Shown: positions 1 to 64,000 of the stretch, piece after piece | How the letters are laid out: each line of letters opens with the position of its first letter | How positions within the stretch are numbered: position 1 is the first letter of the stretch | NCBI GenBank assembly: GCA_965263355.1 | Contig: CBDHHL010000056.1 | Coordinates: 864,001-928,000 of the forward strand | Length of the DNA: 64,000 bases | Source: Leptolyngbyaceae cyanobacterium | Lineage (GTDB): Bacteria; Cyanobacteriota; Cyanobacteriia; Phormidesmidales; Phormidesmidaceae | Reading direction: 5' to 3' | Translations under genes and position numbers: made by a program | Notes under the pieces: model-generated | What the model was told of the DNA's origin: nothing | Seen by the model: only the letters and a program-made list of their open reading frames with translations | Database searches by the model: none

Positions 1-1004
1 CCTTGATAGCCAACAATGGTATCCATAACTGACGATTGGAGCTGAGAGGGTGCCCAATCGTCAGCTATATCCAAGGTCAGATCAAACCAGAATTTACTGC
101 CCTGTCCATAGGTACTTTGAACCTGTAGCTCGCCCCCCATCAGCTCTACAATTTGGCGACTAATGGCTAACCCCAAGCCTGTGCCCTGGGCTTTGTGCTT
201 AGCGCTACCTACTTGTTCAAACGGTAGAAAGATTTTCTTTAAATGTGCCTGGGTCATGCCAATGCCTGTATCTTCTACCTGAAACCGTAAACAGGTTTTG
301 CCAGGGTTACATAGATTGCTGCCGTTGGATACCTCATCTGGCCCTAAGGTACCCACCTTTAAGACAACGTGGCCCTGGTCTGTAAATTTAATAGCATTGC
401 CTAATAAGTTAATTAGCACCTGCCCTAGACGCTTTTCATCAGCGTTAATGGCTGTTGGTAGCTGGTTTAATAGTTCATAGCGAACATCGAGATCCTTTTG
501 CTCAGCCTTGAGCCGACAAATCTCTTTTATACCATACAGAAAATCGTTGAGACCTAAGGGCTGAGGATGGAGTTCTAGCTTGCGGGCTTCAATTTTAGAA
601 AGATCTAAAATATCATTAATTAAAGTCAGCAGATGCTGGGCGCATTGTTGTACAACGGCTAGGCCGCTTTTTTGTTTTTGGCTTGCCTGTCTATCCCGTT
701 GCAGAATTTGAGTGTATCCCAGAATTCCGTTGAGGGGAGTCCGCAGCTCATGGCTCATATTGGCCAAAAATTCGCTCTTAGCCTGATTGGCTTTATCAGC
801 AACTTCTTTGGCAGCTTCCAGGTCTACTTTCGCGGTTTCCACTTCATGTAGAAGTTGCTTGAGCATTAGTTCGCGCCGTTGACTGAGGGTTTCTAACTCG
901 ACCCTCGAGGCCTCTGAACGGGCCAATTTCTTTTCTAAGATGCGGTTACTTCGTTTTAGCTCAGCAACTTGTTGGCTTAAATCGTTTTGGGGTTGCGCCT
1001 CCAT
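1..1004 (-). CDS. Cytoplasmic sensor histidine kinase, probably hybrid; 3' end truncated by the window edge
   Basis: Not in the ORF track because it has no stop. Manual translation from ATG at 1004 gives [31 protein letters not shown] (coiled coil), H-box [22 protein letters not shown]-box [15 protein letters not shown]1 VEDTGIGM and G2 GTGLGLAIS. Confidence 0.9.
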
Positions 1005-1040
1005 AATCGAATTGCAATGTAAAAAAAGATACTTAAACCC

Positions 1041-2195
1041 CTAGCATGTTCCCAGAAGAACGGTGGTGAAGGTTTCGTTGTGGAAAAACGATCGTCCGGT
1101 CGAATTTAGGGGGCAAATTTCTCCGTAGGCATGAAAACCTAGGTTGGGGAGTTTACCTAAAACCGATTGGGCAATGGCATGTTCCTCACGGGTACGAGTG
1201 CCCAGGGATTTCATCCGGGCGGCACAAGAAACAATCAGGGCAGCGCTGGGTTGATTTCCCTGGTAGGATGCCTGGGCTTTTTTCAGGGCTTGGGACGCTG
1301 CTTCAAGCAGGTCTTCTGTATTCGATTCAGTAAGCTGAATTTGGGCCTGCTCAGGAATTTGACCAAAGTAGTCCATACTGCCGGAGGCCTCATCCTGACT
1401 ATTGGGTCCCCGCACATAAAAGTTGTCTTCCCCTGGTTCAAAAACCGCTAAAGAGCCCCCCCAGGCCCCGCCCACATCATCGATTGAGGTGTCCCCAAAA
1501 TATTGGGTATAAAAATGCTTGATCGATTGGTTATCAACAGTATGCACTGTATTCCCTTGGGCTTTGGTAACCGTTCCCCTGTTACCAATGGGATGCAGCC
1601 CTGTGGCGACACCGCACGATACGATCAGATTACCGGAAAAGACTAGGGTCGTTACCGCATCACTCAGGACCTGCTCGCCAAAGAATTGATAGGTTTGCTG
1701 AAATTTCCAGCCATCTCCTGCCATTCCCCCAAAAATTGGTACATGACTCCCCAAGGCAGTTTGGAGGCCATTGACAATCGCTACGCCATCCACCCCCAGA
1801 CCTTCGCTTACGGTGTAACAAAGTTTGGCGTCTGCTCCATTTAAGTCGGGAATTGCTTGTTGTGTAGCTGCGATCGCATCCTTTGAAACCTCAAGTCCCA
1901 CCCCAGCTCGAATCTCAACCTCGTCCGAGGCAAAGAGCATCAGACTAAGGGAATCTTCTTGAAAGTCCATCATGGATGACATTTCACCTACGGTTGTTCC
2001 CCCAATCAGCGCGATGCCTGGAAACGTTGCCTGAATCTGCTGCAAAATTAAGCCATGATCAAAATCCAGGGCGCTCAGCAGAATGCCAGCCTGGGGTATC
2101 ACATCGGCCAGCTGCTGTCGGCATTGGCTGATGACTTCATCAATGGCCATTTTGGAGTCTGGATCAATGCTGTGGCCAACCACTACTTTAAACAT
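1041..2195 (-). CDS. FIST N/C domain signal transduction protein (NosP-like)
   Basis: Motifs IGGTTVGE, PIFGGMAGD, SCAAR and GFHAYGEI...FHNET; directly upstream of the histidine kinase. Confidence 0.9.
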   Translation of the reverse strand: MFKVVVGHSIDPDSKMAIDEVISQCRQQLADVIPQAGILLSALDFDHGLILQQIQATFPGIALIGGTTVGEMSSMMDFQEDSLSLMLFASDEVEIRAGVGLEVSKDAIAATQQAIPDLNGADAKLCYTVSEGLGVDGVAIVNGLQTALGSHVPIFGGMAGDGWKFQQTYQFFGEQVLSDAVTTLVFSGNLIVSCGVATGLHPIGNRGTVTKAQGNTVHTVDNQSIKHFYTQYFGDTSIDDVGGAWGGSLAVFEPGEDNFYVRGPNSQDEASGSMDYFGQIPEQAQIQLTESNTEDLLEAASQALKKAQASYQGNQPSAALIVSCAARMKSLGTRTREEHAIAQSVLGKLPNLGFHAYGEICPLNSTGRSFFHNETFTTVLLGTC

Positions 2196-2578
2196 AAAAG
2201 GCGTGATAACTGAGGAAAACTACCTTGGGGAACTAAAATGAAGCGCACCAATCAATCAAATCTGATTAGTTTGGGTTAATTTGGGATAGATGCCAAATGA
2301 CATGGGCTCAGTATGCCCATCGTTAAGCTGTGTAGAATTAGCCTGGTCTAAGTTTAGCTAATTCCTGATAGTCAGCAATTAAGTCTTACTAGTGATCCCC
2401 ATAGGATCAGTAATTCAATCATGGGCCAATTGCTCCCCTCTCGCCCCCTCTCGGAAAGTGGGCTGTTGCTCGGGTGAGGTGGGGGTTATGGCGGAGACAG
2501 TTATAGTTGTTTCGCGCTGTTGTTATGGATAAGTTGGAAAAGATAATTTAGGGGTATGGCTGTTTAAAAGCCCTTCTG

Positions 2579-3136
2579 TTACTTGACTATTTTTTGGGTA
2601 AAGTACCGTTTAGAGTGGCGGCTTACCATAAGCCATATCCCCGGAAGACCTTGTAGGGCCAAAATCAGTAACTCCCAGAGAACGTTTCTGGCTAGCTGGG
2701 CATAGCTGTTGTAACCGCAGAAAATGGCAACATTACTCCAAGCATTCTCTGGTCGCCAACAGTCATAGGGCGGCGTATGTAAACCTTTGCCAGGTTCCAT
2801 CGCTCGAAATATGAGCTGTATATAGTGCATATGATCGATGCTGATTATCGCCCCAGCAATCATCAGGATACCGATTAGCCATCGAGCGTAGGGGAGTCCT
2901 TTCTCAAGACCATAGAACAGCCAGAGCCAGAGGGTCAGTAAAATAAAGCTCAGCAAACATTGGGGGATAAATGACTGTAACCAACAGTTGTCAATTAAGT
3001 CGGTAACAGCACAAACCCGATAGCTCACCCCCATGGAAACGAGTGTCCCAAGACACAGCAATAACAGATAAAACTGGAGCAGCCATACCAGTAAAGGCCG
3101 CTCAGATTCGTTGGTAGGGGTATTGCCGGTTGACAT
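2579..3136 (-). CDS. Hypothetical membrane protein (~4 TM helices)
   Basis: 185-aa ORF with several hydrophobic segments; no family recognised. Confidence 0.6.
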   Translation of the reverse strand: MSTGNTPTNESERPLLVWLLQFYLLLLCLGTLVSMGVSYRVCAVTDLIDNCWLQSFIPQCLLSFILLTLWLWLFYGLEKGLPYARWLIGILMIAGAIISIDHMHYIQLIFRAMEPGKGLHTPPYDCWRPENAWSNVAIFCGYNSYAQLARNVLWELLILALQGLPGIWLMVSRHSKRYFTQKIVK

Positions 3137-3209
3137 GATTAAACCTGGCTGATGTGATTAATGATGCGATGCTCCCCCCATTTGCTTCAGCCTAGAACCC
3201 CGATTTTTC

Positions 3210-3252
3210 GGCCTAGAACCCCGGTTTTTCAAAAAAACCGGGGTTCTAGGCC
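3210..3252. terminator. Perfect 20-bp inverted repeat at the 3' end of the Rieske gene, with a partial extra direct copy at 3190-3208
   Basis: GGCCTAGAACCCCGGTTTTT-CAA-AAAAACCGGGGTTCTAGGCC overlaps the stop codon. Confidence 0.65.
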
Positions 3253-4295
3253 GTATAAATTTTGCTCAAACCTAGTTTGGCTAATCCTTTACGGTAGGCG
3301 ATAGATGTTTTATCTGCCTCAATGTGGCATTCGGTCCGTAGATCGAGGGGCAGGTCCTCGGGGTACTGAGCCTCGACGATTTCCTGATCTTCAGTAAAAA
3401 TTTGCCGGTTAAACTCATAGACCGGTTCCAGGGGCTGATCTTGATCAAAATTACGACATAGGGGCGAAAACAAGCGTGTTTTACGGGCCGAAATGGGAGA
3501 CGGTGCATTCAAGATGCATAGCCGCCCCCCTTTGGGAAAATGTACCCGTAGAATAGCGGCAAAGGGTAAAAATACATCGAAGACCCGCAGCCATTGAAAA
3601 TCTGCCGGGGCTCGATGCTGGAGTGCCTTGGGAAAGTTACTCACGGTACTGAAATATTCTGCCCTCAGACCATGGGATGTGGGTGTGACTTTATAAGGGG
3701 GGACCTCTGGATTATCACGGCTGGCAAAGGCTTTGTGGTGCACCCAGGCAAAGTGGGCCACATCGAGAAAGCCTTCCATTTGCCGACCGACGGCAGCGTT
3801 AATATCCAGGCTATCGGGCAAAATTGGCTGATAATCAGGACTATCCCATTCCGGTAGCTGGGGTAAGTTAGCATCACTACCATCCCCAGTCAGTGTGGTC
3901 CACACTAGACCATAGGCTTCTCGCACGGGATAGGTTTTGAGACAGAGTCGGGCTGGAATGCTGGCCTGGGAATTAGCTGGGATCAAGGTGCAGGCTCCGC
4001 TAGCATCGTAGTGAAAGCCATGATACTTACAGATCAGCTGATCGTTTTCAATATGCCCCATGCTCATGGGGACACCGCGATGGAGGCAGAGGTCGTTGGC
4101 AACGGAAACGCCCTGGCTGGTGCGCCAAATAACGAGACGCTGGTCTAATAGAGTAGCGGCGACGGGACTGTCGGTGACATTGTGGCTGAAGGCGACGGGA
4201 AACCAGAAGGGTGCGATCGCATCCCAATCTCCATTGAAAAATGTACAACCACGCGGGTAGTGCCCCAACGATTTATTCACCTCAATTGCCCCCAT
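3246..4295 (-). CDS. Rieske non-heme iron oxygenase alpha subunit (VanA/NdmA-like demethylase family)
   Basis: Rieske motif CLHRG...CKYHG; mononuclear Fe motif EGFLDVAHFAWVH; C-terminal EDQEIVE. Confidence 0.9.
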   Translation of the reverse strand: MGAIEVNKSLGHYPRGCTFFNGDWDAIAPFWFPVAFSHNVTDSPVAATLLDQRLVIWRTSQGVSVANDLCLHRGVPMSMGHIENDQLICKYHGFHYDASGACTLIPANSQASIPARLCLKTYPVREAYGLVWTTLTGDGSDANLPQLPEWDSPDYQPILPDSLDINAAVGRQMEGFLDVAHFAWVHHKAFASRDNPEVPPYKVTPTSHGLRAEYFSTVSNFPKALQHRAPADFQWLRVFDVFLPFAAILRVHFPKGGRLCILNAPSPISARKTRLFSPLCRNFDQDQPLEPVYEFNRQIFTEDQEIVEAQYPEDLPLDLRTECHIEADKTSIAYRKGLAKLGLSKIYTA

Positions 4296-4638
4296 CGTTA
4301 TCTCAATCCGCTAAAAATTCTATCTTTAGAGAAATCCTCTGACTGTTATAGTGACTAACTGAAACTGTTCCTTCTGTGACCGTTTTGACGATTGCATACC
4401 ACTATTTAGGCGTATCCTTGCCCAAATTATTAACTATCTATATTGGATTTGGCATTGGATTCGCTGTCCGGCCCCATAGACTAAAACTGCAGTACAATCC
4501 CTTTAGTCTTTCAATTGAATGCATAAGCTAAACGTATCGTTGCATATGGTTACATTTCTTAAGAAAAGGTCCATAATATAGCTGACCACTTACTCAGGTT
4601 TCGGCTTTAAAGCTATCGAAATCGCTCACTGAACAGGA

Positions 4639-5394
4639 ATGACATCCTTCGTGCTAGGCAATTTACCATTTCCAGGACAGGGCGGTGACCAGGTAGTCAG
4701 CAAGGCGGTGAGTACCGCCATTGCAGCTCTGTTTAAGCGTACGGGTAAGCTGGAAGCGACCGTACGGGCTGAACCTGTCGCCAAGTTGCTTCAGGGAAGC
4801 GTTGACGGCTTTGATTTTGTCGGTCATGGCATGCTGATGTATAACGGCTTGCGCATAAAAGCAATAGAGCTGTTTGTGCAGGCTGTGTCGATTGACTTTG
4901 GAGCTATATTTAAGGGTCAGGTGCGGATTAAGCAGCCCACCCAGGCATCCATGCGTGTGGTGCTGACCGAAGAAGATTTGACCACGTCATTCAATACGCC
5001 ATTTGTGGTGGATAAGCTACAGCGTATGGAATTTGAGGGTCAACCCCTCCATTTCAGCAATACTGAAATGATATTAAACGATGACAAATCCATTAGTCTG
5101 ACTAGTCAGGTCCGGGTTGGCAGTACCTCTGCCATGCCTCAGTTTATAAATATTACGGCCAATGTTGAGGTGCATGAACGTACTAAGATTGCCTTTGTAG
5201 ATGCGACCTGCATTGGTATGGATAAGGATATTGCTTTAGGTAAGGCAATTGTTGACCATGTCAATGCCTTAATGGACTTAGATTCCTTTGCGCTAGACGG
5301 AACTCGGCTACGGATTGATAAAGTACGGATGCGTAATAAGGAATTGATTTTTTATGGCGTTGCCCATATTAATCAGTTTCCTCAAAAGAATTAG
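4639..5394 (+). CDS. DUF2993/LmeA-family putative lipid-binding protein
   Basis: Typical cyanobacterial DUF2993 features (KLLQGSVDG, VVLTEEDLTTSFN). Confidence 0.75.
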   Translation: MTSFVLGNLPFPGQGGDQVVSKAVSTAIAALFKRTGKLEATVRAEPVAKLLQGSVDGFDFVGHGMLMYNGLRIKAIELFVQAVSIDFGAIFKGQVRIKQPTQASMRVVLTEEDLTTSFNTPFVVDKLQRMEFEGQPLHFSNTEMILNDDKSISLTSQVRVGSTSAMPQFINITANVEVHERTKIAFVDATCIGMDKDIALGKAIVDHVNALMDLDSFALDGTRLRIDKVRMRNKELIFYGVAHINQFPQKN

Positions 5395-5504
5395 TCCTAC
5401 GGCTAGTGCAGCGTCAATCCTGAAAATTAGGATGTAGTATACGGTCGCATCCTTTCTGGCCTGGTTTTGGCCCAGTCCTGCTAATTAAAGGGGCTAACTG
5501 ACCC

Positions 5505-6035
5505 ATGGAAAAGGTGGCTGTATTTGGTAACGCGGGGGGTGGTAAGTCCACCCTCAGTCAACGATTGGCAGAAATGACGGGCTTGCCTTGGGTGCCGCTG
5601 GATCGGATGAAATATAAGCCCGGTGGCGCTGAAGTGCCCCATGGGGAGTTCAAGGCGGCTCACGATGAACTCTTACAGCAAGACCAGTGGATTGTGGATG
5701 GCTTTGGGTCCCTGGATACCGTGTGGGATCGGCTAAGTGTGGCCGATACGCTGGTGTATTTGGATATGTCGGTACTGCTTCATTATTGGTGGGTGACCAA
5801 GCGCTTTTTCAAAGGAGCACCCCCTGCAGGTTGGCCAGATCAAAGTCCTCTTCTACAAGGGACTTTAAACGCGTACCGCATAGTCTGGCTATGCCACACA
5901 AAACTCACACCCAGGTATCGGGAGTATGTGGAACGGGCTAGGGTAAATAAACGGGTGTATCATTTGCGATCGCCCCAAGCCATAATGCATTTTCTCAACA
6001 CCGTCGCAGCAGACTATGCAGATAAACGCCCATGA
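5505..6035 (+). CDS. P-loop kinase, adenylate kinase/FlaR-like
   Basis: Walker A GNAGGGKST and WIVDG motif. Confidence 0.85.
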   Translation: MEKVAVFGNAGGGKSTLSQRLAEMTGLPWVPLDRMKYKPGGAEVPHGEFKAAHDELLQQDQWIVDGFGSLDTVWDRLSVADTLVYLDMSVLLHYWWVTKRFFKGAPPAGWPDQSPLLQGTLNAYRIVWLCHTKLTPRYREYVERARVNKRVYHLRSPQAIMHFLNTVAADYADKRP

Positions 6036-6397
6036 ACCTTGACATCGATTTATCTATGACAAAACGCCCAACCAATAGCTATGACCAGTACCACGCCCAC
6101 GTTTATTTCGATGGAAACTCCGTCGAAAAAGCCTCTGCTCTATGTCAGAAGGCTGGAGAACTGTTTGGGGTAAAGGTGGGGCGGTTACATCTAAAACCGG
6201 TTGGGCCACACCCTTGTCGGAGTTGCCAACTGGCATTTGATAACACTCAATTTGATCAACTGATCCCCTGGTTGGATAGCAACCGAGATGGTTTGACAGT
6301 GCTTGTCCATGGGCTAACGGGAAGCGATCTTGCCGATCATACTGACCATGCGTCCTGGCTGGGAGATCCTGTACCGCTAAATCTCTTGATTTTTTAG
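6032..6397 (+). CDS. DOPA 4,5-dioxygenase family protein
   Basis: YHAHVYF, PVGPHP and VLVHGLTG...DHT motifs; 4-bp overlap with the upstream gene. Confidence 0.9.
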   Translation: MNLDIDLSMTKRPTNSYDQYHAHVYFDGNSVEKASALCQKAGELFGVKVGRLHLKPVGPHPCRSCQLAFDNTQFDQLIPWLDSNRDGLTVLVHGLTGSDLADHTDHASWLGDPVPLNLLIF

Positions 6398-6400
6398 TGA

Positions 6401-8170
6401 TTAGAACGAGAACTGGGTCTGCAAATTGAAGATGTGGATATCGGGATTATTACCAAAGTTGTTGGCATTGCGAATCCAATAGTAGGACGGAACAATGGCA
6501 AAGTTGGATGTGAGAGGGTAGCGATAGGACACCTCCAGTTCTTCTTGAACAGAACCATCGCCACCGCCAGAAATTAGAAAATCGCGTCCATCAGTCACAT
6601 CAAAGGGTCTTAGGTAGGAAATTGTTGCCAGGGAGCCTGTTTTAAGCAAGTCATGAAACGCTAATCCTAGCTGAAGAGATTGGGCATTGACTTCTCCATC
6701 AGGGAGTCCAGGGGTAATCACCTGTAAATCAGTACTACCGTAACTATAGCGACCAAATAGCCCCAACCAGTTTAGCGGCTGCCAATCAAAATTAAACATG
6801 AGAGTATCGGCAGTGGCACCCTCTAGCGGCCCACCAAATCCGTCATCCGCAAAGCCATAGAGGGGTTCACTAATAGCTCCACCAACAAACCCATTACCAT
6901 TAGCCTCTAACTCAGTCCGGTTGTAGAGAAACCGAAGGGTTAAATCATCGGTTGGATAAACTTCAACTTGAGCTGTCAGTGTGTTAGTTCCGTCGAACAG
7001 TCCTCGTGATGAATCACTGGATGAGTTTGATGGATTTGTAATAAACTCAGTAGCCTCTGCTAAATAGCCCAAAGTAAATTCAACCTTGTCAATCACATCC
7101 CATTCAACGACTACACCAGCCCCTCGATCCACCGCGTTTACCTGGGTCCCCCCGTTGGAGTTAAAGCTATTGGCACCAGTTACTAGGAATGTGTACTTGT
7201 TATAGTCAAAGTGTCGATACCAGTTGATTTTAGGACCCACCGTGATAAAAAACTTTTCCCCAGCAGGAAAGGAATAAAATGCTTCCCGAAGAATGACATT
7301 ATCTTCAGAACTTCCCCCTTGCTGGGCCGTAAACGGTGTGCCAAAGGTATTAAACAAACCAGCAGAGGCAAAATCATTCGCTGGGGCAACACCGTCACCC
7401 ACTGCCAGCTGCAGGATCAAGCTATCCTCACCGGTAAAGGAGGTCAATAAATTTAGCCAGGTTAAATAGCTAAAAGTGACCTCGGGATTGTCGGTAATGG
7501 TGCGAATTACTGGGTCGCCAGCCGTATCTCGATCTGGAGAAAACACGTTGATGCCTTCTGCCTGCACATCTCCACCAGCCGTGATCCCAGTTAAATGGGT
7601 AAACACTCGACCGCTGAGTTTTGTTGTTGTAGAGAATTGAGTATCCTGTAGCATCATCACATCCGCTTCCAGGTTGTCGACTTGAGCGCGAATGGAGGCT
7701 AGCTCAGCAGCAAAGTCTTCCTGTAAACGCTGAATGGTTTCTAAATCAGGGCTGTCGGGTAACAACGCCACAATGACATCCAAGCAGGCATTCAATCCAG
7801 CGGCAAACTCGTAGCGAGTCATGGCTTGATTCCCGCCAAAGGTGCTGTCTGGATAGCCTTCAAGGCAGCCATATTCTTCCACAAGAAGAGTCAGGGCAGT
7901 GTAGGCCCAATCTGTCGGTAGAACATCATCCAGTTCGCTTACGCTAGTAACTTGTGAGATTTCGACACCAGATGATTTCAACTCATTAGAGTCTACATTA
8001 GCAACAACGCTCGTCTGTTGGCTCTCACTAACAATGGATTCATCTACAATCGATTCACTCGCAAATACATTTCCCGCTAGAGTCCCAACCCAAATCCCTG
8101 TTGTCAACAATACGTTGGAGAAAAATGAGTCCGTTAATGAAACTTGTACACTTACCGCCCCTAAAAACAT
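6401..8170 (-). CDS. Cyanobacterial outer-membrane porin (SLH + OprB, 'iron uptake porin' family)
   Basis: SVSELDDVLPTDWAY...YGCLEGYPD...TRYEFAAGLNACLD SLH domain, FSTTTKLSG, C-terminal Phe (TQFSF). Confidence 0.92.
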   Translation of the reverse strand: MFLGAVSVQVSLTDSFFSNVLLTTGIWVGTLAGNVFASESIVDESIVSESQQTSVVANVDSNELKSSGVEISQVTSVSELDDVLPTDWAYTALTLLVEEYGCLEGYPDSTFGGNQAMTRYEFAAGLNACLDVIVALLPDSPDLETIQRLQEDFAAELASIRAQVDNLEADVMMLQDTQFSTTTKLSGRVFTHLTGITAGGDVQAEGINVFSPDRDTAGDPVIRTITDNPEVTFSYLTWLNLLTSFTGEDSLILQLAVGDGVAPANDFASAGLFNTFGTPFTAQQGGSSEDNVILREAFYSFPAGEKFFITVGPKINWYRHFDYNKYTFLVTGANSFNSNGGTQVNAVDRGAGVVVEWDVIDKVEFTLGYLAEATEFITNPSNSSSDSSRGLFDGTNTLTAQVEVYPTDDLTLRFLYNRTELEANGNGFVGGAISEPLYGFADDGFGGPLEGATADTLMFNFDWQPLNWLGLFGRYSYGSTDLQVITPGLPDGEVNAQSLQLGLAFHDLLKTGSLATISYLRPFDVTDGRDFLISGGGDGSVQEELEVSYRYPLTSNFAIVPSYYWIRNANNFGNNPDIHIFNLQTQFSF

Positions 8171-8214
8171 CTAGTCAATTCCTCAAAATGAGTCCGTTAA
8201 TGAAACCTGTACAC
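8122..8214. repeat. Two 30-bp direct repeats (one mismatch) separated by 33 bp, spanning the porin start
   Basis: AAAATGAGTCCGTTAATGAAACyTGTACAC at 8122-8151 and 8185-8214. Confidence 0.85.
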
Positions 8215-8217
8215 CCC

Positions 8218-8265
8218 TTAGTGATGCAGAAAAGGCTTAAAAACCCTGCTACTGTGCATCACTAA
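8218..8265. terminator. Inverted repeat between pirin and porin (possible terminator or stabilising hairpin)
   Basis: TTAGTGATGCA ... TGCATCACTAA, 11-bp arms. Confidence 0.5.
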
Positions 8266-8294
8266 GCATCACTAACTCAAGCAGAAATCTAGAC

Positions 8295-9182
8295 TTAACT
8301 TTTAACAAGCGGTAAATCTTCAGGCAAAGGAATAAATTCTGTTTCCTCTGGAACCTGACTAAATTTCCAGTTAAGCCAGTCCTGTTTGGCTTGTTCAATA
8401 CGTTCGGGGCGACTGGAGACAAAATTCCACCACTTATATCGCGTGCCTAGCGGTTCCCCACCGATGACAATGCATCGCCCACCTGTACCAGCCGCAATCT
8501 CCACTGACTGTTGCGGTTCTAATGTGACTAGACGATGCTGTTCTAAGGGATTTCCATCAAGGGCAATTCCTGGAGTCACACTGTACACAGCCCTTTCTGT
8601 GTAAGGAGTTGTGAGCGTAAAGCTGTCGCCTTTGTGAAATTGCAGATCCAGATACAGGATAGGCGAAAAGGTTTTGACAGGGGAAACGCGATTGTAGGCT
8701 TCACCAGCAACCAAGGTAACGGTGACACCATTGCTCTCCCAAGTGGGAATATCCGTGGCGGGATGATGGTAAAAACTGGGGGCAGTTTCTTCCGATTCTT
8801 CAGGTAGCGCGACCCAGGTTTGAATTCCGTGTAGCCGAGACTCTACTGCACGGTCTGCGTCCGGAGAACGCTCTGAATGAGAAATCCCGTGTCCAGCGGT
8901 CATCCAGTTTACTTCGCCAGGACGAATTTCTTGCACTGTTCCTAGGCTATCTCGGTGGAGTAAGGCCCCCTCAAACAAATAGGTGACGGTGGCCAAATTG
9001 ATGTGGGGATGGGGACGCACATCAACACCTTTACCAGCAGGAAACACCGCTGGCCCTAGGTGATCAAAGAAGATAAAGGGGCCGACCATCACACGTTCGT
9101 CACTGGGGAGTAGACGTCGGGCTTCAAAACCGCCCAGATCTTGAACATGGGGCTTGATGGTTGTTTGCATAACAGTTCTCAT
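8295..9182 (-). CDS. Pirin family protein
   Basis: GPFIFFDH, PHPHINLATVTYLFEG, HRDSLG and WMTAGHGISHSE motifs. Confidence 0.95.
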   Translation of the reverse strand: MRTVMQTTIKPHVQDLGGFEARRLLPSDERVMVGPFIFFDHLGPAVFPAGKGVDVRPHPHINLATVTYLFEGALLHRDSLGTVQEIRPGEVNWMTAGHGISHSERSPDADRAVESRLHGIQTWVALPEESEETAPSFYHHPATDIPTWESNGVTVTLVAGEAYNRVSPVKTFSPILYLDLQFHKGDSFTLTTPYTERAVYSVTPGIALDGNPLEQHRLVTLEPQQSVEIAAGTGGRCIVIGGEPLGTRYKWWNFVSSRPERIEQAKQDWLNWKFSQVPEETEFIPLPEDLPLVKS

Positions 9183-9233
9183 TGATTCAATAATCGAGGC
9201 TTTTTACGATCGCTAACCGAAAGGGATCAGTGC

Positions 9234-9338
9234 TCAGCGAATCAAGATACAGAAACAATCTCCCATGACTGTCCACAGTCGCTGCCACAGGTGGTGCCAG
9301 GTTGTTTTTTGTAATACGTTCCAGATAAAAGCACTCAT
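9234..9338 (-). CDS. Candidate 34-aa small protein MSAFIWNVLQKTTWHHLWQRLWTVMGDCFCILIR
   Basis: AGGAG Shine-Dalgarno 7 nt upstream of ATG; fills the gap between the ABM and pirin genes on the same strand. Confidence 0.4.
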   Translation of the reverse strand: MSAFIWNVLQKTTWHHLWQRLWTVMGDCFCILIR

Positions 9339-9363
9339 TTGGCATCTCCTATCAATGCATTAT

Positions 9364-9957
9364 TCAGACCGTAAACAACCAACGCTTAAACCAACGGGTG
9401 AGGCGTGGCATGATGACATAGGACAAGAGAATGACAGTAATGGCCACACTGACTGCTACCCGCAGTAGCCAGGGTAAATGTTGCAGTATGGGAGCGAGTA
9501 AAGGATGTACCAACAGGGAAACAAGCATCACTGCTATCCAAACTAAAATAGCCTGTTTATAGCGCTTGGGTGGAGGCTTCGACATGGGCTCAGCTGAACG
9601 GGGCGCAGCTTGTTTGGGGAGTTGAAACCAGGACTCTAGCCCCGTCAAAACCTGTACCGATTCTTGTTCCTGAATCAACGGTTGGACTCGCTCAATCCAG
9701 CCTTTGCGGACATCGGAGTTGAGCCAGTCATTAAGATGGGGACAGGAGTCAAACTGGAGCACAATCACGTAGTCAGATGATTCGCCACCAGGCTGGGGGC
9801 GCAGGATGCTTACCCCCAAATGGCCCTGAAACTGTCGAGCATCAGCGGCGATGCCCTTGATCCATTCTTCATATCCTTCTGTGCGCCCCGATCTCACCCG
9901 ATGGGTAATCACAGCGGTTACATGTTGGCTTTTATCGGTCATGGTGCGATGGAACAA
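9364..9957 (-). CDS. Antibiotic biosynthesis monooxygenase (ABM) domain protein with C-terminal TM helices
   Basis: VTAVITHRV...YEEW...GHLG ABM fold, TGLESWF, two hydrophobic helices. Confidence 0.85.
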   Translation of the reverse strand: MFHRTMTDKSQHVTAVITHRVRSGRTEGYEEWIKGIAADARQFQGHLGVSILRPQPGGESSDYVIVLQFDSCPHLNDWLNSDVRKGWIERVQPLIQEQESVQVLTGLESWFQLPKQAAPRSAEPMSKPPPKRYKQAILVWIAVMLVSLLVHPLLAPILQHLPWLLRVAVSVAITVILLSYVIMPRLTRWFKRWLFTV

Positions 9958-10030
9958 GCGCTGACTAGTCAGTTCGCGATCAGAATTAGCAGTTGTATTC
10001 GCTAAGTCTATAGCATTTATTCAGGCGCAG

Positions 10031-10101
10031 GGGTATCCACCTCAAACAGAACATTCTATGGCCCTCATACCATCAGATTTTTTCGTCTTGAGTGGATACC
10101 C
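10031..10101. terminator. Long-loop inverted repeat downstream of the YcaC-like gene
   Basis: GGGTATCCAC(C)TCAA ... TTGAGTGGATACCC. Confidence 0.45.
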
Positions 10102-10108
10102 AATCGAC

Positions 10109-10738
10109 TTACTGGCCAGTACGCGCAAAGTAGCTAGTCATTAGTCCTCGGTAAAGAGGAATATGATTAGACAACATAGCCCCCAGCCCTTCAATATCGT
10201 TGCGCCAATCACGGTGTAGTTCGCAGGCAACCGCAAACCAGTTCAGCAACTGAACACCCGCTGCGCTCATACGTTCCCAGGCCGCTGCCCGTACAGTTTC
10301 ATCGAACGTGCCAGATGCGTCGGTAACAACAAATACATCAAACCCAGCTTCGATGGCGGACAGCGCTACGAATGCTACACACACATCGGTCACAATCCCA
10401 GCAATGATCAGCTGCTTCTTACCAGTGGCTTTTACGGCTGCTACAAAATCGTCATTATCCCAAGCATTGATCTGACCGGGTCGGGCAATATAAGGCGCAT
10501 CGGGAAACATCTCTTTTAGCTCTGGAACAATGGGACCGTTAGGACCTTGCTCAAAGCTGGTGGTCAAAATAGTAGGTAGGTTAAAGAATTTGGCAATATC
10601 AGCCAATGCCAAGATGTTGTTTTTGAATTCATTAGGGGGATAGTCTTGCACAAGAGAGACTAGCCCAGCCTGATGATCCACCATAAGTACAGCGGCATCA
10701 TCTTTGTTCAAGCGATTGTAGTGATAAGGGGTCGTCAT
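10109..10738 (-). CDS. ycaC: Isochorismatase-family cysteine hydrolase (YcaC-like)
   Basis: YNRLNKDDAAVLMVDHQAGL, RPGQINAWD and TDVCVAF motifs. Start moved to ATG 10738 (MTTPYHY, AGGAAAG upstream) instead of 10894. Confidence 0.88.
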   Translation of the reverse strand: MTTPYHYNRLNKDDAAVLMVDHQAGLVSLVQDYPPNEFKNNILALADIAKFFNLPTILTTSFEQGPNGPIVPELKEMFPDAPYIARPGQINAWDNDDFVAAVKATGKKQLIIAGIVTDVCVAFVALSAIEAGFDVFVVTDASGTFDETVRAAAWERMSAAGVQLLNWFAVACELHRDWRNDIEGLGAMLSNHIPLYRGLMTSYFARTGQ

Positions 10739-11352
10739 GATTACTTTCCTAGCTGAAATACCAACAGATGAGTTATTACGAGGCTGATTTTTGTCTCTGC
10801 CGCCCTTTGACTTAGCAAGCGGTGAGCCAAATTCGAGGACATCAAAATTATCACCCGAATCAAAAAATAAGACAATATCCATTTTAGAATTCATATTGTC
10901 GCCTTATTCGATACAATTCACCTATGGATGTGTCATCTTAAGGGACCTCTTCCGGCGGAAGTACAAGCCTTCGGCACAGTGCTTTGGAGATGCTAAATAC
11001 CCTGACACAAAGTATATCCTTACAAGGTTATGCAGTAAGAGTGTACAGAGAGTCTTGGATAGAGCTGACTGAGTCCCCCTGGTTGCAGAATAAAACGCCG
11101 CAACAAATGGCAGGTCGCAGCATCGCTCTGATATCCTATGAAATCTCTTTAATCCTGATAAAATAATAGGCCGTACAATCTTGATAGATCTTCTCGAATG
11201 TTGCTCTGGCTTTGAAGATCTTGCTTTGTTCATCCGGAAATTGTTTCCTGCTCACGCTATCCGACGCAGAAAGGACAGGTGCTCCGTATATAAATTTCAA
11301 CGTTAGCAATAACTTATATCTCCTTGTGAGGGTGTGTAGTTAAATGTTTTTT

Positions 11353-11376
11353 TAGGGGCAGGTCTTGTGCCTGCCC
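11353..11376 (+). repeat. GTAG-family REP-like palindrome
   Basis: TAGGGGCAGG-TCTTGTG-CCTGCCC hairpin. Confidence 0.55.
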
Positions 11377-11423
11377 TAGGATACTGAATGCTGATGAGAG
11401 ATTTTTGAATGGGGGTGCGATCG

Positions 11424-12080
11424 CTAAGTAGGCAAATGCCCAGTCTTTACATAGATCAGACAACCCTCATCACTAAACGGAGTATGGACGCTGTCAGGGG
11501 GATTTCGTAGCCAGGTGCCCTTGGGATAAACACCATGCTCATCGGCGAACGTACCTTCGAGCACAAAGATTTCTTCGCCGCCCCAGTGACGATGGGGTTG
11601 AAACTGAGTCCCCGGTGCCCACTTCACCAGTGCTACCTGTTCAGTGCCATAGGCATGTAACGGCAAAACCTGTAGCCCCTCCACTAATCCAGGAGCCCAA
11701 CCAGCCTGGTTCGTGTTAACGGTCACCTGTTGTTGATCCTGGGGATCCATTTGTCGCAGCTTGACCAGAATTGTTGCCCCCTCTTTGCTATAGGGCGTAT
11801 GGCTGGAACCCACAGGATTACGGACGTATGTACCCGTGCCAAAGTCACCGTGCTCATCGGAGAACACCCCCTCCAACACCAGATATTCTTCGCCGCCCCC
11901 ATGGGTATGGGCTGAGAAGTAACTGTTAGGGGCATAGCGAACAATGGATGTTGCCCGTGCCACTTCTTCTCCATCCCGCTCCAGCATGCGGCGTTGCACA
12001 CCGGGCATAGGGGAATCAACCCAAGGGAGATCGTGGCTAAATACAACAGCGCGTTGATTTAGATCGGCATGAATTTTCAT
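11424..12080 (-). CDS. ChrR-like tandem cupin domain protein
   Basis: Two repeats of HxHxGGEExxVLEGxFxDEHG...RNPxxSxHTP. Confidence 0.92.
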   Translation of the reverse strand: MKIHADLNQRAVVFSHDLPWVDSPMPGVQRRMLERDGEEVARATSIVRYAPNSYFSAHTHGGGEEYLVLEGVFSDEHGDFGTGTYVRNPVGSSHTPYSKEGATILVKLRQMDPQDQQQVTVNTNQAGWAPGLVEGLQVLPLHAYGTEQVALVKWAPGTQFQPHRHWGGEEIFVLEGTFADEHGVYPKGTWLRNPPDSVHTPFSDEGCLIYVKTGHLPT

Positions 12081-12094
12081 GGCATAAACCTCTT

Positions 12095-12877
12095 TTAGTT
12101 GTACTGATTACGTCCGGCCATAACGCCACCGTCAACGTCCCAAACCGCACCGGTAACCCAAGCCGCATGCTTAGAAAGAAGAAAAACAATGGCCTGAGCC
12201 ACCTCTTCTGGGGTACCCACACGACCAATAGGGTGGAATGAATTAAAGCCCTGTAACGCCCCATGCACCTCATCCTTGGGAATAAATCCTTCATAAATCG
12301 GTGTTTCGACTACCGCTGGAGATACGGCATTCACACGGATGTTTTTGTCGGCCAGCTCCATAGCTAGATGTTGGGTGAGGGAATGGAGCCCTGCTTTTGC
12401 CATGGAATAGGCGGAGGAGGGGGTAGCCTGTACCGCTTGCTTGGCCCACATAGAACCGACATTAACGATTGCGCCACCTTGCCCCTGTTCGACCATAGTC
12501 TTCGCCACTGTTTGAGTCAGGAAAAAGGTGGCTTTGTTGAGGTCGAGATATAGGTCATAGTCTGCTTCGGTATGGTCTAAGAATGCTTTGGGTAAAAAGA
12601 CCCCAGCTGCGTTAACCAGCAGTGTAGCATCGGCATATTTGGTGGAAAGACGCTCGCTAAGTACCCGGCGATCGTCTGGGTGGGTGATATCTGCTTGCTC
12701 ACCCACCACAGGGCCATAGGGTTCCAACTCTTTGACCGCCGCCCAGAGCTTTTCAGCCCGTCGACCAATTAGAACAGCAGAGCCTCCTCCTTGTAAAACA
12801 AGCTGGGCTACGCTTTTGCCCATACCGCTGGTACCACCGATAACAATGAGCTTTTGTCCTTCAAATTGCTGAGCCAT
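12095..12877 (-). CDS. Short-chain dehydrogenase/reductase (SDR)
   Basis: GGTSGMG, NAAG, YSMAK and VNAVSP motifs. Confidence 0.95.
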
Positions 12878-12911
12878 GGGATTTCTCCTTAAATTTAGAA
12901 AATCTTGAATT

Positions 12912-12927
12912 TACCTATTAGTAGGTA
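12912..12927. promoter_or_regulatory. Putative TetR operator upstream of the SDR-cupin operon
   Basis: Near-perfect palindrome TACCTATTAGTAGGTA; a related copy lies upstream of tetR. Confidence 0.7.
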
Positions 12928-12945
12928 GGTAAATGGGCAAAAAAA

Positions 12946-13518
12946 TTATCTACCAATGTAGATAGTTGCTAAAAGCGGCTTAGCAATGCCATCAAAGGTT
13001 GCTTCGCTGTCTTCCGCCGTGCGGGCAATAAGTTGTGCCCCCTGGACGGTGGCTAACAAGAGTGATGCCTCAGTTTCAGGAGAAATGCGTGGTTGAAGGC
13101 AACCTGCCGCTTCTCCTGCTGCCAAAACATCTTTTAGCCAGATTTGCGTCTCTGAAAGAAACAGTCTGACCTCCTGCTGAACAGCCTCAGACAGTACTTC
13201 GCTTTCAGCTGACAGCATGCCACATAGACACATCTGGCATTCGCTGAGGCCATCCCGATAAAGACCGACAAACGCTTGTAGTTGCTTTTGGGGGTCGGTC
13301 TCTGATCGCTCAATGCCTTTGAGCCTTTGCTGAAAAGCATTGCGGTATCGCTTAACCAGCTCCCTACCGAGTGCTTCCTTTGACGGGAAGTGATAGTGAA
13401 TGCTGGCTTTGCGAATACCCACTTGCTTTGAGATATCGGCGTAGCTAAAGGCGCTATACCCTCGACGACGCACGAGACCTTGAGCAACATCTAAAATTTG
13501 TTGAGCGGTTTCCTTCAT
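12946..13518 (-). CDS. TetR/AcrR family transcriptional regulator
   Basis: N-terminal HTH GYSAFSYADISKQVGIRKASIHYHFPSKE; C-terminal MCLCG motif. Confidence 0.95.
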   Translation of the reverse strand: MKETAQQILDVAQGLVRRRGYSAFSYADISKQVGIRKASIHYHFPSKEALGRELVKRYRNAFQQRLKGIERSETDPQKQLQAFVGLYRDGLSECQMCLCGMLSAESEVLSEAVQQEVRLFLSETQIWLKDVLAAGEAAGCLQPRISPETEASLLLATVQGAQLIARTAEDSEATFDGIAKPLLATIYIGR

Positions 13519-13530
13519 GAATCAATTATT

Positions 13531-13546
13531 TACCTACTAGATGGTA
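13531..13546. promoter_or_regulatory. Putative TetR autoregulatory operator
   Basis: TACCTACTAGATGGTA, 12 bp upstream of the tetR start; matches consensus TACCTACTAGTAGGTA. Confidence 0.65.
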
Positions 13547-13617
13547 GATGTCAACCCCCAACGAATCTTTTATACCTCTCTTGCACGAAATCTTGACTGA
13601 TAGCGCTTGGTATCGAA

Positions 13618-13643
13618 GGGCATCCACAAGGGAGTGCCCCTAC
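13618..13643 (-). repeat. GTAG-family REP-like palindrome
   Basis: Minus strand reads GTAGGGGCACTCCCTTGTGGATGCCC. Confidence 0.6.
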
Positions 13644-13685
13644 AGGATTTTTTTGTACCCAGGTTTAAAGAATTCGGAGTTGGTA

Positions 13686-13892
13686 TTACTCCTTAGGGGC
13701 TCTTTCTGTTGCCTCAAATCCAGCTTTTGCGTGGCCCCCGTCGCAAAAGGGTTTGTTGGCCGATGCACCACAACGACAAAGGGCAACTTGGTCTTGGGCA
13801 GGGTAGGATTGCTTATCCCCATCAACCATTGAGAATTCACCCTTAACGATTAAAGGGCCATTATCTAAAACAAAAATTTCAGTATTAGCCAT
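13686..13892 (-). CDS. CDGSH iron-sulfur domain protein
   Basis: NGPL...ALCRCGASANKPFCDGGH. Confidence 0.92.
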   Translation of the reverse strand: MANTEIFVLDNGPLIVKGEFSMVDGDKQSYPAQDQVALCRCGASANKPFCDGGHAKAGFEATERAPKE

Positions 13893-14156
13893 GGTTCTTA
13901 TTTTTGATAGTTAGTCAACAGATACCTGCTGCACGTTCAAATGTCAGTTATTAGGTATCTACGGATATTATTGTGAACCGCATCCCAAAAAAAGACAATA
14001 GCGTTTATCATCTACGCATTGTCATCTATAAAGTGACAATCATTTAATTAACCATTAGCCACAATGACTAAGTCTTTTGATAGTTTTTCCGGTAAGCATT
14101 GGGTGTAGCACCAATGGCGTTTTGAGTTAATCGGCATAAACATCCCTGTCAACCTA

Positions 14157-14204
14157 TTGTGTGCGGCATCGAGCTATTGTTTTCTACCACCCTGCCGCAC
14201 ACAA
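14157..14204. terminator. 12-bp perfect inverted repeat just after the last BGC gene; probable end of the BGC transcript
   Basis: TTGTGTGCGGCA-N24-TGCCGCACACAA, ~40 bp downstream of the MBL gene stop. Confidence 0.5.
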
Positions 14205-14245
14205 GTTCGACCGATGGTCCGCTGCAGTGAATACGGTAGCCGTTG

Positions 14246-15658
14246 CTAAAGCTTAACTAGTGTGCGCTCATCAGCATTTGTATCCATTGGGGTGTCTATT
14301 TTCCAGGTTTCAATCTCTACATCTCTCATCACACTCTCGATCTCTTCATTAGCATATCGGTGCATTAATGGATCTGAAATGGGAATTTGGTAGGCATGGG
14401 GCTGAAACAAACCATAGGGGGTGACACGATAAATCTTGTCGAAGTTGCGATAGTATCCACCCAGATCCACATAGTCCCATCCATTACGCTTCTGCAACAA
14501 TCCGTACAATGCTGAAGCTGTTATGCAGGCAAATAGATTGGAGAGAGGATTCCGTCCTTTCTGGGCAGTCAAGGGGGTCTGAGAGAAATCAATAAACCAC
14601 TGTTTCACACCATCTGGGAAGACAATATTTAGTTGGTAAACAATATTCCAACGAAAATGTTCCCGAAAGAGAGAATAACGCAATTCTTGAATAAAGGTGA
14701 CTAAATCATTTGCGATCGCATCCTCAATCGCTTCACTCATTAGTTTAATGTCATAGTTCTCAGGGTTGCCATCGACCAATTTGTCGGCAATGGCTACGGG
14801 ATAGAAATCTAACTCATTGCGATCGTCTCTGATCTGTTTAACAAAGGAGCAACCACCGGTTTGATGGTTATAGTTAGTCTGATCAAATTCAATCGAATCA
14901 CCAGGCTCTAACGGAAAGACCTTATCCTCCAAATCAGGACAAATATGTTGCACATCTTGGCAAAACTTCTCCCGAGTAACCGGAAAAACAATCTGATTCA
15001 AAAATGCACTACCATTCACATACTTAAAGGCATTGGCCCCTGGAGAAATTGCTTTAGGGTTAATCAGACTAATGTTGTATAGCAGCTGGCCATACTGATC
15101 ATAGGGAAATGCCAGACTCCTATTGTACTGATAGTTGCACTCCATCATGGGCTGCCAAGTAGCCAACAAAAAGTCAATTTGAGGATACTGGCCCAGAATA
15201 AAGGCAGTTGTATCAAGGCTCAATTCTGTATCTACGCAATTCCAGAAAACCCCTGACTCATCCTGTAGTAAAACACCAAACTCAGGTACGCGATTTTCAC
15301 TTCGGGTTGACAGGAAGTTGGTCGAACCACCAATTTCTAATTCTTGAAATTCATCAATGGCGTATATTTTCTTGTAGCCCAACTTTTTTAATGAGCCCTC
15401 GATCAATTCATCCCTGGGAATAATTACTTCCACGGTTTTAGGCAGATGGGCAAGGGAACGAATATCAAAATGATCTAAATGTTTGTGAGAGATTATAAGA
15501 ATGTCAAAATCCGGGATGTTGTCAATCAGGACATCGCGTTTAGGGCAGACATCTAAAATGCCCTCTTGATGAGGATCCCAAAGGACAGGATCCATCATAA
15601 ATTTAGCATCTTGAGTTTCGATAAAAATAGACGCATGACCAATCATGTCAATTTTCAT
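14246..15658 (-). CDS. Metallo-beta-lactamase-fold protein (UlaG/CMAH-like N-terminus)
   Basis: GHASIFIE...DPVL and HxHxDH motif SHKHLDH. Confidence 0.85.
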   Translation of the reverse strand: MKIDMIGHASIFIETQDAKFMMDPVLWDPHQEGILDVCPKRDVLIDNIPDFDILIISHKHLDHFDIRSLAHLPKTVEVIIPRDELIEGSLKKLGYKKIYAIDEFQELEIGGSTNFLSTRSENRVPEFGVLLQDESGVFWNCVDTELSLDTTAFILGQYPQIDFLLATWQPMMECNYQYNRSLAFPYDQYGQLLYNISLINPKAISPGANAFKYVNGSAFLNQIVFPVTREKFCQDVQHICPDLEDKVFPLEPGDSIEFDQTNYNHQTGGCSFVKQIRDDRNELDFYPVAIADKLVDGNPENYDIKLMSEAIEDAIANDLVTFIQELRYSLFREHFRWNIVYQLNIVFPDGVKQWFIDFSQTPLTAQKGRNPLSNLFACITASALYGLLQKRNGWDYVDLGGYYRNFDKIYRVTPYGLFQPHAYQIPISDPLMHRYANEEIESVMRDVEIETWKIDTPMDTNADERTLVKL

Positions 15659-15768
15659 AATTTTTTACCTCCTAAAAAACGTGAGTTGAATCTGAATCAG
15701 ATTGCGTGATTAAGTAAAGTCAGTTGTAAATCAATGTAGAATTCTGGCCGAAAACATGCTCATCTAAA

Positions 15769-16641
15769 CTAGGCTGTGGTCGCTGTTTTCTCTAGGGTTA
15801 GCCTAGCCGCACTAATCTCAGGCATATAGGTTTGAACAACATTGTCTAGAAGGCTATCTTGGCCTTCTACCAGGGCATACTCAGCCGCTACATGATCAAT
15901 ATTGGACGCATTGATGAAATTTTCGGTCAGCGAGATTCCGGCCTCCAGATTTCTCACTTGATGCCACCATTGGCTGGGGGTGAACATAAGGTCACCAGCT
16001 TCCTGAATACAGGTATAGCCTTCAACATTTCTATATTGTGGACAGACCTCTAAATCCACATTAAAACCATCGATAGAGCCACCATTGAGATTATCCGTTT
16101 CATTGGCTGGATAAAACAACCACTCTTTTTTTCCACTCAACACAGCATTCCATGCTGACGTGCCCATTACATCACGATGCATGGGAGAACTCGTATTTTT
16201 AGCCCCAATATACATCCAGCGCAGGCTGTAGTCAGCGGCTTCACCTTGGAATAACTCTGGAGGTATCCGTCTCACCCAATTTTCAAAGTAATCGGGCACC
16301 GTATAGTCATCCAACAGCTCAGGGTAATCGCTACTAAATGTCCAGTCTGCTAAATAGTAAGGAGGCGTATCTTGGGTATTTTTTGCGTAGTCCAGATATT
16401 CAGCCAGCAAAAAATTTCGTTTATCCTCTCGATTCTTACCTCGACTGGCCACAACCTGGGTTTGACCATATCGTTGAACAAACTCTTGTCCAGTCCATTT
16501 CTGATAAGCAGGCCATTGTTTTGCCACACCACGAATCACTACCGGCTTACTCTTCAAGAGATAGTGATTGATAATTGTTGGGAAATCAGCTTTTTCTAAA
16601 ACATCAACAGGTTGTAGGGTAGGATAATTAGTCAAGTTCAT
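15769..16641 (-). CDS. JmjC (cupin_8) Fe(II)/2-oxoglutarate oxygenase, JMJD6-like
   Basis: KPVVIRG...WPA, RWMYIG...MHRD..GTSAWNAVLSGKKEW and PSQWWHQV (HxD...H triad). Confidence 0.9.
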   Translation of the reverse strand: MNLTNYPTLQPVDVLEKADFPTIINHYLLKSKPVVIRGVAKQWPAYQKWTGQEFVQRYGQTQVVASRGKNREDKRNFLLAEYLDYAKNTQDTPPYYLADWTFSSDYPELLDDYTVPDYFENWVRRIPPELFQGEAADYSLRWMYIGAKNTSSPMHRDVMGTSAWNAVLSGKKEWLFYPANETDNLNGGSIDGFNVDLEVCPQYRNVEGYTCIQEAGDLMFTPSQWWHQVRNLEAGISLTENFINASNIDHVAAEYALVEGQDSLLDNVVQTYMPEISAARLTLEKTATTA

Positions 16642-16737
16642 ATCAGTAGATTTCCATCTTTATAAAAAATTACGGCTTTTCTAAGCTTGGGTGTGTAAGG
16701 GCATGCTTGCAAGGAGTTAAAAACATTTGAATCAATA

Positions 16738-18072
16738 TCACGAATTCTCACCTGTTGCAGTATCTTGCTCAACTTGCAATAAGGGAGCATGGCGATAGGC
16801 AATAGATGCAGTCATTATGGATAATCCGCCCATAATGATGAACATCAAGCCAATGCCTCGACCTGGCCCGGTTCCAATAATCTGGCCGACCCCCTCCGAC
16901 CAAGGGCCTTCAAACTCCATGGCAGGCTCTAGGATTAAGTCTACGACTGAGCCAGATGATATAGCAGTGATTGTGGCTACCGACGTGATAGCGTTGTTTA
17001 GGGCAAACACCCGGCCTTGTAATTCTGGTGCAACATATTTCTGAAAAATAACTTGAATAGAGCCATCGACAAGTGGTAACGTTGCAAGAAAAAGAAAAGC
17101 GGCCACTGCGATTAGAATTAAGGACGGTCTGACTCCGCTAGCAATTGCTTCCAATCCTCCTAAAAACATACAACCACAAATCACTGGAACTAGGCGCTCC
17201 TGACGGCTTACCCAAGTACCCATCAAAATGCCGCCCACAACTGTCCCTAACTCTGCTGTCGAGATCACAAAACCCAGGGTTTCAGTAGTGGTTAAGTTTA
17301 AAATCAGGGGAACGAACAAAATCGTTCCTACAGTCGATATGAATGCATAAACGGCTCGTACAGTAATTAAACTGAATAACCCGGTTTGGTTAACCAAGTA
17401 AGTCCATCCCTGCTTAATCGGTTGAATAAATGAATTGTTTTCACTATCTACTTCAGGCAAGGACACCTGTAGCTCTGGAATTTGGATGAGTAGAATTGGA
17501 ATAATACCGATTAGAAAGCTAACACAGTTAACCAATAGAATGCCTTGGATCTGGATGATGGTTAGGAGTAATCCAGCTGCCACTGGAGCCCCGAGCTGTG
17601 CGATCGCATCTCCCACACGAGTTAAACCACTGGCCCGGGCTAAATCTTTCGGTTCAACTAATAAGCTAACTGCAGACTTAAATGATAGGCTTTCAAATTC
17701 TGTAAATATGGCACTTAAGCACGTAAAGAGATATATGTGCCATATCTTTAAGGAACCGGTAATGAACAGGACAGCCATGGCCAAAAAGCACGACGCAGAG
17801 CCAATTTCGGAAATAACAATTATCCATCGACGGGACCAACGATCAACAACGACACCTGATAGGGGTGCCAGGAAAAAGGTTGGTAATGTTATGAATAAGA
17901 TACCAAGGGTATAAAAGTTAACCGACTCTGTAGTTTGAAGAATCCAAATATCCAGAGCAAATCTTGCCAGACAGTCGCCGATGGTGGAGACCATAGATCC
18001 TAGCCATAGGAAAACAAATGTATTCATTCCCCTTGCTGCTGGTTTTTCGGTGATGATTGATGATTGGCCCAT
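16738..18072 (-). CDS. MFS efflux transporter (DHA3/MefA-like, NRPS-associated)
   Basis: ~12 TM segments, GVVVDRWSRR, LQGRVFA, GTGPGRGIGL. Confidence 0.9.
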   Translation of the reverse strand: MGQSSIITEKPAARGMNTFVFLWLGSMVSTIGDCLARFALDIWILQTTESVNFYTLGILFITLPTFFLAPLSGVVVDRWSRRWIIVISEIGSASCFLAMAVLFITGSLKIWHIYLFTCLSAIFTEFESLSFKSAVSLLVEPKDLARASGLTRVGDAIAQLGAPVAAGLLLTIIQIQGILLVNCVSFLIGIIPILLIQIPELQVSLPEVDSENNSFIQPIKQGWTYLVNQTGLFSLITVRAVYAFISTVGTILFVPLILNLTTTETLGFVISTAELGTVVGGILMGTWVSRQERLVPVICGCMFLGGLEAIASGVRPSLILIAVAAFLFLATLPLVDGSIQVIFQKYVAPELQGRVFALNNAITSVATITAISSGSVVDLILEPAMEFEGPWSEGVGQIIGTGPGRGIGLMFIIMGGLSIMTASIAYRHAPLLQVEQDTATGENS

Positions 18073-18240
18073 AATTTCCTTAAACTAAGAGCAAAGAGTG
18101 AATACGTCCTCATGCTCATTTTCCCTAACTTATCTAACGTCACCTAATAGTCAGCAACTACAAATCAGCATTCATAATGATTGAGCAATTTTCCTGTCAG
18201 GGATATACCTAATTCAAGATTCCTCATAACTATTCAGCCT

Positions 18241-20202
18241 TTAAGTTGGATAATCTCCAACAATCATCCTATAAAAGTCATTATTTTTCCCAAGTTCAAT
18301 GGCTCCTTCATATGACAAGTGCCCAGCATCTCTATATAATAGGGCTGAATCAAGGTGGGTTTGACATCGCAATGAATTGCATGTCAGTTTATCGACACGG
18401 ACAACACGATAATTATCCTTGATAATATCTAACAAATCATAGGCTCTTAAGCGACTAAATCGCATCTCATCCACAGCGAAATCGCACGCATCTAAGTCTA
18501 TTCCCATCCATGCGGCGTGTTCTAAGCAGTGACCTAAATCATTGCCATTGGAAGCTGGGGGAGAAAAGACGACAGGAGTGATTCCCATTATTTCTAGCTC
18601 ATTAAGTGTATTGGTTAACTCTTTGAGAGCAATCTGAAAACCAGCATTCAAAAACTCTCCATTGCGAGACAGAAGGGTACTATTTTCTGATAAAAATCTA
18701 TTATCTAAAGGGGAGGATAGTACGGCATACTTAACTGTATTGTTTGTTTTTAACCAGTCACGAACTTTGCCGGAAAAATCAAGGCATCCTTCAGACCAGC
18801 TGATAGTCTGGTCCGGTGGCTCGAAAGATGCAATATCAAAAAAAGGAGAACAGACTCTTTTAGTCATCTGAATGATTTTTGCATCGGGATTAGATGCCAT
18901 AATCGCTGGCACTAAATGCATTGCAAACGAGTCTCCCCAAACGACAATTTCTGGCTGATCACTTGTCCTACAATCAGGCGACAGTGTGAAAGAATTGTCA
19001 CAAACATTACTCAATCCGGAACTGAGTTCTCGATTGTTTACCATGGCTTGATTAGAGGGCCCCCTATGGGTGATTCGGGCACTGAACCCACCCGTAATGT
19101 CGCCAGCCCACCCTAACAAAGCCAACAGTAACAGTCCAGCGATCGCCAATGAAGTCACTATTTTTGTTTCTACACTTTTTCTAAATGGCGTTTCTACATA
19201 CTTCCAGCTCAAATAGGCGAGGGGAAATAGCAGTACAACCAATCCAGCTAACAGTAAACTATTAGGCTCAGTTAAACTTCGATGCCTAGCAAACGCAAAA
19301 ATAGAATGATGCCAAAGATACAAACTATAGCTAATTAAACCAATCCCGACCAATATGTTCGTTCCGAGCAATTGACCAACTAAGGTCTCTGATGAAGAAA
19401 ATAAAATAATAAGCCCTGCTCCGACCGTTGGTATTAAAGCATGGAAACTAGGAAACGGAGTAGCATGATTAAACGCATAGATCGAATATCCAATCATCAG
19501 TAGACCAATCAAGCTTATGACTTCATTGATAGCTCTACGATCAAATAGAAGAGTAAATCTGGATCTTCCATATAAAAGCAAAAATGCAATAATTGCACCA
19601 ATGGCAAACTCCCAGGCTCTTGTTGGCAGAATGAAGAAGTTTGCTGAAGGATGGTGAAATGCTTCCCACTGTGATAGACCTAGACTTGTAAGCGCGATGA
19701 GCATCAAGGACGTAAATATCCAACGCTTCTGTAAGCGCCACATTAGAAGTAGAAACAGTGGAAAGAGAAGATAGTATTGTTCTTCAATGGCTAAACTCCA
19801 AGTATGTAAAAGTGGCTTAAATTCATTGCTTGTTTCCCAATATCCTGTTTCTTGCCAGAAAAAAATATTTGAAGCAAATATAGAAACTGCTATCAGGCTA
19901 CGGGAAAAGGCTTTCATGTCCCATTCTGGTAGCCAAAACCAGGCAAAAATTAGGGAAGCAAGCGTTACTAAGAATAGTGCAGGGAAAATACGCCTGATCC
20001 GTCGCTCATAGAAGTTGAGTAAGGAAAACGTGCCCTGCTCTTTCTCAGTAAAAATTATGGTTGTAATCAGATAACCACTGATAACAAAAAAGACATCTAC
20101 TCCAATAAATCCACCTCTAAAATACTGACATCCTGCATGAAACAAAATTACCGAAATCACCGAAATAGCTCTAAGGCCATCAATTTCAGGACGATATTTC
20201 AT
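18241..20202 (-). CDS. Acyltransferase family 3 + SGNH domain (OafA/YrhL-like O-acyltransferase)
   Basis: YRPEIDGLRA, GVDVFFVISGYLIT and HTWSLAIEEQYY; SGNH motifs GDSFA and DAGHLS. Confidence 0.93.
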   Translation of the reverse strand: MKYRPEIDGLRAISVISVILFHAGCQYFRGGFIGVDVFFVISGYLITTIIFTEKEQGTFSLLNFYERRIRRIFPALFLVTLASLIFAWFWLPEWDMKAFSRSLIAVSIFASNIFFWQETGYWETSNEFKPLLHTWSLAIEEQYYLLFPLFLLLMWRLQKRWIFTSLMLIALTSLGLSQWEAFHHPSANFFILPTRAWEFAIGAIIAFLLLYGRSRFTLLFDRRAINEVISLIGLLMIGYSIYAFNHATPFPSFHALIPTVGAGLIILFSSSETLVGQLLGTNILVGIGLISYSLYLWHHSIFAFARHRSLTEPNSLLLAGLVVLLFPLAYLSWKYVETPFRKSVETKIVTSLAIAGLLLLALLGWAGDITGGFSARITHRGPSNQAMVNNRELSSGLSNVCDNSFTLSPDCRTSDQPEIVVWGDSFAMHLVPAIMASNPDAKIIQMTKRVCSPFFDIASFEPPDQTISWSEGCLDFSGKVRDWLKTNNTVKYAVLSSPLDNRFLSENSTLLSRNGEFLNAGFQIALKELTNTLNELEIMGITPVVFSPPASNGNDLGHCLEHAAWMGIDLDACDFAVDEMRFSRLRAYDLLDIIKDNYRVVRVDKLTCNSLRCQTHLDSALLYRDAGHLSYEGAIELGKNNDFYRMIVGDYPT

Positions 20203-20359
20203 TTTTTACGCATCAGTAATGGTGAAGTTTATAAATTATAGATTTCTTATCACTAAACTTAGTTGAAAAAACTTCAATATATTGTAGCCCTGAGCACGAT
20301 ATTTTCTGTCTCCATCCCTAATTAACATGCATTTTTATCAACCTGAGAATAAGTGCAAC

Positions 20360-21256
20360 CTATTTCCTCACACTCATCCTCTTAATACCCATCTTCTTAG
20401 ATACCGGTAAGTTCATTTCTGGAATATATTTCCGCATTACGGCATCCAATGCAGTGTCACGCCCTAAAGTCAATTGATAGTAAGTAGATACAGCATCAAC
20501 ATTAGAGTGATTAATGAAGTTTTCCGTTAAGGATATGCCAGCTTCCAAATTTCTTACCTGGTGCCACCATGAGCTGGGAGTAAATACTACATCACCAGAT
20601 TCCTGAATACAGCTATACCCCATTGCTTTTTTGAACTTGGGATAGAGAGTAGCGTTCACATTAAAGCCATCAACTGGACTATTGTAACGATTCACTGGGT
20701 AAAGATTTTCAGTCTCATCGCCTGAGTAAAATAGCCAAGCTTTTTTTCCACTCAAAACAGCATTCCAAGCAGACGTATCTAATACATCACGATGCATCGG
20801 TGAACCAGTATTTTTTGCACCAATATACATCCAGCGTAGAAAGTAATCGTAATCTTTTCTCTTAAGAAGATGTGCAGGGATACGCCTTATCCAGTTTTCA
20901 AAATAATCTGGAATATCATAATCATTGATCAGTTCAGGGTAATCAGAGGCAAACCGCCAGGCAGATAAATAATAAGGACGCTCATCTGTAGTAGTTTGCA
21001 TATACTCCAAGTAATCAGAGAGTGTAAAAATTTTCTCTTCTAGCTTGGGCACATGTATCCTAGCAATAACTTGAACCTTACCATAGGTTTGGATAAACTC
21101 TGGACTTGTCCATTTTTTATAAGCAACCCATTCCTTCGCAATTCCTCGTAGTAATACAGGTTTACCCTTTAAAACATACTGCTCCATGACTGTTTGATAG
21201 TCTGGATTGTCTAAAATATCGACAGGCTGTAAGTTATCGTTTGGAGCTACATTCAT
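20360..21256 (-). CDS. JmjC (cupin_8) Fe(II)/2-oxoglutarate oxygenase, JMJD6-like; paralog of 15769..16641
   Basis: RWMYIGAKNTGSPMHRDVLDTSAWNAVLSGKK and PSSWWHQVRNLEAGISLTENFIN. Confidence 0.9.
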   Translation of the reverse strand: MNVAPNDNLQPVDILDNPDYQTVMEQYVLKGKPVLLRGIAKEWVAYKKWTSPEFIQTYGKVQVIARIHVPKLEEKIFTLSDYLEYMQTTTDERPYYLSAWRFASDYPELINDYDIPDYFENWIRRIPAHLLKRKDYDYFLRWMYIGAKNTGSPMHRDVLDTSAWNAVLSGKKAWLFYSGDETENLYPVNRYNSPVDGFNVNATLYPKFKKAMGYSCIQESGDVVFTPSSWWHQVRNLEAGISLTENFINHSNVDAVSTYYQLTLGRDTALDAVMRKYIPEMNLPVSKKMGIKRMSVRK

Positions 21257-21337
21257 AATAAGTGACGGGGCAAAGGAAAAACTGAGGAAGCGAGACGATT
21301 TGGTTTGAGAAATTCTTGCGCTATTACTTGAGAATAA

Positions 21338-24300
21338 TCAATTGAGGTAGGCTTGGAGCTGTTGTGCTAAAACTTTTACATGCTGAGGATCACGCATCAT
21401 AGACATGTGGTCTCCAGGTACCCAATCAAAGGTGACTTGCTGAGCTAAATCATGCCAACCCAATGTTGGGTCATCGGCCTGGTTGGCAACACCATCCTTA
21501 GCTTGCAGTAGGACTAATTCTCCGGAATAAGGTTGTGGGACATAGGTTTGTGCGGCTTGTTCATGTCCGGTTTGAACTTGAACAATACAATTTAATTGTT
21601 CTACCCCAAAGCCTGGGCTCAAGGAGATATTACGTCGCTCGGCTTCCGAGATAATGTAGGTGAGCTGATCTTCCCAGCTCATCGTGCGTAAGTGGCGATT
21701 TAACCCATTGAGTTCATCGGAGGGCAACGCAAGGTGACGACCGACGAGTTCAGCTAACAGGTCAGTCGCATCAGGAATTTGATCAACCGCCATCAAGGAG
21801 TTCACATCCATAAAAATCAGACGAGGCGGTTGTTCGCCATTACGCGTTAGTTGCTGAGCCATTTCCCAGGCAATGGTTCCTCCCAAACACCAACCCGCTA
21901 GATGGTAAGGGCCTTCAGGTTGAACTGTTTTGATCACTTGAAGGTAGTCCTTAGCCATGGTCTCAATGCTATTGTCGGCGGGTTGACCGGGTTCAAAACC
22001 GCGTGCTTCTAAACCATAGATGGGACGGTCCTGGCCCAGGTACGAGACGAGCTTTTGATAGTTCAAAACACTGCCACCACCAGGATGGATCAGGAACAGC
22101 GGTGGCAAGGTTCCCTGGGGTTGTAATGGTGTGAGCGGTGACCAAGTTGGGGGCTCACTACCCTGTTGGATGGTTTGCTGCAATAGCATGGCCTGCTGTT
22201 CAATGGTTGCTCCCTGGAATAGGGTCACCAGGGGTAGGGTATGCCCAAGCTTCTCGTGGATACGGGACATTAACGATACGGCCAGGAGAGAATGGCCTCC
22301 GAGATCAAAGAAGTCGTCTACGATGCCGATGGATTCTACCTTGAGTACCTCAGACCAAATCTGGCTGAGCTGTAACTCTAAATGGTTGCGGGGTGCAACA
22401 AATAGCCGATCGGATGGAGGCTGATATTCTGGAGCGGGTAGAGCCTTGCGGTTGATTTTGCCGTTAGGGGTTAATGGTAAGGCATCCAAATATACGAAGG
22501 CATTTGGCACCATGTAGTCTGGTAGTTGTTCTTTGAGAAACTCTCGTAGGGAGATCGGGGAAATATCTTCATTAGAGGTCACTACGTAGACCACTAACTG
22601 CTTATTGCTGGGGTCATCGGCTCGGACGATTGCGATCGCTTCCCGCACCTGAGGATGTTTCTGAAGTGTAGCTTCCAGTTCACCCAGTTCAATCCGGAAC
22701 CCTCGCAGCTTAACCTGTTGGTCACGACGTCCCAAGAATTCTACATTGCCATCTGCTTGATAACGGGCCAGATCGCCAGTGCAGTATAACCGTCCTGGGC
22801 CAAAGGGATTGCGGATAAACTTCTCAGCCGTCAGCTGAGGACGATGTAAATACCCCAGACTCAGACCCGCGCCCCCAATATATAGGTCTCCAGTCACGCC
22901 CACGGGCACGGGCTGCATGGCCGGATCGAGAACATATAGCTGGGTATTGGCAAAGGGCCGACCAATGGGAACGGCCACATCGGCAGCATTATCATCTCCC
23001 TGGAGTTCAAAATAACAGCTATCAATAGTTGCTTCGGTAACGCCGTAGGAATTGATCAATCGCGTTTGCTCGCCACAGATGCGGCGGAACTTCTGGTATT
23101 CAGCCATGGACCAGAAATCAGAGCCCACCACTAAAACCCTCATAAAATTAAGGTTTTGGTGGCTGTTTTCCAGGTAGTTAGCCAGTTGTCTAAAGACAGC
23201 GGGGACAAATTCTGCACAGTCCACAGCTTCTCGGCAGATCAGACTGTAAAGCTGTTCGGCATCCAGCAGAATTTCCCGAGGACAGAGCACCAGCTTGGCA
23301 CCGGAACAGAGGGCTCGTACCCAATCTCCAGTAAATACATCAAAGGAGAAGCTGGCCATTTGTAAATGGCTGGAAGTACGCTGCTTGAGCTGGTACGCAT
23401 CTTCCCAGGCAAAATAGGCGTTTACCAAGCTGCGATGAGCCACCGCCACCCCCTTGGGTTGGCCCGTTGAGCCAGAGGTGTAGATGACATAGGCACGGCT
23501 ATCTTGGGCCACGGGTGCCACGGGATTCCCCACGGGGGCATGGACAATATCTTGATGGGTATCTAAACAAATCACCTGGGCATCCTGCTGCGGCAGACGA
23601 TCTAGACCAGATTTTTGCGTAATCAACACCGAGACAGCGGCATCCTGCAGCATGTAAGCAATACGTTCCTGGGGATACCGAATGTCCAGGGGAAGGTAGG
23701 CCGCGCCCACTTTGAGAATGGCTAAGAGACTGACAAGTAGTGCTGGAGAACGTTCCAGATAGATACCCACCAGGGTGTCGCTACCGACACCCTGGGCCTG
23801 AAGAGTATGGGCTAGCTGATTAGCTTGGGCATTTAACGCCTGATAGGTTAGCGTGTCCCCATTAAAAACAACGGCAATGGCATCTGGCTGGCGTTCAACC
23901 TGTTGTTCAAACAGTTGGTGAATACACAAATCTTGGGCATAGGTGACCTGGGTGTCGTTCCATGACACCAGGACTTGCTGCCGTTCCGCCTGACTGAGCA
24001 AGGGTAGCTGGGTAACCTGTAACTGGGGCTGAGCTAAAATTCCAGCTAGAAGAATTTGGAAATGGCGGGTTAGGCGCTCAATAGTGTCTGGCTTGAATAA
24101 ATCGGTACTGTATTCCCAAATGCCTTCAATGCCAGCCTCACTTTCTGTCATGGTGAGGGTGAGGTCAAACATCGCCGTGACAGTTTCAGGCTCCAGGGTG
24201 GTCATGGTGAGACCAGGCAACTCTAAGGCCGCATTGGATGAGCTGTGCCAGTCAAACATCACCTGAAACAGGGGAGAATGGCTCAGATTACGATCGGGTT

Positions 24301-27300
24301 GTACCGCCTCGACAACTTGCTCAAAGGGAACATCCTGATGGCTGTACCCCCCTAAGGCTGACTGCCGCACTTGTTCCAGGAGGTCTGTAAAGGTGAGACT
24401 GTCGGTGAGCTGAGATCGCAACGCTAGCGTATTGACAAAAAAGCCAATCAACCCTTCAATTTCAGACCGGTTACGGTTAGCAATGGGGGTGCCCACGACA
24501 ATGTCATCTTGACCACTGTAGCGATGCAATAACAGACTAAAGGCCGCAAACAGCACCATAAATAGAGTTGTTCCTGTGGTCTGAGCCAGTCGTTTGAGCT
24601 GTGGACATAGCTCTGGGGAAAGAACAAATGTTTGCTGTTGTCCCCGATAGGTTTGCTGAGCCGGTCGAGGATAGTCTGTGGGTAACTCCAATAGAGCAGG
24701 TGCATCGGTTAGATAGTCCTGCCAGTAGGCCAGTTGCCGTTGTAGTACATCGCCCTGCAACCACTGGCGCTGCCAATGGGCAAAATCTCTATATTGAAGC
24801 GTTAACCCTGGCAATGGTGACGATTGCCCCTGGGTAAAGGCACTATAAAGTGTTGTTAGCTCCTGAATCAGGATGCCCATGGACCATTCGTCGGCCACAA
24901 TGTGGTGCATCGTGGCTAACAGAATATGGTCCTCAGCCGCAACCTTTAACAAAACGGTTCGTAGCAGCGGAGCCTTGGCCAGATCAAAGGGGGTGTGGGC
25001 ATTCTCCGCTAGCTGCTGCTGAATACGACGCGTCTGTTCATTGACCTCCACTGTCTGTAGGTCAACCAGCTCCAGGTCGAGGGACACCGCTGGCTCAATC
25101 CACTGCATCGGTGTCCCCCCATGATTGCGAAAATAGGTCCGCAATATTTCGTGACGTTGCACCAGTTCATCTAGGGCCTGCCCCAGCGATGGGATATCCA
25201 ACGGTCCCTGGAGTTGAATGGCCAGGGGCATGTTATACGTCGAATTGGGACCCTCTAGCTGATCTAAAAACCACAATCGTTCCTGGGCCCAGCTGAGGGG
25301 CAGTGGCTGGTCAGCGACATGCGGAATCGGAACAATGGGAGGGGCGACCTGTTCTTGATCGCCGGTTAAAGTGTCGTGAATTAAGGTGGCTAGTTCTGCA
25401 GGGGTGGGGGCTTCGAATAGGGCACGGAGAGGAATTTCAGTCTGAAACGTCTGCCGTAGTCTAGAAACAACCTGAGTTGCCAAAAGAGAATGTCCACCCA
25501 ATTCAAAGAAACTATCATAAGCACCCACCAATGGTGCCTGAGTATCCTGGCTAAGAACGATGGCAAAACTATCTGCAATTGCCTGCTCAATGGGAGTCCT
25601 TGGAACCACCATATCTGCCGTCTGACTTACGTCTACCGTGGGGGTTGGCAAAGCACGGCGATCGACTTTGCCATTGGGTGTCAGCGGTAATTTTTCTAAG
25701 AATGTAAAGGCTGAAGGCACCATATGGGCCGGTAAGGTCTGCTTCAAAAACTGTCGCAGGTCCTTCGCAGAGAGGGCAGGCTCGGTTGGCACCACATAGG
25801 CTGCCAGATAGCTGGACCCTGGCTGATCGTCCCGAGCCACAACAATGGCACCACTGACTTGGGGATGGCCTAATAGGACTGCCTCTAGCTCTCCCAACTC
25901 AATCCGGAAGCCCCGAATTTTGACCTGATTATCTGAGCGGCCTAAAAATTCAATATTGCCATCCGCTCGGTAGCAGGCTAAATCCCCGGTCTTATATAAA
26001 CGCCCTTCACCAAACGGATTGGGAATAAACCGTTCTGCGGTGAGATCATCACGGTGTAAATATCCACGGGCTAAGCCTGCTCCACCAATATGCAGTTCGC
26101 CCACAACCCCCAAGGGCACAGGCTGCGCCCGTTGATCCAACACGTGTAATTGGATATTAGAGAACGGACGACCAATGGGCACCGCCATGTCCTGGGGCCA
26201 TGCCATGGCAGTATCCCCCGGTGCTTCAAAGTAGCAACTGTCAATAGTTGCTTCTGTGACACCATAGGAATTGATCAAACGGGTTTGAGGTCCACAAATT
26301 TGCCGGAATCGCTGATATTCCCCCATCAGCCAGAAATCAGACGCCACTACCAAAACAGTCATAAAGTCCAGGGTCTGTTCTGTAGTATCTAGATAACTCA
26401 CCAGTTCTCTAAATACAGCGGGGACAAACTCTGCACAATCCACAGCTTCCCGACACATAAGCTGATACAAGAGCGCAGATTCCAGCAAAATTTCCCGAGG
26501 ACACAGCACAAGCTTTGCCCCAGAGCAAAGGGCCCGTACCCAGTCTCCGGTAAATACATCAAAGGAGAAACTGGCCATCTGTAAATGACTGGATGTCTGC
26601 TCCCTCAAATGATACGCCGCTTCCCAGGCAAAGTAAGCGTTGACCAGACTACGATGAGCAACCGCAACCCCCTTTGGTTGACCGGTGGAGCCCGAGGTGT
26701 AAATAACGTAGGCCAGATTATCCTTAGTTGTTGATAGGCTGAGATTCTCAGCAGGATGCTCCAAGCGCTGCTGGTTATCATCGATTAACAGAACAGGGGC
26801 ATTAGCGTGAGTTACAGACGCGGGGAGCGCATCTAAACAAGATCGCTGACTAATTAGGACGGTTACTCCTGCATTCTCCAGCATGTAAGCAATGCGCTCT
26901 TTGGGATAGCTGCTTTCCAGAGGCAAGTAAGCTCCCCCCGCTTTTAGGACGGCCAAAACACTGATGAGCAAATCGGGGGAACGCTCCAGGCAAATACCCA
27001 CCATGGCATCGGGGCCAACCCCAACGGATTGAAGTTCATGGGCTAACTGGTTTGCTTGCTGATTTAATTGTTGATAGGTTAACGTTCTCTCCCCTGAAAC
27101 TAGCGCGATGGCCTCGGGGGTGCGCTCAACCTGTTGTTCAAACAGCTGATGGATACCCTCTGTTGGCGAATAGCTGAGGGTGGTGTCGTTCCAGCTGATA
27201 AACTGTTGCCGTTCCGCATCCGTAAGCAATGGAAACTGGCTGATATTGGCGGTGGGGTTGGCTAAAATGCCTGCCAACAGGGTCTCAAAATGTTGGGTTA

Positions 27301-30300
27301 AACGAATAATTGTGGCTTGTTCAAACAGGTCGGTATTGTACTCCCAAATACCCACTATCTTTGCGTCTTCCTCAACCATGGTGAGGGTCAGGTCGAACTT
27401 AGAGGTGACATCATTGGTATGTACAAAGTTCATCGTCAACCCTAATACATCCATGGATCTATTCGCAGCGCTTTCCCAATCAAACATCACCTGGAAGAGC
27501 GGCGAGTAGCTCAGGTTACGTTCCGGTCGTAGGGCTTCTACCACTTGCTCAAAGGGAACATCCTGATGACCATAGCTACCCAGAGCGCCTTGGCGAATTT
27601 GTTCCAAGATATCTAGGAAGGAAAGATTGTTGGAGAATTGCGATCGCAACACCAACGTATTAACAAAAAAGCCAATTAATTGTTCAACCTCTGTGCGATT
27701 ACGATTCGCAATGGGGGTCCCAACCGCAATATCCTCCTGACCGCTATATCGATGGAGTAAGAGGCTAAACGTAGCAAGCATTACCATAAATGGCGTTGCG
27801 CCCGTTGACTCTGCCAGTTGCTTGAAAGGCTGTATCAACTCCTGAGCCAGAGTGAACTGATAGGTTTGTCCCCGATAGGTTTGCACCGCTGGTCGGGGGT
27901 GATCCGTAGGTAGTTCTAGCAGGGGGGGCAAATCGGCCAAATAGTCACGCCAATAGTCCAACTGCTGTTGTAAAACCTCATCTCGCAACCACTGCCGTTG
28001 CCACTGGGCAAAGTCCGCATACTGAATGGTTAATGGCGGTAGGGGGGAGGGTTGACCCTGGGCAAAGGCTCGATAAAGGGTCTGTAACTCCCGAATAATG
28101 ATCTCATCAGACCATGCGTCGGACACAATATGGTGTCGAATAATCAACAGAAGATAGGCTTCAGGCGCTTGCTGCACAAGTCTTACCCGTATTAGCGGCG
28201 GTGCTGACAAGTCAAAAGGCGTTTGATTTTCCTCAGTAATCTGCTGCTGGAGCCGCGTTTCTAACTCAGTAGGGGATACCCCTTGCAGATCCACGAACTG
28301 TAACTGAAATGGAACGGTTGGCAGAATAACTTGTATGGGAGAAGCACTATCCTCGGATTGAAAGCAGGTACGCAGCACTTCATGGCGCTGAATAATTTCC
28401 TCAAACGCCTGGTTGAGTGAATCCACATCCAGAGGACCTTGAACCTGTAAAGCCGTGGACATGTTGTATGTGGTACTGGGACCCTCAAGTTGATTTAGGA
28501 ACCATAGACGCTCCTGTGCCCAACTTAGGGGTACGGGGGTATCTGCATCTCTCGGAATCGGAACAATTGGCGGTGCGGTTTCTACTAACTCCTCGGTTAG
28601 CACCTCGTCAATCAGCAAACTTAGCTCCATCACAGTGGGAGCCTCAAACAGGGTGCGTAGGGGAATCTCCAGTTGAAAGGCCTGTCTGAGCCTAGAAATT
28701 GCCTGGGTTGCCAGGAGAGAATTGCCGCCTAGTTCAAAAAAGTTTTGCTGGATGCTAACCGCATCAAAACCCAGAACATTCGCAAAGATATCAGCCGTTG
28801 TCTGTTCTGTTGGATTAGAGGGAGCTACAAAACTTACGTCGTTCTCAAGCTGCGTCGGTGGTAGTGGGAGGGCACGCTGATCAACTTTGCCATTGGGGGT
28901 GAGGGGCAACCCATCAAGCTGCACAAAGGCTGACGGCATCATGTAATTTGGCAGCTGGACCTTGAGAAAGTTGCGGAGATCGTTCGGATTAATCTGCTCG
29001 TCCGAACTAACGAAATAGGCAACCAATCGCTGGTTGCCGGGAGTATCTTCTCGAACAATGGCAACACTTTGTTGAATTCGAGGATAGGCCGATACAGCTG
29101 CCTCAATTTCCCCAAGTTCGATACGAAACCCCCGAATTTTGACTTGATTATCAATACGACCTAAAAATTCCAGATTCCCATCTGGAAGATAGCGAGCCAG
29201 ATCTCCAGTTTTGTAAAGACGCCCAGAATCAAAGGGATTATCAATAAATCGCTCGGCAGTTATGTCAGGGCGATTTAAATAACCGCGAGCCAACCCGGCA
29301 CCGCCCACATGAATTTCTCCAGTAACACCAATGGGTACGGGCTGTAACTGAGAGTTCAGTAGATAAACCTGAACATTACGAATCGGTTTACCAATTGAGA
29401 TTTCTTGTGCTTGAGTCGTGTCTGAATCAGGCGGTGTTAGAAAACAACTGGTAGCAACAATGGTCACTTCTGTGGGACCGTAATTATTAACCAACAGAGG
29501 GCGGTCTAATCCGTTCTGACTCCAACGATCAGCAATAGTCTTGTGCCACCGTCGCACATGTTCTAACCGTGCCTTTTCCCCGCCTAAAATCACTAGCCTT
29601 AGGAGCTTGGGGATCTCCCATACAGCCAGTGCTAATTCATCAACTAATTGATGCCAGTAGGCAGTAGGCAAATCTAGAATGCTTAGTTGCCACTGCTGGC
29701 AGGCTTGCATCAGTCCGGGACCAGACGTTAGGAATTCATCGGTGCGTAGAATCAGAGTGGCACCACAGGTCAGACCGGTATAGATTTCCTCTGCGGAGGC
29801 GTCAAAGCTGATGGAGGCAAATTGGAGAATACGGTCATTTTCATTGATGCCATATTCGGTACGTAGCGATTGGGAAATCTCTAGCAGGGCTCCATGGGGC
29901 GTCATTACCCCCTTGGGTTGTCCGGTTGAACCGGAGGTATAAATAATGTAAACGAGATTTTCCAGGCTTACTCCACTGGTGGGATTGTTGGTTGGTTGGG
30001 CTGCGATCGCAGCCCAATCTGTATCCAGACAAACAACCTGTGATTGATGGTCTGGCAAACCAGCTACCAATGATTCCTGAGTCACCAGCACAGATACAGC
30101 TGAATCAGAGAGGATATACGCCGAGCGCTCCCTGGGATAAGTTGGATCTAACGGCACATAAGCCCCACCGGCCTTAAGAATGCCAAAGATACCCACCATC
30201 ATATTGAGGGAGCGCTCAATAGAAATGCCCACCAGCACATCGGGCCCCACTCCCAAACCCCGTAAATGATGGGCCAGCTGATTCGCCAGACTGTTTAACT

Positions 30301-31807
30301 CTGCATACGTTAGATGCTCCTGGCCAAATTCTATCGCTAACTTATCAGGTGTTCGCTTTACTTGAGATTCAAACAATTCATGGACACACAGCCTTTCGGG
30401 ATAAATTTGCGCCGTGTTATTCCAGTCCACCAATAGCTGATGCCGTTCTGCTTGAGTCAGTAATGGCATCTCTCCCACAGGCAACTGCGGTGTTTCTAGA
30501 ACCGCTTCCAATAACATCGAAAAATGGTTCACCATACGGCGAACAGTCTCTGCCTTAAACAAATCAACGTTATATTCCCAAATCCCTGTTAACCCCTCTG
30601 GGGTTTCTTGCATCGTCAAAGTCAGATCAAACTTCGATGTGGTCTCTTCAAATTCAAGAGGAGATAGGGTTAGCCCCGGCAGCTCAAGATTACCTTCAGG
30701 TGCATTTTGCAGGACAAACATGACCTGAACCAAAGGACTGTAACTCGGTGAACGCTCCACATTCAGAGCATCCACAACATGAGAGAAGGGCAAATCCTGA
30801 TGCACATAAGCATCAAGGGTCATCTGACGAACCTGGCGCAAAAGCTCTTCAAACGTTGAGTTCTCATCAATTTGTAGCCGTAGCGCTAAAGTATTCGCAA
30901 AAAAGCCGATGAGAGATTCAAATTCCTTCCGAGTACGGTTTGCAATCGGAGAACCAATCACCATATCTTTCTGGCCACTGTAACGGCATAGCAGAGTACC
31001 GAATACAGCAAGCAGTAACATAAACAGAGTAGTCTTCTGTTGTTGAGCCAACTGTTTTAAGCGTTGGCTCAAATCCATCCCCAGATTAAACGTAACAGTC
31101 TGCCCCTGGCCTGTTTGCACTGCAGGGCGAGGGTGATCGGTTGGTAGCTCAAGTAAAGTAGGAGCCTCAGTCAACTGGTTGGTCCAATAGTTTAATAATT
31201 TGTCAAGGGTCGGTCCTAATAAAAGTTCTCGCTGCCAATCAGCAAAGTCGCCATATTGAATGGCTAATTCTGGCAAAGTCGGTAATTTGCCTTGGCAGTA
31301 AGCTGGATAAAGAACAGAGATTTCCTTCACCATTACGCCAGTTGACCAAGCATCGGCGATAATATGATGTAACGTGAGCAAGAGTACGTGTTCAGTTGGC
31401 TCTAGACGCAGCAACTGAACTCGCACCAAATACGACTGACCCAAGTCAAAACCAGTCGTTTCCTCTTCCATCGCCCGTCGCTTCACTTCAGTGGCGGCAG
31501 CAGCTGGTTCTAGAGAACTCAAATCAATCAGTGGAAAATCTAACCAGGCTGTGGGAGAAATAACCTGAACCGCGACATTATCAATAACTTCAATGGTTGT
31601 CCGTAGAACTTCATGACGTTCTTGAATGGTCTGGATAGACTGCCTCAAAGCCTCAACATTCAGCTCGCCCTGCAGACGAATTACGGAAGAAATATTGTAG
31701 GCTGCACTCTCTGGATCCATTTGGTAAAGAATCCAGAGACGCTCCTGGGTATACGATAGCGGGTAAATAAAAATTTCTTCCGATAGGGGCGAGACTGTCA
31801 TGACCAA
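21338..31807 (-). CDS. Terminal NRPS: C-A(Lys/Arg-like)-T-C-A(Orn-like)-T-C-A(Orn-like)-T-TE
   Basis: Three HHxxxD C motifs, three YTSGSTG A domains, T motifs GGNSL/GGHSL/GGHSL, TE GWCLGG...GDH. Hand-read codes are DAEDIGNIVK, DVGEVASIDK and DVGEVGSIDK. Confidence 0.95.
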   Translation of the reverse strand: MVMTVSPLSEEIFIYPLSYTQERLWILYQMDPESAAYNISSVIRLQGELNVEALRQSIQTIQERHEVLRTTIEVIDNVAVQVISPTAWLDFPLIDLSSLEPAAAATEVKRRAMEEETTGFDLGQSYLVRVQLLRLEPTEHVLLLTLHHIIADAWSTGVMVKEISVLYPAYCQGKLPTLPELAIQYGDFADWQRELLLGPTLDKLLNYWTNQLTEAPTLLELPTDHPRPAVQTGQGQTVTFNLGMDLSQRLKQLAQQQKTTLFMLLLAVFGTLLCRYSGQKDMVIGSPIANRTRKEFESLIGFFANTLALRLQIDENSTFEELLRQVRQMTLDAYVHQDLPFSHVVDALNVERSPSYSPLVQVMFVLQNAPEGNLELPGLTLSPLEFEETTSKFDLTLTMQETPEGLTGIWEYNVDLFKAETVRRMVNHFSMLLEAVLETPQLPVGEMPLLTQAERHQLLVDWNNTAQIYPERLCVHELFESQVKRTPDKLAIEFGQEHLTYAELNSLANQLAHHLRGLGVGPDVLVGISIERSLNMMVGIFGILKAGGAYVPLDPTYPRERSAYILSDSAVSVLVTQESLVAGLPDHQSQVVCLDTDWAAIAAQPTNNPTSGVSLENLVYIIYTSGSTGQPKGVMTPHGALLEISQSLRTEYGINENDRILQFASISFDASAEEIYTGLTCGATLILRTDEFLTSGPGLMQACQQWQLSILDLPTAYWHQLVDELALAVWEIPKLLRLVILGGEKARLEHVRRWHKTIADRWSQNGLDRPLLVNNYGPTEVTIVATSCFLTPPDSDTTQAQEISIGKPIRNVQVYLLNSQLQPVPIGVTGEIHVGGAGLARGYLNRPDITAERFIDNPFDSGRLYKTGDLARYLPDGNLEFLGRIDNQVKIRGFRIELGEIEAAVSAYPRIQQSVAIVREDTPGNQRLVAYFVSSDEQINPNDLRNFLKVQLPNYMMPSAFVQLDGLPLTPNGKVDQRALPLPPTQLENDVSFVAPSNPTEQTTADIFANVLGFDAVSIQQNFFELGGNSLLATQAISRLRQAFQLEIPLRTLFEAPTVMELSLLIDEVLTEELVETAPPIVPIPRDADTPVPLSWAQERLWFLNQLEGPSTTYNMSTALQVQGPLDVDSLNQAFEEIIQRHEVLRTCFQSEDSASPIQVILPTVPFQLQFVDLQGVSPTELETRLQQQITEENQTPFDLSAPPLIRVRLVQQAPEAYLLLIIRHHIVSDAWSDEIIIRELQTLYRAFAQGQPSPLPPLTIQYADFAQWQRQWLRDEVLQQQLDYWRDYLADLPPLLELPTDHPRPAVQTYRGQTYQFTLAQELIQPFKQLAESTGATPFMVMLATFSLLLHRYSGQEDIAVGTPIANRNRTEVEQLIGFFVNTLVLRSQFSNNLSFLDILEQIRQGALGSYGHQDVPFEQVVEALRPERNLSYSPLFQVMFDWESAANRSMDVLGLTMNFVHTNDVTSKFDLTLTMVEEDAKIVGIWEYNTDLFEQATIIRLTQHFETLLAGILANPTANISQFPLLTDAERQQFISWNDTTLSYSPTEGIHQLFEQQVERTPEAIALVSGERTLTYQQLNQQANQLAHELQSVGVGPDAMVGICLERSPDLLISVLAVLKAGGAYLPLESSYPKERIAYMLENAGVTVLISQRSCLDALPASVTHANAPVLLIDDNQQRLEHPAENLSLSTTKDNLAYVIYTSGSTGQPKGVAVAHRSLVNAYFAWEAAYHLREQTSSHLQMASFSFDVFTGDWVRALCSGAKLVLCPREILLESALLYQLMCREAVDCAEFVPAVFRELVSYLDTTEQTLDFMTVLVVASDFWLMGEYQRFRQICGPQTRLINSYGVTEATIDSCYFEAPGDTAMAWPQDMAVPIGRPFSNIQLHVLDQRAQPVPLGVVGELHIGGAGLARGYLHRDDLTAERFIPNPFGEGRLYKTGDLACYRADGNIEFLGRSDNQVKIRGFRIELGELEAVLLGHPQVSGAIVVARDDQPGSSYLAAYVVPTEPALSAKDLRQFLKQTLPAHMVPSAFTFLEKLPLTPNGKVDRRALPTPTVDVSQTADMVVPRTPIEQAIADSFAIVLSQDTQAPLVGAYDSFFELGGHSLLATQVVSRLRQTFQTEIPLRALFEAPTPAELATLIHDTLTGDQEQVAPPIVPIPHVADQPLPLSWAQERLWFLDQLEGPNSTYNMPLAIQLQGPLDIPSLGQALDELVQRHEILRTYFRNHGGTPMQWIEPAVSLDLELVDLQTVEVNEQTRRIQQQLAENAHTPFDLAKAPLLRTVLLKVAAEDHILLATMHHIVADEWSMGILIQELTTLYSAFTQGQSSPLPGLTLQYRDFAHWQRQWLQGDVLQRQLAYWQDYLTDAPALLELPTDYPRPAQQTYRGQQQTFVLSPELCPQLKRLAQTTGTTLFMVLFAAFSLLLHRYSGQDDIVVGTPIANRNRSEIEGLIGFFVNTLALRSQLTDSLTFTDLLEQVRQSALGGYSHQDVPFEQVVEAVQPDRNLSHSPLFQVMFDWHSSSNAALELPGLTMTTLEPETVTAMFDLTLTMTESEAGIEGIWEYSTDLFKPDTIERLTRHFQILLAGILAQPQLQVTQLPLLSQAERQQVLVSWNDTQVTYAQDLCIHQLFEQQVERQPDAIAVVFNGDTLTYQALNAQANQLAHTLQAQGVGSDTLVGIYLERSPALLVSLLAILKVGAAYLPLDIRYPQERIAYMLQDAAVSVLITQKSGLDRLPQQDAQVICLDTHQDIVHAPVGNPVAPVAQDSRAYVIYTSGSTGQPKGVAVAHRSLVNAYFAWEDAYQLKQRTSSHLQMASFSFDVFTGDWVRALCSGAKLVLCPREILLDAEQLYSLICREAVDCAEFVPAVFRQLANYLENSHQNLNFMRVLVVGSDFWSMAEYQKFRRICGEQTRLINSYGVTEATIDSCYFELQGDDNAADVAVPIGRPFANTQLYVLDPAMQPVPVGVTGDLYIGGAGLSLGYLHRPQLTAEKFIRNPFGPGRLYCTGDLARYQADGNVEFLGRRDQQVKLRGFRIELGELEATLQKHPQVREAIAIVRADDPSNKQLVVYVVTSNEDISPISLREFLKEQLPDYMVPNAFVYLDALPLTPNGKINRKALPAPEYQPPSDRLFVAPRNHLELQLSQIWSEVLKVESIGIVDDFFDLGGHSLLAVSLMSRIHEKLGHTLPLVTLFQGATIEQQAMLLQQTIQQGSEPPTWSPLTPLQPQGTLPPLFLIHPGGGSVLNYQKLVSYLGQDRPIYGLEARGFEPGQPADNSIETMAKDYLQVIKTVQPEGPYHLAGWCLGGTIAWEMAQQLTRNGEQPPRLIFMDVNSLMAVDQIPDATDLLAELVGRHLALPSDELNGLNRHLRTMSWEDQLTYIISEAERRNISLSPGFGVEQLNCIVQVQTGHEQAAQTYVPQPYSGELVLLQAKDGVANQADDPTLGWHDLAQQVTFDWVPGDHMSMMRDPQHVKVLAQQLQAYLN

Positions 31808-31837
31808 CCTTTACATTAAAATGAGTTAAAAACTAAG

Positions 31838-32632
31838 TTAAATTTGAGCTTCGAGCACCATTTCGGGATTTGAACTTTCAATATCAATTGAATTTACTGA
31901 GGCAAATTCCTGAGCGAGAAGTGTCAATGGATCTAGAAAACTGCGTCGTTGGCCATCACCGTTTTGAGAGAATATCCCATGGTCAGCAAATCGGCTTAGC
32001 AAATGCAATTCTGTACAACCAACAATAACTGAATCAACCACATACTTTTTTCGTAAATGTTCTACAAAATGGCAGGCAGAACGAATTGATATATCATTAG
32101 CCTTAACCTGATATATCATCTCATGAACAGCATCTTGATCAGCCTTATTTGGGGAAAGGATATAGGGTTCAGCCCTACCCCAAAGTGAGCTTCTCGGAAA
32201 GATATCTAACTGACGTGTACCATTGGTACAAAGTAACAAATGGGTCGTTTTCCGAACAGCCACCTCACTAAGAATCGTATCAATCAAGCAAATCGTTCGG
32301 TCTCGAAGATTAAGGGGAAGCTGGGGCAGCAAATAGTGACAGGTGATGCAACAAATGACAATTTTCGAAACCTTTAAATCATGCAAATAATTTAAAGCCT
32401 CAATCAGTTTGCTCAGCAAAACATCGTAATTTCCAGTCAGTAATGCTTGAGTCCGATCGGGAAACGTCGGATCAGAATAGGTGACAACCCTGGGTGCCGC
32501 CTGTTCACATTTTCCCCTAAGACCATAGGCATAAATTGTCTTGAGAAATTCTGCAGAGGCCAAGGGACCCATACCGCCTAAAATACCAAGCAGATCTGCT
32601 TCTGATGTTGTTGTCGGCTGTAAATACTTCAC
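31838..32632 (-). CDS. Aspartate/glutamate racemase (McyF-like, PLP-independent)
   Basis: GILGGMGPLAS, PDRT, CCITCHY and GCTELH two-Cys motifs. Confidence 0.9.
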   Translation of the reverse strand: MKYLQPTTTSEADLLGILGGMGPLASAEFLKTIYAYGLRGKCEQAAPRVVTYSDPTFPDRTQALLTGNYDVLLSKLIEALNYLHDLKVSKIVICCITCHYLLPQLPLNLRDRTICLIDTILSEVAVRKTTHLLLCTNGTRQLDIFPRSSLWGRAEPYILSPNKADQDAVHEMIYQVKANDISIRSACHFVEHLRKKYVVDSVIVGCTELHLLSRFADHGIFSQNGDGQRRSFLDPLTLLAQEFASVNSIDIESSNPEMVLEAQI

Positions 32633-32695
32633 ATTAGATCCGCCAGATAATTTAAACCTTACCCTGCCCAGAACGGTCGTTCTTCCAGTATTGGA

Positions 32696-33511
32696 CTACA
32701 CACTTTGCATTAACCTAGGCTCTTCTAAAGCATCCTTATGTAAAGCCTCGATTGCTAGACAATTGCGACTAACTAAAAACTCTGGACGACGATTTTCAGT
32801 TTTTACAGGTACATTTTCAACACTGTTGTAGGTAATAATGACAATATTGCGAGAAAATGGCGAAATATTATTAGCTGACCCATGAATACAGTTAGGGTGA
32901 AACAGTAAAACTGACCCTGGTGCACCAGTAGGCGCAATGATGCCATGTTTATGCACTAGTTCCGTCACAGTTTGATGGGGCAGCACATACTTCAGATCAG
33001 CACTGACATTTGCCTCCCAGCCGTCACCTCGAGCACCAACCTGAATTTTTCCTTCCCGATGGGAATCGGGAATTAGAAATAAAGGCCCATTAAACTGATT
33101 CACCTCATCTAGAAAGATAAGAATATTCAAAGCCCTCGGCGCTAGCATCCCATCTTCTTCGGCCCAAAAGATAAAGTCCTGATGCCAGGGCCAGGAGTCT
33201 CCAGAAAAAGAGGCTTTCGTATTAATCTTGAACTGGTAAACGTAAACTTGGCTTGCCAAAATTTGAATAGCTGGTTGAACCAATCGAGGCAACCGAGTGA
33301 GATCGCTCAAAATGCGATTACGGGCGTGGCTTCCATGGAGAGCCCGTACGGTTTTTCCACTTTTTTCAAAAACCCGTCCAACGTTGTCTTTTTGGATAAG
33401 AGAAGGGATTTCCGATCTGAGTAATTCAATTTCAGCAGATGAGAAATAGTTGGACAAAAAAAGATATCCATGCTGCTGATAAAATTTTAAGTCTTCATCA
33501 GTTAAAAACAT
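32696..33511 (-). CDS. PhyH/EctD-family Fe(II)/2OG dioxygenase, L-proline trans-4-hydroxylase-like
   Basis: VYVYQFKINTK, WPWHQDFIFWAEEDGM, NGPL, HGSANNISP and RPEFL closely resemble actinobacterial proline 4-hydroxylase (from memory). Confidence 0.82.
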   Translation of the reverse strand: MFLTDEDLKFYQQHGYLFLSNYFSSAEIELLRSEIPSLIQKDNVGRVFEKSGKTVRALHGSHARNRILSDLTRLPRLVQPAIQILASQVYVYQFKINTKASFSGDSWPWHQDFIFWAEEDGMLAPRALNILIFLDEVNQFNGPLFLIPDSHREGKIQVGARGDGWEANVSADLKYVLPHQTVTELVHKHGIIAPTGAPGSVLLFHPNCIHGSANNISPFSRNIVIITYNSVENVPVKTENRRPEFLVSRNCLAIEALHKDALEEPRLMQSV

Positions 33512-33623
33512 ACATCTGCCTCTTAGTCGTTAACTTGCATGGAATATAAATTGGCTGAACTGCCCCTGAGCAACCTGTCAAATTCCTAAGAAAGTCTTTG
33601 ACTGCTGAGTATACATAGAAGGG

Positions 33624-36600
33624 CTACGGTTTATCTTTACCCCATAATTCCTCCTTAAGATTATCGGGAACAATCAGCGTCCCGTCAGCAGAACGCTGTA
33701 TTTTCCGTCGTCTCCGCTTTGGAATTAGATTGCTAGTTGTCGACTCTGTATTCTTTTTACCCTGCTGATGGTCTGCAACTATCTGCGCCAGAGCAGCAAC
33801 AGTAGGGGATTCAAAAAATGTTCGAAGCGATAGCTCTAAGCCAAACGTTTGACTTATACGTGCGACAACTTGGGTTGCTTGTAATGAATGTCCTCCCAAG
33901 GCAAAAAAGCTATCGTGGATATCAATAGAATCCTGTTTTAGGATATCGCCCATGATATTTGCCAGACTAATCTCAGTAGGGTTGCGAGGAGGGACAGATA
34001 GGGGACGACGTATGGTGAATTCTGGGTCTGGCAAAGCATTGCGGTCAACCTTGCCACTTGCAGTCAGCGGGAGAGATGTTAACTCCATATAGACAGAAGG
34101 AATCAAATGAGCAGGCAACTGCTTGAGTAAATAGGTATTGAGCTGATCTCGATCAATGCCTTGGGGGGTCTTAGGAACAATGTAAGCCACTAAAACCTGG
34201 TTTCCGTCTGGATTAATACGACCAACAATAACAGTCTGACCAACGTCTGGATGCTGATGGAGTCTGGATTCAATTTCTCCAGGTTGAACCCGTGTACCTC
34301 GAATTTTTAGCTGACCATCCAATCGATCTAAAACTTCTAAACTGCCATCTGGCAAGTAACGCCCCTGATCGCCTGTGTAATACAGTAAATCTTCCTGATC
34401 GCTGCGGAAAGGATTGGGTACAAAGCAAGGGTTTGAAGTAGCTGATGTATTGATATAGCCAAATGTTCGAAAGGGTGTACGCACCACAATTTCGCCAATT
34501 TCGCCGATGCCACAGGGTTGGTTAACAGCCCTCAATACTAAATTTTGAGTCTGAGGCAACGGCCACCCTACTGACTGTATGCCTGGTCGCACTTGCTCAG
34601 GAATCGGGTAATAGGACTTAACCATGGTTGTTTCCGTAGCCCCATAAAGATTAATCAGCTTGCCAGATCCTGGGAAAGCTTGCTTCCATTGGCCAATGAG
34701 CGTATCCGTTAAAGGTTCACCTGAAAAGAATGTGGCCCGTAAGGTAGATAGCGTAACGTCATTGGGTGCATTTGAAATCCAGTACTGGGCAACTGTGGGT
34801 ACTGTATGAATAACAGAAATCTTTTCATTCTCAAGCCATCTCAAGAGATGTTCACTACTGACCTCATCATCTGGCGGTAAGCAAAGGGTTGCCCCGCTGG
34901 TTAGGGGTAAGAAAATATCCCGCAACAGCGCATCAAAGGATAATCGAATTAATTGAGCAACCCGATCCCCAGGCCCCACCTGGAAGGTTTCTCGCTGCCA
35001 ATCAACAAAATGGGCAATTCCTTTATGGGAGCCCATTACCCCTTTAGGCATTCCAGTACTGCCAGACGTGAAGAAAATATATGCTGGTTGTTCACCATGC
35101 ACGTGAGGGAGTGACCTATGGATATCATCAACACTGTGATTTTCTTGGGGAGAACGCTTGTCCACAGGCTTAATATCTGAGCCAGCCAGTAATTTAATGG
35201 ATGCTGACAACCAATCCTTGGGAGATTCCGAATCCAGCGCGATTAGATAACCAACATTAGCTGCTTGCACCATGAGTTGAAGGCGTTGTGTTGGCAAGTT
35301 TGGATCAAGCGTCAGCAAGACGGAGCCACTTAGAAGAATGCCAACAATATGAACAATTAATTCAAAGCACCGATTCCCATAAACCGCTACTACATCTCCT
35401 GTCTTAACTCCTGCCTTAATAAGATTCTCTGCCACATGTTCAGCATAGTTAAATAACTGCTGATAGGTCCAGCTTTGCTCTGCTTGAGTAATAGCAATGT
35501 GCTCTGGCTGTTGATTGGACCAACTCCTAATCAGATCCGTAATAGGAGAAAATTGAGGCTCCTCCAAAGGTAGAACTGGATCAGGTAGCAATGATTTAGT
35601 TTTAGGTGTGAGTAAGGAATAGTTCTGAATAGGCTGGTCTGGCAATAACACAATTTGTTCCAGGAGTGCTTTGAATTGATCCAGGAAAATCTCCATGCGT
35701 TCAGCCGAAAAGAGCGAGCGTCGATAAACTAACTCCAGTGTCAGACCAGTACTTTCATCATCTCTCGGTTCATATACATACAGTGTTATCCAGAACTTAG
35801 ACTCTAGCTCCGGCATCTCCAGCATTTCAAATTCCAAACCTTCCATTTCCAGCGCTGTTGCTGTGGGCTGCATCAGGTTTAGCATGACATCAAATATAGG
35901 ATGACGCTCAAGGGAACGCTCTGGCTGCAGGATTTTTACTAGTTGTTCGAAGGGCACATCCTGATTGCTATAAGCTGCAAGCGTCACTTCCCGAACATGA
36001 CTTAATAAGTCTTGGAATGTTGTTATTCCTGACAAATCAACACGAATTGGTAGTGTATTAATAAAGAATCCAATCAGATCAGTCGTTCCTGGGTGCTGAC
36101 GGCCCGCAATCGGTGTCCCTATAATGATGTCAGTCTGATCGGTCTGACGGGAAAGTAAAAGGTTAAATGCTGCTAACAATGCCATGAAGAGCGTAACATT
36201 CTCGCGTTGGCTTAACGCTTTAAGCTTCTGACTAAGAGATACTGACAGCAGACAGGAACACCTTGCCCCTTCGTTGTTTATTTTCTTTAAATTGGTGGAG
36301 TCTGTTGGCAACCTCAAAACAGGTAAATCTCCTGACAGGTGCTGTTTCCAGTAACTCAATTGTGAATCTAGGGTGTCGCTGAGTACATGGCGTTGCCAGT
36401 AAGCATAGTCAGCATACTGATTGACTAAGGGAACTAAAGGAGATATTTGTCGTTGTTGATAAGCACCGTAAAGAGTCACAAATTCTCGAATCAAGATTTC
36501 ACTTGACCAGCCATCAAAGATGGCATGGTGCAGTGTCAGCAGTAAAACATTAGATTGTGGGGTTAAGCGTAGCAGTCGCAAGCGTAACAAGGGTCCTTTA

Positions 36601-39600
36601 GCAAGACTAAATGGAGCTTGAGCTTCTGCATTAATACTTTGCTGTAGTATCTCAGGGTGTTGCTCAGCTGAACTATTACTTAAGTCTTCAATTGGAATTG
36701 ATAAATCAGAAATAGGGGCGATTGCCTGGATTGGTTTTCCTTCCACCATTGGAAAGGTAGTCCGTAAACTTTCATGACGCGCGATCACTCCGCTCAGGGC
36801 AGATTCCAATGCAACAATATCAATCTGACCTGTAATCTTCAACGCTACAGGAATACTATAGGCCGCATTTGAACCATCTAGCTGCTCCAGAAACCAGAGC
36901 CGTTCCTGGGACCAGCTCAGGGGCAATGGGATATCAGCATCTCGGGGGACGGCAGTCATGGGAGCAATCGCCCGTCTTGACTGTCCAGTCAGAGCTTGCT
37001 GAATTCGCTGATCCAGTTCAGCTACAGTAGGGGCTTCAAATAGTTCACGTAATGGCAATTCAAGCTGGAAGGTGTCTCGCAGTTTGGCAATTGCTTGAGT
37101 CGCCAACAAAGAATGTCCTCCCAACTCGAAGAAGCTACTGTGGATACTAATAGAATCTAGCCCTAGCACCGAAGCAAAAATGGTGGCAATGCTCTCCTCA
37201 GTAGGGGTGCGAGGGGCCATGAAGTCTCCATCTAAGTTTGGTTCAAACGTTGGCACAGGAAGTGCCTTGCGATCTACCTTGCCATTGGGGGTTAGAGGCA
37301 GGGTCTCTAACTGCACAAAAGCACTCGGCAACATGTAGGTTGGTAATTGCCCCGTAAGAAAGTCCCGTAACTCTCCTGACGTAAGTTGATTGTCTTGACT
37401 AACTACATAAGCAACTAACTGTGGGTCTGCTTGATTATCATCTCGAGCAATGACAATAACCTGTTGAACTTTGGGATGGCTAGATAAGATAGACTCGATT
37501 TCCCCAAGCTCAATGCGGAAACCGCGAATCTTTACTTGGTGATCAAGGCGGCCCAAAAATTCAATCTTGCCATCCACCAAATATCGGGTTAAATCTCCGG
37601 TTTTGTAAAGGCGACCTGAGCCAAAAGGATTAGGAATAAATTTCTGAGCCGTTAATTCTGGACGATTGCGGTAGCCACGGGCTACTCCATCACCGCCAAT
37701 ATACAGTTCTCCCACAACTCCAATAGGCACTGGTTGCAGCTGAGCATCCAGAATATAGAGCTGAGTATTAGCAATAGGACGACCAATAGGAATAGATGTT
37801 GTCAGGTGATCATTGGGGCTAACGTCATAAGTACAGCATCCAACTACAGTCTCAGTGGGGCCATATTCGTTGATAAGTCTTGTCTCTGGCGCATGGGTCA
37901 ACCAGGGAGAAATAATATCGTTCGTTAGTGCTTCTCCGCCAATCACAAAAGCTTGGGTCTGATGAGCTAGCTTTTCTGCTGGCAGAAGAAAAGCGAGAAG
38001 CTTTAGATGGGCAGGTGTTAGTTTGACTAGGCTCAATCGCTCACTAGATTGTAAGGCCGTTGCCAATGCCTCAATATCGGAGTCTGCTGAGAGTAAAAAT
38101 ACCGTTTGTCCCACCAAAAGAGGGGAAAATAAGCCCGTAATGGTAGCATCAAAACCTATTGAAGAATGTACCAGCGCTCCAATTCCTTTTGAATTAAAGT
38201 AAGTGGTTACACACCAGTAAAGGTAATTGGTTAAACCCTGATGGTTAATCTCAACGCCTTTGGGTTGACCTGTTGATCCCGAAGTGTAAATGACGTAGGC
38301 CAAATTGTCTGGGTGTACATCACATGCTACAGGTTCGGTACTGCATGCAGCAATTTTGGACTCATCTCTACCTAGACAAACCACCTGACTATCGTGGGAG
38401 GGCAGTCCTGCCATCAACGTTTCTTGAGTCAGTAACACTGGCGCAGCAGCATCTTGCAACATGTAAAGGAGCCGCTGCTTTGGATAGTTAGGATCAAGGG
38501 GAACATAGGCTCCACCTGCCTTGAGAATTCCCAACAGGCCGACCATCATGTCGAGGGAACGCTCTAAATACAGCCCCACCAATGTCTCCGGTTTTACCCC
38601 TAGTTGCTTTAAATAGTGGGCCAACTGGTTCGCTCGCTGATTTAGCTCTCGGTAAGTTAAATGTTGTGAGCCTAGCGTTACGGCTACAGCATCTGGGGTC
38701 TTTTTTACCTGAGTTTCAAACAATTGATGAATACATTGAGTGTGAGGATACTCAACAGTTGTATCGTTCCACTCGACTAACAACTGATTTCGTTCCTGTG
38801 GCGTCAACAATGGTAATCGCGACACTGACATCTCTGGGGCCGCCACTACTGACTCTAACAACTGCTGCAAATGCCCTGACAGTCGGGCAATAGTCTTGGC
38901 TTCAAACAAATCAGTGCTGTACTCCCAGCTACCCACCAACCCTGACTCTGTTAACTGCATCGACAGCGTCAGATCAAACTTTGTGGTCAGCGTATCTGGT
39001 GCCAATGATGTTAAGGCTAACCCAGGCAACTCCAGAACTTCTTCAGGGGTATTTTGAAACACAAACATCACTTGAAACAGTGGTGCATGACTCAACGAGC
39101 GCTCAGGCTGTAATGCCTCCACTATCTGTTCAAACGGTGCTTCTTGATGGGCATAGCTATCTAAGGTTATCTCACGGACTTGACGTAAAACCTCAGCAAA
39201 ACTCAAATCGTTCTCTAACTGCAAGCGCAACACTAGGGTGTTAGTAAAAAAGCCGATCAGTGGCTCAATTTCGGCACGATTACGATTGGCAATAGGAGAA
39301 CCGATGAGAATATCAGATTGACCACTATAGCGGTAGAGCAATGTCCCAAATCCTGCTAACAGAGTCATGAACAATGTCACACCTGAGCTTTGACTCAACT
39401 TTTCTAACTGTTGTGTTAACTGAGCACTAAAGTGGAAGTCTTGACAGGCACCTTGATGACTTTGTAATGCAGGTCTGGGATAGTCTGTCGGTAACTGCAG
39501 CAGGTTGGGGGGACTGGCTAACTGTTTTCGCCAATAGGCTAGCTGTTGTTCTAAAACATTTCCTTGTAACCAAAGCTGTTGCCATAGGACATAATCCCCA

Positions 39601-42600
39601 TATTGGACAGGTAGGGGAGCAATACCCAAGTCTTGACCTGCCAACACAGCCTGATATGCTGTAGCGACTTCTCGAATCAGAACGCTGATAGACCAACCAT
39701 CGGCAATAATATGATGCAAGGTGACCAGCAGTAGTGCTTCTTCTGTGGAATGCTGCAATAGTTTTACTCGTAACAAAGGACCTGCAGCTAGATCAAAAGG
39801 GGCCCGAGCTTCTTCCTGGATTGCCCGTTGGATATGTTTCTGCCATTCATCTGAATTTAGCGCAAACCATTCTTCTCGTTTGACCGCCACAGTCTGATTT
39901 GGAACTATTTCTTGAACTGGTAAACCTGCCACCGCAGGAAAACGAGTTCTCAATATCTCATGGCGTTCAACCAGAGTCTTAAATGCTTGTTCCAGGGCGT
40001 CTACATTTAAGCTACCTGTGAGGTGTAGCGCTGCAGGCATATTGTAAGTTGCTGCTGTGCCCTCCTCCAGTTGATTTAAGAACCACAAACGCTCTTGAGC
40101 CCAAGAGAGGGGAAGATGTTGACCTTCTCTGGGGAGAGGAGTGACTTTGGGAAGCGTAAGGCCTGAATTCTCCTGACGCAATTGCTGCACACATTGGTCT
40201 AATTCAAAGATGGTGGGTGCTTCAAACAGAATGCGTAGGGGAATTTCCAGTTCGAAAGTCTGTCGTAGGCGAGAAATGAGCTGGGTTGCCAATAAAGAAT
40301 GTCCTCCAAGCTCGAAGAAGGACTGGTGAATACCTACAGGATGAACCTTGAGAATGGAGCTGAATAAATCTGCAATCAGTTCTTGGCTAGGTGACTGCGG
40401 CGTAACCAACGTCTCAATGCTATTCAGATTTGGATCGGGTGCAGGGAGAGCTTTTCGATCCACTTTGCCATTGGGCGTTAGGGGAAGGGCTGCCAGCTGA
40501 ACAAATGCACTGGGAATCATATAGTCTGGCAGCTTGGTCTTGAGCAGTTGCCTGAGGTCTACAGGCTCTAGCTGGGTATCTGAGTTAACGATATAGGCGA
40601 CTAGTCGCTTGTCCCCTGGTTGATCTTCTCGGGCAATGACGACAACCTGGTTGACCTCAGGATGGTGGGATAATGCTGCTTCAATTTCTCCAAGCTCAAT
40701 GCGGAAACCACGAAGTTTAACCTGATGGTCAATCCGTCCAAGATATTCAATATTGCCGTCTTGCAAGTAACGGGCTAAATCTCCTGTTTTGTAGAGACGA
40801 CCGGGGCCAAATGGGTTAGAGATAAATTTCTCGTTGGTTAATTTAGGTCGATTTAAATATCCTCGGGCTAAACTGACACCGCCAATGTGCAGTTCGCCTG
40901 CTACGCCAATGGGAACTGGCTGCTGCTGTGAATCTAGCAGGTAAATTTGAGTATTGGCAATGGGATACCCAATGGGTGGATTACTGGACCATTGGGCCGG
41001 GGATTCGGGCAAGATATATGAAGTGACTACATGGGTTTCAGACGGACCATAGTGATTATGAAAAACACAGTGATCGAGCTGGGAGAAGAGGTCGATCATT
41101 TGTGGAGTCACCTGTAGTTGTTCCCCGGTTGCGATCGCTTCCGTCAACTTAGAAAACAATAAAGGCCGATCACCATACACCTCAGCTAGCTTCTGCCAAA
41201 GGACAACGGGCAAAATTGCCTTTTGAATCGGATTTTCAGCCAAAAAGTGTACCAGTTTATCCAGATCCAGCCGATGGTCTTCGGGAATGAGAAATAACGT
41301 CCCTCCAGAACACCAAGCCGCGAACATTTCATGGAAGCTAGCATCAAAACTAAGGGAGGCAAACTGGAGAATTCCAACGCCCACATCCATCGTCTGTAAA
41401 TGCCAGTGAATCAGATTTGTCAGGGCTCTGTGAGCTAGCGCAATGCCCTTTGGTACCCCGGTAGAGCCAGACGTATAAATGACGTAAAGCAAATTATCCG
41501 CCTGCACCGCTGACGTTACATTGTCAGTAGACTCAACAGACATTAATGGCCACTGGGTATCCAGACAAATCGTACTGACCGTTGAAGACGGTAAAGATTG
41601 CAACAACGATTGCTGGGTCAATAAAAGCTCCACCCCTGAGTCTTGGAGCATATGACTCAGACGCTCATTGGGATAATTGGGATCCAGGGGTACATAGGCC
41701 CCCCCCGCCTTGAGAATCCCCAACACCCCCACCACCATCTCCAGGGAGCGATCCACACAAATTCCCACCCGCGACTCTGGCTTTACTCCTTGGTTTTGCA
41801 AATAGCGGGCCAGCTGATTGGCCCGCTCATTCAACTGCCGATAGGTCAATGATTCTGCTTCAAATACCACCGCCACGGCATCGGGGCTGCGCTCCACTTG
41901 AGCTTCCATTAACCGATGCACACAATGTTCTGGACCATAGTCCACGGTGGTGTCATTCCAACCCTCTAGCAGTTGATGACGCTCTTCCGCAGTCAATATC
42001 GGTAACCGAGAAATGCTCGCAGTCGGCTGGCTGACAACCCCACGCAATAACGTTTGAAAATGATCCAACCACCGCTCTAGGGTGGTTCCTTCATACAAGT
42101 CAGAGTTATAATCGCCGTCTAGGACCAGCCGGTCACCCAAATCAATCAGGTTGCAATGTAGCTCATAGGGAGCATAGTGAATGGGACGCGCCGACAACTC
42201 AGCGGTTAATTCTGGTAGCGGCGCTAACTGCACTGGCGCTTCCAAATTAAATGTGGCTGAGACCAACGGCGTACGACTGAGGTCAGGCGGAAGCTGCAGC
42301 TGACTCAACAACTCGGCAAAGGGATACTGTTGATGCTCGTAGGCCGAGATCAGGGTATAACGCACCCGAGCCAGATACTCCCCAAAGGACTCATCAGCTC
42401 TATAGTGACTATAAATCGGCAGCAAATGAGCCCCGTAACCCACCATGCCACCACTGTCAGGCATAGAGCGACCGCTACTAGGCACGCCGACAATTATTTC
42501 AGTTTGACCACTCAGACGATGTAGCAGCAGTAGATACACCGCTAGCAACACCATAAAGAGTGTACAGTTTTGCTGACGGGCTAATTGCTGCAGCGGACCG

Positions 42601-45485
42601 TAGAGAGCAGGCGCAATTGTCTGGGTTTGACGTCCACCACCATAGGTTTTGAGGGCGGGGCGAGAATGGTCGGTGGGTAATTCGAGGACCGGTACACCAT
42701 GGGCGAATTGACTGACCCAATACTCTCGACTGCGGGCCATGGATTCGGTTTGGGACTGGGCGGTCTGGGCCTGAATATACTCAGAAAACTGCATCACAGG
42801 CGGCAGCGCTGGAGTTTCACCCTGCAGTGTGGACCGATACAGACTGCACAGCTCTTGTAGCAGCAGACCAATGGACCAACCATCCAAGACGATGTGGTGA
42901 CCACTGAGGACTAAGATATGGTGGTCTTCCGCCAGTTTCAACCCATAGACACGAAACAGGGGGCCTTGAGGCAAGTCATAGGGGGTGGCACTATCCTGAC
43001 GATACCAGGTGGCCAACTGGGCGGCTTGAGCATCCGTAGACAGGCCGCTAAAGTCAACCAGTGCCATGGTTACCGGTTGCGATGGTTCAATCTGTTGTGT
43101 TCGGGTATCAGTATGGATAACCGTGCGCAGGGCATCGTGGCGATGGTACAAGATGGCTAAACACTGATTGAGGCAGTCAATATCTAGTCGTCCTTTGAGG
43201 CGAAGACTGAGACTCATGCCATAGGCCAGGGCACCTTCTTCACTGAGTTCTGACAAGACGGCCAACTGTTGCTGCGCCTCAGTCAGGGGCAACGATACCA
43301 CTGCAGACGATCCCGAAGATGGTTGACTATCACCCAACGCCTCTGACGCTCTCAATGACGCAAGGGTTGTTAAAAAACCTGCCTGTTTTAGTTCAGCAAT
43401 ACTTTCCTGAACCGCTTGAAACACATATTCAATATCTTCATCCGTATGGGCTGTGGAGATAAAACAACTCCGCCCCTCCCAAACATAAACACCTTTATGG
43501 ATCAGGTGATAATAGAACAAATCTGGATTTTGCTTAATGATGAACCGGAAAAGTGAACCAAAGTGAACAACGTCAATCGGGACCTGATGCTCAGCACATA
43601 ATCTATTCAACCGATTGACCAACTGTTCAGTGCGCTGGTTGAGTTCACTCTGTAGGTCCGGTCCGGCGTCTTGCAAATGCTTTAACACTGCTCGCGAAGC
43701 CGCCAACCCTAATGCATGTTTGTTGAAGGTTCCCCTGAAGAATGTGCGGAGTGCTTTCGGGTAAGAATCATCGCCATAGTCCCAAGTGCCCCCATCAATG
43801 GCGTCCATAAACCGGGATTTGCCAGCGATCGCAGCACCTGGCAAGCCCCCAACTAGAACTTTGCCATAGGTGGCGATGTCCGCCTGGACACCGAAATAGG
43901 CCTGGGCACCACCAGGATGAATGCGAAACCCTGTGACAATCTCATCAAAAATAAGTGCAATTCCACAGTCCTGGGTAAGTTGACGCAAATCATGTAGAAA
44001 CTGCCGTGGTTGCAATGCTGGATTTAGCCCCTGCACAGGTTCCACTAACACAGCCGCCAATTCAGCGTGATGGTCACGTATTTCTGCCAATGCCGATTTA
44101 TCAGCATACTCCAGCACCAAAACATTACGCACCGCATCTGGGTCAATCCCCTGGGCAATGGGGATGGTGTCTGATGTATTCTCCAGGCGCTGTGCTAGAA
44201 CACCGTCAGAATGCCCGTGGTATGCATTGCGAAAAACAGCTATTTTTTGACGACCGGTGGCAGTGCGAGCTAAACGGACGGCCACCATAACAGATTCCGT
44301 CCCTGACTGGCAGAAGGTAGCGCGTTCGGCTCCCACTAACTCACATAGACGCTGCGATACCTCTTGAGCCAACTGGGCTTGAGGACCAACGGAAATACCT
44401 AGCTTGGCCTGGGACTCGACGGCCTCGTTAATAAAAGGAACATTATGGCCAAAGAGGTGAACCCCAAATCCCATGGCCAAGTCCACATATTTATTGCCAT
44501 CTAAATCCCAGAAGTTAGCGGCTTGATAGCGTTGAGCCACAATGGGATACACCATGTCTTTAGTAGACAGTCGGAGTGATGATTGACCCGCTTGTTTGAA
44601 ATTACCCAGAACAATATGCCGACCTTTCTGAGTTGTTAAGCGAAACCCAGCTGCGGATCGGGAATCCGCTAGCACAGGTCGCGACAGTTGTGCCTGCTGC
44701 CGAGATTTTTGAGTGCGCTGAGTATACTGAGCAACAAAGGTATTGAAATAGGCTTGCTGAGTTGGATTTAAGTCTAAGGGAGGTTGGGAGGCAGCTACTT
44801 TTGAGGTATGCCCCCTTGCGGGTACAGATTGTTCAGTAACTGGGCTTTCGGGTGAGGTCTTTTGCCCATTTTGTAACAAACTACTGACGCCTGACTGCTT
44901 TCCTGAGGCGTTAATACCAGTTTCCCTGGCCTGACTTTTCAACGCCTCAAGTTGTTCAGCCATAAGCTGAGACATGGCTTGAAGCTGTTGATTCATGATG
45001 CGTTCTAGCGAGGTCTGGGAGATCTGAGTCAATCTCGTTGACCGTTCGCCACTCCCTGGGTGAATGTCCTTAACTGGATTAGCTCCGGGGACAACATTTT
45101 CTGGGGACGGCAGCGGGACAGATGGGTTCGATAGATCTGGGTGGTCAGTGGAGGAAAAAGTCTCTGGTGCCTGGGCATCATGGGGAGATTTCTCTGCGAG
45201 ATAGGATGCGATCGCATCCAGAGTCGTCAATTCCCCAAACAGCTGATGAAGCGATAGCCTAACCCCAAACGTCTGATCGATCTGGTTAACAGCTTCCGTA
45301 AACATTAACGAATCCGCCCCCATTTCTAGGAGAGGTGTTTGCAGATCTATTTCACCTACAGGCAGTTGCAGAATCCTACCAACAAGAGTGCGCAGGCTTT
45401 CAATCACCTGCTCTTTCCGCTGGTGATGTCCATTCTGGGACCCAGACTGTTCAATGTGATGGGGGGATAATCCGTTTTGGGTCAT
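33624..45485 (-). CDS. Hybrid protein: ACP-class III aminotransferase-C-A(Pro-like)-T-C-A(Asn)-T-C-A(iso-Asp/Glu-like)-T
   Basis: ACP MGADSL; AMT YHGHSD, FDEIVTGFR and TYGK; three C domains (HHIVLDG, HHIIADG, HHAIFDG); three GGHSL T domains. Hand-read codes are DAHIITHVVK, DATKVGEVGK and DARHFSLMVK. Confidence 0.95.
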   Translation of the reverse strand: MTQNGLSPHHIEQSGSQNGHHQRKEQVIESLRTLVGRILQLPVGEIDLQTPLLEMGADSLMFTEAVNQIDQTFGVRLSLHQLFGELTTLDAIASYLAEKSPHDAQAPETFSSTDHPDLSNPSVPLPSPENVVPGANPVKDIHPGSGERSTRLTQISQTSLERIMNQQLQAMSQLMAEQLEALKSQARETGINASGKQSGVSSLLQNGQKTSPESPVTEQSVPARGHTSKVAASQPPLDLNPTQQAYFNTFVAQYTQRTQKSRQQAQLSRPVLADSRSAAGFRLTTQKGRHIVLGNFKQAGQSSLRLSTKDMVYPIVAQRYQAANFWDLDGNKYVDLAMGFGVHLFGHNVPFINEAVESQAKLGISVGPQAQLAQEVSQRLCELVGAERATFCQSGTESVMVAVRLARTATGRQKIAVFRNAYHGHSDGVLAQRLENTSDTIPIAQGIDPDAVRNVLVLEYADKSALAEIRDHHAELAAVLVEPVQGLNPALQPRQFLHDLRQLTQDCGIALIFDEIVTGFRIHPGGAQAYFGVQADIATYGKVLVGGLPGAAIAGKSRFMDAIDGGTWDYGDDSYPKALRTFFRGTFNKHALGLAASRAVLKHLQDAGPDLQSELNQRTEQLVNRLNRLCAEHQVPIDVVHFGSLFRFIIKQNPDLFYYHLIHKGVYVWEGRSCFISTAHTDEDIEYVFQAVQESIAELKQAGFLTTLASLRASEALGDSQPSSGSSAVVSLPLTEAQQQLAVLSELSEEGALAYGMSLSLRLKGRLDIDCLNQCLAILYHRHDALRTVIHTDTRTQQIEPSQPVTMALVDFSGLSTDAQAAQLATWYRQDSATPYDLPQGPLFRVYGLKLAEDHHILVLSGHHIVLDGWSIGLLLQELCSLYRSTLQGETPALPPVMQFSEYIQAQTAQSQTESMARSREYWVSQFAHGVPVLELPTDHSRPALKTYGGGRQTQTIAPALYGPLQQLARQQNCTLFMVLLAVYLLLLHRLSGQTEIIVGVPSSGRSMPDSGGMVGYGAHLLPIYSHYRADESFGEYLARVRYTLISAYEHQQYPFAELLSQLQLPPDLSRTPLVSATFNLEAPVQLAPLPELTAELSARPIHYAPYELHCNLIDLGDRLVLDGDYNSDLYEGTTLERWLDHFQTLLRGVVSQPTASISRLPILTAEERHQLLEGWNDTTVDYGPEHCVHRLMEAQVERSPDAVAVVFEAESLTYRQLNERANQLARYLQNQGVKPESRVGICVDRSLEMVVGVLGILKAGGAYVPLDPNYPNERLSHMLQDSGVELLLTQQSLLQSLPSSTVSTICLDTQWPLMSVESTDNVTSAVQADNLLYVIYTSGSTGVPKGIALAHRALTNLIHWHLQTMDVGVGILQFASLSFDASFHEMFAAWCSGGTLFLIPEDHRLDLDKLVHFLAENPIQKAILPVVLWQKLAEVYGDRPLLFSKLTEAIATGEQLQVTPQMIDLFSQLDHCVFHNHYGPSETHVVTSYILPESPAQWSSNPPIGYPIANTQIYLLDSQQQPVPIGVAGELHIGGVSLARGYLNRPKLTNEKFISNPFGPGRLYKTGDLARYLQDGNIEYLGRIDHQVKLRGFRIELGEIEAALSHHPEVNQVVVIAREDQPGDKRLVAYIVNSDTQLEPVDLRQLLKTKLPDYMIPSAFVQLAALPLTPNGKVDRKALPAPDPNLNSIETLVTPQSPSQELIADLFSSILKVHPVGIHQSFFELGGHSLLATQLISRLRQTFELEIPLRILFEAPTIFELDQCVQQLRQENSGLTLPKVTPLPREGQHLPLSWAQERLWFLNQLEEGTAATYNMPAALHLTGSLNVDALEQAFKTLVERHEILRTRFPAVAGLPVQEIVPNQTVAVKREEWFALNSDEWQKHIQRAIQEEARAPFDLAAGPLLRVKLLQHSTEEALLLVTLHHIIADGWSISVLIREVATAYQAVLAGQDLGIAPLPVQYGDYVLWQQLWLQGNVLEQQLAYWRKQLASPPNLLQLPTDYPRPALQSHQGACQDFHFSAQLTQQLEKLSQSSGVTLFMTLLAGFGTLLYRYSGQSDILIGSPIANRNRAEIEPLIGFFTNTLVLRLQLENDLSFAEVLRQVREITLDSYAHQEAPFEQIVEALQPERSLSHAPLFQVMFVFQNTPEEVLELPGLALTSLAPDTLTTKFDLTLSMQLTESGLVGSWEYSTDLFEAKTIARLSGHLQQLLESVVAAPEMSVSRLPLLTPQERNQLLVEWNDTTVEYPHTQCIHQLFETQVKKTPDAVAVTLGSQHLTYRELNQRANQLAHYLKQLGVKPETLVGLYLERSLDMMVGLLGILKAGGAYVPLDPNYPKQRLLYMLQDAAAPVLLTQETLMAGLPSHDSQVVCLGRDESKIAACSTEPVACDVHPDNLAYVIYTSGSTGQPKGVEINHQGLTNYLYWCVTTYFNSKGIGALVHSSIGFDATITGLFSPLLVGQTVFLLSADSDIEALATALQSSERLSLVKLTPAHLKLLAFLLPAEKLAHQTQAFVIGGEALTNDIISPWLTHAPETRLINEYGPTETVVGCCTYDVSPNDHLTTSIPIGRPIANTQLYILDAQLQPVPIGVVGELYIGGDGVARGYRNRPELTAQKFIPNPFGSGRLYKTGDLTRYLVDGKIEFLGRLDHQVKIRGFRIELGEIESILSSHPKVQQVIVIARDDNQADPQLVAYVVSQDNQLTSGELRDFLTGQLPTYMLPSAFVQLETLPLTPNGKVDRKALPVPTFEPNLDGDFMAPRTPTEESIATIFASVLGLDSISIHSSFFELGGHSLLATQAIAKLRDTFQLELPLRELFEAPTVAELDQRIQQALTGQSRRAIAPMTAVPRDADIPLPLSWSQERLWFLEQLDGSNAAYSIPVALKITGQIDIVALESALSGVIARHESLRTTFPMVEGKPIQAIAPISDLSIPIEDLSNSSAEQHPEILQQSINAEAQAPFSLAKGPLLRLRLLRLTPQSNVLLLTLHHAIFDGWSSEILIREFVTLYGAYQQRQISPLVPLVNQYADYAYWQRHVLSDTLDSQLSYWKQHLSGDLPVLRLPTDSTNLKKINNEGARCSCLLSVSLSQKLKALSQRENVTLFMALLAAFNLLLSRQTDQTDIIIGTPIAGRQHPGTTDLIGFFINTLPIRVDLSGITTFQDLLSHVREVTLAAYSNQDVPFEQLVKILQPERSLERHPIFDVMLNLMQPTATALEMEGLEFEMLEMPELESKFWITLYVYEPRDDESTGLTLELVYRRSLFSAERMEIFLDQFKALLEQIVLLPDQPIQNYSLLTPKTKSLLPDPVLPLEEPQFSPITDLIRSWSNQQPEHIAITQAEQSWTYQQLFNYAEHVAENLIKAGVKTGDVVAVYGNRCFELIVHIVGILLSGSVLLTLDPNLPTQRLQLMVQAANVGYLIALDSESPKDWLSASIKLLAGSDIKPVDKRSPQENHSVDDIHRSLPHVHGEQPAYIFFTSGSTGMPKGVMGSHKGIAHFVDWQRETFQVGPGDRVAQLIRLSFDALLRDIFLPLTSGATLCLPPDDEVSSEHLLRWLENEKISVIHTVPTVAQYWISNAPNDVTLSTLRATFFSGEPLTDTLIGQWKQAFPGSGKLINLYGATETTMVKSYYPIPEQVRPGIQSVGWPLPQTQNLVLRAVNQPCGIGEIGEIVVRTPFRTFGYINTSATSNPCFVPNPFRSDQEDLLYYTGDQGRYLPDGSLEVLDRLDGQLKIRGTRVQPGEIESRLHQHPDVGQTVIVGRINPDGNQVLVAYIVPKTPQGIDRDQLNTYLLKQLPAHLIPSVYMELTSLPLTASGKVDRNALPDPEFTIRRPLSVPPRNPTEISLANIMGDILKQDSIDIHDSFFALGGHSLQATQVVARISQTFGLELSLRTFFESPTVAALAQIVADHQQGKKNTESTTSNLIPKRRRRKIQRSADGTLIVPDNLKEELWGKDKP

Positions 45486-45671
45486 ACCTGCAAACTCTCC
45501 TGTTGTAGCCCAGTAGCGTCTTTTTATATAGCTGTCGCAGTATTTTAATTGTCAGGCCATAGAACTCCGAAAATATTAAAGCAGCAAAAAGTAAAAAATT
45601 GGTAAAACTCGACCATTGGCTAATACTTGTGTCAGTAAATACATGTTTCAAAAACTACAAAAGGGCAAACA

Positions 45672-48600
45672 CTAATTGTGCATAGACGGGCGGAGTGGAG
45701 ATGAAGTAGGTGGAAACGATTCAGATGTGGGAAATGCGGGCGATTCTTCGGAACTGTCCTGATATACAGATTGACTTTTCAATACATCTAACTGTTGAGA
45801 TATAAGCTGGGACATTGTCTGGATTTGCTGATTAATCAAGCGTTCCAGTGGGGTTTCTAACGCTTGATCTGGTGGGGCTATCCAACCGTTATTGCTTAAG
45901 CCAACACTCTCTGTCAGTTGTAGCTCACCAATTGAATTCTCCTGAGGGAGTTTGGACGTATCCTCTTGAGGGATTGTCTGACCGCTGATGGAGGATGGGG
46001 ACGAAACTGTAGTTTCTGGAGATTGCTCAGATTGATTTAGGGCTCCATTTGCTGGTACTGCGTCGACTGATTCTGGCAGGTCAAACCAGTAAGGCTTCCT
46101 TTGAAAAGGATATGTGGGCAGAGTAACTTGATTGCGTTGGGGATAGTCTCGCTCAAAGCTTACCCAATCAATGGTAAATCCCTTCAAGTACAACTCACTC
46201 AAACTCGTGAGCATCTGTTGCCAATCGCTATATCCAGGCCTCAGAGAAGGTAGCCATGTGCCTTTATCTACTGACAGACATTGCCGTCCCATGCCTAACA
46301 ACGTTGGCTTTGGGCCACATTCAACCAAAACCTCACAGCCTTCCTGGGATAGCGTTTCCATCCCAGCTGCAAAGTTAACGGGGGCAAGAATGTGACGACA
46401 CCAATACTCAGGGGTAGCAATTTCGCTGGTAATTGCCTGACCAGTCACACAGGAAATTAACTTGGTCTGGGGCAAGCTGTAGGTTACTTGTCGAGCTACA
46501 GCTTCAAAATTCGCCAGCATCGGTTGCATTAGAACAGAATGAAATGCATGGGACACTTGTAGATATTTAGTTGTAATCCCATCCCCTTCCAGCTGAGTCA
46601 CAACCGTCTGAACAGCAAAGTCAGAGCCCGCAATAACAGTACTGGCCGGACCATTGATGGCGGCCACTGAAACCTGATGAGACACCCCTTGACCATCAAT
46701 CACTGATTTGGCCTGCTCGACAGAGCATCTCAAGGAGACCATCACTCCCCCAGCCGGTAGGGCCTGCATTAATCGAGCCCGCTCCGTGACTAACTTGAGA
46801 CCATCTTCCAGACTAAACACCCCAGCTACACAAGCGGCCACATATTCTCCTAAACTATGCCCCATGACGACCTTGGGTTTAATTCCCCAGGCAATCCAAA
46901 GTTGGGCTAGGGCATATTCCAAAGCGAAAAGAGCCGACTGAACATCAGTTGCCTGATCCAGCCCTTTAACTTCGCTGTCTGATGGTTCAATCTCCGAGTT
47001 AGGATACAAAATCTCGATCAGGGGCTGTTTCAGCTCAGAGCGCAAAATAGCATCACAGTTATCCAGAATCTCTCGAAATAAAGGTTGGGTTTCGTAGAGT
47101 TGACGCCCCATATTAACGGAGTGGTCTCCCTGGCCACTAAAGAGAAAAGCTACTTTAGGGAAGAGCCCTGGTGTTGCAACATTAAACTTTGGCTCTAATT
47201 CCAATGCTTCAGAAGTGGTTAAAAGGTCTAGCTGAGCCCCTAAATCACTCAAATTTGAGGCAATCAGAGCAAATCGATATTTAAATGGAGTACGACCTGT
47301 GTTGGCGCTATAACAAATGTCAGCCAGATCACTATCCTGACAATGTTCCAGGTGCTGACGATAGCGATTAGCCAATGCTTTCAAGGCAGCTTCACTCTTA
47401 GCAGACAGTGTCAGAAGATGTAGAGAGCGCTCAGGCAGAGCACTGGATTCTGGGGAGGGCGATGTGTTGACTGATTGAGGCGCTTCCTGCACGATAACGT
47501 GGGCGTTAGTACCGGTAGCACCAAAGGAATTCACGACGCCTATGCGACTACCGGACTGCACTTCCCAAGGAACAACCGTATCGGGAACAACAACAGAAAC
47601 ATCCTGCCAATTGAAATGTTCTGTAGGTGTCTTTAGATGAAGATGAGGGGCAATCTCACGGTGTTGCAACTGCAATATCACCCGCATGACCCCAGCTACC
47701 CCTGCGGCTGATTCCACATGGCTAATATTGGTTTTGGCGGAGCTAATGTAGAGGGGGCTCTCAGGAGAATGACCGGGCCCATACACTTTTGCCAAGGACC
47801 GTAATTCGATGGGGTCTCCCAGGGGCGTACCGGTACCATGGGCCTCGACATAGCTAATGTCCGCTGGGTCAAGCTTAGCCTGCTTTAGGGCTTGACGCAT
47901 CACGGCCTGTTGTGAAATACCGCTGGGTACAGTCAGACCGCTACTTGGACCATCTTGATTAACCGCAGAACCACGGATAGTAGCCAGAATACGGTCACCA
48001 TTGGCTTGGGCATCGGAAAGCCGCTTCAGCACCAAAATTCCACAGCCTTCACCTCGACCAATGCCATCCGCAACCGCATCAAAGGTTTTACAACGCCCGT
48101 CAAAAGACAGCATTTTAGCTTTAGATGTGGCAATCATGCTATCGGGCAACAAGATCAGATTCACCCCTCCTGCCAGGGCCATTTCGCATTCCTGTTGTCG
48201 CAAGCTCTGGCAGGCCTGATGAATGGCGACCAAAGATGATGAACAAGCTGTATCAATGGCCATGGCAGGCCCCGTAAAACCAAAGGTATAGGAAATACGA
48301 CCAGCGGCGGCATAGGAGGGAGAGCCAGTAACACCATGAATTTCAAACTGGGGATTGGCAACACTTGGAGATTGGGTCTGCAGTTCCGCTTGAGCCTGTT
48401 TACCAATAAGACCATAGTCATCAAGGGTGATGCCCACAAAGACACCTGTGGAACTTCCCTGATCGCGCTCTACCGGATAGCCTGCATTTTCTAGTGCCTC
48501 CCACGCCACCTCCAGCAACAGACGATGCTGTGGATCAATACTGACAGCTTCACGGGGAGAGATGCCAAAAAATTGAGGGTCAAACTGCTCAACCTGCTCT

Positions 48601-48902
48601 AGAAAACCACCGCTGCGGCTGTACATTTTGCCCGGCACGTCGGGATCGGGATCGTAGTATTTATCAATGTCCCATCGAGTCGCAGGAATTTCAGTAACCC
48701 CATCTCCCCCTTGGCGCAATAGTTGCCAAAACGATGCCGGATTGTCTACACCACCTGGAAAACGGCAACCCATACCAACAATGGCAATGGGCTCACGTTT
48801 GGCGTACTGTAGACGCTCAATCTTAGCTTCTAGGGTCTCAATTAATAAAAATGAGCGCTGTAGAGGAGAGAGCTGTTCGGCCTGCACAGAATCGTTTGCC
48901 AT
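45672..48902 (-). CDS. Type I PKS KS-AT didomain (malonyl-type AT) with no ACP
   Basis: N-terminal docking helix; KS DTACSSS/HGTGT/SHVESAAG; AT GHSLG and [13 protein letters not shown] followed by a low-complexity tail. Confidence 0.95.
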   Translation of the reverse strand: MANDSVQAEQLSPLQRSFLLIETLEAKIERLQYAKREPIAIVGMGCRFPGGVDNPASFWQLLRQGGDGVTEIPATRWDIDKYYDPDPDVPGKMYSRSGGFLEQVEQFDPQFFGISPREAVSIDPQHRLLLEVAWEALENAGYPVERDQGSSTGVFVGITLDDYGLIGKQAQAELQTQSPSVANPQFEIHGVTGSPSYAAAGRISYTFGFTGPAMAIDTACSSSLVAIHQACQSLRQQECEMALAGGVNLILLPDSMIATSKAKMLSFDGRCKTFDAVADGIGRGEGCGILVLKRLSDAQANGDRILATIRGSAVNQDGPSSGLTVPSGISQQAVMRQALKQAKLDPADISYVEAHGTGTPLGDPIELRSLAKVYGPGHSPESPLYISSAKTNISHVESAAGVAGVMRVILQLQHREIAPHLHLKTPTEHFNWQDVSVVVPDTVVPWEVQSGSRIGVVNSFGATGTNAHVIVQEAPQSVNTSPSPESSALPERSLHLLTLSAKSEAALKALANRYRQHLEHCQDSDLADICYSANTGRTPFKYRFALIASNLSDLGAQLDLLTTSEALELEPKFNVATPGLFPKVAFLFSGQGDHSVNMGRQLYETQPLFREILDNCDAILRSELKQPLIEILYPNSEIEPSDSEVKGLDQATDVQSALFALEYALAQLWIAWGIKPKVVMGHSLGEYVAACVAGVFSLEDGLKLVTERARLMQALPAGGVMVSLRCSVEQAKSVIDGQGVSHQVSVAAINGPASTVIAGSDFAVQTVVTQLEGDGITTKYLQVSHAFHSVLMQPMLANFEAVARQVTYSLPQTKLISCVTGQAITSEIATPEYWCRHILAPVNFAAGMETLSQEGCEVLVECGPKPTLLGMGRQCLSVDKGTWLPSLRPGYSDWQQMLTSLSELYLKGFTIDWVSFERDYPQRNQVTLPTYPFQRKPYWFDLPESVDAVPANGALNQSEQSPETTVSSPSSISGQTIPQEDTSKLPQENSIGELQLTESVGLSNNGWIAPPDQALETPLERLINQQIQTMSQLISQQLDVLKSQSVYQDSSEESPAFPTSESFPPTSSPLRPSMHN

Positions 48903-48903
48903 G

Positions 48904-51900
48904 CTAATCTCCCTCCAGCGCTTTTGCTAATTTTTTACTAATCAAATCATCTAAACTCTCTTCTGATAATGTCCGCAGCTGATCAGAAAGTTCGGGTATT
49001 TCAGATGGGGATTCCACATCAACGCTAGAGACATCAAAATCGGCATGGGAAAGATCAGGATTATTAGCGGCTCCCCATTCTAAAACGTCGACCATAATAT
49101 ACTTGGCCAAACTTAAAATATTAGGATGTTCAAAAATGAGCACAGTCGGCAAGGCTATTGCTAAACTGGCTTCTAACTTGTTTTTGAGCGCTACCGCCAT
49201 AAGGGAATCCATACCCATATCAAAGAATCCGCGATGGGGATCGATCAACGATGCGCCTTCCCGGTGACCAAGTGCTTGCGCAACAGTCCGTTGTAAATAA
49301 AGCACCACCTGCTCTTGGCGCTCATCCATCTGGGGGATTTTCTCTAGCTCTTGCCACAATTCATCTTGCTGCCCCAAATTGATTTGATTATCCCCATGGC
49401 CGATTTCAGTGAGGAGACGCTTACCGGTAGTACTCTCATACAGAGGCTTGAAGATCGACCAGTCCATCTCAGCTACAATCAGGTTGGTTACCGGACCTGA
49501 TGTTGAGCTATTTTGACGATCCGGCAGAATAAATCCGCCTGCTACATCAAGTAAATTCTCAGGTGTGGTGAGATGCAAGCCAATTTGAGTTGTATACTTT
49601 TCACCTTCAGGCGATGCCAACGCCATGCCGCCACCCGCTAAGGCCCCCACATTAACCGTCAGACCAGGTAAATCCAGCTGTTGCCGATAAGTAGCAAAGA
49701 TATCGAGGAAGTAATTGGCAGCGGCATAATGTCCCAACCCCTGGGAACCAAAGATGGGAGACATGGAAGATGTGCAGAAGAAGAAATTCAGATCCAAATC
49801 GAGGGTCAGCTGATGCAGATTCCAGGTGCCCCAAACCTTAGGACGCAGCATTGCTGTTAAATCAGTCTCTGTAATCTCTGGAATGGTCTTTTGCTGTGTT
49901 GCCCCTGCAATGTGAAAAATCCCTTTAATGGGTGGTGCGATCGCTTGCACTGTCTCAATGGCTTCTGCCATCGCCGCTGCATCCGCGACATCAGCCTGCA
50001 AGACCTGAACATTGACACCGTTCTGTTGTAATGTTTCGATCACCTGCAAGGCTCGACCAGAAGGGGCTCGACGACCAGTTAATGCCAGGGACTTAACGCC
50101 CTTACTAGCTAGCCACTGGGCACTTCCCAGGCCGAAGTGTCCCAATCCGCCGGTAATAAGATAGGTCGCATTGGTGCTGAAGGTAATGGCTTCGGGGGGT
50201 ACCTGCGTTTTTGCACTACGAACCAATCGCACGATGTAGCGCTGGCCATTGCGGAACACAATCTGAGCGTCAGCGCTAGGGCTGGAGGGTCTGAGGAGCT
50301 GATGTTGCAGTTGCTGAACGCTCCCAGAGAGCGGAGCCGTACTGTCAAGATCGATGAGTCCACCCCAGAACTGAGGAAATTCAGTGGCAGCAACTCGGCC
50401 TAACCCCCACATGGGCGCTTGGGCAATTGAGCGTGGTGTTATTTCTGCAGCGGTCTCCCCACCGACCGTTTGCACGTCTTCTGTGATAATCCAAAGCTTA
50501 GGAGGAGACGTTGTTGCCAGGTTGGCATTGGGGGTGACTGTGGTGACCGATTGGACTAGATGTAACAGACTGGTGACGGTCAATGCCTGGTCAGCTTGTA
50601 GGCTCGCCAGGGTAGTTTTCTGGCTGGGGGTAACGTCTAAACTCCAGAGGTGAATAATCCCCTTGCAAGGGGGTTTATCCGCCGACAACAATTGTTTGAG
50701 GAGATTATCCATCGCCCTAGGATCGGTTGGGTCCAGGCTGTGAATAGAGGAACGCTCTAGCCCAATGTCAGCAGGCGTGTCGATGATTTCGGATGTTTCA
50801 GCGCCTTGACAATATACCAACTCACAGACATGTCCCTGGTTCTGAAGCTGGGTAGCAAGGGTGGTGCCAAGGTTTTTGCGATCGCAAAAAATAATCCAAC
50901 GCCCCGTTGCCTCTTCCTTTACTCTGTCGTCTGTGGCACCAATATCGTCCAGGGGAGCCAGCTGCCATACCAACTCATACAACCAGTCATGGCCTAACGG
51001 TGGGGTTTGGTCAGAGTCGGCCATGGGGCTAGTCCGTTGCATCTGTAGCCCCAACACTTCAACCGTCACCTCGCCAGCAGCGTTGAAGATACGCACATCC
51101 CCCTGAATCGTATCTTGATTCTCTCCACCGAGCTGTTTTAAGACAGCATGGCTCCACCCTTCTCTCCCCAAAGGTCCATGCACCTCAAAACTATCAATTC
51201 TTGTGGGCAAATAAAGAGAATCTGGCTCCGAGAACCCGTTATCAAGCCCATCATTACCGTCTGGGGGACTACTGCCTCCTAGCGGGGTAAACAATGTAGC
51301 CCCCAACACCTGATGACAAGCATCCAGCACAGGTGCATAGACCTCCAGGGCATTGGTATTTGCCACGATCCCCGCTGGCGTTTTTATCTCAGCCAAAACC
51401 TCCTGGTGCCCCAGCCAAAATTGCTGGATGCCCCGGTAGGTTTCTCCTAGCTGCAGACCGTGCTTTGCCAGGAGCTGATAGAAGTCTGCGCCACTCTGAC
51501 GAGCTTGACAACGGGCACGTACCTCTTCGAGGCTAGCTTTGGCAATACTGGAGTTGCCTACCGACGTAGCGCCTTGACTGGCCGACGACCTGACCAGATT
51601 GTCATAGGCTCCACTGTCTGCCACTGATACCCGTTGGACATCCACCTGACGATACCGTTCTTTTAATTCGTTCAGGTAAGGTAAATGCTCAATCACCGCT
51701 TGCTTACTGGGTCCAAAGTCCAGCAAACAGGCAATCTCATCAACCCCAATCTGATCGAGATCCCTCACCAGCTCCAAACAACTCTCGGGTGTTCCAATTA
51801 GCCCCCTGGAGGTGGCAAAGCGCTCGTACAGGAAATTGACAAATGTATCGAGATCGCGCTCCGACAATGTGGCGAAGTCAATATCTTGTCCTCGACTCTG

Positions 51901-52689
51901 GGCCAACCCCCGCAGTAAGCCAATATTAGATTTGAGATAGTCACAGTAGGGCTTACGGGCCTGTTCGCAGACTGTCGCAAATTCCTCACCGACAAAGGTA
52001 TGTAACATCAGGGAAACAATCCCCGCTTCGGGATCATGACCATGTTTGGCCCGTGCCTGCCGATAGAGGGCAATCTTTTCCGCCAGGGGTTCAATACCCT
52101 GATCGAGTAAATGGGTCAGTAAATTAGCACCGATTTTCCCGGCGTTAGCAAAGGTTTGGGGATTACTCGCTGCGGTGATCCAAATGGGCAGTTGGGGCTG
52201 AATTGGTGTGGGATAAATGCGCACCGTTGTGGGTTGTCCCTTGCCATTGGTAACAGCAATGCTCTCCCCTTGCCAGAGTTGATTTAAGGTGATGATGTTT
52301 TCAAACAACAGCTGATGCCGCTGTTCATAAACCTCTGGACACCAGGCAAAGTCATCGGGGTTCCAGCCCGAGGCCAGGGAAATACCCACCCGACCATTAG
52401 ACAAATTGTCCACCATAGCCCAAGCTTCTGCCAGGGCCAGGGGATGGTGTAATGGCATAACAACGCTGCCTGCCTGCAGCCGAATACGCTCGGTTACCTG
52501 GGACAACGCCGCATTTAAGACCGCTGGATTGGGGTATAAACTCCCAAACTGGGTAAAGTGACGCTCCGGGGTCCAAATGCTGGAAAAGCCGTGCTCATCA
52601 CCAAACTTAGCGCTGTCGATTACCAGACCGTATTTCTCGTCAGCCAGGGCATCTTCAGTGCTGGCAAAAAACATAAGACCAAATTTCAT
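48904..52689 (-). CDS. PKS protein: luciferase-like flavin monooxygenase (MupA/Atu3671 type)-DH(C-half)-KR-ACP
   Basis: WTPERHF...YPNP and GWNPDDF (LLM); FYQ...LDACHQ...LPTRI (second DH hotdog); TGGLGHFG...YAAAN (KR); GMDSL (ACP). Confidence 0.92.
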   Translation of the reverse strand: MKFGLMFFASTEDALADEKYGLVIDSAKFGDEHGFSSIWTPERHFTQFGSLYPNPAVLNAALSQVTERIRLQAGSVVMPLHHPLALAEAWAMVDNLSNGRVGISLASGWNPDDFAWCPEVYEQRHQLLFENIITLNQLWQGESIAVTNGKGQPTTVRIYPTPIQPQLPIWITAASNPQTFANAGKIGANLLTHLLDQGIEPLAEKIALYRQARAKHGHDPEAGIVSLMLHTFVGEEFATVCEQARKPYCDYLKSNIGLLRGLAQSRGQDIDFATLSERDLDTFVNFLYERFATSRGLIGTPESCLELVRDLDQIGVDEIACLLDFGPSKQAVIEHLPYLNELKERYRQVDVQRVSVADSGAYDNLVRSSASQGATSVGNSSIAKASLEEVRARCQARQSGADFYQLLAKHGLQLGETYRGIQQFWLGHQEVLAEIKTPAGIVANTNALEVYAPVLDACHQVLGATLFTPLGGSSPPDGNDGLDNGFSEPDSLYLPTRIDSFEVHGPLGREGWSHAVLKQLGGENQDTIQGDVRIFNAAGEVTVEVLGLQMQRTSPMADSDQTPPLGHDWLYELVWQLAPLDDIGATDDRVKEEATGRWIIFCDRKNLGTTLATQLQNQGHVCELVYCQGAETSEIIDTPADIGLERSSIHSLDPTDPRAMDNLLKQLLSADKPPCKGIIHLWSLDVTPSQKTTLASLQADQALTVTSLLHLVQSVTTVTPNANLATTSPPKLWIITEDVQTVGGETAAEITPRSIAQAPMWGLGRVAATEFPQFWGGLIDLDSTAPLSGSVQQLQHQLLRPSSPSADAQIVFRNGQRYIVRLVRSAKTQVPPEAITFSTNATYLITGGLGHFGLGSAQWLASKGVKSLALTGRRAPSGRALQVIETLQQNGVNVQVLQADVADAAAMAEAIETVQAIAPPIKGIFHIAGATQQKTIPEITETDLTAMLRPKVWGTWNLHQLTLDLDLNFFFCTSSMSPIFGSQGLGHYAAANYFLDIFATYRQQLDLPGLTVNVGALAGGGMALASPEGEKYTTQIGLHLTTPENLLDVAGGFILPDRQNSSTSGPVTNLIVAEMDWSIFKPLYESTTGKRLLTEIGHGDNQINLGQQDELWQELEKIPQMDERQEQVVLYLQRTVAQALGHREGASLIDPHRGFFDMGMDSLMAVALKNKLEASLAIALPTVLIFEHPNILSLAKYIMVDVLEWGAANNPDLSHADFDVSSVDVESPSEIPELSDQLRTLSEESLDDLISKKLAKALEGD

Positions 52690-52693
52690 GTCC

Positions 52694-55600
52694 CTATTTT
52701 CCCCCCTTTACTGCTGTCATCCGTCCGGCAGAGCCATTCCTGGTAGATCTCATTGGCATCTCTCCTGATGATTTAGGGGGACCGGCACCGATGGACTTGC
52801 GCCGACTGACATTGGCATCGGCATACAGCGTCCAATCCTCTGCTGCATCGCCTTGAGTCAGTCGGCAGCTATAGATCTGCAGCTGGCATTGATCGGCTGC
52901 TCGGGGGGTCAAGACCACCTGTACCCGTTGATCCCCCTGGCTGGATAAAAACAGGGGATAGTAAAGCTTGAGGTTGGTAATTTGATTCCAGGGTTCCTGA
53001 AACGCCGCCTGGGTCGCCTCCAGGGCAATTTGCAAATAACCAGTATGGGGCATAATCACCGTGTGCCAGACCTGATGATCCTTAAGCCAGGTGAGATAGG
53101 TGTCATCGACAACAACATCCCAAACATACGCATCAGCCCAGGGAGCCGGAGGAGACAAGCGGTACCCTAAAATTGGGTGGCGCTCTCCAGAATAGAGTGA
53201 TGATTTCCTAATGTCTGGGTCAGATATTGAACTGGCTGCAGAATCACACCAATAGCGCTGTCGCTGGAACGGATAGGTAGGTAGGGCAATTTTTTGACGT
53301 TGGGGTGCATCCGGATAAACACCGTGCCAATTGATTTTCACACCTCTTATGTACAGCTCACCCAGGCTCGTGAGCATTTGTTGCCAGTCATTTTGTCTAG
53401 GTCTTAGGCTAGGCAACCAGGCTTTTCCATCTGCCGGTAAAAACTGTTGCCCCATGCCCAACAAAATCGGCTTTGGTCCACATTCAAGAAAGATATCACA
53501 GGTTTGATGTAGTGACTTGATGCCTGCTGCAAAATTAACGGGAGAAAGGATGTGCTGGCACCAATAGTCAGGGCTGGCAACAGCATCTGTTGCCAGCTGC
53601 CCCGTGATATTGGAAACAAACTTACGTTGGGGCAGAGCGTAACTGACCTGTTGAGCCACTGCCTTAAACTCCGCTAACATGGGTTGCATTAACGAAGAGT
53701 GGAAGGCGTGGGAGACCTGTAGTATTTTATGCTTCACGCCATCCTTATCTAACTGGGTGACAATACCCTGAACAGCAGACTCCGGACCAGAGATAACAGT
53801 ACTGCTGGGGCCATTGATAGCTGCGATCGCAACCGTCTCCTCTCCAGACAATGCAATGGCTGCCCTAACTCGCTCCACTGAGGCCATCAGGGAAACCATC
53901 CCCCCCCCTGATGGTAACTGTTGCATCAATCGACCGCGGGCGGCAATCAGCTTCAGTCCATCCTCCAGACTAAAGACGCCTGCGGCCCAGGCAGCCACAT
54001 ACTCGCCAACACTATGCCCCATAAAGACTGTAGGCTCGATTCCCCATGACTCCCACAGTTGATACAACGCATACTCTAGAGAAAACAATGCAGGCTGCGC
54101 ATAGGCCGTTTGGTGAATCAGCGTTGCCGTATTAGATGAGCCATTACTTGAACTATCACTGGGGTGTTGAGGATACAACACTTGCAACAATGGGATGTCC
54201 AGCCAGGCATCTAGAATCTCACTACACCGATCCAATGCCTGACGAAAAACCGACTGTGTAGCATAGAGTCGTTTACCCATATCTACATACTGGGAACCTT
54301 GTCCCGTAAATAGACAGGCAATTTGGAGAGATTTCTGCAGATTGACACCCCCATTGCTTTTGAGATAGCCAACTGCCTCTTCCTGACAAACAACTGCTTC
54401 GAGTTGCTGAGTTAGCTTCTGAACCGAATCATGCACCAAGGCTAATCGATGATCAAAATGGGACCGCCCCGTATTGGCACTGAAACAAAGATCGACAACA
54501 GAGACGTCAGGATGGTGAAGCAAAAACTCACGATATCGCTGCGCTAAGGCCCGCAATGCACCCTCATCTTTAGCAGAAATTGTCAATAGATGAAGGTCAT
54601 GTTGTAGCACAGAGGCCCCCAAGCTGTTTGTCTGACAATCAGGGCCAGAGCCCGCAAGCTTGGCAATACCAGCTAGTCCAGACAAGACCACATGGGCATT
54701 GGTACCGCCAAACCCAAAGGAACTTATCCCCGCGACCCGACCTGTTTCAAGGGGCCAGTCTGTCAGGGCTGTGGGAATCTTTAAAGGCGTATTCTCTAAC
54801 TTGATATAAGGATTTAGTTGCTTGAAGTGTAAATGGGGGGGAATCCGACCATAGTGCAAAGATAAGACCACTTTAATCAACCCTGCAATACCCGCTGCAG
54901 CTTCTAAATGGCCAATATTGGTTTTGAGAGAGGCAATCCAACAAGCCGAATCCTGCTCTCTCTCCTGCATCAGTACGGTTTTAAGCGCATTCATCTCAAT
55001 GGGATCTCCCAGGGATGTACCGGTGCCGTGTGCCTCTACATAGCTCACCTGGGAAGGTTCTACACTCGCATTGTTAAGTGCCTGACGAATCACATCCTGC
55101 TGGGCGAGGCCATTGGGAGCTGTTAGACCATTACTACAGCCATCCTGGTTAATGGCTGAGCCTAAAATAACCCCGAAAATAGAATCGTTATCTGCGATCG
55201 CGTCTGCCAGACGCTTGAGCACTACCATTCCACACCCTTCCCCTCGCACATAGCCATTGGCATCCGCGTCAAAGGCCTTACAACGGCCATCAGGAGCCAT
55301 CATCTGGGCCAGAGAAAAGGTGGTTGTAAGCTGATGCGTCAGCATTAGATTAACGCCTCCCACAAGGGCCAGGGAACATTCCTCCTGTCGTAGACTTTGA
55401 CAGGCCTGGTGAACCGCCACCAGGGAAGAGGAACAGGCAGTATCGATGGCCAAACTAGGACCCCGAAAATCAAAGGCATAGGAAAGGCGATTGGCTGCAA
55501 TACTCAGGGCATTGCCGGTGCCAACATAGGCATTAAGTTGACTCAAATCATTGAGCTGCAGTTGAGCATAATCTGACGTACTAATGCCGACAAACACCCC

Positions 55601-58105
55601 TGTTTGACTACCTGCCAGATCGGCTGGGGCCAAATTCGCATTTTCTAAAGCTTCCCAGCTCACTTCTAAAAGCAGCCGCTGCTGTGGATCTAAGCTGGTA
55701 GCCTCGCGGGGAGAAATACTGAAGAACTCTGCATCAAACTGATCAACATCACTCAAGAATCCTCCCCATCGACTGGTATTGAGTCCAGCAAGTGCACTGA
55801 CATTCCAACGCTCATCGGGCACTTGAGTAATGGCATCCTGCCCAGTTTGTAGCAATTCCCAGAATGCCTCCGGAGTGGGCGCCCCTGGAAAGCGACAGCC
55901 AACACCAATGATGGCAATCATGTCTGGATCGACCTGAGGGGAACCCAACCCATTTGATGCAGGGGAAGAGGAGGGCACTTGATTTGCCTGGGCTGGGGAG
56001 GACACTGAATCACCAGACAAATATTGCGTCAAATTGGCCAGGGTTGGATAGTCGTAAAGCAATGTAGGGGAAATCTCTTGCCCTAGCCAATCTTGCAACT
56101 GCCCCGATAATCCCACCGCTACCGCAGAACTGAGCCCATAGTGGGCCAAGGGTTCATAAATATCAATCTCATGGGGAGCCACCTGCAATTGTGCCGCCAC
56201 CTGAGCAATTAACCAAGCCTGAATCGTTCCTGCATCGGGAAAATCAAGCACTTTAACGGGCTGCTTTTCCACCTTTGGTAAAGGAACTCGGCTTGTTTCA
56301 CCCAGCTGCCAACTCGCAACAGAATTCAAGCCATCGTTGGCAAATTCAGCTTGACATGTTCGTCGCCTCACCTTGCCGCTGGATGTTTTCGGCAAACTAC
56401 CCGGCTTTAGCAGTTGAACTGCATATAGGGGTAAATCATGGTACTCAGATACAGCCCTGCGCATCTGGCAAAAAATCTCATCAGGAGCCAGTTTGCGCAA
56501 ATAGCGACGCTCCACTTCATGAACCACCACCAGCTGTTCTTGTCCTTCAATTTCAAGTCCAAAAGCGGCCCCACCACCCGCTCGCAGGGCCGAATGACTG
56601 CGCTCAATGGTCAATTCAATATCCTGGGGGTAGTGATTTCGTCCCTGGATAATAATAAGATCCTTAATCCGTCCAGTGACAAAGAGTTCTTTATCTCGAA
56701 AAAAACCTAAATCACCTGTTCGCAAAAATGGTCCTTCTCCGGTGTCTGCAGTAAAGGCTTGAAAGGTCTCTCTTGTCTCCTGAGGGCGTTGCCAATACCC
56801 CTGGGCAACATTGCCACCTGCCACCCAAATTTCACCTACCTGCTCAGGCAAACAGCGGGTTAAATCTTCAGGATTAACAATAATAATCTCTTGCTCTAAC
56901 CAGGTTTGCCCACATCCAACAATCCCTTTACTATAAAGCTGTTTAACAGCTTGATTTTCATCGGCTACAACTACTTGGTTCTGACTTAACGCATCCTCCT
57001 GAACCTCGAAGATCACGGGTGCTTGTGCCTTTAATCCTCCCGAAACCAACAAACTGGTTTCTGCCATACCATAACAAGGATAAAAGGATTGCCAATGAAA
57101 CCCACAGGACTCAAAAGTAGCTGAAAACCTCCGTAAGGTGTCTTCCCGTACGGGCTCTGCGCCACTATATGCTACATCCCAAGAACTCAAGTCTAGGCTC
57201 GCTCGTTGTTCAGCAGTAGTTCTCTGAATACACAACTCATAGGCAAAATTAGGGGCACCACTGGTGGTGGCACGATAGTGGGAAATAGCCTGCAACCACC
57301 GCAACGGTTTTTGTAAAAATGCAACCGGTGGCATTAGAGCACAAGGAATACCTAAATAAAGAGGCTGCAGAACATTACCAATCAATCCCATATCATGATG
57401 TAGGGGAAGCCAACCGACAAAAATAGTCTGATCGGTATGCCCAAAGGCAGCCTCAATCATGCGTTCGTTGTACATCAAATTGGCATGGGTCAGCATGACG
57501 CCTTTTGGAGTACCGGTTGACCCAGATGTGTACTGCAGGAATGCCAATGTTTTTGCAGTGATACCGGCATCTTGCCAGGGGAACACCTGCTCGGTGAGAA
57601 GATCCTTATCAGTCACCAACCATTGAACAGGAGAAGAACACCCAGGAGACACTAAATGCAACTGGAGTTGCGCCAATAACTTGGTGGTTGTAAGGACTAC
57701 ACTAGCATCAGCATCGGCAACAATGGCCTGCAGTCGGATTGCATTCCGGTTAGCCCGAGGAGGATATGCAGGCACAGCAACCAAGCCTGCATAGAGACAA
57801 CCAAAAAAGGCCGCTATAAATTCAAGACTTGACGGATAAACCAGGAGTGCGCGCTCCCCTGGAGTGCAGGTCTGCCGAAGTTGAGCAGCAATGACACGAG
57901 CCTGACAATCCAGCTCTAGATAAGTTAAACGACCCGATTCAGACTCCCCATCTTGGAGAAAAATATAAGCAGTTTGGTGCGGTTGATGCTGGGCTCGATA
58001 GCGCAACAGATCTATCAATGTATCGGAACAAGCTGGCCTGCTCGAACTACATTCCTCATCTAGATAACTCTTGCCTGAATTCGCCCTCATTGATATCTTC
58101 ACCAA
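52694..58105 (-). CDS. Starter PKS: FAAL-ACP-KS-AT-DH(N-half)
   Basis: [41 protein letters not shown] and PKTSSGK; ACP YGLSS; KS DTACSSS; AT GHSVG/HAFHS; HPILG...DHQV...P first DH hotdog. Confidence 0.95.
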
Positions 58106-59203
58106 TAAAAATTTTCACGAAGCCTGGTCAAGCCAAATACTCAATAAACCCTTCAATTAAAGTGTTATACCCCAACACTACGTCAAAAAACAGGGCACAC
58201 TTCTTATCTCAAATCATTTCAGAAAAGAGAAACACGCGTCTAGAAATATCACCAGACAATCACAGCAGCCAAAGAATTCCTACAGAATGCTATATCCAGG
58301 AGAATACAGCATTAATACACTTTCAATCAACTGCCCAGAACACACTTCGAGCAAAACATTTAATACCCCTACAACTACCCCAATACCTGAGCAGCCTAGG
58401 ACAGAACATTAGGGACTCTAATACATAACTAGGGACTCTAATACATAATTAATGTCATAATTCGATAACTGCAGAAACCTTACCCAAGGGCTCGACAGTA
58501 ATAACTATTATTTTTAAGTCCTGCTCTGCCAAATTCTATCAAGAATTACATGACTTTGCCTCCTAAATTTCATCATGATGTCTAATACATTCGCTCTTAT
58601 TACAAGCTACTCATTGAATCACAGCTTTGGGTACTGAATTACGACGTAACAGTGCTTGGAAAAGGCGAGTTTAGGCCATTAAAGCAGTGAAAAGTAAAAA
58701 ACTGGTAAAATCTGGCCCAAATTATCGTGGGATTACAAACAAATGTGCCCCTCACGGAGTTGCCTAAAGGGTATTCATATAATAAATTCATAGCCCTCAT
58801 CGTTAACGACACTCAATGTTCTTAGCCAGACTGCTTGTATTTTATTATTGTGGCAACCTGCACAGGTGTGATATTGTGGCTGCGGGTTCTGAGTTCGAGT
58901 AACGCAGCGTGTTCTCAAATACTATCTAATGAATGTGTTTTTTGGAGTGCATTGTATAAAGATGGTGTTGATTCAGGAAAATTTTGCTAGGCAGCTATTC
59001 TTTCTGTGAAATTGCTGTTCTGATTAAAGCGAGTTTTTTGGGCAACAAGTTCCTGTAAATGCCTTTTGTAGCTTTTGGGGTGTTTTCACAAGATGTTATT
59101 GAGTTTTCACTTGTGAAATCAGTTAATTAACTACCAATGTTGCGAAGCAGGCTGATTGAGTCTTTCGCTTGATTTTTGTGCATTTATTACGTAATTGGGC
59201 ACT
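58106..59203. promoter_or_regulatory. ~1.1-kb AT-rich divergent promoter/leader region of the BGC
   Basis: Lies between the divergent FAAL-PKS and GH13 genes; no credible CDS. Confidence 0.6.
58410..58448. repeat. 19-bp perfect tandem repeat, 20-bp period
   Basis: TAGGGACTCTAATACATAA at 58410-58428 and 58430-58448. Confidence 0.9.
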
Positions 59204-61309
59204 ATGCGTTATTTTGACGAGTATTGCGAAATCCATCTTGAATCAGATGCGGCACCCTTTAAGTGGGTCTTTAAGAGTGGCGAGTCAATTCAGATTAGGT
59301 TTGGTGTCTCGCTTGCCCGTCATCCCGAGCGTGGGTACGTCACATTAGAAGCTCGAGATCCTCAGGGAGGGGTCTCAACTCAGCAGATTGCAGCCCACGA
59401 AGTCGGTATTACAGAAAACAGTTTTAAGCTTTTTGCGGTCATCCTACCAGCCGGATCAAATGGAACAGGTTATCGGTATCGGGTGGGATATAGAGATCGA
59501 CAGGGTCATATGCACGCGAGCCAACAAACACGCTGTTTGATGGTGTGTGATGAAGCGCTCCTCTCCATGCAAGAAGTTGAGTCTGTTTTGTTAGATGTTG
59601 TTGATGGTAATGTCCTTTATGGTCCTCGACCGACAGTTCCAATGTCCGCCAGCCCTCAAAACTGGGCCAATCGATTGTTTTATTCGTTGATTATCGACCG
59701 ATTTTCCCAAAGTACCACCGAAAATCGGCAAGGTTTGGGCTTTGTCCCCTATAATTTGACTTCTCCTTACACGAGCCATGGGGGAACTTTACAGGGAATT
59801 CGGGAAAAGTTGACCTACCTTAAGGACCTGGGGATTGGCGCGCTGATGGTCAGTCCAGTCTATGTGAATGAAGCCAGTGGTTATCATGGTTATCACCCGA
59901 TTCATCTGCTGATGGTGGATCCTCGCTTGGGTACGTTGCAGTTACTGCAGGATTTGGTGGAGGAAGCTCATGCCCTCGATATAGCCGTCATCTTAGATGT
60001 GGTGGTGAATCACCTGGCAGATAACATTGATTGGGAAGAATATGGGGGACCTCCCGGCGGAGAATTCAAATATGTGCGGGGGGATAGTGCCGCTGTGATG
60101 CCCTTTCCGGTGGAGACGCGCAATACCCTGTTGTTTCATGGCCCTGAATATACCGACCTGGTCAACCAACGGTTGTTTGGATTCTTGGAAGACTGGCGCA
60201 CTGAGAAAACCTATGTGCGTCAGCTGCTGGTAGATCATCTCAAGTACTGGTTGGCCGTTACAGATGTGGATGGTTTTCGATATGATTCGGCCCGTCACGT
60301 GGGTACAGACTTTTGGCAACCGTGTGTGGCCGAAATTTCGAGATATGCTCGCTATCTGGGCAAAACTGATTTCTTGCAAATTGCTGAACATGCGGGCAGT
60401 TGCCATGAGGAACTGACGGCTTATAATGCGGCCAATTTCTCAGGTTTTTTGGACTATCCTACCCATTACACGTTGAAACATGCGCTTGGGGATGGAGATT
60501 GGTTGAGCGGGTTTGCAGACTATTTTTGTGGGTTACTAATGCCCACGTCAACTTATGTTCAAGGTTGGCGCAACAACTTAATGTTTTTGGATAATCAAGA
60601 TACAACACGGATTTTACATGAGTTTTTAATCCGTCATGCGGATCGGGCCAAGGCAACCAGTTGTTTACATTTTGCGTTGGCTTGTTCCATCCTAGGTCCT
60701 CAGAGGCCAGCCATTTATGCAGGGACCGAACAAGAGTTCTCTGGCGCGCTGGGAATGCATCAACGGGAGGATACAGGCGAGTGGATTGGCCATGACTGCC
60801 ATGTGCGGGAGGATATGTTTGATAACCCGTCCTGTGTTTGGAAGTTTGGTCCTATTAATCGCAAGGTGTTTCAGCCCTATAATCAGGAACATGAAACGTT
60901 TCAGCTGATTCAGTCACTGGCAGATGTTCGTAGGCGGATGGCAAATATTCAGAGTTGCGATCGCACCATCTTAATTTCAAAAGATCATGGTTTACGCTGT
61001 GTTTTACTCCACGATGCCCAAGGCACTCCCCCCTGCTTGGTCGTGATGAATTTAGGCATACAGCATCTGGCAGAAACTAATATTTCTATTCCCGAAAGCC
61101 ACGGCCAGATTGTGGGTCTGGAAGTGCAGGCTGCCACAGCTGGCGGACAGCTAGCGTGGATAGATCAAACCCTACAAACTCAACTGCCGCCATTTGCCTT
61201 TGTGCTAGCGCAGTTGGATATTCGCCACCGGCCTATTGTCAACGAACAATGGCATCCTTTTAAGGAGCAAACTCTGGTCGCTCGTCAAGCAGAAGTGGCT
61301 AATGCTTAA
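59204..61309 (+). CDS. GH13 alpha-amylase family glycoside hydrolase/transglycosylase
   Basis: IIDRF, HGGTLQGI, YHGYHP, DVVVNH, DGFRYDSARH (nucleophile), IAEH (acid/base) and FLDNQD. ATG at 59204 preferred over TTG at 59195. Confidence 0.9.
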   Translation: MRYFDEYCEIHLESDAAPFKWVFKSGESIQIRFGVSLARHPERGYVTLEARDPQGGVSTQQIAAHEVGITENSFKLFAVILPAGSNGTGYRYRVGYRDRQGHMHASQQTRCLMVCDEALLSMQEVESVLLDVVDGNVLYGPRPTVPMSASPQNWANRLFYSLIIDRFSQSTTENRQGLGFVPYNLTSPYTSHGGTLQGIREKLTYLKDLGIGALMVSPVYVNEASGYHGYHPIHLLMVDPRLGTLQLLQDLVEEAHALDIAVILDVVVNHLADNIDWEEYGGPPGGEFKYVRGDSAAVMPFPVETRNTLLFHGPEYTDLVNQRLFGFLEDWRTEKTYVRQLLVDHLKYWLAVTDVDGFRYDSARHVGTDFWQPCVAEISRYARYLGKTDFLQIAEHAGSCHEELTAYNAANFSGFLDYPTHYTLKHALGDGDWLSGFADYFCGLLMPTSTYVQGWRNNLMFLDNQDTTRILHEFLIRHADRAKATSCLHFALACSILGPQRPAIYAGTEQEFSGALGMHQREDTGEWIGHDCHVREDMFDNPSCVWKFGPINRKVFQPYNQEHETFQLIQSLADVRRRMANIQSCDRTILISKDHGLRCVLLHDAQGTPPCLVVMNLGIQHLAETNISIPESHGQIVGLEVQAATAGGQLAWIDQTLQTQLPPFAFVLAQLDIRHRPIVNEQWHPFKEQTLVARQAEVANA

Positions 61310-61618
61310 AATTAAAATATTGGTATTTAGAAATTAATTATATGACAAGCTTAAAATTAAAATATTGGTATTTCCCGAAAGCCACGGCCAGATTGTGGGT
61401 CTGGAAGTGCAGGCTGCCACAGCTGGCGGACAGCTAGCGTGGATAGATCAAACCCTACAAACTCAACTGCCGCCATTTGCCTTTGTGCTAGCGCAGTTGG
61501 ATATTCGCCACCGGCCTATTGTCAACGAACAATGGCATCCTTTTAAGGAGCAAAGTCGCTCGTCAAGCAGAAGTGGCTAATGCTTAAAATTAAAATATTG
61601 GTATTTAGAAATTAATTA
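61089..61618 (+). repeat. Tandem duplication (~250 bp, 283-bp period) of the GH13 3' end and downstream spacer
   Basis: 61089-61340 is repeated at 61372-61618; the second copy lacks CTCTG. This produces the spurious ORF 61365..61580. Confidence 0.95.
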
Positions 61619-61630
61619 AGCAAACATTAT

Positions 61631-63082
61631 ATGACAAGCGACAAGTCTTCCCATGATATAGATTCTCACGCTGCTGAAGAACAGAAACCCTGGTCTGCTC
61701 GCTTGTTTTTCCTATCTGAGTCGATTCGGAACTTCATTCTATTTTGGTTTGGCCAATCACTCTCTCAAATCGGTACCCGTCTAACTGGATTTGGCCTTGG
61801 CATTTGGGTCTATCAGAATACCCATGCTGTCACTCAACTGAGCCTGGTTTTCTTTATCACCACATTACCAGGGGTGCTGCTGACACCGTTTATTGGTGTA
61901 CTGGTGGATCGGTGGAATCGGCGCTGGATTATCTTCTTTAGTGATTGTGGTGCGGCCCTTGTCACAGCAGCATTGCTCCTGCTACAAATGCATGGCCAGT
62001 TAGAAATTTGGCATACCTATATTTCTGCATTTGCCACCTCACTGTGCGGCTCCTTTCAAATGCTCGCTAAGGGAGCGGCCATTCCCATGATGGTGAGCAA
62101 AAAACAGTTGGGGCGCGTCAATGGTATGTTGCAATTTAGTCGAGCCCTAAGTGAAATTTCCGCTCCCGCCCTGGCGGGTGTTTTGGTGGGAACTTTAAAT
62201 CTAAGTGGTCTATTATGGCTAGATTTAAGCAGCTATGGCATTGGCCTAATTACCTTGCTATTTGTTTCGATTCCTCAACCTGAAACCGAGCCAGACTCCG
62301 ACTTAAATCGCTCTTTTCTAGAAGACATTTCCCAGAGTTGGCAGCTGATTTCTTCCCAAGTAGCCCTGCTAGTTCTGTTTGGATTCATGGGAGTTCACTT
62401 TTTTGTTAATGGCATGACTCGGGTATTGCTCAATCCGTTAGTGTTGTCATTCTCCAGTGCCCAGACCTTTGGCAGTGTAATGTCCCTAGGCAGTATTGGC
62501 ATGGTGATCGGCAGTATTCTGATGAGTATTTGGGGAGGCGGTCGCAATCAGTTAATCAGTTTGTTGGGGGCTTCGGTTATCAGTAGTGTGGGTTTGGTAA
62601 TTACTGGACTCAAACCATCGATAACTCTGATTTCCTGTGGCCTGTTTATTTCGTTCTTCACGTTGCCGATTATCTTGGGCACCAATCAAGCCATTTGGCA
62701 GCAGTCTATCCAACCGAGTTACCAGGGGCGAATCCTGTCTCTAGTGGGAACGTTTACAGGTTTTTTGGCCGCCATTGGGACCATTAGCGCCAGTCCGTTG
62801 GCCGATGTGATTCTAGAACCGATGTTTACTGATCAAGGACTGTTGGCGAGTACCGTTGGCAAATTGATTGAAACCGGTAGTGGGCGAGGTATTAGTTTCC
62901 TGATAATTTTAGAAGGTGGTTTGCTTTTGAGTACATCGTTGTTGGTATATGCCTACGTGCGATGGCAGAATCTAGAGTATGTGCTTGTAGAAGATTCTTC
63001 TGAAATTGTTGAACCATCAGAAATAGCAGTTCCAGAACCGCCAGAAACAGAAACAGAAGCCTCTCTGACATCAGTCAACTAA
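61631..63082 (+). CDS. MFS efflux transporter (DHA3/MefA-like, NRPS-associated)
   Basis: GVLVDRWNRR, YQGRILS and GSGRGIS; same family as 16738..18072. Confidence 0.9.
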   Translation: MTSDKSSHDIDSHAAEEQKPWSARLFFLSESIRNFILFWFGQSLSQIGTRLTGFGLGIWVYQNTHAVTQLSLVFFITTLPGVLLTPFIGVLVDRWNRRWIIFFSDCGAALVTAALLLLQMHGQLEIWHTYISAFATSLCGSFQMLAKGAAIPMMVSKKQLGRVNGMLQFSRALSEISAPALAGVLVGTLNLSGLLWLDLSSYGIGLITLLFVSIPQPETEPDSDLNRSFLEDISQSWQLISSQVALLVLFGFMGVHFFVNGMTRVLLNPLVLSFSSAQTFGSVMSLGSIGMVIGSILMSIWGGGRNQLISLLGASVISSVGLVITGLKPSITLISCGLFISFFTLPIILGTNQAIWQQSIQPSYQGRILSLVGTFTGFLAAIGTISASPLADVILEPMFTDQGLLASTVGKLIETGSGRGISFLIILEGGLLLSTSLLVYAYVRWQNLEYVLVEDSSEIVEPSEIAVPEPPETETEASLTSVN

Positions 63083-63106
63083 TCATTTCATTTTAACTCA
63101 ACGAAC

Positions 63107-64000
63107 ATGGACATCTCCCTGTCAACACCAGCACCAATTTTTATTCTTTGTTGCGATCGCTCCGGCTCTTCCTTATTGCGATATATCATCGATACCCATC
63201 CAGCCATTGCCGGTCCCGCTGAACTTAATTTAGGCCAAGTGTGTCGCAGTCTTTACTATCTAGTCACTGGGACCTTGGGCGAAACCATCTATGCTGAGAG
63301 TTCTGAAAAAGATAAACAAGTAATTGCCAGGGTACGTCAATTAGTTTTAGAACTCATGGAGGAATATGTTGCTGCCAAAGGAAAACGATTTTGGTGTGAA
63401 AAGTCTCCTCAGAACCTGCAGTTTCTCACTATTTTAAAAGCTGTTTTTCCCGAAGCTAAATATATTTGCCTATATCGCCATGGCATGGATGTTGTTCATT
63501 CTTGTTTAGAGAGTAGTCGATTATCTCTCATGCCAGAACAGCTAAGCTATGTTTGTCAGAATTCTGGCAGCATTGTGGGGGGGATGGTACAAAACTGGGT
63601 AGAAAAGACGCAACAGATCCTGACATTCGAGCAAACATATCCAGAGCAATGTTTTCCAATTAAGTACGAGTCCTACGTTGTTAATCCAGCCGCTACGCTC
63701 CAACCTATGTTCGAGTTTCTCGGGGTAGACTGGGATGAAACATTGTTAGATTCCGTCTTTTCAACTCAGCACGATCTAGGACCAGAGGATCCAAAAGTTG
63801 CTTATTCTAACCGAATTCATCAGGGGTCCATTGGCAAAGGGGCACAGATAGATACATTGCGAATTCCCTCGCCATTGATGACCCAGATGAATCAACTGCT
63901 GGAGACATTGAGTTATCCTACGGTAGGTGCAGACTGGGGCATAGATGCCTATGACAACTTGATCAACAACAGCTTTGAGAAAACGCAATCGGACAATGGG
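63107..64000 (+). CDS. PAPS-dependent sulfotransferase (Sulfotransfer_3/TPST-like); 3' end truncated by the window edge
   Basis: Not in the ORF track because it has no stop. Manual translation gives MDISLSTPAPIFILCCDRSGSSLLRYIIDTHP (5'-PSB loop), WCEKSP, LYRHGMDVVHS (3'-PB) and KYE...FLG. Confidence 0.88.
   Translation, partial: MDISLSTPAPIFILCCDRSGSSLLRYIIDTHPAIAGPAELNLGQVCRSLYYLVTGTLGETIYAESSEKDKQVIARVRQLVLELMEEYVAAKGKRFWCEKSPQNLQFLTILKAVFPEAKYICLYRHGMDVVHSCLESSRLSLMPEQLSYVCQNSGSIVGGMVQNWVEKTQQILTFEQTYPEQCFPIKYESYVVNPAATLQPMFEFLGVDWDETLLDSVFSTQHDLGPEDPKVAYSNRIHQGSIGKGAQIDTLRIPSPLMTQMNQLLETLSYPTVGADWGIDAYDNLINNSFEKTQSDNG

Follow-up and report, generated by a model that had tools for sequence, protein, structure and literature searches.

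An intact FAAL-PKS-NRPS gene cluster of a Leptolyngbyaceae cyanobacterium, predicted to make a beta-amino-lipohexapeptide

Orphan clusters abound among NRPS loci, and many cyanobacterial peptides are without a linked cluster. The locus analyzed here, a stretch of 64,000 nucleotides (the window), raises the question of whether it encodes a complete assembly line and what such a line would make; a preliminary description had proposed an orphan cluster for a heavily oxidized, cationic and possibly sulfated beta-amino-lipohexapeptide. We read the window as an intact hybrid FAAL-PKS-NRPS cluster and, from its sequence, as a predicted beta-amino-lipohexapeptide producer, a proposal that we consider probable as a whole. 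The backbone is encoded by five genes:

52694..58105, minus strand: FAAL-ACP-KS-AT-DH(N-half), for fatty acid loading and the first malonyl extension (Pfam and motifs)
48904..52689, minus strand: LLM (MupA-family flavin monooxygenase)-DH(C-half)-KR-ACP, OcfI/CcsC-like (TIGR04020)
45672..48902, minus strand: KS-AT, for the second malonyl extension (Pfam and motifs)
33624..45485, minus strand: ACP-AMT-C-A1-T-C-A2-T-C-A3-T (profile search, codes and trees)
21338..31807, minus strand: C-A4-T-C-A5-T-C-A6-T-TE (profile search, codes and TE residues)

Domains, their order, active-site motifs and codes are direct observations. Pfam and NCBIfam profiles give the order FAAL-ACP, two malonyl PKS extensions, aminotransferase (AMT), six NRPS modules and TE, and both domains and motifs bear out the complete colinear line described earlier. 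The KS triads are kept in both KS domains, both AT domains carry GHSxG and the malonyl HAFH motif, the KR has its Lys/Ser/Tyr, and every C and T motif was found. No E, MT or ER motifs were detected in the assembly line (the control NRPS gave the same E motifs), in agreement with the reported absence of E and MT domains. A single 130-aa linker is the only stretch longer than 60 aa that no domain covers in either NRPS, and Rfam returned no matches. All cluster ORFs are uninterrupted at these positions. Contigs from runs X1 (possibly the source sample) and X3 carry the genes without indels across 13001-33000 and 44001-64000, the two regions covered by the read-contig comparison. In puwainaphycin logic, a FAAL-PKS-AMT start makes a beta-amino acid; here, an ACP-aminotransferase-C unit with its PLP lysine kept precedes the first NRPS module, and architecture, codes and trees together uphold the beta-amino-acyl hexapeptide.

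A dehydratase split around the LLM monooxygenase was missing from the preliminary description, as were the Cys thioesterase, the GH13 gene and the SCP2 domain treated below. The LLM domain scores 490 bits against TIGR04020 (cut-off 244), and the two dehydratase halves are as follows:

52781..53188, minus strand: N-terminal half of the split DH, catalytic His kept (PF21089 and alignments)
51025..51552, minus strand: C-terminal half of the split DH, catalytic Asp kept (PF14765 and alignments)

This DH(N) / LLM-DH(C) arrangement recurs in 6 of 13 LLM-bearing ORFs (80 loci), in G173 and G055, in the cyanochelin B locus, and in an unannotated Burkholderia locus that corresponds by architecture and length to ocfJ/I/H (occidiofungin gene table, in the available part of PMC9494966). 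A sequencing error as the source of the split was rejected, as the split is conserved elsewhere and an X1 contig crosses it gap-free. The term "split dehydratase" was absent among the matches listed in a literature search that was not restricted to it. The His is missing in one of eight N-halves and the Asp in one of nine C-halves; because both halves in the window keep their catalytic residues, dehydration may, by sequence, still occur. At the LLM/split-DH module of cyanochelin B, the alpha,beta-diol is retained (available part of PMC12628792).

The LLM-DH(C)-KR-ACP protein likely carries out alpha-hydroxylation and ketoreduction. In the proposed sequence of events, the FAAL would load a fatty acid, module 1 would extend it, the LLM domain would hydroxylate the alpha carbon and the KR would reduce the ketone, with the split DH serving without dehydration, possibly as a joint between two PKS proteins; module 2 would extend again, before the AMT installs the C3 amine. 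Since the monooxygenase lies inside a split DH, an arrangement shared with the clusters for occidiofungin and cyanochelin B, the lipid tail is by analogy likely a 3-amino-4,5-dihydroxy acid, which refines the beta-amino-hydroxy acyl part proposed earlier. The occidiofungin system (OcfJ/OcfI/OcfH, Burkholderia) shares the start FAAL-ACP-KS..DH(N) / LLM-DH(C)-KR-ACP / KS-AT-ACP-AMT-C-A, its LLM being 63% identical to that of the window in the Burkholderia locus matched to ocf by architecture and length. Occidiofungin and burkholdine differ in having three PKS extensions, E domains, a CmlA-type hydroxylase and an octapeptide, whereas the window has one reducing PKS module fewer, two extensions, six modules without E and other residues, and differs further by a racemase, a JmjC pair, a GH13 enzyme and a sulfotransferase-SCP2 fusion. 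The cyanochelin B cluster (Leptolyngbya sp. NIES-3755, CcsAB/CcsC) has the split DH around an LLM that is 62% identical, but no AMT; its thiazoline, beta-OH-Asp, TonB and iron ABC genes have no counterpart in the window.

The six A domains and a neighboring racemase suggest which residues follow:

A1, in 33624..45485, minus strand: code DAHIITHVVK, Pro clade, likely Hyp
A2, in 33624..45485, minus strand: code DATKVGEVGK, Asn
A3, in 33624..45485, minus strand: code DARHFSLMVK, McyB2 clade, likely iso-D-Asp
A4, in 21338..31807, minus strand: code DAEDIGNIVK, Lys/Arg clade
A5, in 21338..31807, minus strand: code DVGEVASIDK, Orn/Dab
A6, in 21338..31807, minus strand: code DVGEVGSIDK, Orn
31838..32632, minus strand: Asp/Glu racemase family protein (profile searches)

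The predicted residues are Hyp, Asn, iso-linked D-Asp, Lys, Orn/Dab and Orn. It should be noted that DAHIITHVVK, DARHFSLMVK, DAEDIGNIVK and DVGEVASIDK have no characterized exact match in the open-access literature, that the A-domain pattern used missed some A domains, including those of three-Orn NRPSs, and that both A-domain trees are quick trees with SH-aLRT support only. In the codes of A5 and A6, position 4 is Glu and position 9 is Asp, as in diamino-acid binding mode 2 (available part of PMC12042044). Codes and trees thus sustain the residue string Hyp-Asn-isoD-Asp/Glu-Lys/Arg-Orn-Orn of the preliminary description, with Asp more likely than Glu at position 3, and position 5 may be Dab.

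In both quick trees, A3 and a McyB2-type domain share the starred clade (support 98 and 97), and the C domain after A3 has about 50% identity to ordinary C domains versus 29-30% to post-E ones, as expected for side-chain linkage. The racemase likely supplies D-Asp, which would be coupled through its side-chain carboxyl; it is 46% identical to the mcy-type racemase, and homologues follow DARHFSLMVK modules in G001, G055 and G173 (a metagenome scan gave 129 pattern matches to it, none confirmed). The microcystin/nodularin systems (McyB2, McyF, McyE) likewise combine a DARH-type A-domain clade, a free-standing racemase and an ACP-AMT unit, but the window has a FAAL start and lacks the Adda PKS, methyltransferases and D-Glu and Mdha modules. 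That the same line activates D-cysteate, D-Glu or alpha-linked D-Asp at A3 is improbable. The A3 code shares only DARH..K with McyB2-type DARHVGIFVK, differing at five positions, the racemase reaches 93.7 bits on the cysteate racemase model (below cut-off there and on the aspartate model alike), and in G255 its homologue adjoins a cysteate synthase. However, the McyE-type Glu domain falls outside the starred clade, and the C domain after A3 is of another type than post-epimerase C domains. Cysteate was rejected, as G173, G055 and G001, with identical code and racemase, gave no cysteate synthase match; the search matched one of five genomes (G572), and the contig with the G173 gene spans 5.15 Mb of a genome of 5.2 Mb.

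Iso-linked D-Asp thus stays the preferred third residue. Several candidate tailoring and export genes share the minus strand with the backbone genes:

32696..33511, minus strand: PhyH-family 2OG dioxygenase (5NCH E 7.7e-69, 7E01 E 1.3e-68)
20360..21256, minus strand: JmjC/cupin-8 hydroxylase b (Pfam; HxD..H motif)
18241..20202, minus strand: AT3-SGNH membrane O-acyltransferase (Pfam)
16738..18072, minus strand: MFS exporter a (Pfam/NCBIfam)
15769..16641, minus strand: JmjC/cupin-8 hydroxylase a (Pfam; nearest solved structure JMJD6)
14246..15658, minus strand: MBL-fold metalloprotein, with cluster membership and hydroxylase role doubtful

The PhyH protein is by sequence likely a proline 4-hydroxylase that would provide 4-hydroxyproline, although leucine 5-hydroxylase scores equally. 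The two JmjC proteins are 56% identical to each other, would hydroxylate Asn and/or the basic residues, and matched one genome in a search across 201 (29-33% identity). Laxaphycin-type clusters, compared by description, also combine cupin-8 hydroxylases with a proline 4-hydroxylase, LxaN (available part of PMC8471579). The MBL protein has an invariant HxHxDH motif and CmlA/FrsH as its best, weak sequence matches; Pfam detects no CmlA_N domain in it, and it is not of the CmlA/OcfG type (23%). Foldseek ranks FrsH and NAPE-PLD alike and does not separate hydroxylases from hydrolases, and homologues adjoin modular NRPS genes in none of four genomes examined. We therefore dropped it as a firm fifth oxygenase, a role that is doubtful; of the four or five oxygenases claimed before, four stand, and the picture of a product heavily oxidized by five such enzymes goes too far.

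On the opposite strand lies a second group of genes:

59204..61309, plus strand: HasB-like GH13 alpha-amylase family enzyme, catalytic Asp/Glu/Asp kept
61631..63082, plus strand: MFS exporter b, likely HasK-like (Pfam and context)
63107..64000, plus strand: sulfotransferase, cut by the window end (full protein P0249, 432 aa)

The full sulfotransferase carries a C-terminal SCP2 domain, which is a lipid-binding fold. Matches were found in 3 of 401 genomes, one being the search centre; GH13 and MFS genes lie beside it in all three and a divergent FAAL gene in two. This travelling with a HasB-like amylase and MFS beside FAAL genes elsewhere supports its membership in the cluster, and the conserved gene context also strengthens the case for sulfation. 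In 4 of 11 genomes, however, the GH13 gene has neither an NRPS nor a FAAL gene as close as about 18 kb, the sulfotransferase has no match at E<=1e-10 in the backbone relatives G173, G055 and G001, and plasmid searches with racemase, sulfotransferase and GH13 gave distant matches only. The SCP2 fusion suggests a lipid substrate, and the enzyme probably transfers sulfate to a hydroxyl group in the lipid tail or close to it, in keeping with the sulfation suggested earlier. The hassallidin proteins HasB and HasK are an alpha-amylase of 670 aa and an MFS protein, respectively (available part of PMC5834425); a 670-aa homologue in G076, 58% identical to the window GH13, adjoins an NRPS. The likeness to hassallidin in amylase and exporter is one of length and context, not accession, and hassallidin differs by a Thr/Tyr/Dhb nonapeptide NRPS with E domains and by glycosyltransferases, whereas the window has a PKS-AMT start and an added sulfotransferase. 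No GT2, GtrA or PMT glycosyltransferase was found in the window; tentatively, the HasB-like GH13 and the AT3-SGNH protein may add and acylate a glucose unit.

A siderophore or metallophore, with Orn present as hydroxamates or isonitriles and hydroxy-Asp/Asn as ligands, is an improbable product. An LLM/split-DH start does build the siderophore cyanochelin B, and the three-Orn-type NRPSs of G542, G441 and G447 have TonB receptors and iron ABC genes as neighbors, but the 31 window proteins scanned include no Orn N-hydroxylase, TauD, FcoT, TonB receptor or FecCD, and in G133 and G572 the sulfotransferase is the last gene of the cassette, with unrelated or GT2 genes following. An exported membrane-active defence compound is, by analogy, the most likely role.

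Chain release would fall to the TE, whose residues are Cys3307, Asp3334 and His3467, with Cys as the nucleophile. This combination recalls sulfazecin (SulM/SulN), which shares the Cys-TE, a trans-acting sulfotransferase, an iso-linked D-acidic residue and a terminal diamino acid (sul ingredients as given in the available part of PMC11298585), and could mean that the last Orn, while bound to the carrier, is N-sulfonated at its side-chain amine by the sulfotransferase and that the TE closes an N-sulfo-lactam. We regard this as very unlikely. The best TE alignment is with AB3403, placing the Asp (position I) right after strand beta6, whereas SulM and ObiF have it after beta7; the Cys context is Trp-Cys-Leu rather than the Gln-Cys-Asn of SulM (available part of PMC11298585), and SulM and ObiF are absent among the 30 PDB matches of the TE. 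A6 has the mode-2, Orn-type code, not the SulA3 Dap mode (available part of PMC12042044), no Dap synthesis genes occur in the window, and SCP2 suggests a lipid substrate. Among the 150 nearest TE representatives, 27 have Cys, preceded by many residue types. A SulM-like monobactam TE was ruled out on the Trp-Cys-Leu context, the Asp after beta6 and the A6 code. Macrolactam formation onto the beta-amine is, at somewhat better than even chances, the expected release, a side-chain lactam being unlikely and hydrolysis slightly more so.

The product inferred from these features, along with the way its ring closes, its sulfation and any glycosylation, is likely 3-amino-4,5-dihydroxy-acyl-Hyp-Asn-(beta-linked D-Asp)-Lys-Orn/Dab-Orn, probably a macrolactam, which would be further hydroxylated and likely O-sulfated. 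For a cyclic core with Lys-Orn-Orn, the calculated mass ranges from 927.54 to 1039.66 Da with starters of C8 to C16 and is 983.60 Da with C12. The cationic nature claimed before is tempered by a free alpha-carboxylate and a possible sulfate, for a net charge of about +1 to +2. Puwainaphycin/minutissamide and laxaphycin/heinamide clusters share the FAAL-PKS-AMT beta-amino acid start but differ from this hexapeptide line, with its three basic residues, iso-linkage and lack of E and MT domains. Each part of the cluster has precedent, as in the biosynthesis of occidiofungin, microcystin and hassallidin, while the combination was not found described in the open-access literature, and we regard the cluster as a variant among known beta-amino-lipopeptide clusters rather than a system of a new kind. 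A bolder joint reading is speculative and unlikely to hold in full: that cyanobacteria have a family of lipopeptides that are polybasic, iso-aspartyl, sulfated and glucosylated, with basic residues hydroxylated by JMJD6-like enzymes, of which this cluster is the first defined member, that the split DH around a flavin monooxygenase is a recurring cis-AT PKS alpha-hydroxylation module with the DH halves as a subunit docking pair, and that the conserved HasB-like amylase acts as a transglucosylase on lipopeptides.

In Firmicutes, polybasic lipopeptides form a productive class of antibiotics, and no cyanobacterial one of comparable make-up was found described in the open-access literature. At about 50 kb, the compact cluster is a realistic expression target; its split-DH/LLM module would be a portable alpha,beta-diol installer for cis-AT PKSs, and the GH13-MFS-sulfotransferase cassette offers a route to testing the role of HasB in hassallidin-type clusters.

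It is very improbable that the compound made is one already described, or that the cluster is silent, even with so many cyanobacterial peptides still unlinked to genes. No matching compound or cluster was found in the open-access literature (MIBiG and subscription journals lie outside this scope), which leaves the orphan status uncontradicted within that range, and cluster proteins found in the collection, apart from JmjC a, have no other member at 90% identity. P0130, an orthologue of the 21338-31807 protein, is 81% identical, with the same last three codes and a Cys TE. Also against a known or silent cluster, the genes are intact, and another strain differs mainly by synonymous changes: 36 coding differences among those listed for run X4 comprise 25 synonymous and 11 non-synonymous changes and no stops. 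One X1 contig extends 6,313 bases beyond position 64000.

The colinear FAAL-PKS-AMT-NRPS-TE line of the preliminary description is present: five large minus-strand ORFs between 58105 and 21338, none with an internal stop, give, with the genes between them, the order FAAL-ACP-KS-AT-DH(N) / LLM-DH(C)-KR-ACP / KS-AT / ACP-AMT-(C-A-T)x3 / PhyH / racemase / (C-A-T)x3-TE (LLM, MupA-family flavin monooxygenase TIGR04020; DH(N) and DH(C), dehydratase halves; AMT, aminotransferase). JmjC, AT3-SGNH, MFS, JmjC and MBL-fold genes follow the TE gene, and a divergent plus-strand group comprises GH13, MFS and sulfotransferase genes (all Pfam and NCBIfam). All catalytic motifs of the line are intact, with the malonyl-type HAFH motif in both AT domains. 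E, MT and ER motifs were found nowhere in the line, the same E-motif test being positive in a control NRPS, which bears out the noted lack of E and MT domains. Matching contigs of sequencing runs X1 and X3, where the best-matching run may be the source sample, show no indels in genes across 13001-33000 and 44001-64000; run X4, from a separate study, yields short pieces matching both stretches. Its 36 coding differences among those listed (40 of 64 difference rows, less two intergenic and two X3-only) are 25 synonymous and 11 nonsynonymous, with no stops. The flanking LmeA and SLH-OprB porin genes are cyanobacterial, and so are the nearest named homologues. The cluster is real and intact, and we consider it nearly certain that the line is as described.

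The dehydratase lies in two pieces, the N-half ending the FAAL protein and the C-half following LLM, with which the next gene begins (Pfam, NCBIfam). The window halves keep both catalytic His and Asp; His is missing from one of eight aligned N-halves and Asp from one of nine C-halves. Module 1 would perform alpha-hydroxylation and ketoreduction without dehydration, the occidiofungin tail having a matching vicinal diol, and a second extension followed by transamination would then give a 3-amino-4,5-dihydroxy acid. The split is present in 6 of the 13 LLM-bearing ORFs from a search with the LLM protein that gave 80 loci (cyanobacteria, one Herpetosiphonaceae MAG and two Bryobacterales MAGs), in genomes G173 and G055, in the cyanochelin B cluster, and in a Burkholderia locus without annotation that resembles ocfJ/ocfI/ocfH by architecture and length (LLM protein of 1107 aa; ocfI of 3324 bp in the ocf gene table, part of PMC9494966); because it recurs across other genomes and clusters, it is not a local accident. 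Cyanochelin B retains both the alpha- and beta-hydroxyl at its LLM/split-DH module, according to part of PMC12628792, whose main text lacks the word "dehydratase". The two halves could conceivably serve as a docking pair.

The adenylation domains have the following motif-anchored codes.

Adenylation domains of the two NRPS genes
33624..45485, minus strand, A1: DAHIITHVVK, Pro-type clade
33624..45485, minus strand, A2: DATKVGEVGK
33624..45485, minus strand, A3: DARHFSLMVK, McyB2-type clade
21338..31807, minus strand, A4: DAEDIGNIVK, Lys/Arg-type clade
21338..31807, minus strand, A5: DVGEVASIDK, Orn-type clade
21338..31807, minus strand, A6: DVGEVGSIDK, Orn-type clade

Two quick trees (89 and 51 rows, FAAL-type ones having been screened out save one in the former) both gave these groupings of A1, A3, A4 and A5/A6, each as a starred clade, the clades being named by the residue assignments of the reference codes. 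PhyH (32696..33511, minus strand) scored equally against its two nearest matches, the GriE leucine hydroxylase and 7E01, a trans-4-proline hydroxylase catalogued as phytanoyl-CoA dioxygenase; since no 4-methylproline genes occur within the window, Hyp is the preferred prediction for residue 1. The C domain following A3 shares ~50% identity with ordinary C domains versus 29-30% with post-epimerase C domains, which fits a predicted D-Asp linked via its side-chain carboxyl as residue 3. Cysteate at this position is unlikely, because cysteate synthase was unmatched in three genomes with the same A3 code and a racemase (here 31838..32632, minus strand). A5 and A6 show the diamino-acid pattern, with Glu at code position 4 and Asp at 9; given Ala at position 6, A5 could take either Orn or Dab (polymyxin Dab code, DVGEISSIDK; PMC12042044, in part). 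P0130, an orthologue of the second NRPS on a 30,212-bp ENA contig, is 81% identical across its whole length with three identical codes, and a 99%-identical JmjC lies on a contig likewise of 30,212 bp. The proposed Lys/Arg- and Orn-type residues agree with codes and trees, A5 being possibly Dab and D-Asp favored at position 3, and we lean toward the predicted string as a whole. The proposed cationic character stands with three amines, tempered by a free carboxylate and possible sulfate to a net charge of about +1 to +2.

The nearest match of JmjC a (15769..16641, minus strand) is JMJD6 (E 2.6e-27), followed by JMJD5 and FIH, a hint that basic residues may be hydroxylated; for laxaphycin clusters, cupin-8 enzymes are the proposed Leu/Asn hydroxylases (PMC8471579, in part). 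The MBL protein (14246..15658, minus strand), whose family numbers at least 302 members, had been counted as a possible fifth oxygenase. That role is doubtful: it has no CmlA_N domain, none of the 4 genomes with matches (of 401) has a modular NRPS beside it, and its predicted model (pLDDT 84) matched FrsH and NAPE-PLD equally well. In G064, a lone A-domain protein lies 7 kb from the homologue.

The TE nucleophile is Cys instead of Ser, as in P0130, and together with the sulfotransferase and terminal diamino acid this led us to consider and test sulfazecin chemistry. In structure the TE comes closest to AB3403, with Asp directly after strand beta6, as against beta7 in SulM and ObiF (PMC11298585, in part), and 27 of the 150 nearest TE representatives have Cys as well, preceded by many residue types; being so common, Cys is not diagnostic of a sulfazecin-type TE. 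We consider that reading unlikely and retain macrolactam formation onto the beta-amine as the default.

The complete sulfotransferase (432 aa, C-terminal SCP2 domain) has matches in 3 of 401 genomes, including the search center, all with GH13 and MFS; in two the cassette is divergent from a FAAL gene, as in the window, while the third lies on a contig of only 6,961 bp. G173, G055 and G001 have no sulfotransferase match, which counts against the cassette genes being essential. Sulfation of the product is somewhat favored. All three GH13 catalytic acids are kept in five of five aligned homologues; matches occur in 11 of 301 genomes, with NRPS or FAAL genes within ~20 kb in 7 and none in 4, and AT3 acyltransferases flank GH13 in two more genomes. 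By length and context, the window GH13 is HasB-like: a 670-aa homologue in G076, 58% identical, adjoins an NRPS, HasB being a 670-aa alpha-amylase (PMC5834425 supplement, in part). Glycosylation of the product seems rather doubtful. At 61089-61618 the GH13 3' end is imperfectly duplicated in tandem (186 nt, spacing 283; 64 nt, spacing 278), and 61277-61554 is missing from the X1 and X3 contigs, so that either the window assembly is at fault or those contigs have collapsed the repeat. A FAAL-PKS-AMT-NRPS cluster in G133 (C7, L170-L172) carries the same cassette and, among its NRPS genes, a second alpha-amylase that seems to bear a signal peptide, which would fit glucosylation in the cell and removal outside.

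Related lines contain the same parts in other orders, the same order being found only in P0130. They include G173/G055 (split DH, Asp-type module, same A3 code, racemase, no AMT), the Phormidesmis G001, the Symploca G572 (iso-Asp-type, Ser, Lys, Orn and Dap-type modules with the cassette) and P0327 (Asn, Lys, the window A3 code, Cys-TE). The line works like those of occidiofungin and puwainaphycin, shares the iso-Asp-type step with microcystin and has hassallidin-type accessory genes, but belongs to none of these compound families. No matching cluster was found by codes or term combinations in open-access text, and the cluster, claimed as an orphan, is probably one. PMC11411415 likewise offered no match.

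The sister clusters of G173 (L095-L097) and G055 (L099-L101) have two LLM-KR steps, Asp-type and DARHFSLMVK modules, a racemase, a Tyr-type module, an oxidase inserted in the last A domain and a CmlA-type hydroxylase, and lack AMT; that of G055 adds GH13, GT2, GtrA, PMT and a methyltransferase. In G572 (Symploca sp. SIO2C1; L160, L167-L168), a FAAL-ACP-Orn-Dap-type start with the GH13-MFS-ST (sulfotransferase) cassette on one contig and Val / iso-Asp-type / Asp hydroxylase / Ser-Lys(E)-Orn(E)-Dap-type modules on another may form a second polybasic line. Loci in G542 (C79, L123-L125), G441 (C24, L127-L128) and G447 (L132/L134) encode TauD, an FcoT-like thioesterase, an AMP-binding ligase, an NRPS with three Orn-type A domains, MFS, a TonB receptor and FecCD (Pfam on G542 proteins), resembling, here in cyanobacteria, isonitrile-lipopeptide metallophore clusters of the ScoA-E type. 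G945 (C198, L194) has an NRPS with a Dap-type code beside SbnA/SbnB, cysteate synthase, a HasB-like GH13 and a PhyH 51% identical to that of the window. Stand-alone A-T-TE or C-A-T-TE proteins with DARH-type codes (L107 in G097; L173-L174 in G572), one directly following a racemase homologue, may represent small iso-Asp-type pathways.

At the left edge, a short element (13585-13649) has copies elsewhere in the runs' contigs and adjoins a 68-aa ORF (13686-13892, minus strand) with, by eye, a CDGSH-type iron-sulfur motif. The left flank (3-13518), unrelated to the cluster, encodes a histidine kinase, FIST protein, Rieske oxygenase, LmeA, DOPA dioxygenase, porin, pirin, isochorismatase, ChrR cupin, SDR and TetR.

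Follow-up and report, generated by a model that had tools for sequence, protein, structure and literature searches.

A cysteine thioesterase that may close a small side-chain lactam in a cyanobacterial lipopeptide cluster

Thioesterases (TEs) that use cysteine as their nucleophile make up about 2% of the known TEs, and according to the available text of PMC13288461 what they require is poorly understood. That text describes MacB-TE, from the macolacin pathway, as an acidic enzyme for a cationic substrate, with Cys89 and Asp116, that closes a macrolactam through a Dab side chain; hydrolysis by the wild type was undetectable, and the C89S variant mostly hydrolyses. MacB-TE and PmxB-TE (polymyxin) are both described there as making side-chain-amine macrolactams on cationic lipopeptides, with serine mutants that fail to cyclise. 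BulbE-TE (bulbiferamide), in the accessible part of PMC11536411, has Cys961, Asp988 and His1097 with the Asp after beta6, and it forms a 15-atom lactam; its serine mutant gives no ring and hydrolyses, and hydrolysis products are described for both the Cys and the Ser variant. AB3403 of Acinetobacter baumannii also combines a Cys with an Asp after beta6, while SulM-TE (sulfazecin) and ObiF1-TE (obafluorin) have the Asp after beta7; SulM also shows a Gln-Cys-Asn motif, a pocket lined by basic residues and a module for Dap (PMC11298585). Small lactams are found in the namalides, which have a 13-membered ring of three residues including Lys (available text of PMC12927552).

We analysed a window of 64,000 nucleotides from a Leptolyngbyaceae cyanobacterium. 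On its minus strand a domain search finds a 3489-aa NRPS (21338..31807) with three C-A-T modules, numbered 4 to 6, and a terminal TE. The initial annotation counted two diamino-acid modules ahead of the TE, but there are three amine-type codes, all on the minus strand. The A domain of module 6 (22433..23911) reads DVGEVGSIDK, a mode 2 code that likely takes Orn, which we assume in preference to Dab; it is not the mode 3 Dap code of SulM. Module 4, the third from the end (28928..30400), reads DAEDIGNIVK and likely takes Lys, the proposed source of the ring amine; no epimerase domain was seen in it. Module 5 (25667..27145), DVGEVASIDK, is of the Orn/Dab type with binding mode 2 (available text of PMC12042044). 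The Lys code of AptA is DTEQIGSII (PMC9564503, Table 3). DTEDIGSVI is the code of what is likely the AptA module in Brasilonema CT11 (54% identity), but the module 4 code differs from this likely AptA Lys code at 4 of 10 positions, which counts against a ring through Lys.

The genes ahead of this NRPS suggest a lipopeptide. The lipid starter (45672..58105, minus strand, including a TIGR04020 match) consists of FAAL-ACP-KS-AT-DH (N half), LLM monooxygenase-DH (C half)-KR-ACP and KS-AT, followed by an ACP-aminotransferase-(C-A-T)x3 protein (33624..45485, minus strand) whose aminotransferase would yield a lipid beta-amine. This order of FAAL, PKS and aminotransferase before the NRPS is that of the beta-amino fatty acid cyclic lipopeptides of the puwainaphycin type. 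The predicted amine sources in the window are the three amine-type codes and the aminotransferase. The codes of the ACP-aminotransferase protein are DAHIITHVVK, which we take to be Pro-like, DATKVGEVGK for Asn, and DARHFSLMVK, likely Asp; we assume Asp for this last one and, following microcystin logic, presumably 'D-iso-Asp'. The Asn assignment comes from Table 3 of PMC9564503, and the DARHFSLMVK code is absent from PMC6562525. An Asp/Glu racemase and a PhyH-type 2OG hydroxylase lie between the two NRPS genes (31838..33511, minus strand, domain search), the hydroxylase having the leucine hydroxylase 5nch and the 7dzz group as its nearest solved structures. Likely tailoring and export genes follow the TE (14246..21256, minus strand: JmjC, acyltransferase-3/SGNH, MFS, a second JmjC and a metallo-beta-lactamase-fold protein). 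On the plus strand a divergent cassette (59195..64000) carries a GH13 amylase-like protein, an MFS protein and a Sulfotransfer_3 sulfotransferase that is cut by the window end.

The TE itself (21341..22150, minus strand, 270 aa, Pfam PF00975) has a Cys-His-Asp triad with the Asp in its usual place after beta6. The initial annotation had read the nucleophile motif as GWCLGG and the Asp and His as retained, and it was right on both counts. Cys88 is encoded by TGT at 21887..21889 (ACA on the plus strand), Asp115 (IFMD, Cys+27, position I) lies at 21806..21808, and the catalytic base His248 (GDH) at 21407..21409, each on the minus strand. In an AlphaFold model (pLDDT 88.1, pTM 0.86) the three residues follow strands 83-87, 110-114 and 236-244 respectively, so Cys88 forms the nucleophile elbow after beta5 and His248 comes after beta8. 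The cysteine is real and inherited. Assembled contigs from two runs, X1 at depth 6.1 and X2 at depth 29, show 0 differences from positions 21200-23200; this is a comparison at contig level, and both runs belong to one study and may be the window's own source. A 251-nt contig of run X6 agrees over the Cys codon and extends just 17 bases past it, so it was left out of the count. Conservation in relatives is better evidence than matching contigs. The five nearest TEs all have Cys (93, 69, 51, 48 and 47% identity), as does the TE of Leptolyngbya locus L002 (66%), and across loci L001-L080, chosen in part by a Cys-containing pattern, the codon is TGT 23 times and TGC 9 times. A sequencing error or a private mutation of TCT, raised as a concern when the codon was first noticed, is thereby rejected.

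A cysteine by itself is unsurprising, as 79 of 391 TE rows have one in a neighbourhood biased towards our query. What surrounds the cysteine says more. The spacing of 27 residues between Cys and Asp is shared with MacB-TE and PmxB-TE, which are also acidic (available text of PMC13288461); the window TE has a pI of 4.75, and its residues 116-137 hold 4 acids and no Lys or Arg. BulbE-TE has the same spacing, but its nucleophile is a Trp indole nitrogen and the window lacks a Trp code (available text of PMC11536411). AB3403 is the best PDB match by sequence (4ZXH/4ZXI; 4zxh at E 4.6e-31, with GWCFGG aligned) and the best fold match to the TE model (Z 27.8, rmsd 2.5, 258 residues, 28% identity). 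However, it is a single C-A-T-TE module with an undefined product and at that identity is uninformative on the ring.

The initial annotation also drew an analogy with SulM and ObiF, which share with the window a Cys nucleophile and a sulfotransferase gene in the wider locus. This analogy breaks down in the details. The window has Trp-Cys-Leu where SulM has Gln-Cys-Asn (the criterion of PMC11298585), and at Cys+31, +36 and +40, matched by residue offset, it has Leu, Gln and Ala instead of a basic sulfamate pocket. Its last code does not match the Dap code of SulA3 (DVWEMNADD), although that of the Symploca orthologue does. ObiF1 has Gly1173 at Cys+27 where the window has Asp115, and an ObiF-type beta-hydroxy last residue is not matched by an Orn/Dab-type code, though later hydroxylation by a JmjC protein is possible. 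Neither TE is among the best 60 of 63 PDB sequence matches at E up to 10, or among the best 50 fold matches listed. Asp219, 29 residues before His248, does fall in the column of the SulM-type position II. It is not diagnostic, since an acid is common there in both kinds of TE (217 of 299 Ser TEs and 46 of 79 Cys TEs) and Asp115 occupies position I. With its Asp at Cys+27 and AB3403 as its nearest solved structure, this TE is laid out like the lactam cyclases MacB and BulbE and not like SulM or ObiF.

By this analogy release by lactam formation, which the initial annotation had proposed, is likely. A side-chain amine was among the nucleophiles that it listed, and the comparison singles out that of the third module from the end. 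Our preferred reading, held tentatively and a little short of probable, is that a six-residue lipopeptide would be loaded on Cys88 as a thioester, that the side-chain amine of the likely Lys third from the end would attack it, and that the chain would come off as a 13-atom lactam spanning three residues, from this Lys to the ornithine-type residue at the end. Amines attack a thioester more readily than an oxoester, while water does not, so a cysteine would be useful for closing a small ring. The Cys-His-Asp layout, its inheritance and the module codes are observed; the residue identities read from the codes, the colinear use of the modules, cyclisation over hydrolysis and the choice of amine are all things we infer. 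The Asp at Cys+27 argues for this reading since MacB and BulbE have it too, and the namalide lactam is a precedent for the ring, though the namalides as described in the available text of PMC12927552 are ureido tetrapeptides with D-Lys, no lipid and no Orn. The acidic TE resembles MacB but would fit any amine-rich substrate. By published description (in the text available) the MacB and PmxB ring runs from Dab4 to residue 10 and has seven residues, as against three in the ring predicted here.

A further argument for a ring through the third residue from the end comes from the relatives. The last three codes are Lys/Orn/Orn in the window, Lys/Orn/Dap in Symploca (G001, its module order depending on contigs that overlap by 95 nt, with 2 mismatches), Dap/Asp/Asn in Leptolyngbya (G002, its order inferred from gene order across three proteins), Lys/Asp/Ala in Nostocaceae (G003), Lys/Asp/Gly in Brasilonema (G004) and Dap/Asp/Gly in Tolypothrix (G005). 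In 6 of 6 Cys clusters the third module from the end is thus Lys- or Dap-type, whereas the chains end in five different residues and differ in length. The clusters are related, so the pattern counts for some two changes between Lys and Dap, and a Fisher value computed on it cannot be read as a probability. In G002, G004 and G005 this is the sole amine-type code seen. As a control, among 24 Ser-TE proteins that have at least three modules, 0 carry an amine-type module in this position, and amine-type codes make up 26 of 348 modules overall, counts that leave out 118 Orn-selected proteins. A profile A2 search of 389 genomes of the G004 family added two members with Ser (GWSMGG), G645 (8 modules) and G643 (6 modules), found only after the Lys-ring idea was on record. 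Both lack any diamino code. Their TEs are 84% identical to each other, nested within the Cys clade (clade support 100/99) and on a branch of their own with P0132 (100/100). The serine in these two is best read from the tree as a single reversion, and its coincidence with the missing diamino codes argues for the Lys ring. The same search turned up no further core members among 150 genomes of the G002 family, 52 of the G001 family or 401 of its order; a metagenome scan brought in nothing beyond a second copy of the Tolypothrix contig and a fragment of 1.6 kb (GWCMGG, then FAAL).

Several facts count against the Lys ring. G002 and G005 would require strained Dap rings of 10-11 atoms, and the distant Cys-TE P0163 lacks an amine code third from the end. 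In the sister Cys clade the Lys code stands in the last module instead. Modules 5-6 of the window have been replaced relative to its kin, so the choice of ring may have moved. There are also three other amines in the window, the two Orn/Dab side chains and the lipid beta-amine. Cyanobacterial lipopeptides of the FAAL-PKS-aminotransferase kind, such as the puwainaphycins, usually close on the beta-amine, and the aminotransferase domain is present here. Such a ring would have about 22-23 atoms and would leave Lys, Orn and Orn free, giving a cationic cyclic lipopeptide. We think this unlikely. G002, G004 and G005 keep the Cys with no aminotransferase on their cluster contigs, so this reading requires a shift of the ring site in the window lineage, and the family pattern favours the residue third from the end.

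It is also conceivable, but distinctly unlikely, that the thioester of the last Orn is attacked by the side-chain amine of that same residue, giving a linear lipopeptide with a terminal six-membered cyclo-Orn lactam. Orn thioesters close six-membered rings easily, the last module has a mode 2 Orn/Dab code, and a sister Cys clade has a Lys code in its last module (L007, L008, L012, L013, L017, L044). Our literature search found no paper on a TE that forms a terminal Orn lactam. This release is impossible for 4 of the 6 orthologous Cys-TEs, which follow Gly, Ala or Asn codes (the Symploca one follows Dap). Nor do such ends need a Cys: where a TE-ending protein has an Orn/Dab-type module in last place, the TE has Ser in 7 of 9 cases, the two with Cys being the window protein and its 93% orthologue. 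These same counts rule out terminal diamino acids as the cause of the Cys, a connection made in the initial annotation; a terminal Dap code goes with a Ser TE at five loci (L028, L039, L050, L074, L075).

One could argue instead that the Cys was inherited without a special role and that the TE simply hydrolyses its substrate to a linear acid. Cys and Ser have exchanged often (at least 20 changes on the 391-row tree), the product of AB3403 is undefined, and both BulbE variants give hydrolysis products. Yet MacB-TE has no detectable hydrolysis and BulbE-TE cyclises (available texts of PMC13288461 and PMC11536411), and the only reversion from Cys to Ser seen in the family goes together with a lack of diamino modules. 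We consider plain hydrolysis very unlikely.

In the initial annotation the sulfotransferase had prompted a speculation about an N-sulfonated lactam. The gene is indeed present (63107-64000), but on the strand opposite the TE and about 41 kb from it. Its Symploca orthologue is a Sulfotransfer_3-SCP2 fusion with the SCP2 at its end, and the nearest solved structures are CurM ST and tyrosine sulfotransferases. The latter are O-sulfotransferases, as is CurM ST. Among eight family clusters an orthologue occurs only in the window and G001 (72% identity), both ending in a diamino-acid module; the window query found none in G002-G005, G643 or G645, and in G002 the amylase-MFS cassette continues directly into a glycosyltransferase. 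The cassette with its sulfotransferase is syntenic between the window and G001, where contigs C50 and C19 are linked by synteny only. The association with diamino ends is 2 of 2 versus 0 of 4 (p 0.067), the two being close kin. On this basis the sulfotransferase might N-sulfonate the carrier-bound terminal diamino acid and the Cys-TE close an N-sulfonated lactam, six-membered here and a monobactam-like beta-lactam in Symploca, where DIWQVTADDK, the code of the final module, agrees with the Dap signature of the SulA3 type. Support for this is weak and we regard it as highly improbable. The same FAAL-divergent amylase-MFS-sulfotransferase cassette adjoins the G133 cluster, which ends in a Ser TE and has no diamino code, the nearest solved sulfotransferases are O-sulfotransferases, the window's last code is not for Dap, and the TE has WCL rather than QCN, an Asp at Cys+27 and no Lys or Arg in 116-137. 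There is only a slender chance that the window and Symploca clusters evolved SulM-like chemistry independently, using an SCP2-fused sulfotransferase together with a Cys-TE in which the SulM signatures are missing. If they did, the window product would be a piperidinone lipopeptide bearing a sulfamate and the Symploca product a lipopeptide tipped with a monobactam, made by an N-sulfonation route that SulM-based genome mining would overlook.

This is a known kind of enzyme acting on a lipopeptide product with no matching description in the literature searched. No paper there matched this lipopeptide family, and nothing relevant turned up on cyanobacterial Cys-TEs, a candidate paper concerning another fold in its available text. 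We believe the family is important as a natural test of why a TE uses cysteine, since it sets six Cys enzymes with an amine third from the end against two close Ser revertants with no diamino module. If the Lys-ring reading is true, the TE would be a cyclase for side-chain lactams of 10-14 atoms, and the clusters would encode a family of lipopeptides that carry them.

The thioesterase (TE) that forms the C-terminal domain of the 3489-residue NRPS at 21338-31807 is 270 residues long and carries a cysteine nucleophile. Cys88 is encoded by TGT at 21887-21889 on the minus strand, within GWCLGG, and the triad is completed by Asp115 and His248; each of the three follows its expected strand in an AlphaFold model (pLDDT 88.1). 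Translation, triad placement and model bear out the initial annotation, which described a Cys nucleophile with canonical Asp and His. The cysteine is inherited: the five TE rows closest to the window's (93-47% identity) keep it, as does Leptolyngbya locus L002. This is stronger proof of the codon than the contigs from two sequencing runs (X1 and X2) that are identical to the window over 21200-23200 and are possibly its own source.

A maximum-likelihood TE tree made without the nucleophile column (56 rows, 48 distinct, gappy row L080 omitted) places the window in an 11-row clade (support 100/99) nested in a 29-row clade (99/99) with Cys in all but three rows. The named members are without exception cyanobacteria, which makes the same origin probable for the window. 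Cys-TEs are put at about 2% of known TEs in a 2026 paper (PMC13288461). Unlike that overall figure, they are common in the neighbourhood of the window query: Cys occurs in 54 of the 321 TE rows from protein searches around it, and in 79 of 391 once loci partly chosen by Cys pattern are added. A fast tree of the 391 rows has at least 20 Cys/Ser changes. One well-supported branch with terminal Dap codes (loci L028, L039, L050 and L074, protein P0186) has Ser amid Cys neighbours, the opposite of what SulM, the sulfazecin enzyme, would lead one to expect.

The window TE is a Cys-type TE with its Asp at position I, after beta6, a known type on an apparently undescribed lipopeptide family; our literature search, which reached few subscription papers, gave no match to these clusters, nor to any Cys-TE from cyanobacteria. 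Its best match in both sequence and fold is AB3403, reported as a Cys enzyme with Asp after beta6 (PMC11298585). The Cys-to-Asp spacing (88/115) is that of MacB of macolacin (89/116) and BulbE of bulbiferamide (961/988), described as lactam cyclases whose Ser mutants fail to cyclise (PMC13288461, PMC11536411). The obafluorin enzyme ObiF1 differs in having Gly where the window has Asp115, and its Asp is placed 30 residues before its His (PMC6668435). SulM is said to require Gln-Cys-Asn, a position-II Asp (after beta7), a basic pocket, a Dap module and a sulfotransferase (PMC11298585). The window TE instead has Trp-Cys-Leu; its residues 116-137, compared by residue offset, hold four acids and no Lys or Arg; and the last code, DVGEVGSIDK, is of the Orn/Dab type (mode 2), not the Dap mode of SulA3 (PMC12042044). 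Asp219 lies 29 residues before His248, but it decides nothing on SulM type because most Ser TEs (217 of 299) also carry an acid in that column.

From 58105 downwards the cluster encodes FAAL-ACP-KS-AT-DH half; LLM monooxygenase-DH half-KR-ACP; KS-AT; ACP-aminotransferase with three modules; a PhyH hydroxylase; an Asp/Glu racemase; and three modules with the TE, after which come JmjC, acyltransferase-SGNH, MFS, JmjC and MBL-fold genes. The dehydratase is split across two ORFs (48904-58105), the second starting with the LLM monooxygenase, and the FAAL and LLM genes keep their order in four related genomes (G003, G004, G005, G643). Left of the cluster, at 8295-13518, pirin, monooxygenase, isochorismatase, ChrR cupin, SDR and TetR genes probably form an unrelated stress operon.

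The motif-aligned codes of modules 1-6 are DAHIITHVVK, DATKVGEVGK, DARHFSLMVK, DAEDIGNIVK, DVGEVASIDK and DVGEVGSIDK. We take module 1 to load Pro or hydroxy-Pro, module 3 D-Asp, and modules 5 and 6 Orn rather than Dab. Most family clusters contain one or two DARHFSLMVK codes (in the window, within 33624-45485), as a rule accompanied by a gene for an Asp racemase (31838-32632 in the window); in Symploca the code reads DARHFAFLVK and the racemase lacks a close orthologue. Modules 5 and 6 (22160-28540) share 62% protein and 69% DNA identity over 2.3 kb, and 46% with module 4, which suggests either an old duplication or joint import. Module 2 matches an Asn code listed in Table 3 of PMC9564503. 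The code of module 4 is similar to DTEQIGSII, given in that table for Lys in AptA, and the module also resembles a Brasilonema CT11 C-A-T-E module with DTEDIGSVI (54% identity), which is likely AptA. The cluster would yield beta-amino fatty acyl-(Hyp)-Asn-(D-Asp)-Lys-Orn/Dab-Orn, further hydroxylated, acylated and perhaps sulfated.

Five orthologous Cys clusters are readable beside the window. Their last three codes are Lys, Orn, Dap in Symploca SIO2C1, where a 95-nt overlap with 2 mismatches connects the NRPS on contig C19 to the TE fragment on C89; Dap, DARHFSLMVK, Asn in Leptolyngbya LEGE 11479 (order taken from genes); Lys, DARHFSLMVK, Ala-like in Nostocaceae G003; Lys, DARHFSLMVK, Gly in Brasilonema CT11; and Dap, DARHFSLMVK, Gly in Tolypothrix. 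The last codes vary, and therefore the Cys is independent of a terminal diamino acid. The initial annotation had tied the two together, which fails on the Cys-TEs that follow Asn, Ala-like and Gly codes. Among 124 proteins with a recognised TE motif and last A domain, a terminal Orn/Dab code goes with Ser in 7 of 9; the two Cys exceptions are the window protein and its 93% orthologue. A Dap A domain is split over two genes in Leptolyngbya (L083:2-14442), with sbnA and sbnB between the halves, and in Symploca (L081:119-11604).

An amine-type module stands third from the end in 6/6 Cys clusters (window and P0003 counted once), with Lys and Dap interchanging, against 0/24 Ser-TE proteins and an amine-type background of 26/348 modules, by a strict classifier that leaves P0038's DAEDIGAITK uncounted and with Orn-selected proteins omitted. 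In the Leptolyngbya, Brasilonema and Tolypothrix clusters this module holds the only amine-type code seen. After the pattern had been noted, 389 genomes of the Brasilonema family were searched, and two further clade members were found, both GWSMGG. One (G645) ends in Asn, Asn, DARHFSLMVK and the other (G643) in Thr, Gln-like, DARHFSLMVK, and none of their modules (8 and 6 respectively) has a diamino code. Nested in the Cys clade, they share a single branch (100/100) with P0132, an apparently dead TE by its sequence (Phe at the nucleophile, Tyr at the His position). One reversion to Ser coinciding with absence of the amine agrees with the third-from-end idea, as a single event.

The sulfotransferase lies in an amylase-MFS-sulfotransferase cassette pointing away from the FAAL gene. 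A GH13 amylase-like gene (59195-61309 in the window; also L081, L082, L169, L173), possibly a tailoring glycosidase or transglycosylase, is divergent from FAAL in four lipopeptide clusters (67-72% identity). Symploca, which has the closest named orthologue (L099:3-15659 on C19, L001 on C89, L081 on C50), combines a terminal Dap module, a Cys-TE and this cassette; its sulfotransferase (72% identity, same setting) ends in an SCP2 domain, and a carbamoyltransferase, JmjC and second sulfotransferase lie near. Proteins with this Sulfotransfer_3-SCP2 fusion make up a family of their own (99 matches, P0387-P0485), yet a sample of 401 genomes from the Symploca phylum had just 2 with a match at E 1e-50. 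Among the eight family clusters the sulfotransferase is confined to the two that end in a diamino acid, Symploca and the window; the window query did not find it in the other six, and in Leptolyngbya the cassette continues without it. This speaks for the earlier suggestion of an N-sulfonated lactam made with the Cys-TE. However, the two clusters are closely related, and even counted as independent they give p 0.067; the same cassette flanks a FAAL-PKS-aminotransferase-NRPS cluster in G133 that ends in a Ser TE, has no diamino code and carries a second GH13 amylase-like gene between NRPS genes. The nearest solved relatives of the sulfotransferase are CurM ST and tyrosine sulfotransferases, and the window TE lacks the motif, basic pocket and preceding Dap code of SulM. 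We regard an N-sulfonated lactam as highly improbable, and O-sulfation of a hydroxyl as the likelier role. For an N-sulfonated lactam, the Dap-ending Symploca line would be a better place to look than the window. Its cluster shares with SulM the Dap code and a sulfotransferase, but not the TE signatures.

The most likely release, a little short of an even chance, is closure of a 13-atom lactam: the peptide would pass to Cys88, and the Lys epsilon-amine would attack the thioester to close the ring with the last residue. A ring of this kind is reported in namalide (PMC12927552). The ring site is less clear here than in the related clusters, since a lipid beta-amine is also available in the window, as is a terminal Orn-type residue that could close on itself. 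Closure onto the lipid amine seems fairly unlikely, as aminotransferase matches in Leptolyngbya, Brasilonema and Tolypothrix are on other contigs or absent and the TE is still Cys. Terminal self-closure is favoured as possible by a sister Cys clade (L007, L008, L012, L013, L017, L044) of candidates for caprolactam release, whose clusters end in a single Lys-coded module, directly after a PKS gene in most loci; for the window we think it unlikely. Hydrolysis by the window TE is very unlikely, and other closures make up a small remainder. Lactam release, as earlier proposed, remains likely, without its link to terminal diamino acids. Closure through the Lys side chain is a prediction on the ring site that can be tested in this lipopeptide family, which itself offers a natural Cys/Ser contrast.

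Follow-up and report, generated by a model that had tools for sequence, protein, structure and literature searches.

A polyketide synthase (PKS) locus in a 64,000-nucleotide stretch of DNA from a Leptolyngbyaceae cyanobacterium (the window) encodes a dehydratase (DH) whose two hotdog folds lie on either side of a flavin monooxygenase (LLM) domain and of a gene boundary. This arrangement raises the question of whether the two halves still come together and, if they do, what a DH interrupted in this way is for. Known PKS subunits join by small docking domains or by KS-DH contacts, and an active DH is usually paired with a B-type KR, which carries an LDD motif.

Domain architecture of the split module

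The relevant features of the window are as follows.

52694..58105, minus strand: FAAL-ACP-KS-AT-DH(N half) protein, 1803 aa; KS triad DTACSSS, EAHGTG, KTNIGH intact
52805..53179, minus strand: first DH hotdog, HPILG to ADANVS; His codon 53075-53077
52687..52804, minus strand: junction, with a C-terminal tail of ~35 residues, stop codon 52694-52696, a 4-nt gap and ATG 52687-52689
51655..52689, minus strand: MupA/Atu3671-family LLM, residues 1-345 of the second protein (TIGR04020; 6KET)
51535..51654, minus strand: variable linker of ~40 residues, LLM to second hotdog
51034..51540, minus strand: second DH hotdog; Asp codon 51322-51324 in YAPVLDACHQ
49636..50169, minus strand: catalytic KR subdomain with Lys, Tyr and Asn; lacks both LDD and the A-type Trp
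49096..49296, minus strand: ACP of the split module, GMDSL
45672..48902, minus strand: KS-AT, second extension; catalytic motifs intact
33624..45485, minus strand: ACP, class III aminotransferase, three C-A-T modules
32696..33511, minus strand: PhyH-family dioxygenase
31838..32632, minus strand: Asp/Glu racemase
21338..31807, minus strand: three C-A-T modules and thioesterase
14246..21256, minus strand: probable tailoring and export genes, assigned to the cluster by position and strand (two JmjC/cupin_8 hydroxylases, acyltransferase-3/SGNH, MFS transporter, beta-lactamase-fold protein)

The sequence-only reading of this DNA had proposed that the DH is divided by a gene boundary and by an LLM of about 345 residues, and the profile scans bear this out. 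At the junction in the 48904-55600 region, DH-N ends the 52694..58105 (-) protein (Pfam PKS_DH_N, model positions 1-102 of 103, E = 1.3e-19) and the LLM opens the 48904-52689 (-) protein (Pfam Bac_luciferase, residues 1-318, E = 1.3e-50), where PS-DH follows from residue 384 (E = 2.5e-25) and is itself followed by KR and ACP. The LLM domain is 345 aa long and matches the full TIGR04020 model (positions 1-341 of 341) with 490 bits against a cut-off of 244, which places it in the MupA/Atu3671 family. The catalytic residues are found where they had been read: codon 53075-53077 is CAT (His), within [11 protein letters not shown], and codon 51322-51324 is GAT (Asp), in LDACHQ. Immediately after the motif Pro, the first hotdog has His instead of the usual Gly or Ala. 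The second protein begins straight at the LLM, and the upstream proteins of relatives stop 1-23 residues past DH-N. A purine-rich stretch lies immediately 5' of the ATG at 52687-52689.

When compared with solved DHs, the N half of the window DH aligns to CurK 9-132 and GphF 5-142, and the C half to CurJ 150-302 and CurK 142-289. Each half thus matches only its own half of the solved DHs, and neither ORF carries a full double-hotdog DH. An active modular DH has two hotdogs in one chain; here, they are on separate proteins with the 345-aa LLM between them. The AT of the 52694..58105 (-) protein has intact malonyl-type motifs (GHSVG, HAFHS), and the next KS, that of the second extension, has its Cys and both His residues.

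The gene boundary and its distribution

In principle, the boundary could be an artefact of assembly or could arise from programmed frameshifting at a six-G run near the stop codon, such that the true protein is one chain. There is a homopolymer just before the stop codon, and fused homologues are known. However, three assemblies span the junction without gaps or differing letters (they come from two samples of one study, and two of them may be the source of this DNA), and the split falls at the same point in all 35 genome loci, through junctions that are unlike one another, ranging from 4-nt overlaps to gaps of ~270 nt. Likewise, P0003, the nearest homologue at 72% identity, stands alone as a 1262-aa protein. 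The three assemblies and the 35 differently joined loci effectively rule out an error or frameshift.

A survey across genomes indicates that the layout is widespread and not unique to the window. The preceding gene ends in the first hotdog in 34 of the 34 related loci with upstream DNA (35 loci were found, L033 being marginal), and the split is retained in cyanobacteria, Burkholderia, Fibrella and Acidobacteriota-type genomes. DH-N, LLM and DH-C occur in one chain in 38 of 120 longer homologues, a domain order confirmed by Pfam on two of them. Among the long matches with an LLM inside a PKS module, 38 have both DH halves, 25 have neither and none has only one. All 25 modules that carry the LLM without any DH are single-chain, an observation that fits a joining role for the DH.

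We defined by architecture a type in which an upstream protein ends in DH-N and the next protein reads LLM-DH(C)-(cMT)-KR-ACP; the window belongs to this OcfJ/OcfI-CcsAB/CcsC type. In a FastTree phylogeny of 123 LLM domains, sampled by likeness to the query (40 of the 126 split forms, all 38 fused forms, all 25 DH-free forms and 20 of the 51 other LLMs), the split, fused and DH-free forms make up one group (support 0.96) apart from the 20 others, and the window LLM falls with these PKS-module LLMs. With midpoint rooting, the fused and DH-free forms are interspersed among the split forms. The literature text that we searched, mostly from outside subscription journals, gives no account of an LLM inserted in a DH, and a PKS junction of this kind is apparently undescribed.

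Catalytic residues and selection

We compared the interrupted DHs with intact controls, which are few (21) and were picked by DH profile, and the homologues are non-independent: the catalytic His is retained in 29/36 split and 24/38 fused forms versus 21/21 controls, and the catalytic Asp in 111/126 split and 25/38 fused forms versus 19/20 controls with letters at that position. Gly or Ala follows the motif Pro in 1/36 split forms, 11/38 fused forms and 18/21 controls; the window has His in place of the small residue expected of an active DH, a change whose functional weight we infer. The combination of His and Asp with Gln or His four residues on is present in 10/35 split loci, 18/38 fused forms and 16/21 controls. 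The window copy is among these 10 split loci and, because it retains His, Asp and Gln, may have residual dehydratase activity.

Both halves evolve under constraint: across 13 pairs, dN/dS ranges over 0.08-0.54 in DH-N and 0.10-0.50 in DH-C, and three of these pairs have lost both His and Asp. There are lineages in which His->Tyr and Asp->Glu occur together and in which both halves are still under selection. The linker between the LLM and DH-C is fast-evolving. Taken across the family, these alignments show an erosion of catalytic residues combined with purifying selection on both halves.

Two features that the sequence-only reading had pointed to are present in the window but have limited diagnostic value. 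The Gly of HxxxGxxxxP is indeed replaced by His; however, only 12/21 intact controls have Gly there and 9/21 do not, and GphF DH1 has Asp at this position, so the substitution was rejected as a sign of inactivity. The window KR has ATQQ at the B-type LDD position, and the pairing with an LDD-type KR that is usual for an active DH is therefore lacking here. Absence of LDD is not a mark of the family, since LDD is present in the KR of 51/119 split homologues.

Predicted reassembly of the DH halves

A complex model of the two proteins re-forms the double hotdog, with a score of 0.80 versus 0.00 for the best of three controls; the mark used for such models is reached by 116/157 solved complexes and 2/215 mismatched pairs. 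The runs share at least 63% of contacts, and partner pLDDT is at least 77. All of the confident contacts are between the two hotdogs, and the model puts His46 (first half) and Asp456 (second half) into the interface. This result may stem from likeness to solved DHs. The predicted interface residues do not stand out clearly from the rest in conservation (p = 0.055 and 0.72, with 25 of 35 rows kept after 10 near-identical Burkholderia rows were dropped). The earlier proposal that the halves reassemble is supported by the model, by the both-or-neither occurrence of the halves and by purifying selection. Its companion, that the halves precisely position the monooxygenase, is unsupported: the complex model lists no confident contact of the LLM with the first hotdog, the linker evolves fast, and the LLM occurs in 25 modules with no DH.

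Proposed function and alternatives

Our preferred reading, which we consider probable, is that of a cis-AT module with a MupA-type LLM inside its DH, the halves of which re-pair as a non-catalytic clasp, and from which a 2,3-dihydroxyacyl chain is handed on. Its established parts are the domain order, the gene break, the family-wide loss of catalytic residues and the purifying selection on both halves. In this pathway, the FAAL would load a fatty acid and the KS-AT would add malonyl on the second protein's ACP. By analogy with MupA, we infer that the LLM uses O2, together with FMNH2 supplied by a separate reductase, to hydroxylate the beta-ketoacyl-ACP at C2, after which the KR would reduce C3. 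Among the window ORFs that were read or scanned, a non-exhaustive set, no flavin reductase was recognised. The DH would perform no dehydration, and its halves would rebuild the double hotdog and hold the KS-AT beside the KR-ACP at a junction that appears to have no conventional docking domain. The next KS-AT and the aminotransferase would then give a 3-amino-4,5-dihydroxy fatty acid, the product already proposed from the sequence and now supported by the occurrence of this module in the clusters for cyanochelin B and occidiofungin-type compounds, which retain their diols. Six NRPS modules would extend this chain and the thioesterase would release it, probably as a cyclic lipopeptide.

It is unlikely, though less so than the alternatives below, that the reassembled DH is non-dehydrating yet chemically helpful, either enolising or epimerising the beta-ketoacyl chain or holding it for the oxygenase and setting the C2 stereocentre. 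The retention of His in 53/74 and of Asp in 136/164 interrupted DHs would fit such a role, as would the presence of both residues in the window, in cyanochelin CcsAB/CcsC and in the Burkholderia copies, and their placement in the modeled interface. However, lineages with both His->Tyr and Asp->Glu still keep the halves under selection, and the existence of 25 modules without a DH indicates that the DH is not needed for the chemistry. If the halves were instead vestiges of an old DH that do not re-pair, the two proteins would meet via other surfaces, such as KS-ACP contacts or LLM dimers. The DH-free forms, the lack of a clear rise in interface conservation and the chance that the model draws on likeness to solved DHs would all agree with this, but dN/dS is far below 1 in both halves, the halves are kept or lost together, and the split persists across four kinds of genomes; we regard this explanation as very unlikely.

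An active dehydratase, turning the diol into an enol and thence a ketone, or dehydrating first so that the LLM acts on an alkene, is highly improbable even though the window retains His, Asp and Gln and an ordinary double hotdog is rebuilt in the complex model. In the window, the KR has no LDD and the residue after the motif Pro is a bulky His. The two characterised relatives yield undehydrated diols, and Burkholderia contaminans P0051 even has a B-type LDD KR. In one of the two products, cyanochelin B, C2 is quaternary and therefore elimination is impossible there. The ketone that the sequence-only reading had offered as an alternative product is thus unlikely, because loss of the catalytic residues is frequent and each of the two characterised products is a diol.

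Returning to the preferred reading of a non-catalytic clasp, the layout predicts a vicinal diol and accounts for the hydroxylation pattern of two known products. MupA provides a known precedent for the chemistry, and the module sits in characterised clusters, those of cyanochelin B and occidiofungin. The chances seem to us evenly balanced on the broader proposition that the DH, jobless after taking in the oxygenase, is now a split-domain docking device whose hotdogs, on two proteins, zip up into a diol-forming cis-AT unit. If so, a catalytic fold cut at its inner seam and reused as a joint would be a further mode of joining subunits, and the layout would serve genome mining as a marker of lipid chains with a vicinal diol. 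The module marks a place where a PKS tolerates a 345-residue enzyme insert, and it would offer PKS engineering a naturally occurring site for insertions and splits. The opening steps of occidiofungin assembly would also be reassigned: the KS of OcfJ would be active, with its AT acting in trans, and OcfI would set the C6-OH and C7-OH.

Comparison with known systems

CcsAB (BAU16016) and CcsC (BAU16015) of cyanochelin B, from plasmid 2 of Leptolyngbya sp. NIES-3755, share the order FAAL-ACP-KS-AT-DH(N), break, LLM-DH(C)...KR-ACP, and CcsC is 48% identical to the window over LLM and DH-C. CcsC reads LLM-DH(C)-cMT-KR-ACP and feeds a thiazoline siderophore, whereas the window module has no cMT and feeds a second extension and transamination. 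The paper on cyanochelin B describes a 2-methyl-2,3-diol, vicinal at C2/C3 of the acyl chain, and its Figure 1 legend and Figure S2 text layer label FAAL, KS, AT, Ox, cMT and KR and no DH (PMC12628792).

OcfJ/OcfI of occidiofungin/burkholdine, from the Burkholderia cepacia complex, have the same FAAL-ACP-KS-DH(N), break, LLM-DH(C)-KR-ACP. The LLM of an ocfI-like gene (L035) is 63% identical to that of the window; it is equated with ocfI by organism, gene order and length (3324 bp, 1107 aa) rather than by an accession. In contrast to the window, the OcfJ-like proteins have no AT, the KR has LDD, one extra reducing module leads to a triol instead of the predicted 4,5-diol, and the peptide part is dissimilar. 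In the Burkholderia ocfJ/ocfI-like genes, the split is followed by KS-AT-KR-ACP-KS-AT-ACP-AMT, a domain order that fits, position by position, the 3-amino-5,6,7-trihydroxystearic acid of occidiofungin (C18, 6,7-oxygenation), and the occidiofungin-type product needs its diol for antifungal activity (PMC9792986). A 2026 review assigns the occidiofungin steps otherwise and describes the PKS domains of OcfJ as "thought to be inactive" (PMC13684122).

MupA of mupirocin and OocM of oocydin, from trans-AT alpha-hydroxylation bimodules, are of the same LLM subfamily (TIGR04020). MupA hydroxylates ACP-bound beta-keto substrates in an FMNH2- and O2-dependent reaction, and both enzymes act on such a chain next to a KR, like the step proposed for the window (PMC10952193). 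However, MupA and OocM are free-standing at an ACP/KS0 junction, with a non-elongating KS0 downstream, whereas the window LLM is fused in a cis-AT module, inside a DH fold, with its own AT and an intact next KS. The window module would work like a MupA/OocM bimodule, yet is no member of that group.

The closest solved LLM is the PuwE domain of puwainaphycin (PDB 6KET, E = 2.8e-117), also from a cyanobacterial, FAAL-started beta-amino lipopeptide pathway, in which the oxygenase is proposed to install a 2-hydroxy group (PMC4219810). The PuwE domain lies between the aminotransferase and condensation domains and leads to a 3-amino-2-hydroxy acid; the ACP-AMT-C protein of the window (33624..45485, minus strand) has no such second LLM. 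Finally, both window hotdogs are complete, and each aligns to the corresponding half of the canonical DHs (CurF, CurJ, CurK and GphF DH1). The canonical DHs are single chains in which the linker is short and the His/Asp dyad is conserved, whereas the window type has an insert of 345 residues, a break between genes and an active site that is eroded family-wide.

Architecture of the divided dehydratase

The minus strand of the window carries an FAAL-started PKS-NRPS cluster, in which three features concern us here (domains of the first two by Pfam):

52694-58105, minus strand: FAAL-ACP-KS-AT protein of 1803 aa, ending in a full Pfam PKS_DH_N match
48904-52689, minus strand: Bac_luciferase, PS-DH, KR and ACP protein of 1261 aa
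45672-48902, minus strand: KS-AT of the next extension

In comparisons with solved structures, the first dehydratase (DH) piece matches the first hotdog only (DH-N) of CurK, CurF and GphF; its counterpart in the next ORF aligns with the second hotdog only (DH-C) of CurJ, CurF and CurK. Neither ORF contains a whole DH, as the sequence-only reading had proposed; its placing of the catalytic His and Asp codons was also borne out when the codons were read in the window. The luciferase-like monooxygenase (LLM) scores twice the cut-off of the MupA/Atu3671 model, and its nearest solved relative is the PuwE oxygenase.

The stop codon of the FAAL-PKS gene lies 4 nt ahead of the next ATG, and we considered a miscall at this junction because a run of six G lies close to that stop codon. 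The junction is crossed without a gap in three assemblies, which come from two samples of one study and two of which may be the source of the window DNA. The nearest homologue (72% identical) likewise stands as a protein of its own and matches the window LLM protein in length. The gene break is real, and we give next to no credence to an artefactual boundary.

Distribution of the split, fused and DH-free forms

The split layout is real and widespread. The 120 best hits close in length to the window protein, which is one of them, all start with LLM-DH(C). A genome scan yielded 35 loci from cyanobacteria, Burkholderia, Fibrella and Acidobacteriota-type genomes; upstream DNA is present for 34, all of which have an upstream gene that closes with a first hotdog (one marginal). 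Among the best 120 longer hits, 38 hold DH-N, LLM and DH-C in a single chain, with 11-76 residues preceding the LLM (Pfam domain order confirmed on two proteins), and 25 are single-chain KS-(AT)-LLM-KR modules without any DH half (for example P0134, P0165 and P0168), four of which also lack the AT. Among the long hits whose LLM sits within a PKS module, a single DH half was never seen. The LLM is thus inserted at the seam where the two hotdogs meet, with the gene break at the start of this insert. In a FastTree phylogeny, the LLMs of the three forms make up one group, intermixed within it and apart from 20 other LLMs.

Three close cyanobacterial relatives (L002, L003, L004) carry a second LLM in the next protein; the order in L002 (13650-21644) is KS-AT-ACP-LLM-KR-C-A, with the KR placed after the ACP. 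Acyl-CoA dehydrogenase domains also occur in the chain of fused modules P0156, P0164, P0166 and P0169.

Conservation and selection

We compared the interrupted DHs with 21 intact DHs picked by DH profile, 18 from five of the same genomes and 3 from earlier hits. (The control of locus L037 is broken into two frames inside the second hotdog, by frameshift or assembly error, and is otherwise intact.) The catalytic His is present in 21/21 controls, 29/36 split and 24/38 fused forms; for the Asp the counts are 19/20 among controls with letters at that position, 111/126 split and 25/38 fused forms. Fisher tests give p values of 0.005 and below, but for rows that are related and controls that are profile-selected. 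Both residues are retained in 11 of 23 split loci (Burkholderia counted as one locus, L033 omitted). Gly or Ala follows the motif Pro in 18/21 controls versus 1/36 split forms; the window residue is His. Two signs cited in the sequence-only reading proved weak: the motif Gly it found replaced is also absent from 9 of the 21 intact controls, and the LDD it found missing is present in 51 of 119 split homologues.

Purifying selection acts on both halves in 13/13 pairs (dN/dS 0.08-0.54 for DH-N, 0.10-0.50 for DH-C), with values of 0.06-0.19 for the LLM and 0.30-1.96 for the linker in the 7 pairs computed. This holds in three pairs with His-to-Tyr and Asp-to-Glu changes. A cyanobacterial lineage (L005-L017; e.g. 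L007, L012-L014, L017) combines these two changes in its split DH, a natural dead-enzyme control.

From these sequence comparisons, the interrupted DH looks like a pseudo-enzyme retained for its fold, although His, Asp and Gln are all retained in the window copy. Those residues would suit an auxiliary catalytic role, which we regard as unlikely beside the losses elsewhere, or an active DH yielding a ketone or alkene, which is the least probable of the readings of DH function. Vestigial halves that do not bind one another would sit poorly with the selection on both hotdogs; we rate them as very improbable, barely ahead of an active DH.

Probable pairing of the halves

Modelled as a complex, DH-N and LLM-DH(C) scored 0.80, versus 0.00 for the best control; this mark is reached by 116/157 solved complexes and 2/215 mismatched pairs. 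Model runs share at least 63% of contacts, with partner pLDDT of at least 77. The confident contacts are all hotdog-to-hotdog (residues 411-553 against 12-138), none involving the LLM, and conservation is not clearly higher at predicted interface residues than elsewhere. The proposed reassembly of the halves is thus supported as regards binding but not shown by this score, since the halves of a split domain may reach such a score through resemblance to solved DHs. The LLM-DH(C) protein starts at residue 1 of the LLM model and relatives' upstream proteins stop 1-23 residues past DH-N, which leaves too little sequence for helical docking domains of the usual kind. We infer from these sequences that the hotdogs bind and form the joint of the two proteins.

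Proposed pathway and product

We consider it likely that the LLM hydroxylates, the KR reduces and the re-paired DH serves as a non-dehydrating clasp on the way to a 3-amino-4,5-dihydroxy acid. The sequences establish the layout, the conservation and the selection, whereas the binding and every chemical step are predictions. Malonyl would extend the fatty acyl-ACP, the LLM would hydroxylate C2 of the beta-keto thioester, and the KR would reduce C3, while the re-paired DH would tie the two proteins together. The KS-AT at 45672-48902 would add one more extension and the aminotransferase would give the amino acid, after which six NRPS modules and then a thioesterase would act.

Pocket residues of the A domains were read by motif anchors in the NRPS genes (33624-45485 and 21338-31807, minus strand), and the six codes are presumably Pro-like, Asn, Asp/Glu-like, Lys/Arg-like, Orn and Orn. 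A Pfam scan of the window NRPS proteins revealed no epimerase domain, but the DNA separating the two NRPS genes encodes a free Asp/Glu racemase and a PhyH hydroxylase. The predicted product is a cationic lipohexapeptide. Two related JmjC/cupin_8 hydroxylases at the cluster end (15769-16641 and 20360-21256, minus strand) lie on either side of an acyltransferase-3/SGNH gene and an MFS transporter. Divergent from the cluster, 59195-64000 (plus strand) encodes an alpha-amylase-family protein, a second MFS transporter and a sulfotransferase truncated by the window end, which are possible tailoring genes.

Comparison with known systems

The chemistry proposed here can be calibrated on clusters whose products are known. 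Burkholderia has the same arrangement: an ocfJ-like FAAL-ACP-KS-DH(N), an ocfI-like LLM-DH(C)-KR-ACP, then KS-AT-KR-ACP-KS-AT-ACP-AMT. The 1107-aa B. contaminans hit agrees in length with ocfI, described in the available text as a 3324-bp flavin-dependent monooxygenase gene (PMC9494966). Occidiofungin is reported to contain 3-amino-5,6,7-trihydroxystearic acid (PMC9792986, PMC8877233). In our own mapping, a C12 starter extended three times would owe its C7-OH to the KR, C6-OH to the LLM, C5-OH to the following KR and C3-NH2 to the aminotransferase. Available sections of a 2026 review instead call the OcfJ PKS domains inactive and have DH among the figure abbreviations (PMC13684122); Cys and both His are kept in all 13 OcfJ-like KS domains read. 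The ocfJ-like proteins (L020, L024-L032, L034, L035, about 5500-10004) have a full KS triad and no AT domain, and malonyl would therefore come from an AT in trans. Homologues of ocfI and ocfJ are required for the product's haemolytic activity, in an account whose available text names no domains (PMC3442841).

MupA is reported to require nothing beyond an FMN reductase, its ACP and a beta-keto substrate (PMC10952193), and the 2-hydroxy group of puwainaphycin is proposed to come from the PuwE oxygenase (PMC4219810). CcsC of cyanochelin B (BAU16015) is identical to our database hit P0093 and is preceded by BAU16016, a protein with DH-N at its C-terminal end. In cyanochelin B, a CH-OH adjoins a quaternary C(OH)CH3, and the pathway as the authors present it in the available text carries no DH label (PMC12628792).

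The full-text literature searched, with most subscription journals, figures and the primary occidiofungin genetics paper outside its scope, gave no description of a DH with an oxygenase insert, nor of docking through hotdog halves. The LLM-in-DH architecture, like the docking role proposed for it, seems not to have been described before; the chemistry is already known in kind, and the module is already present in two characterised clusters.
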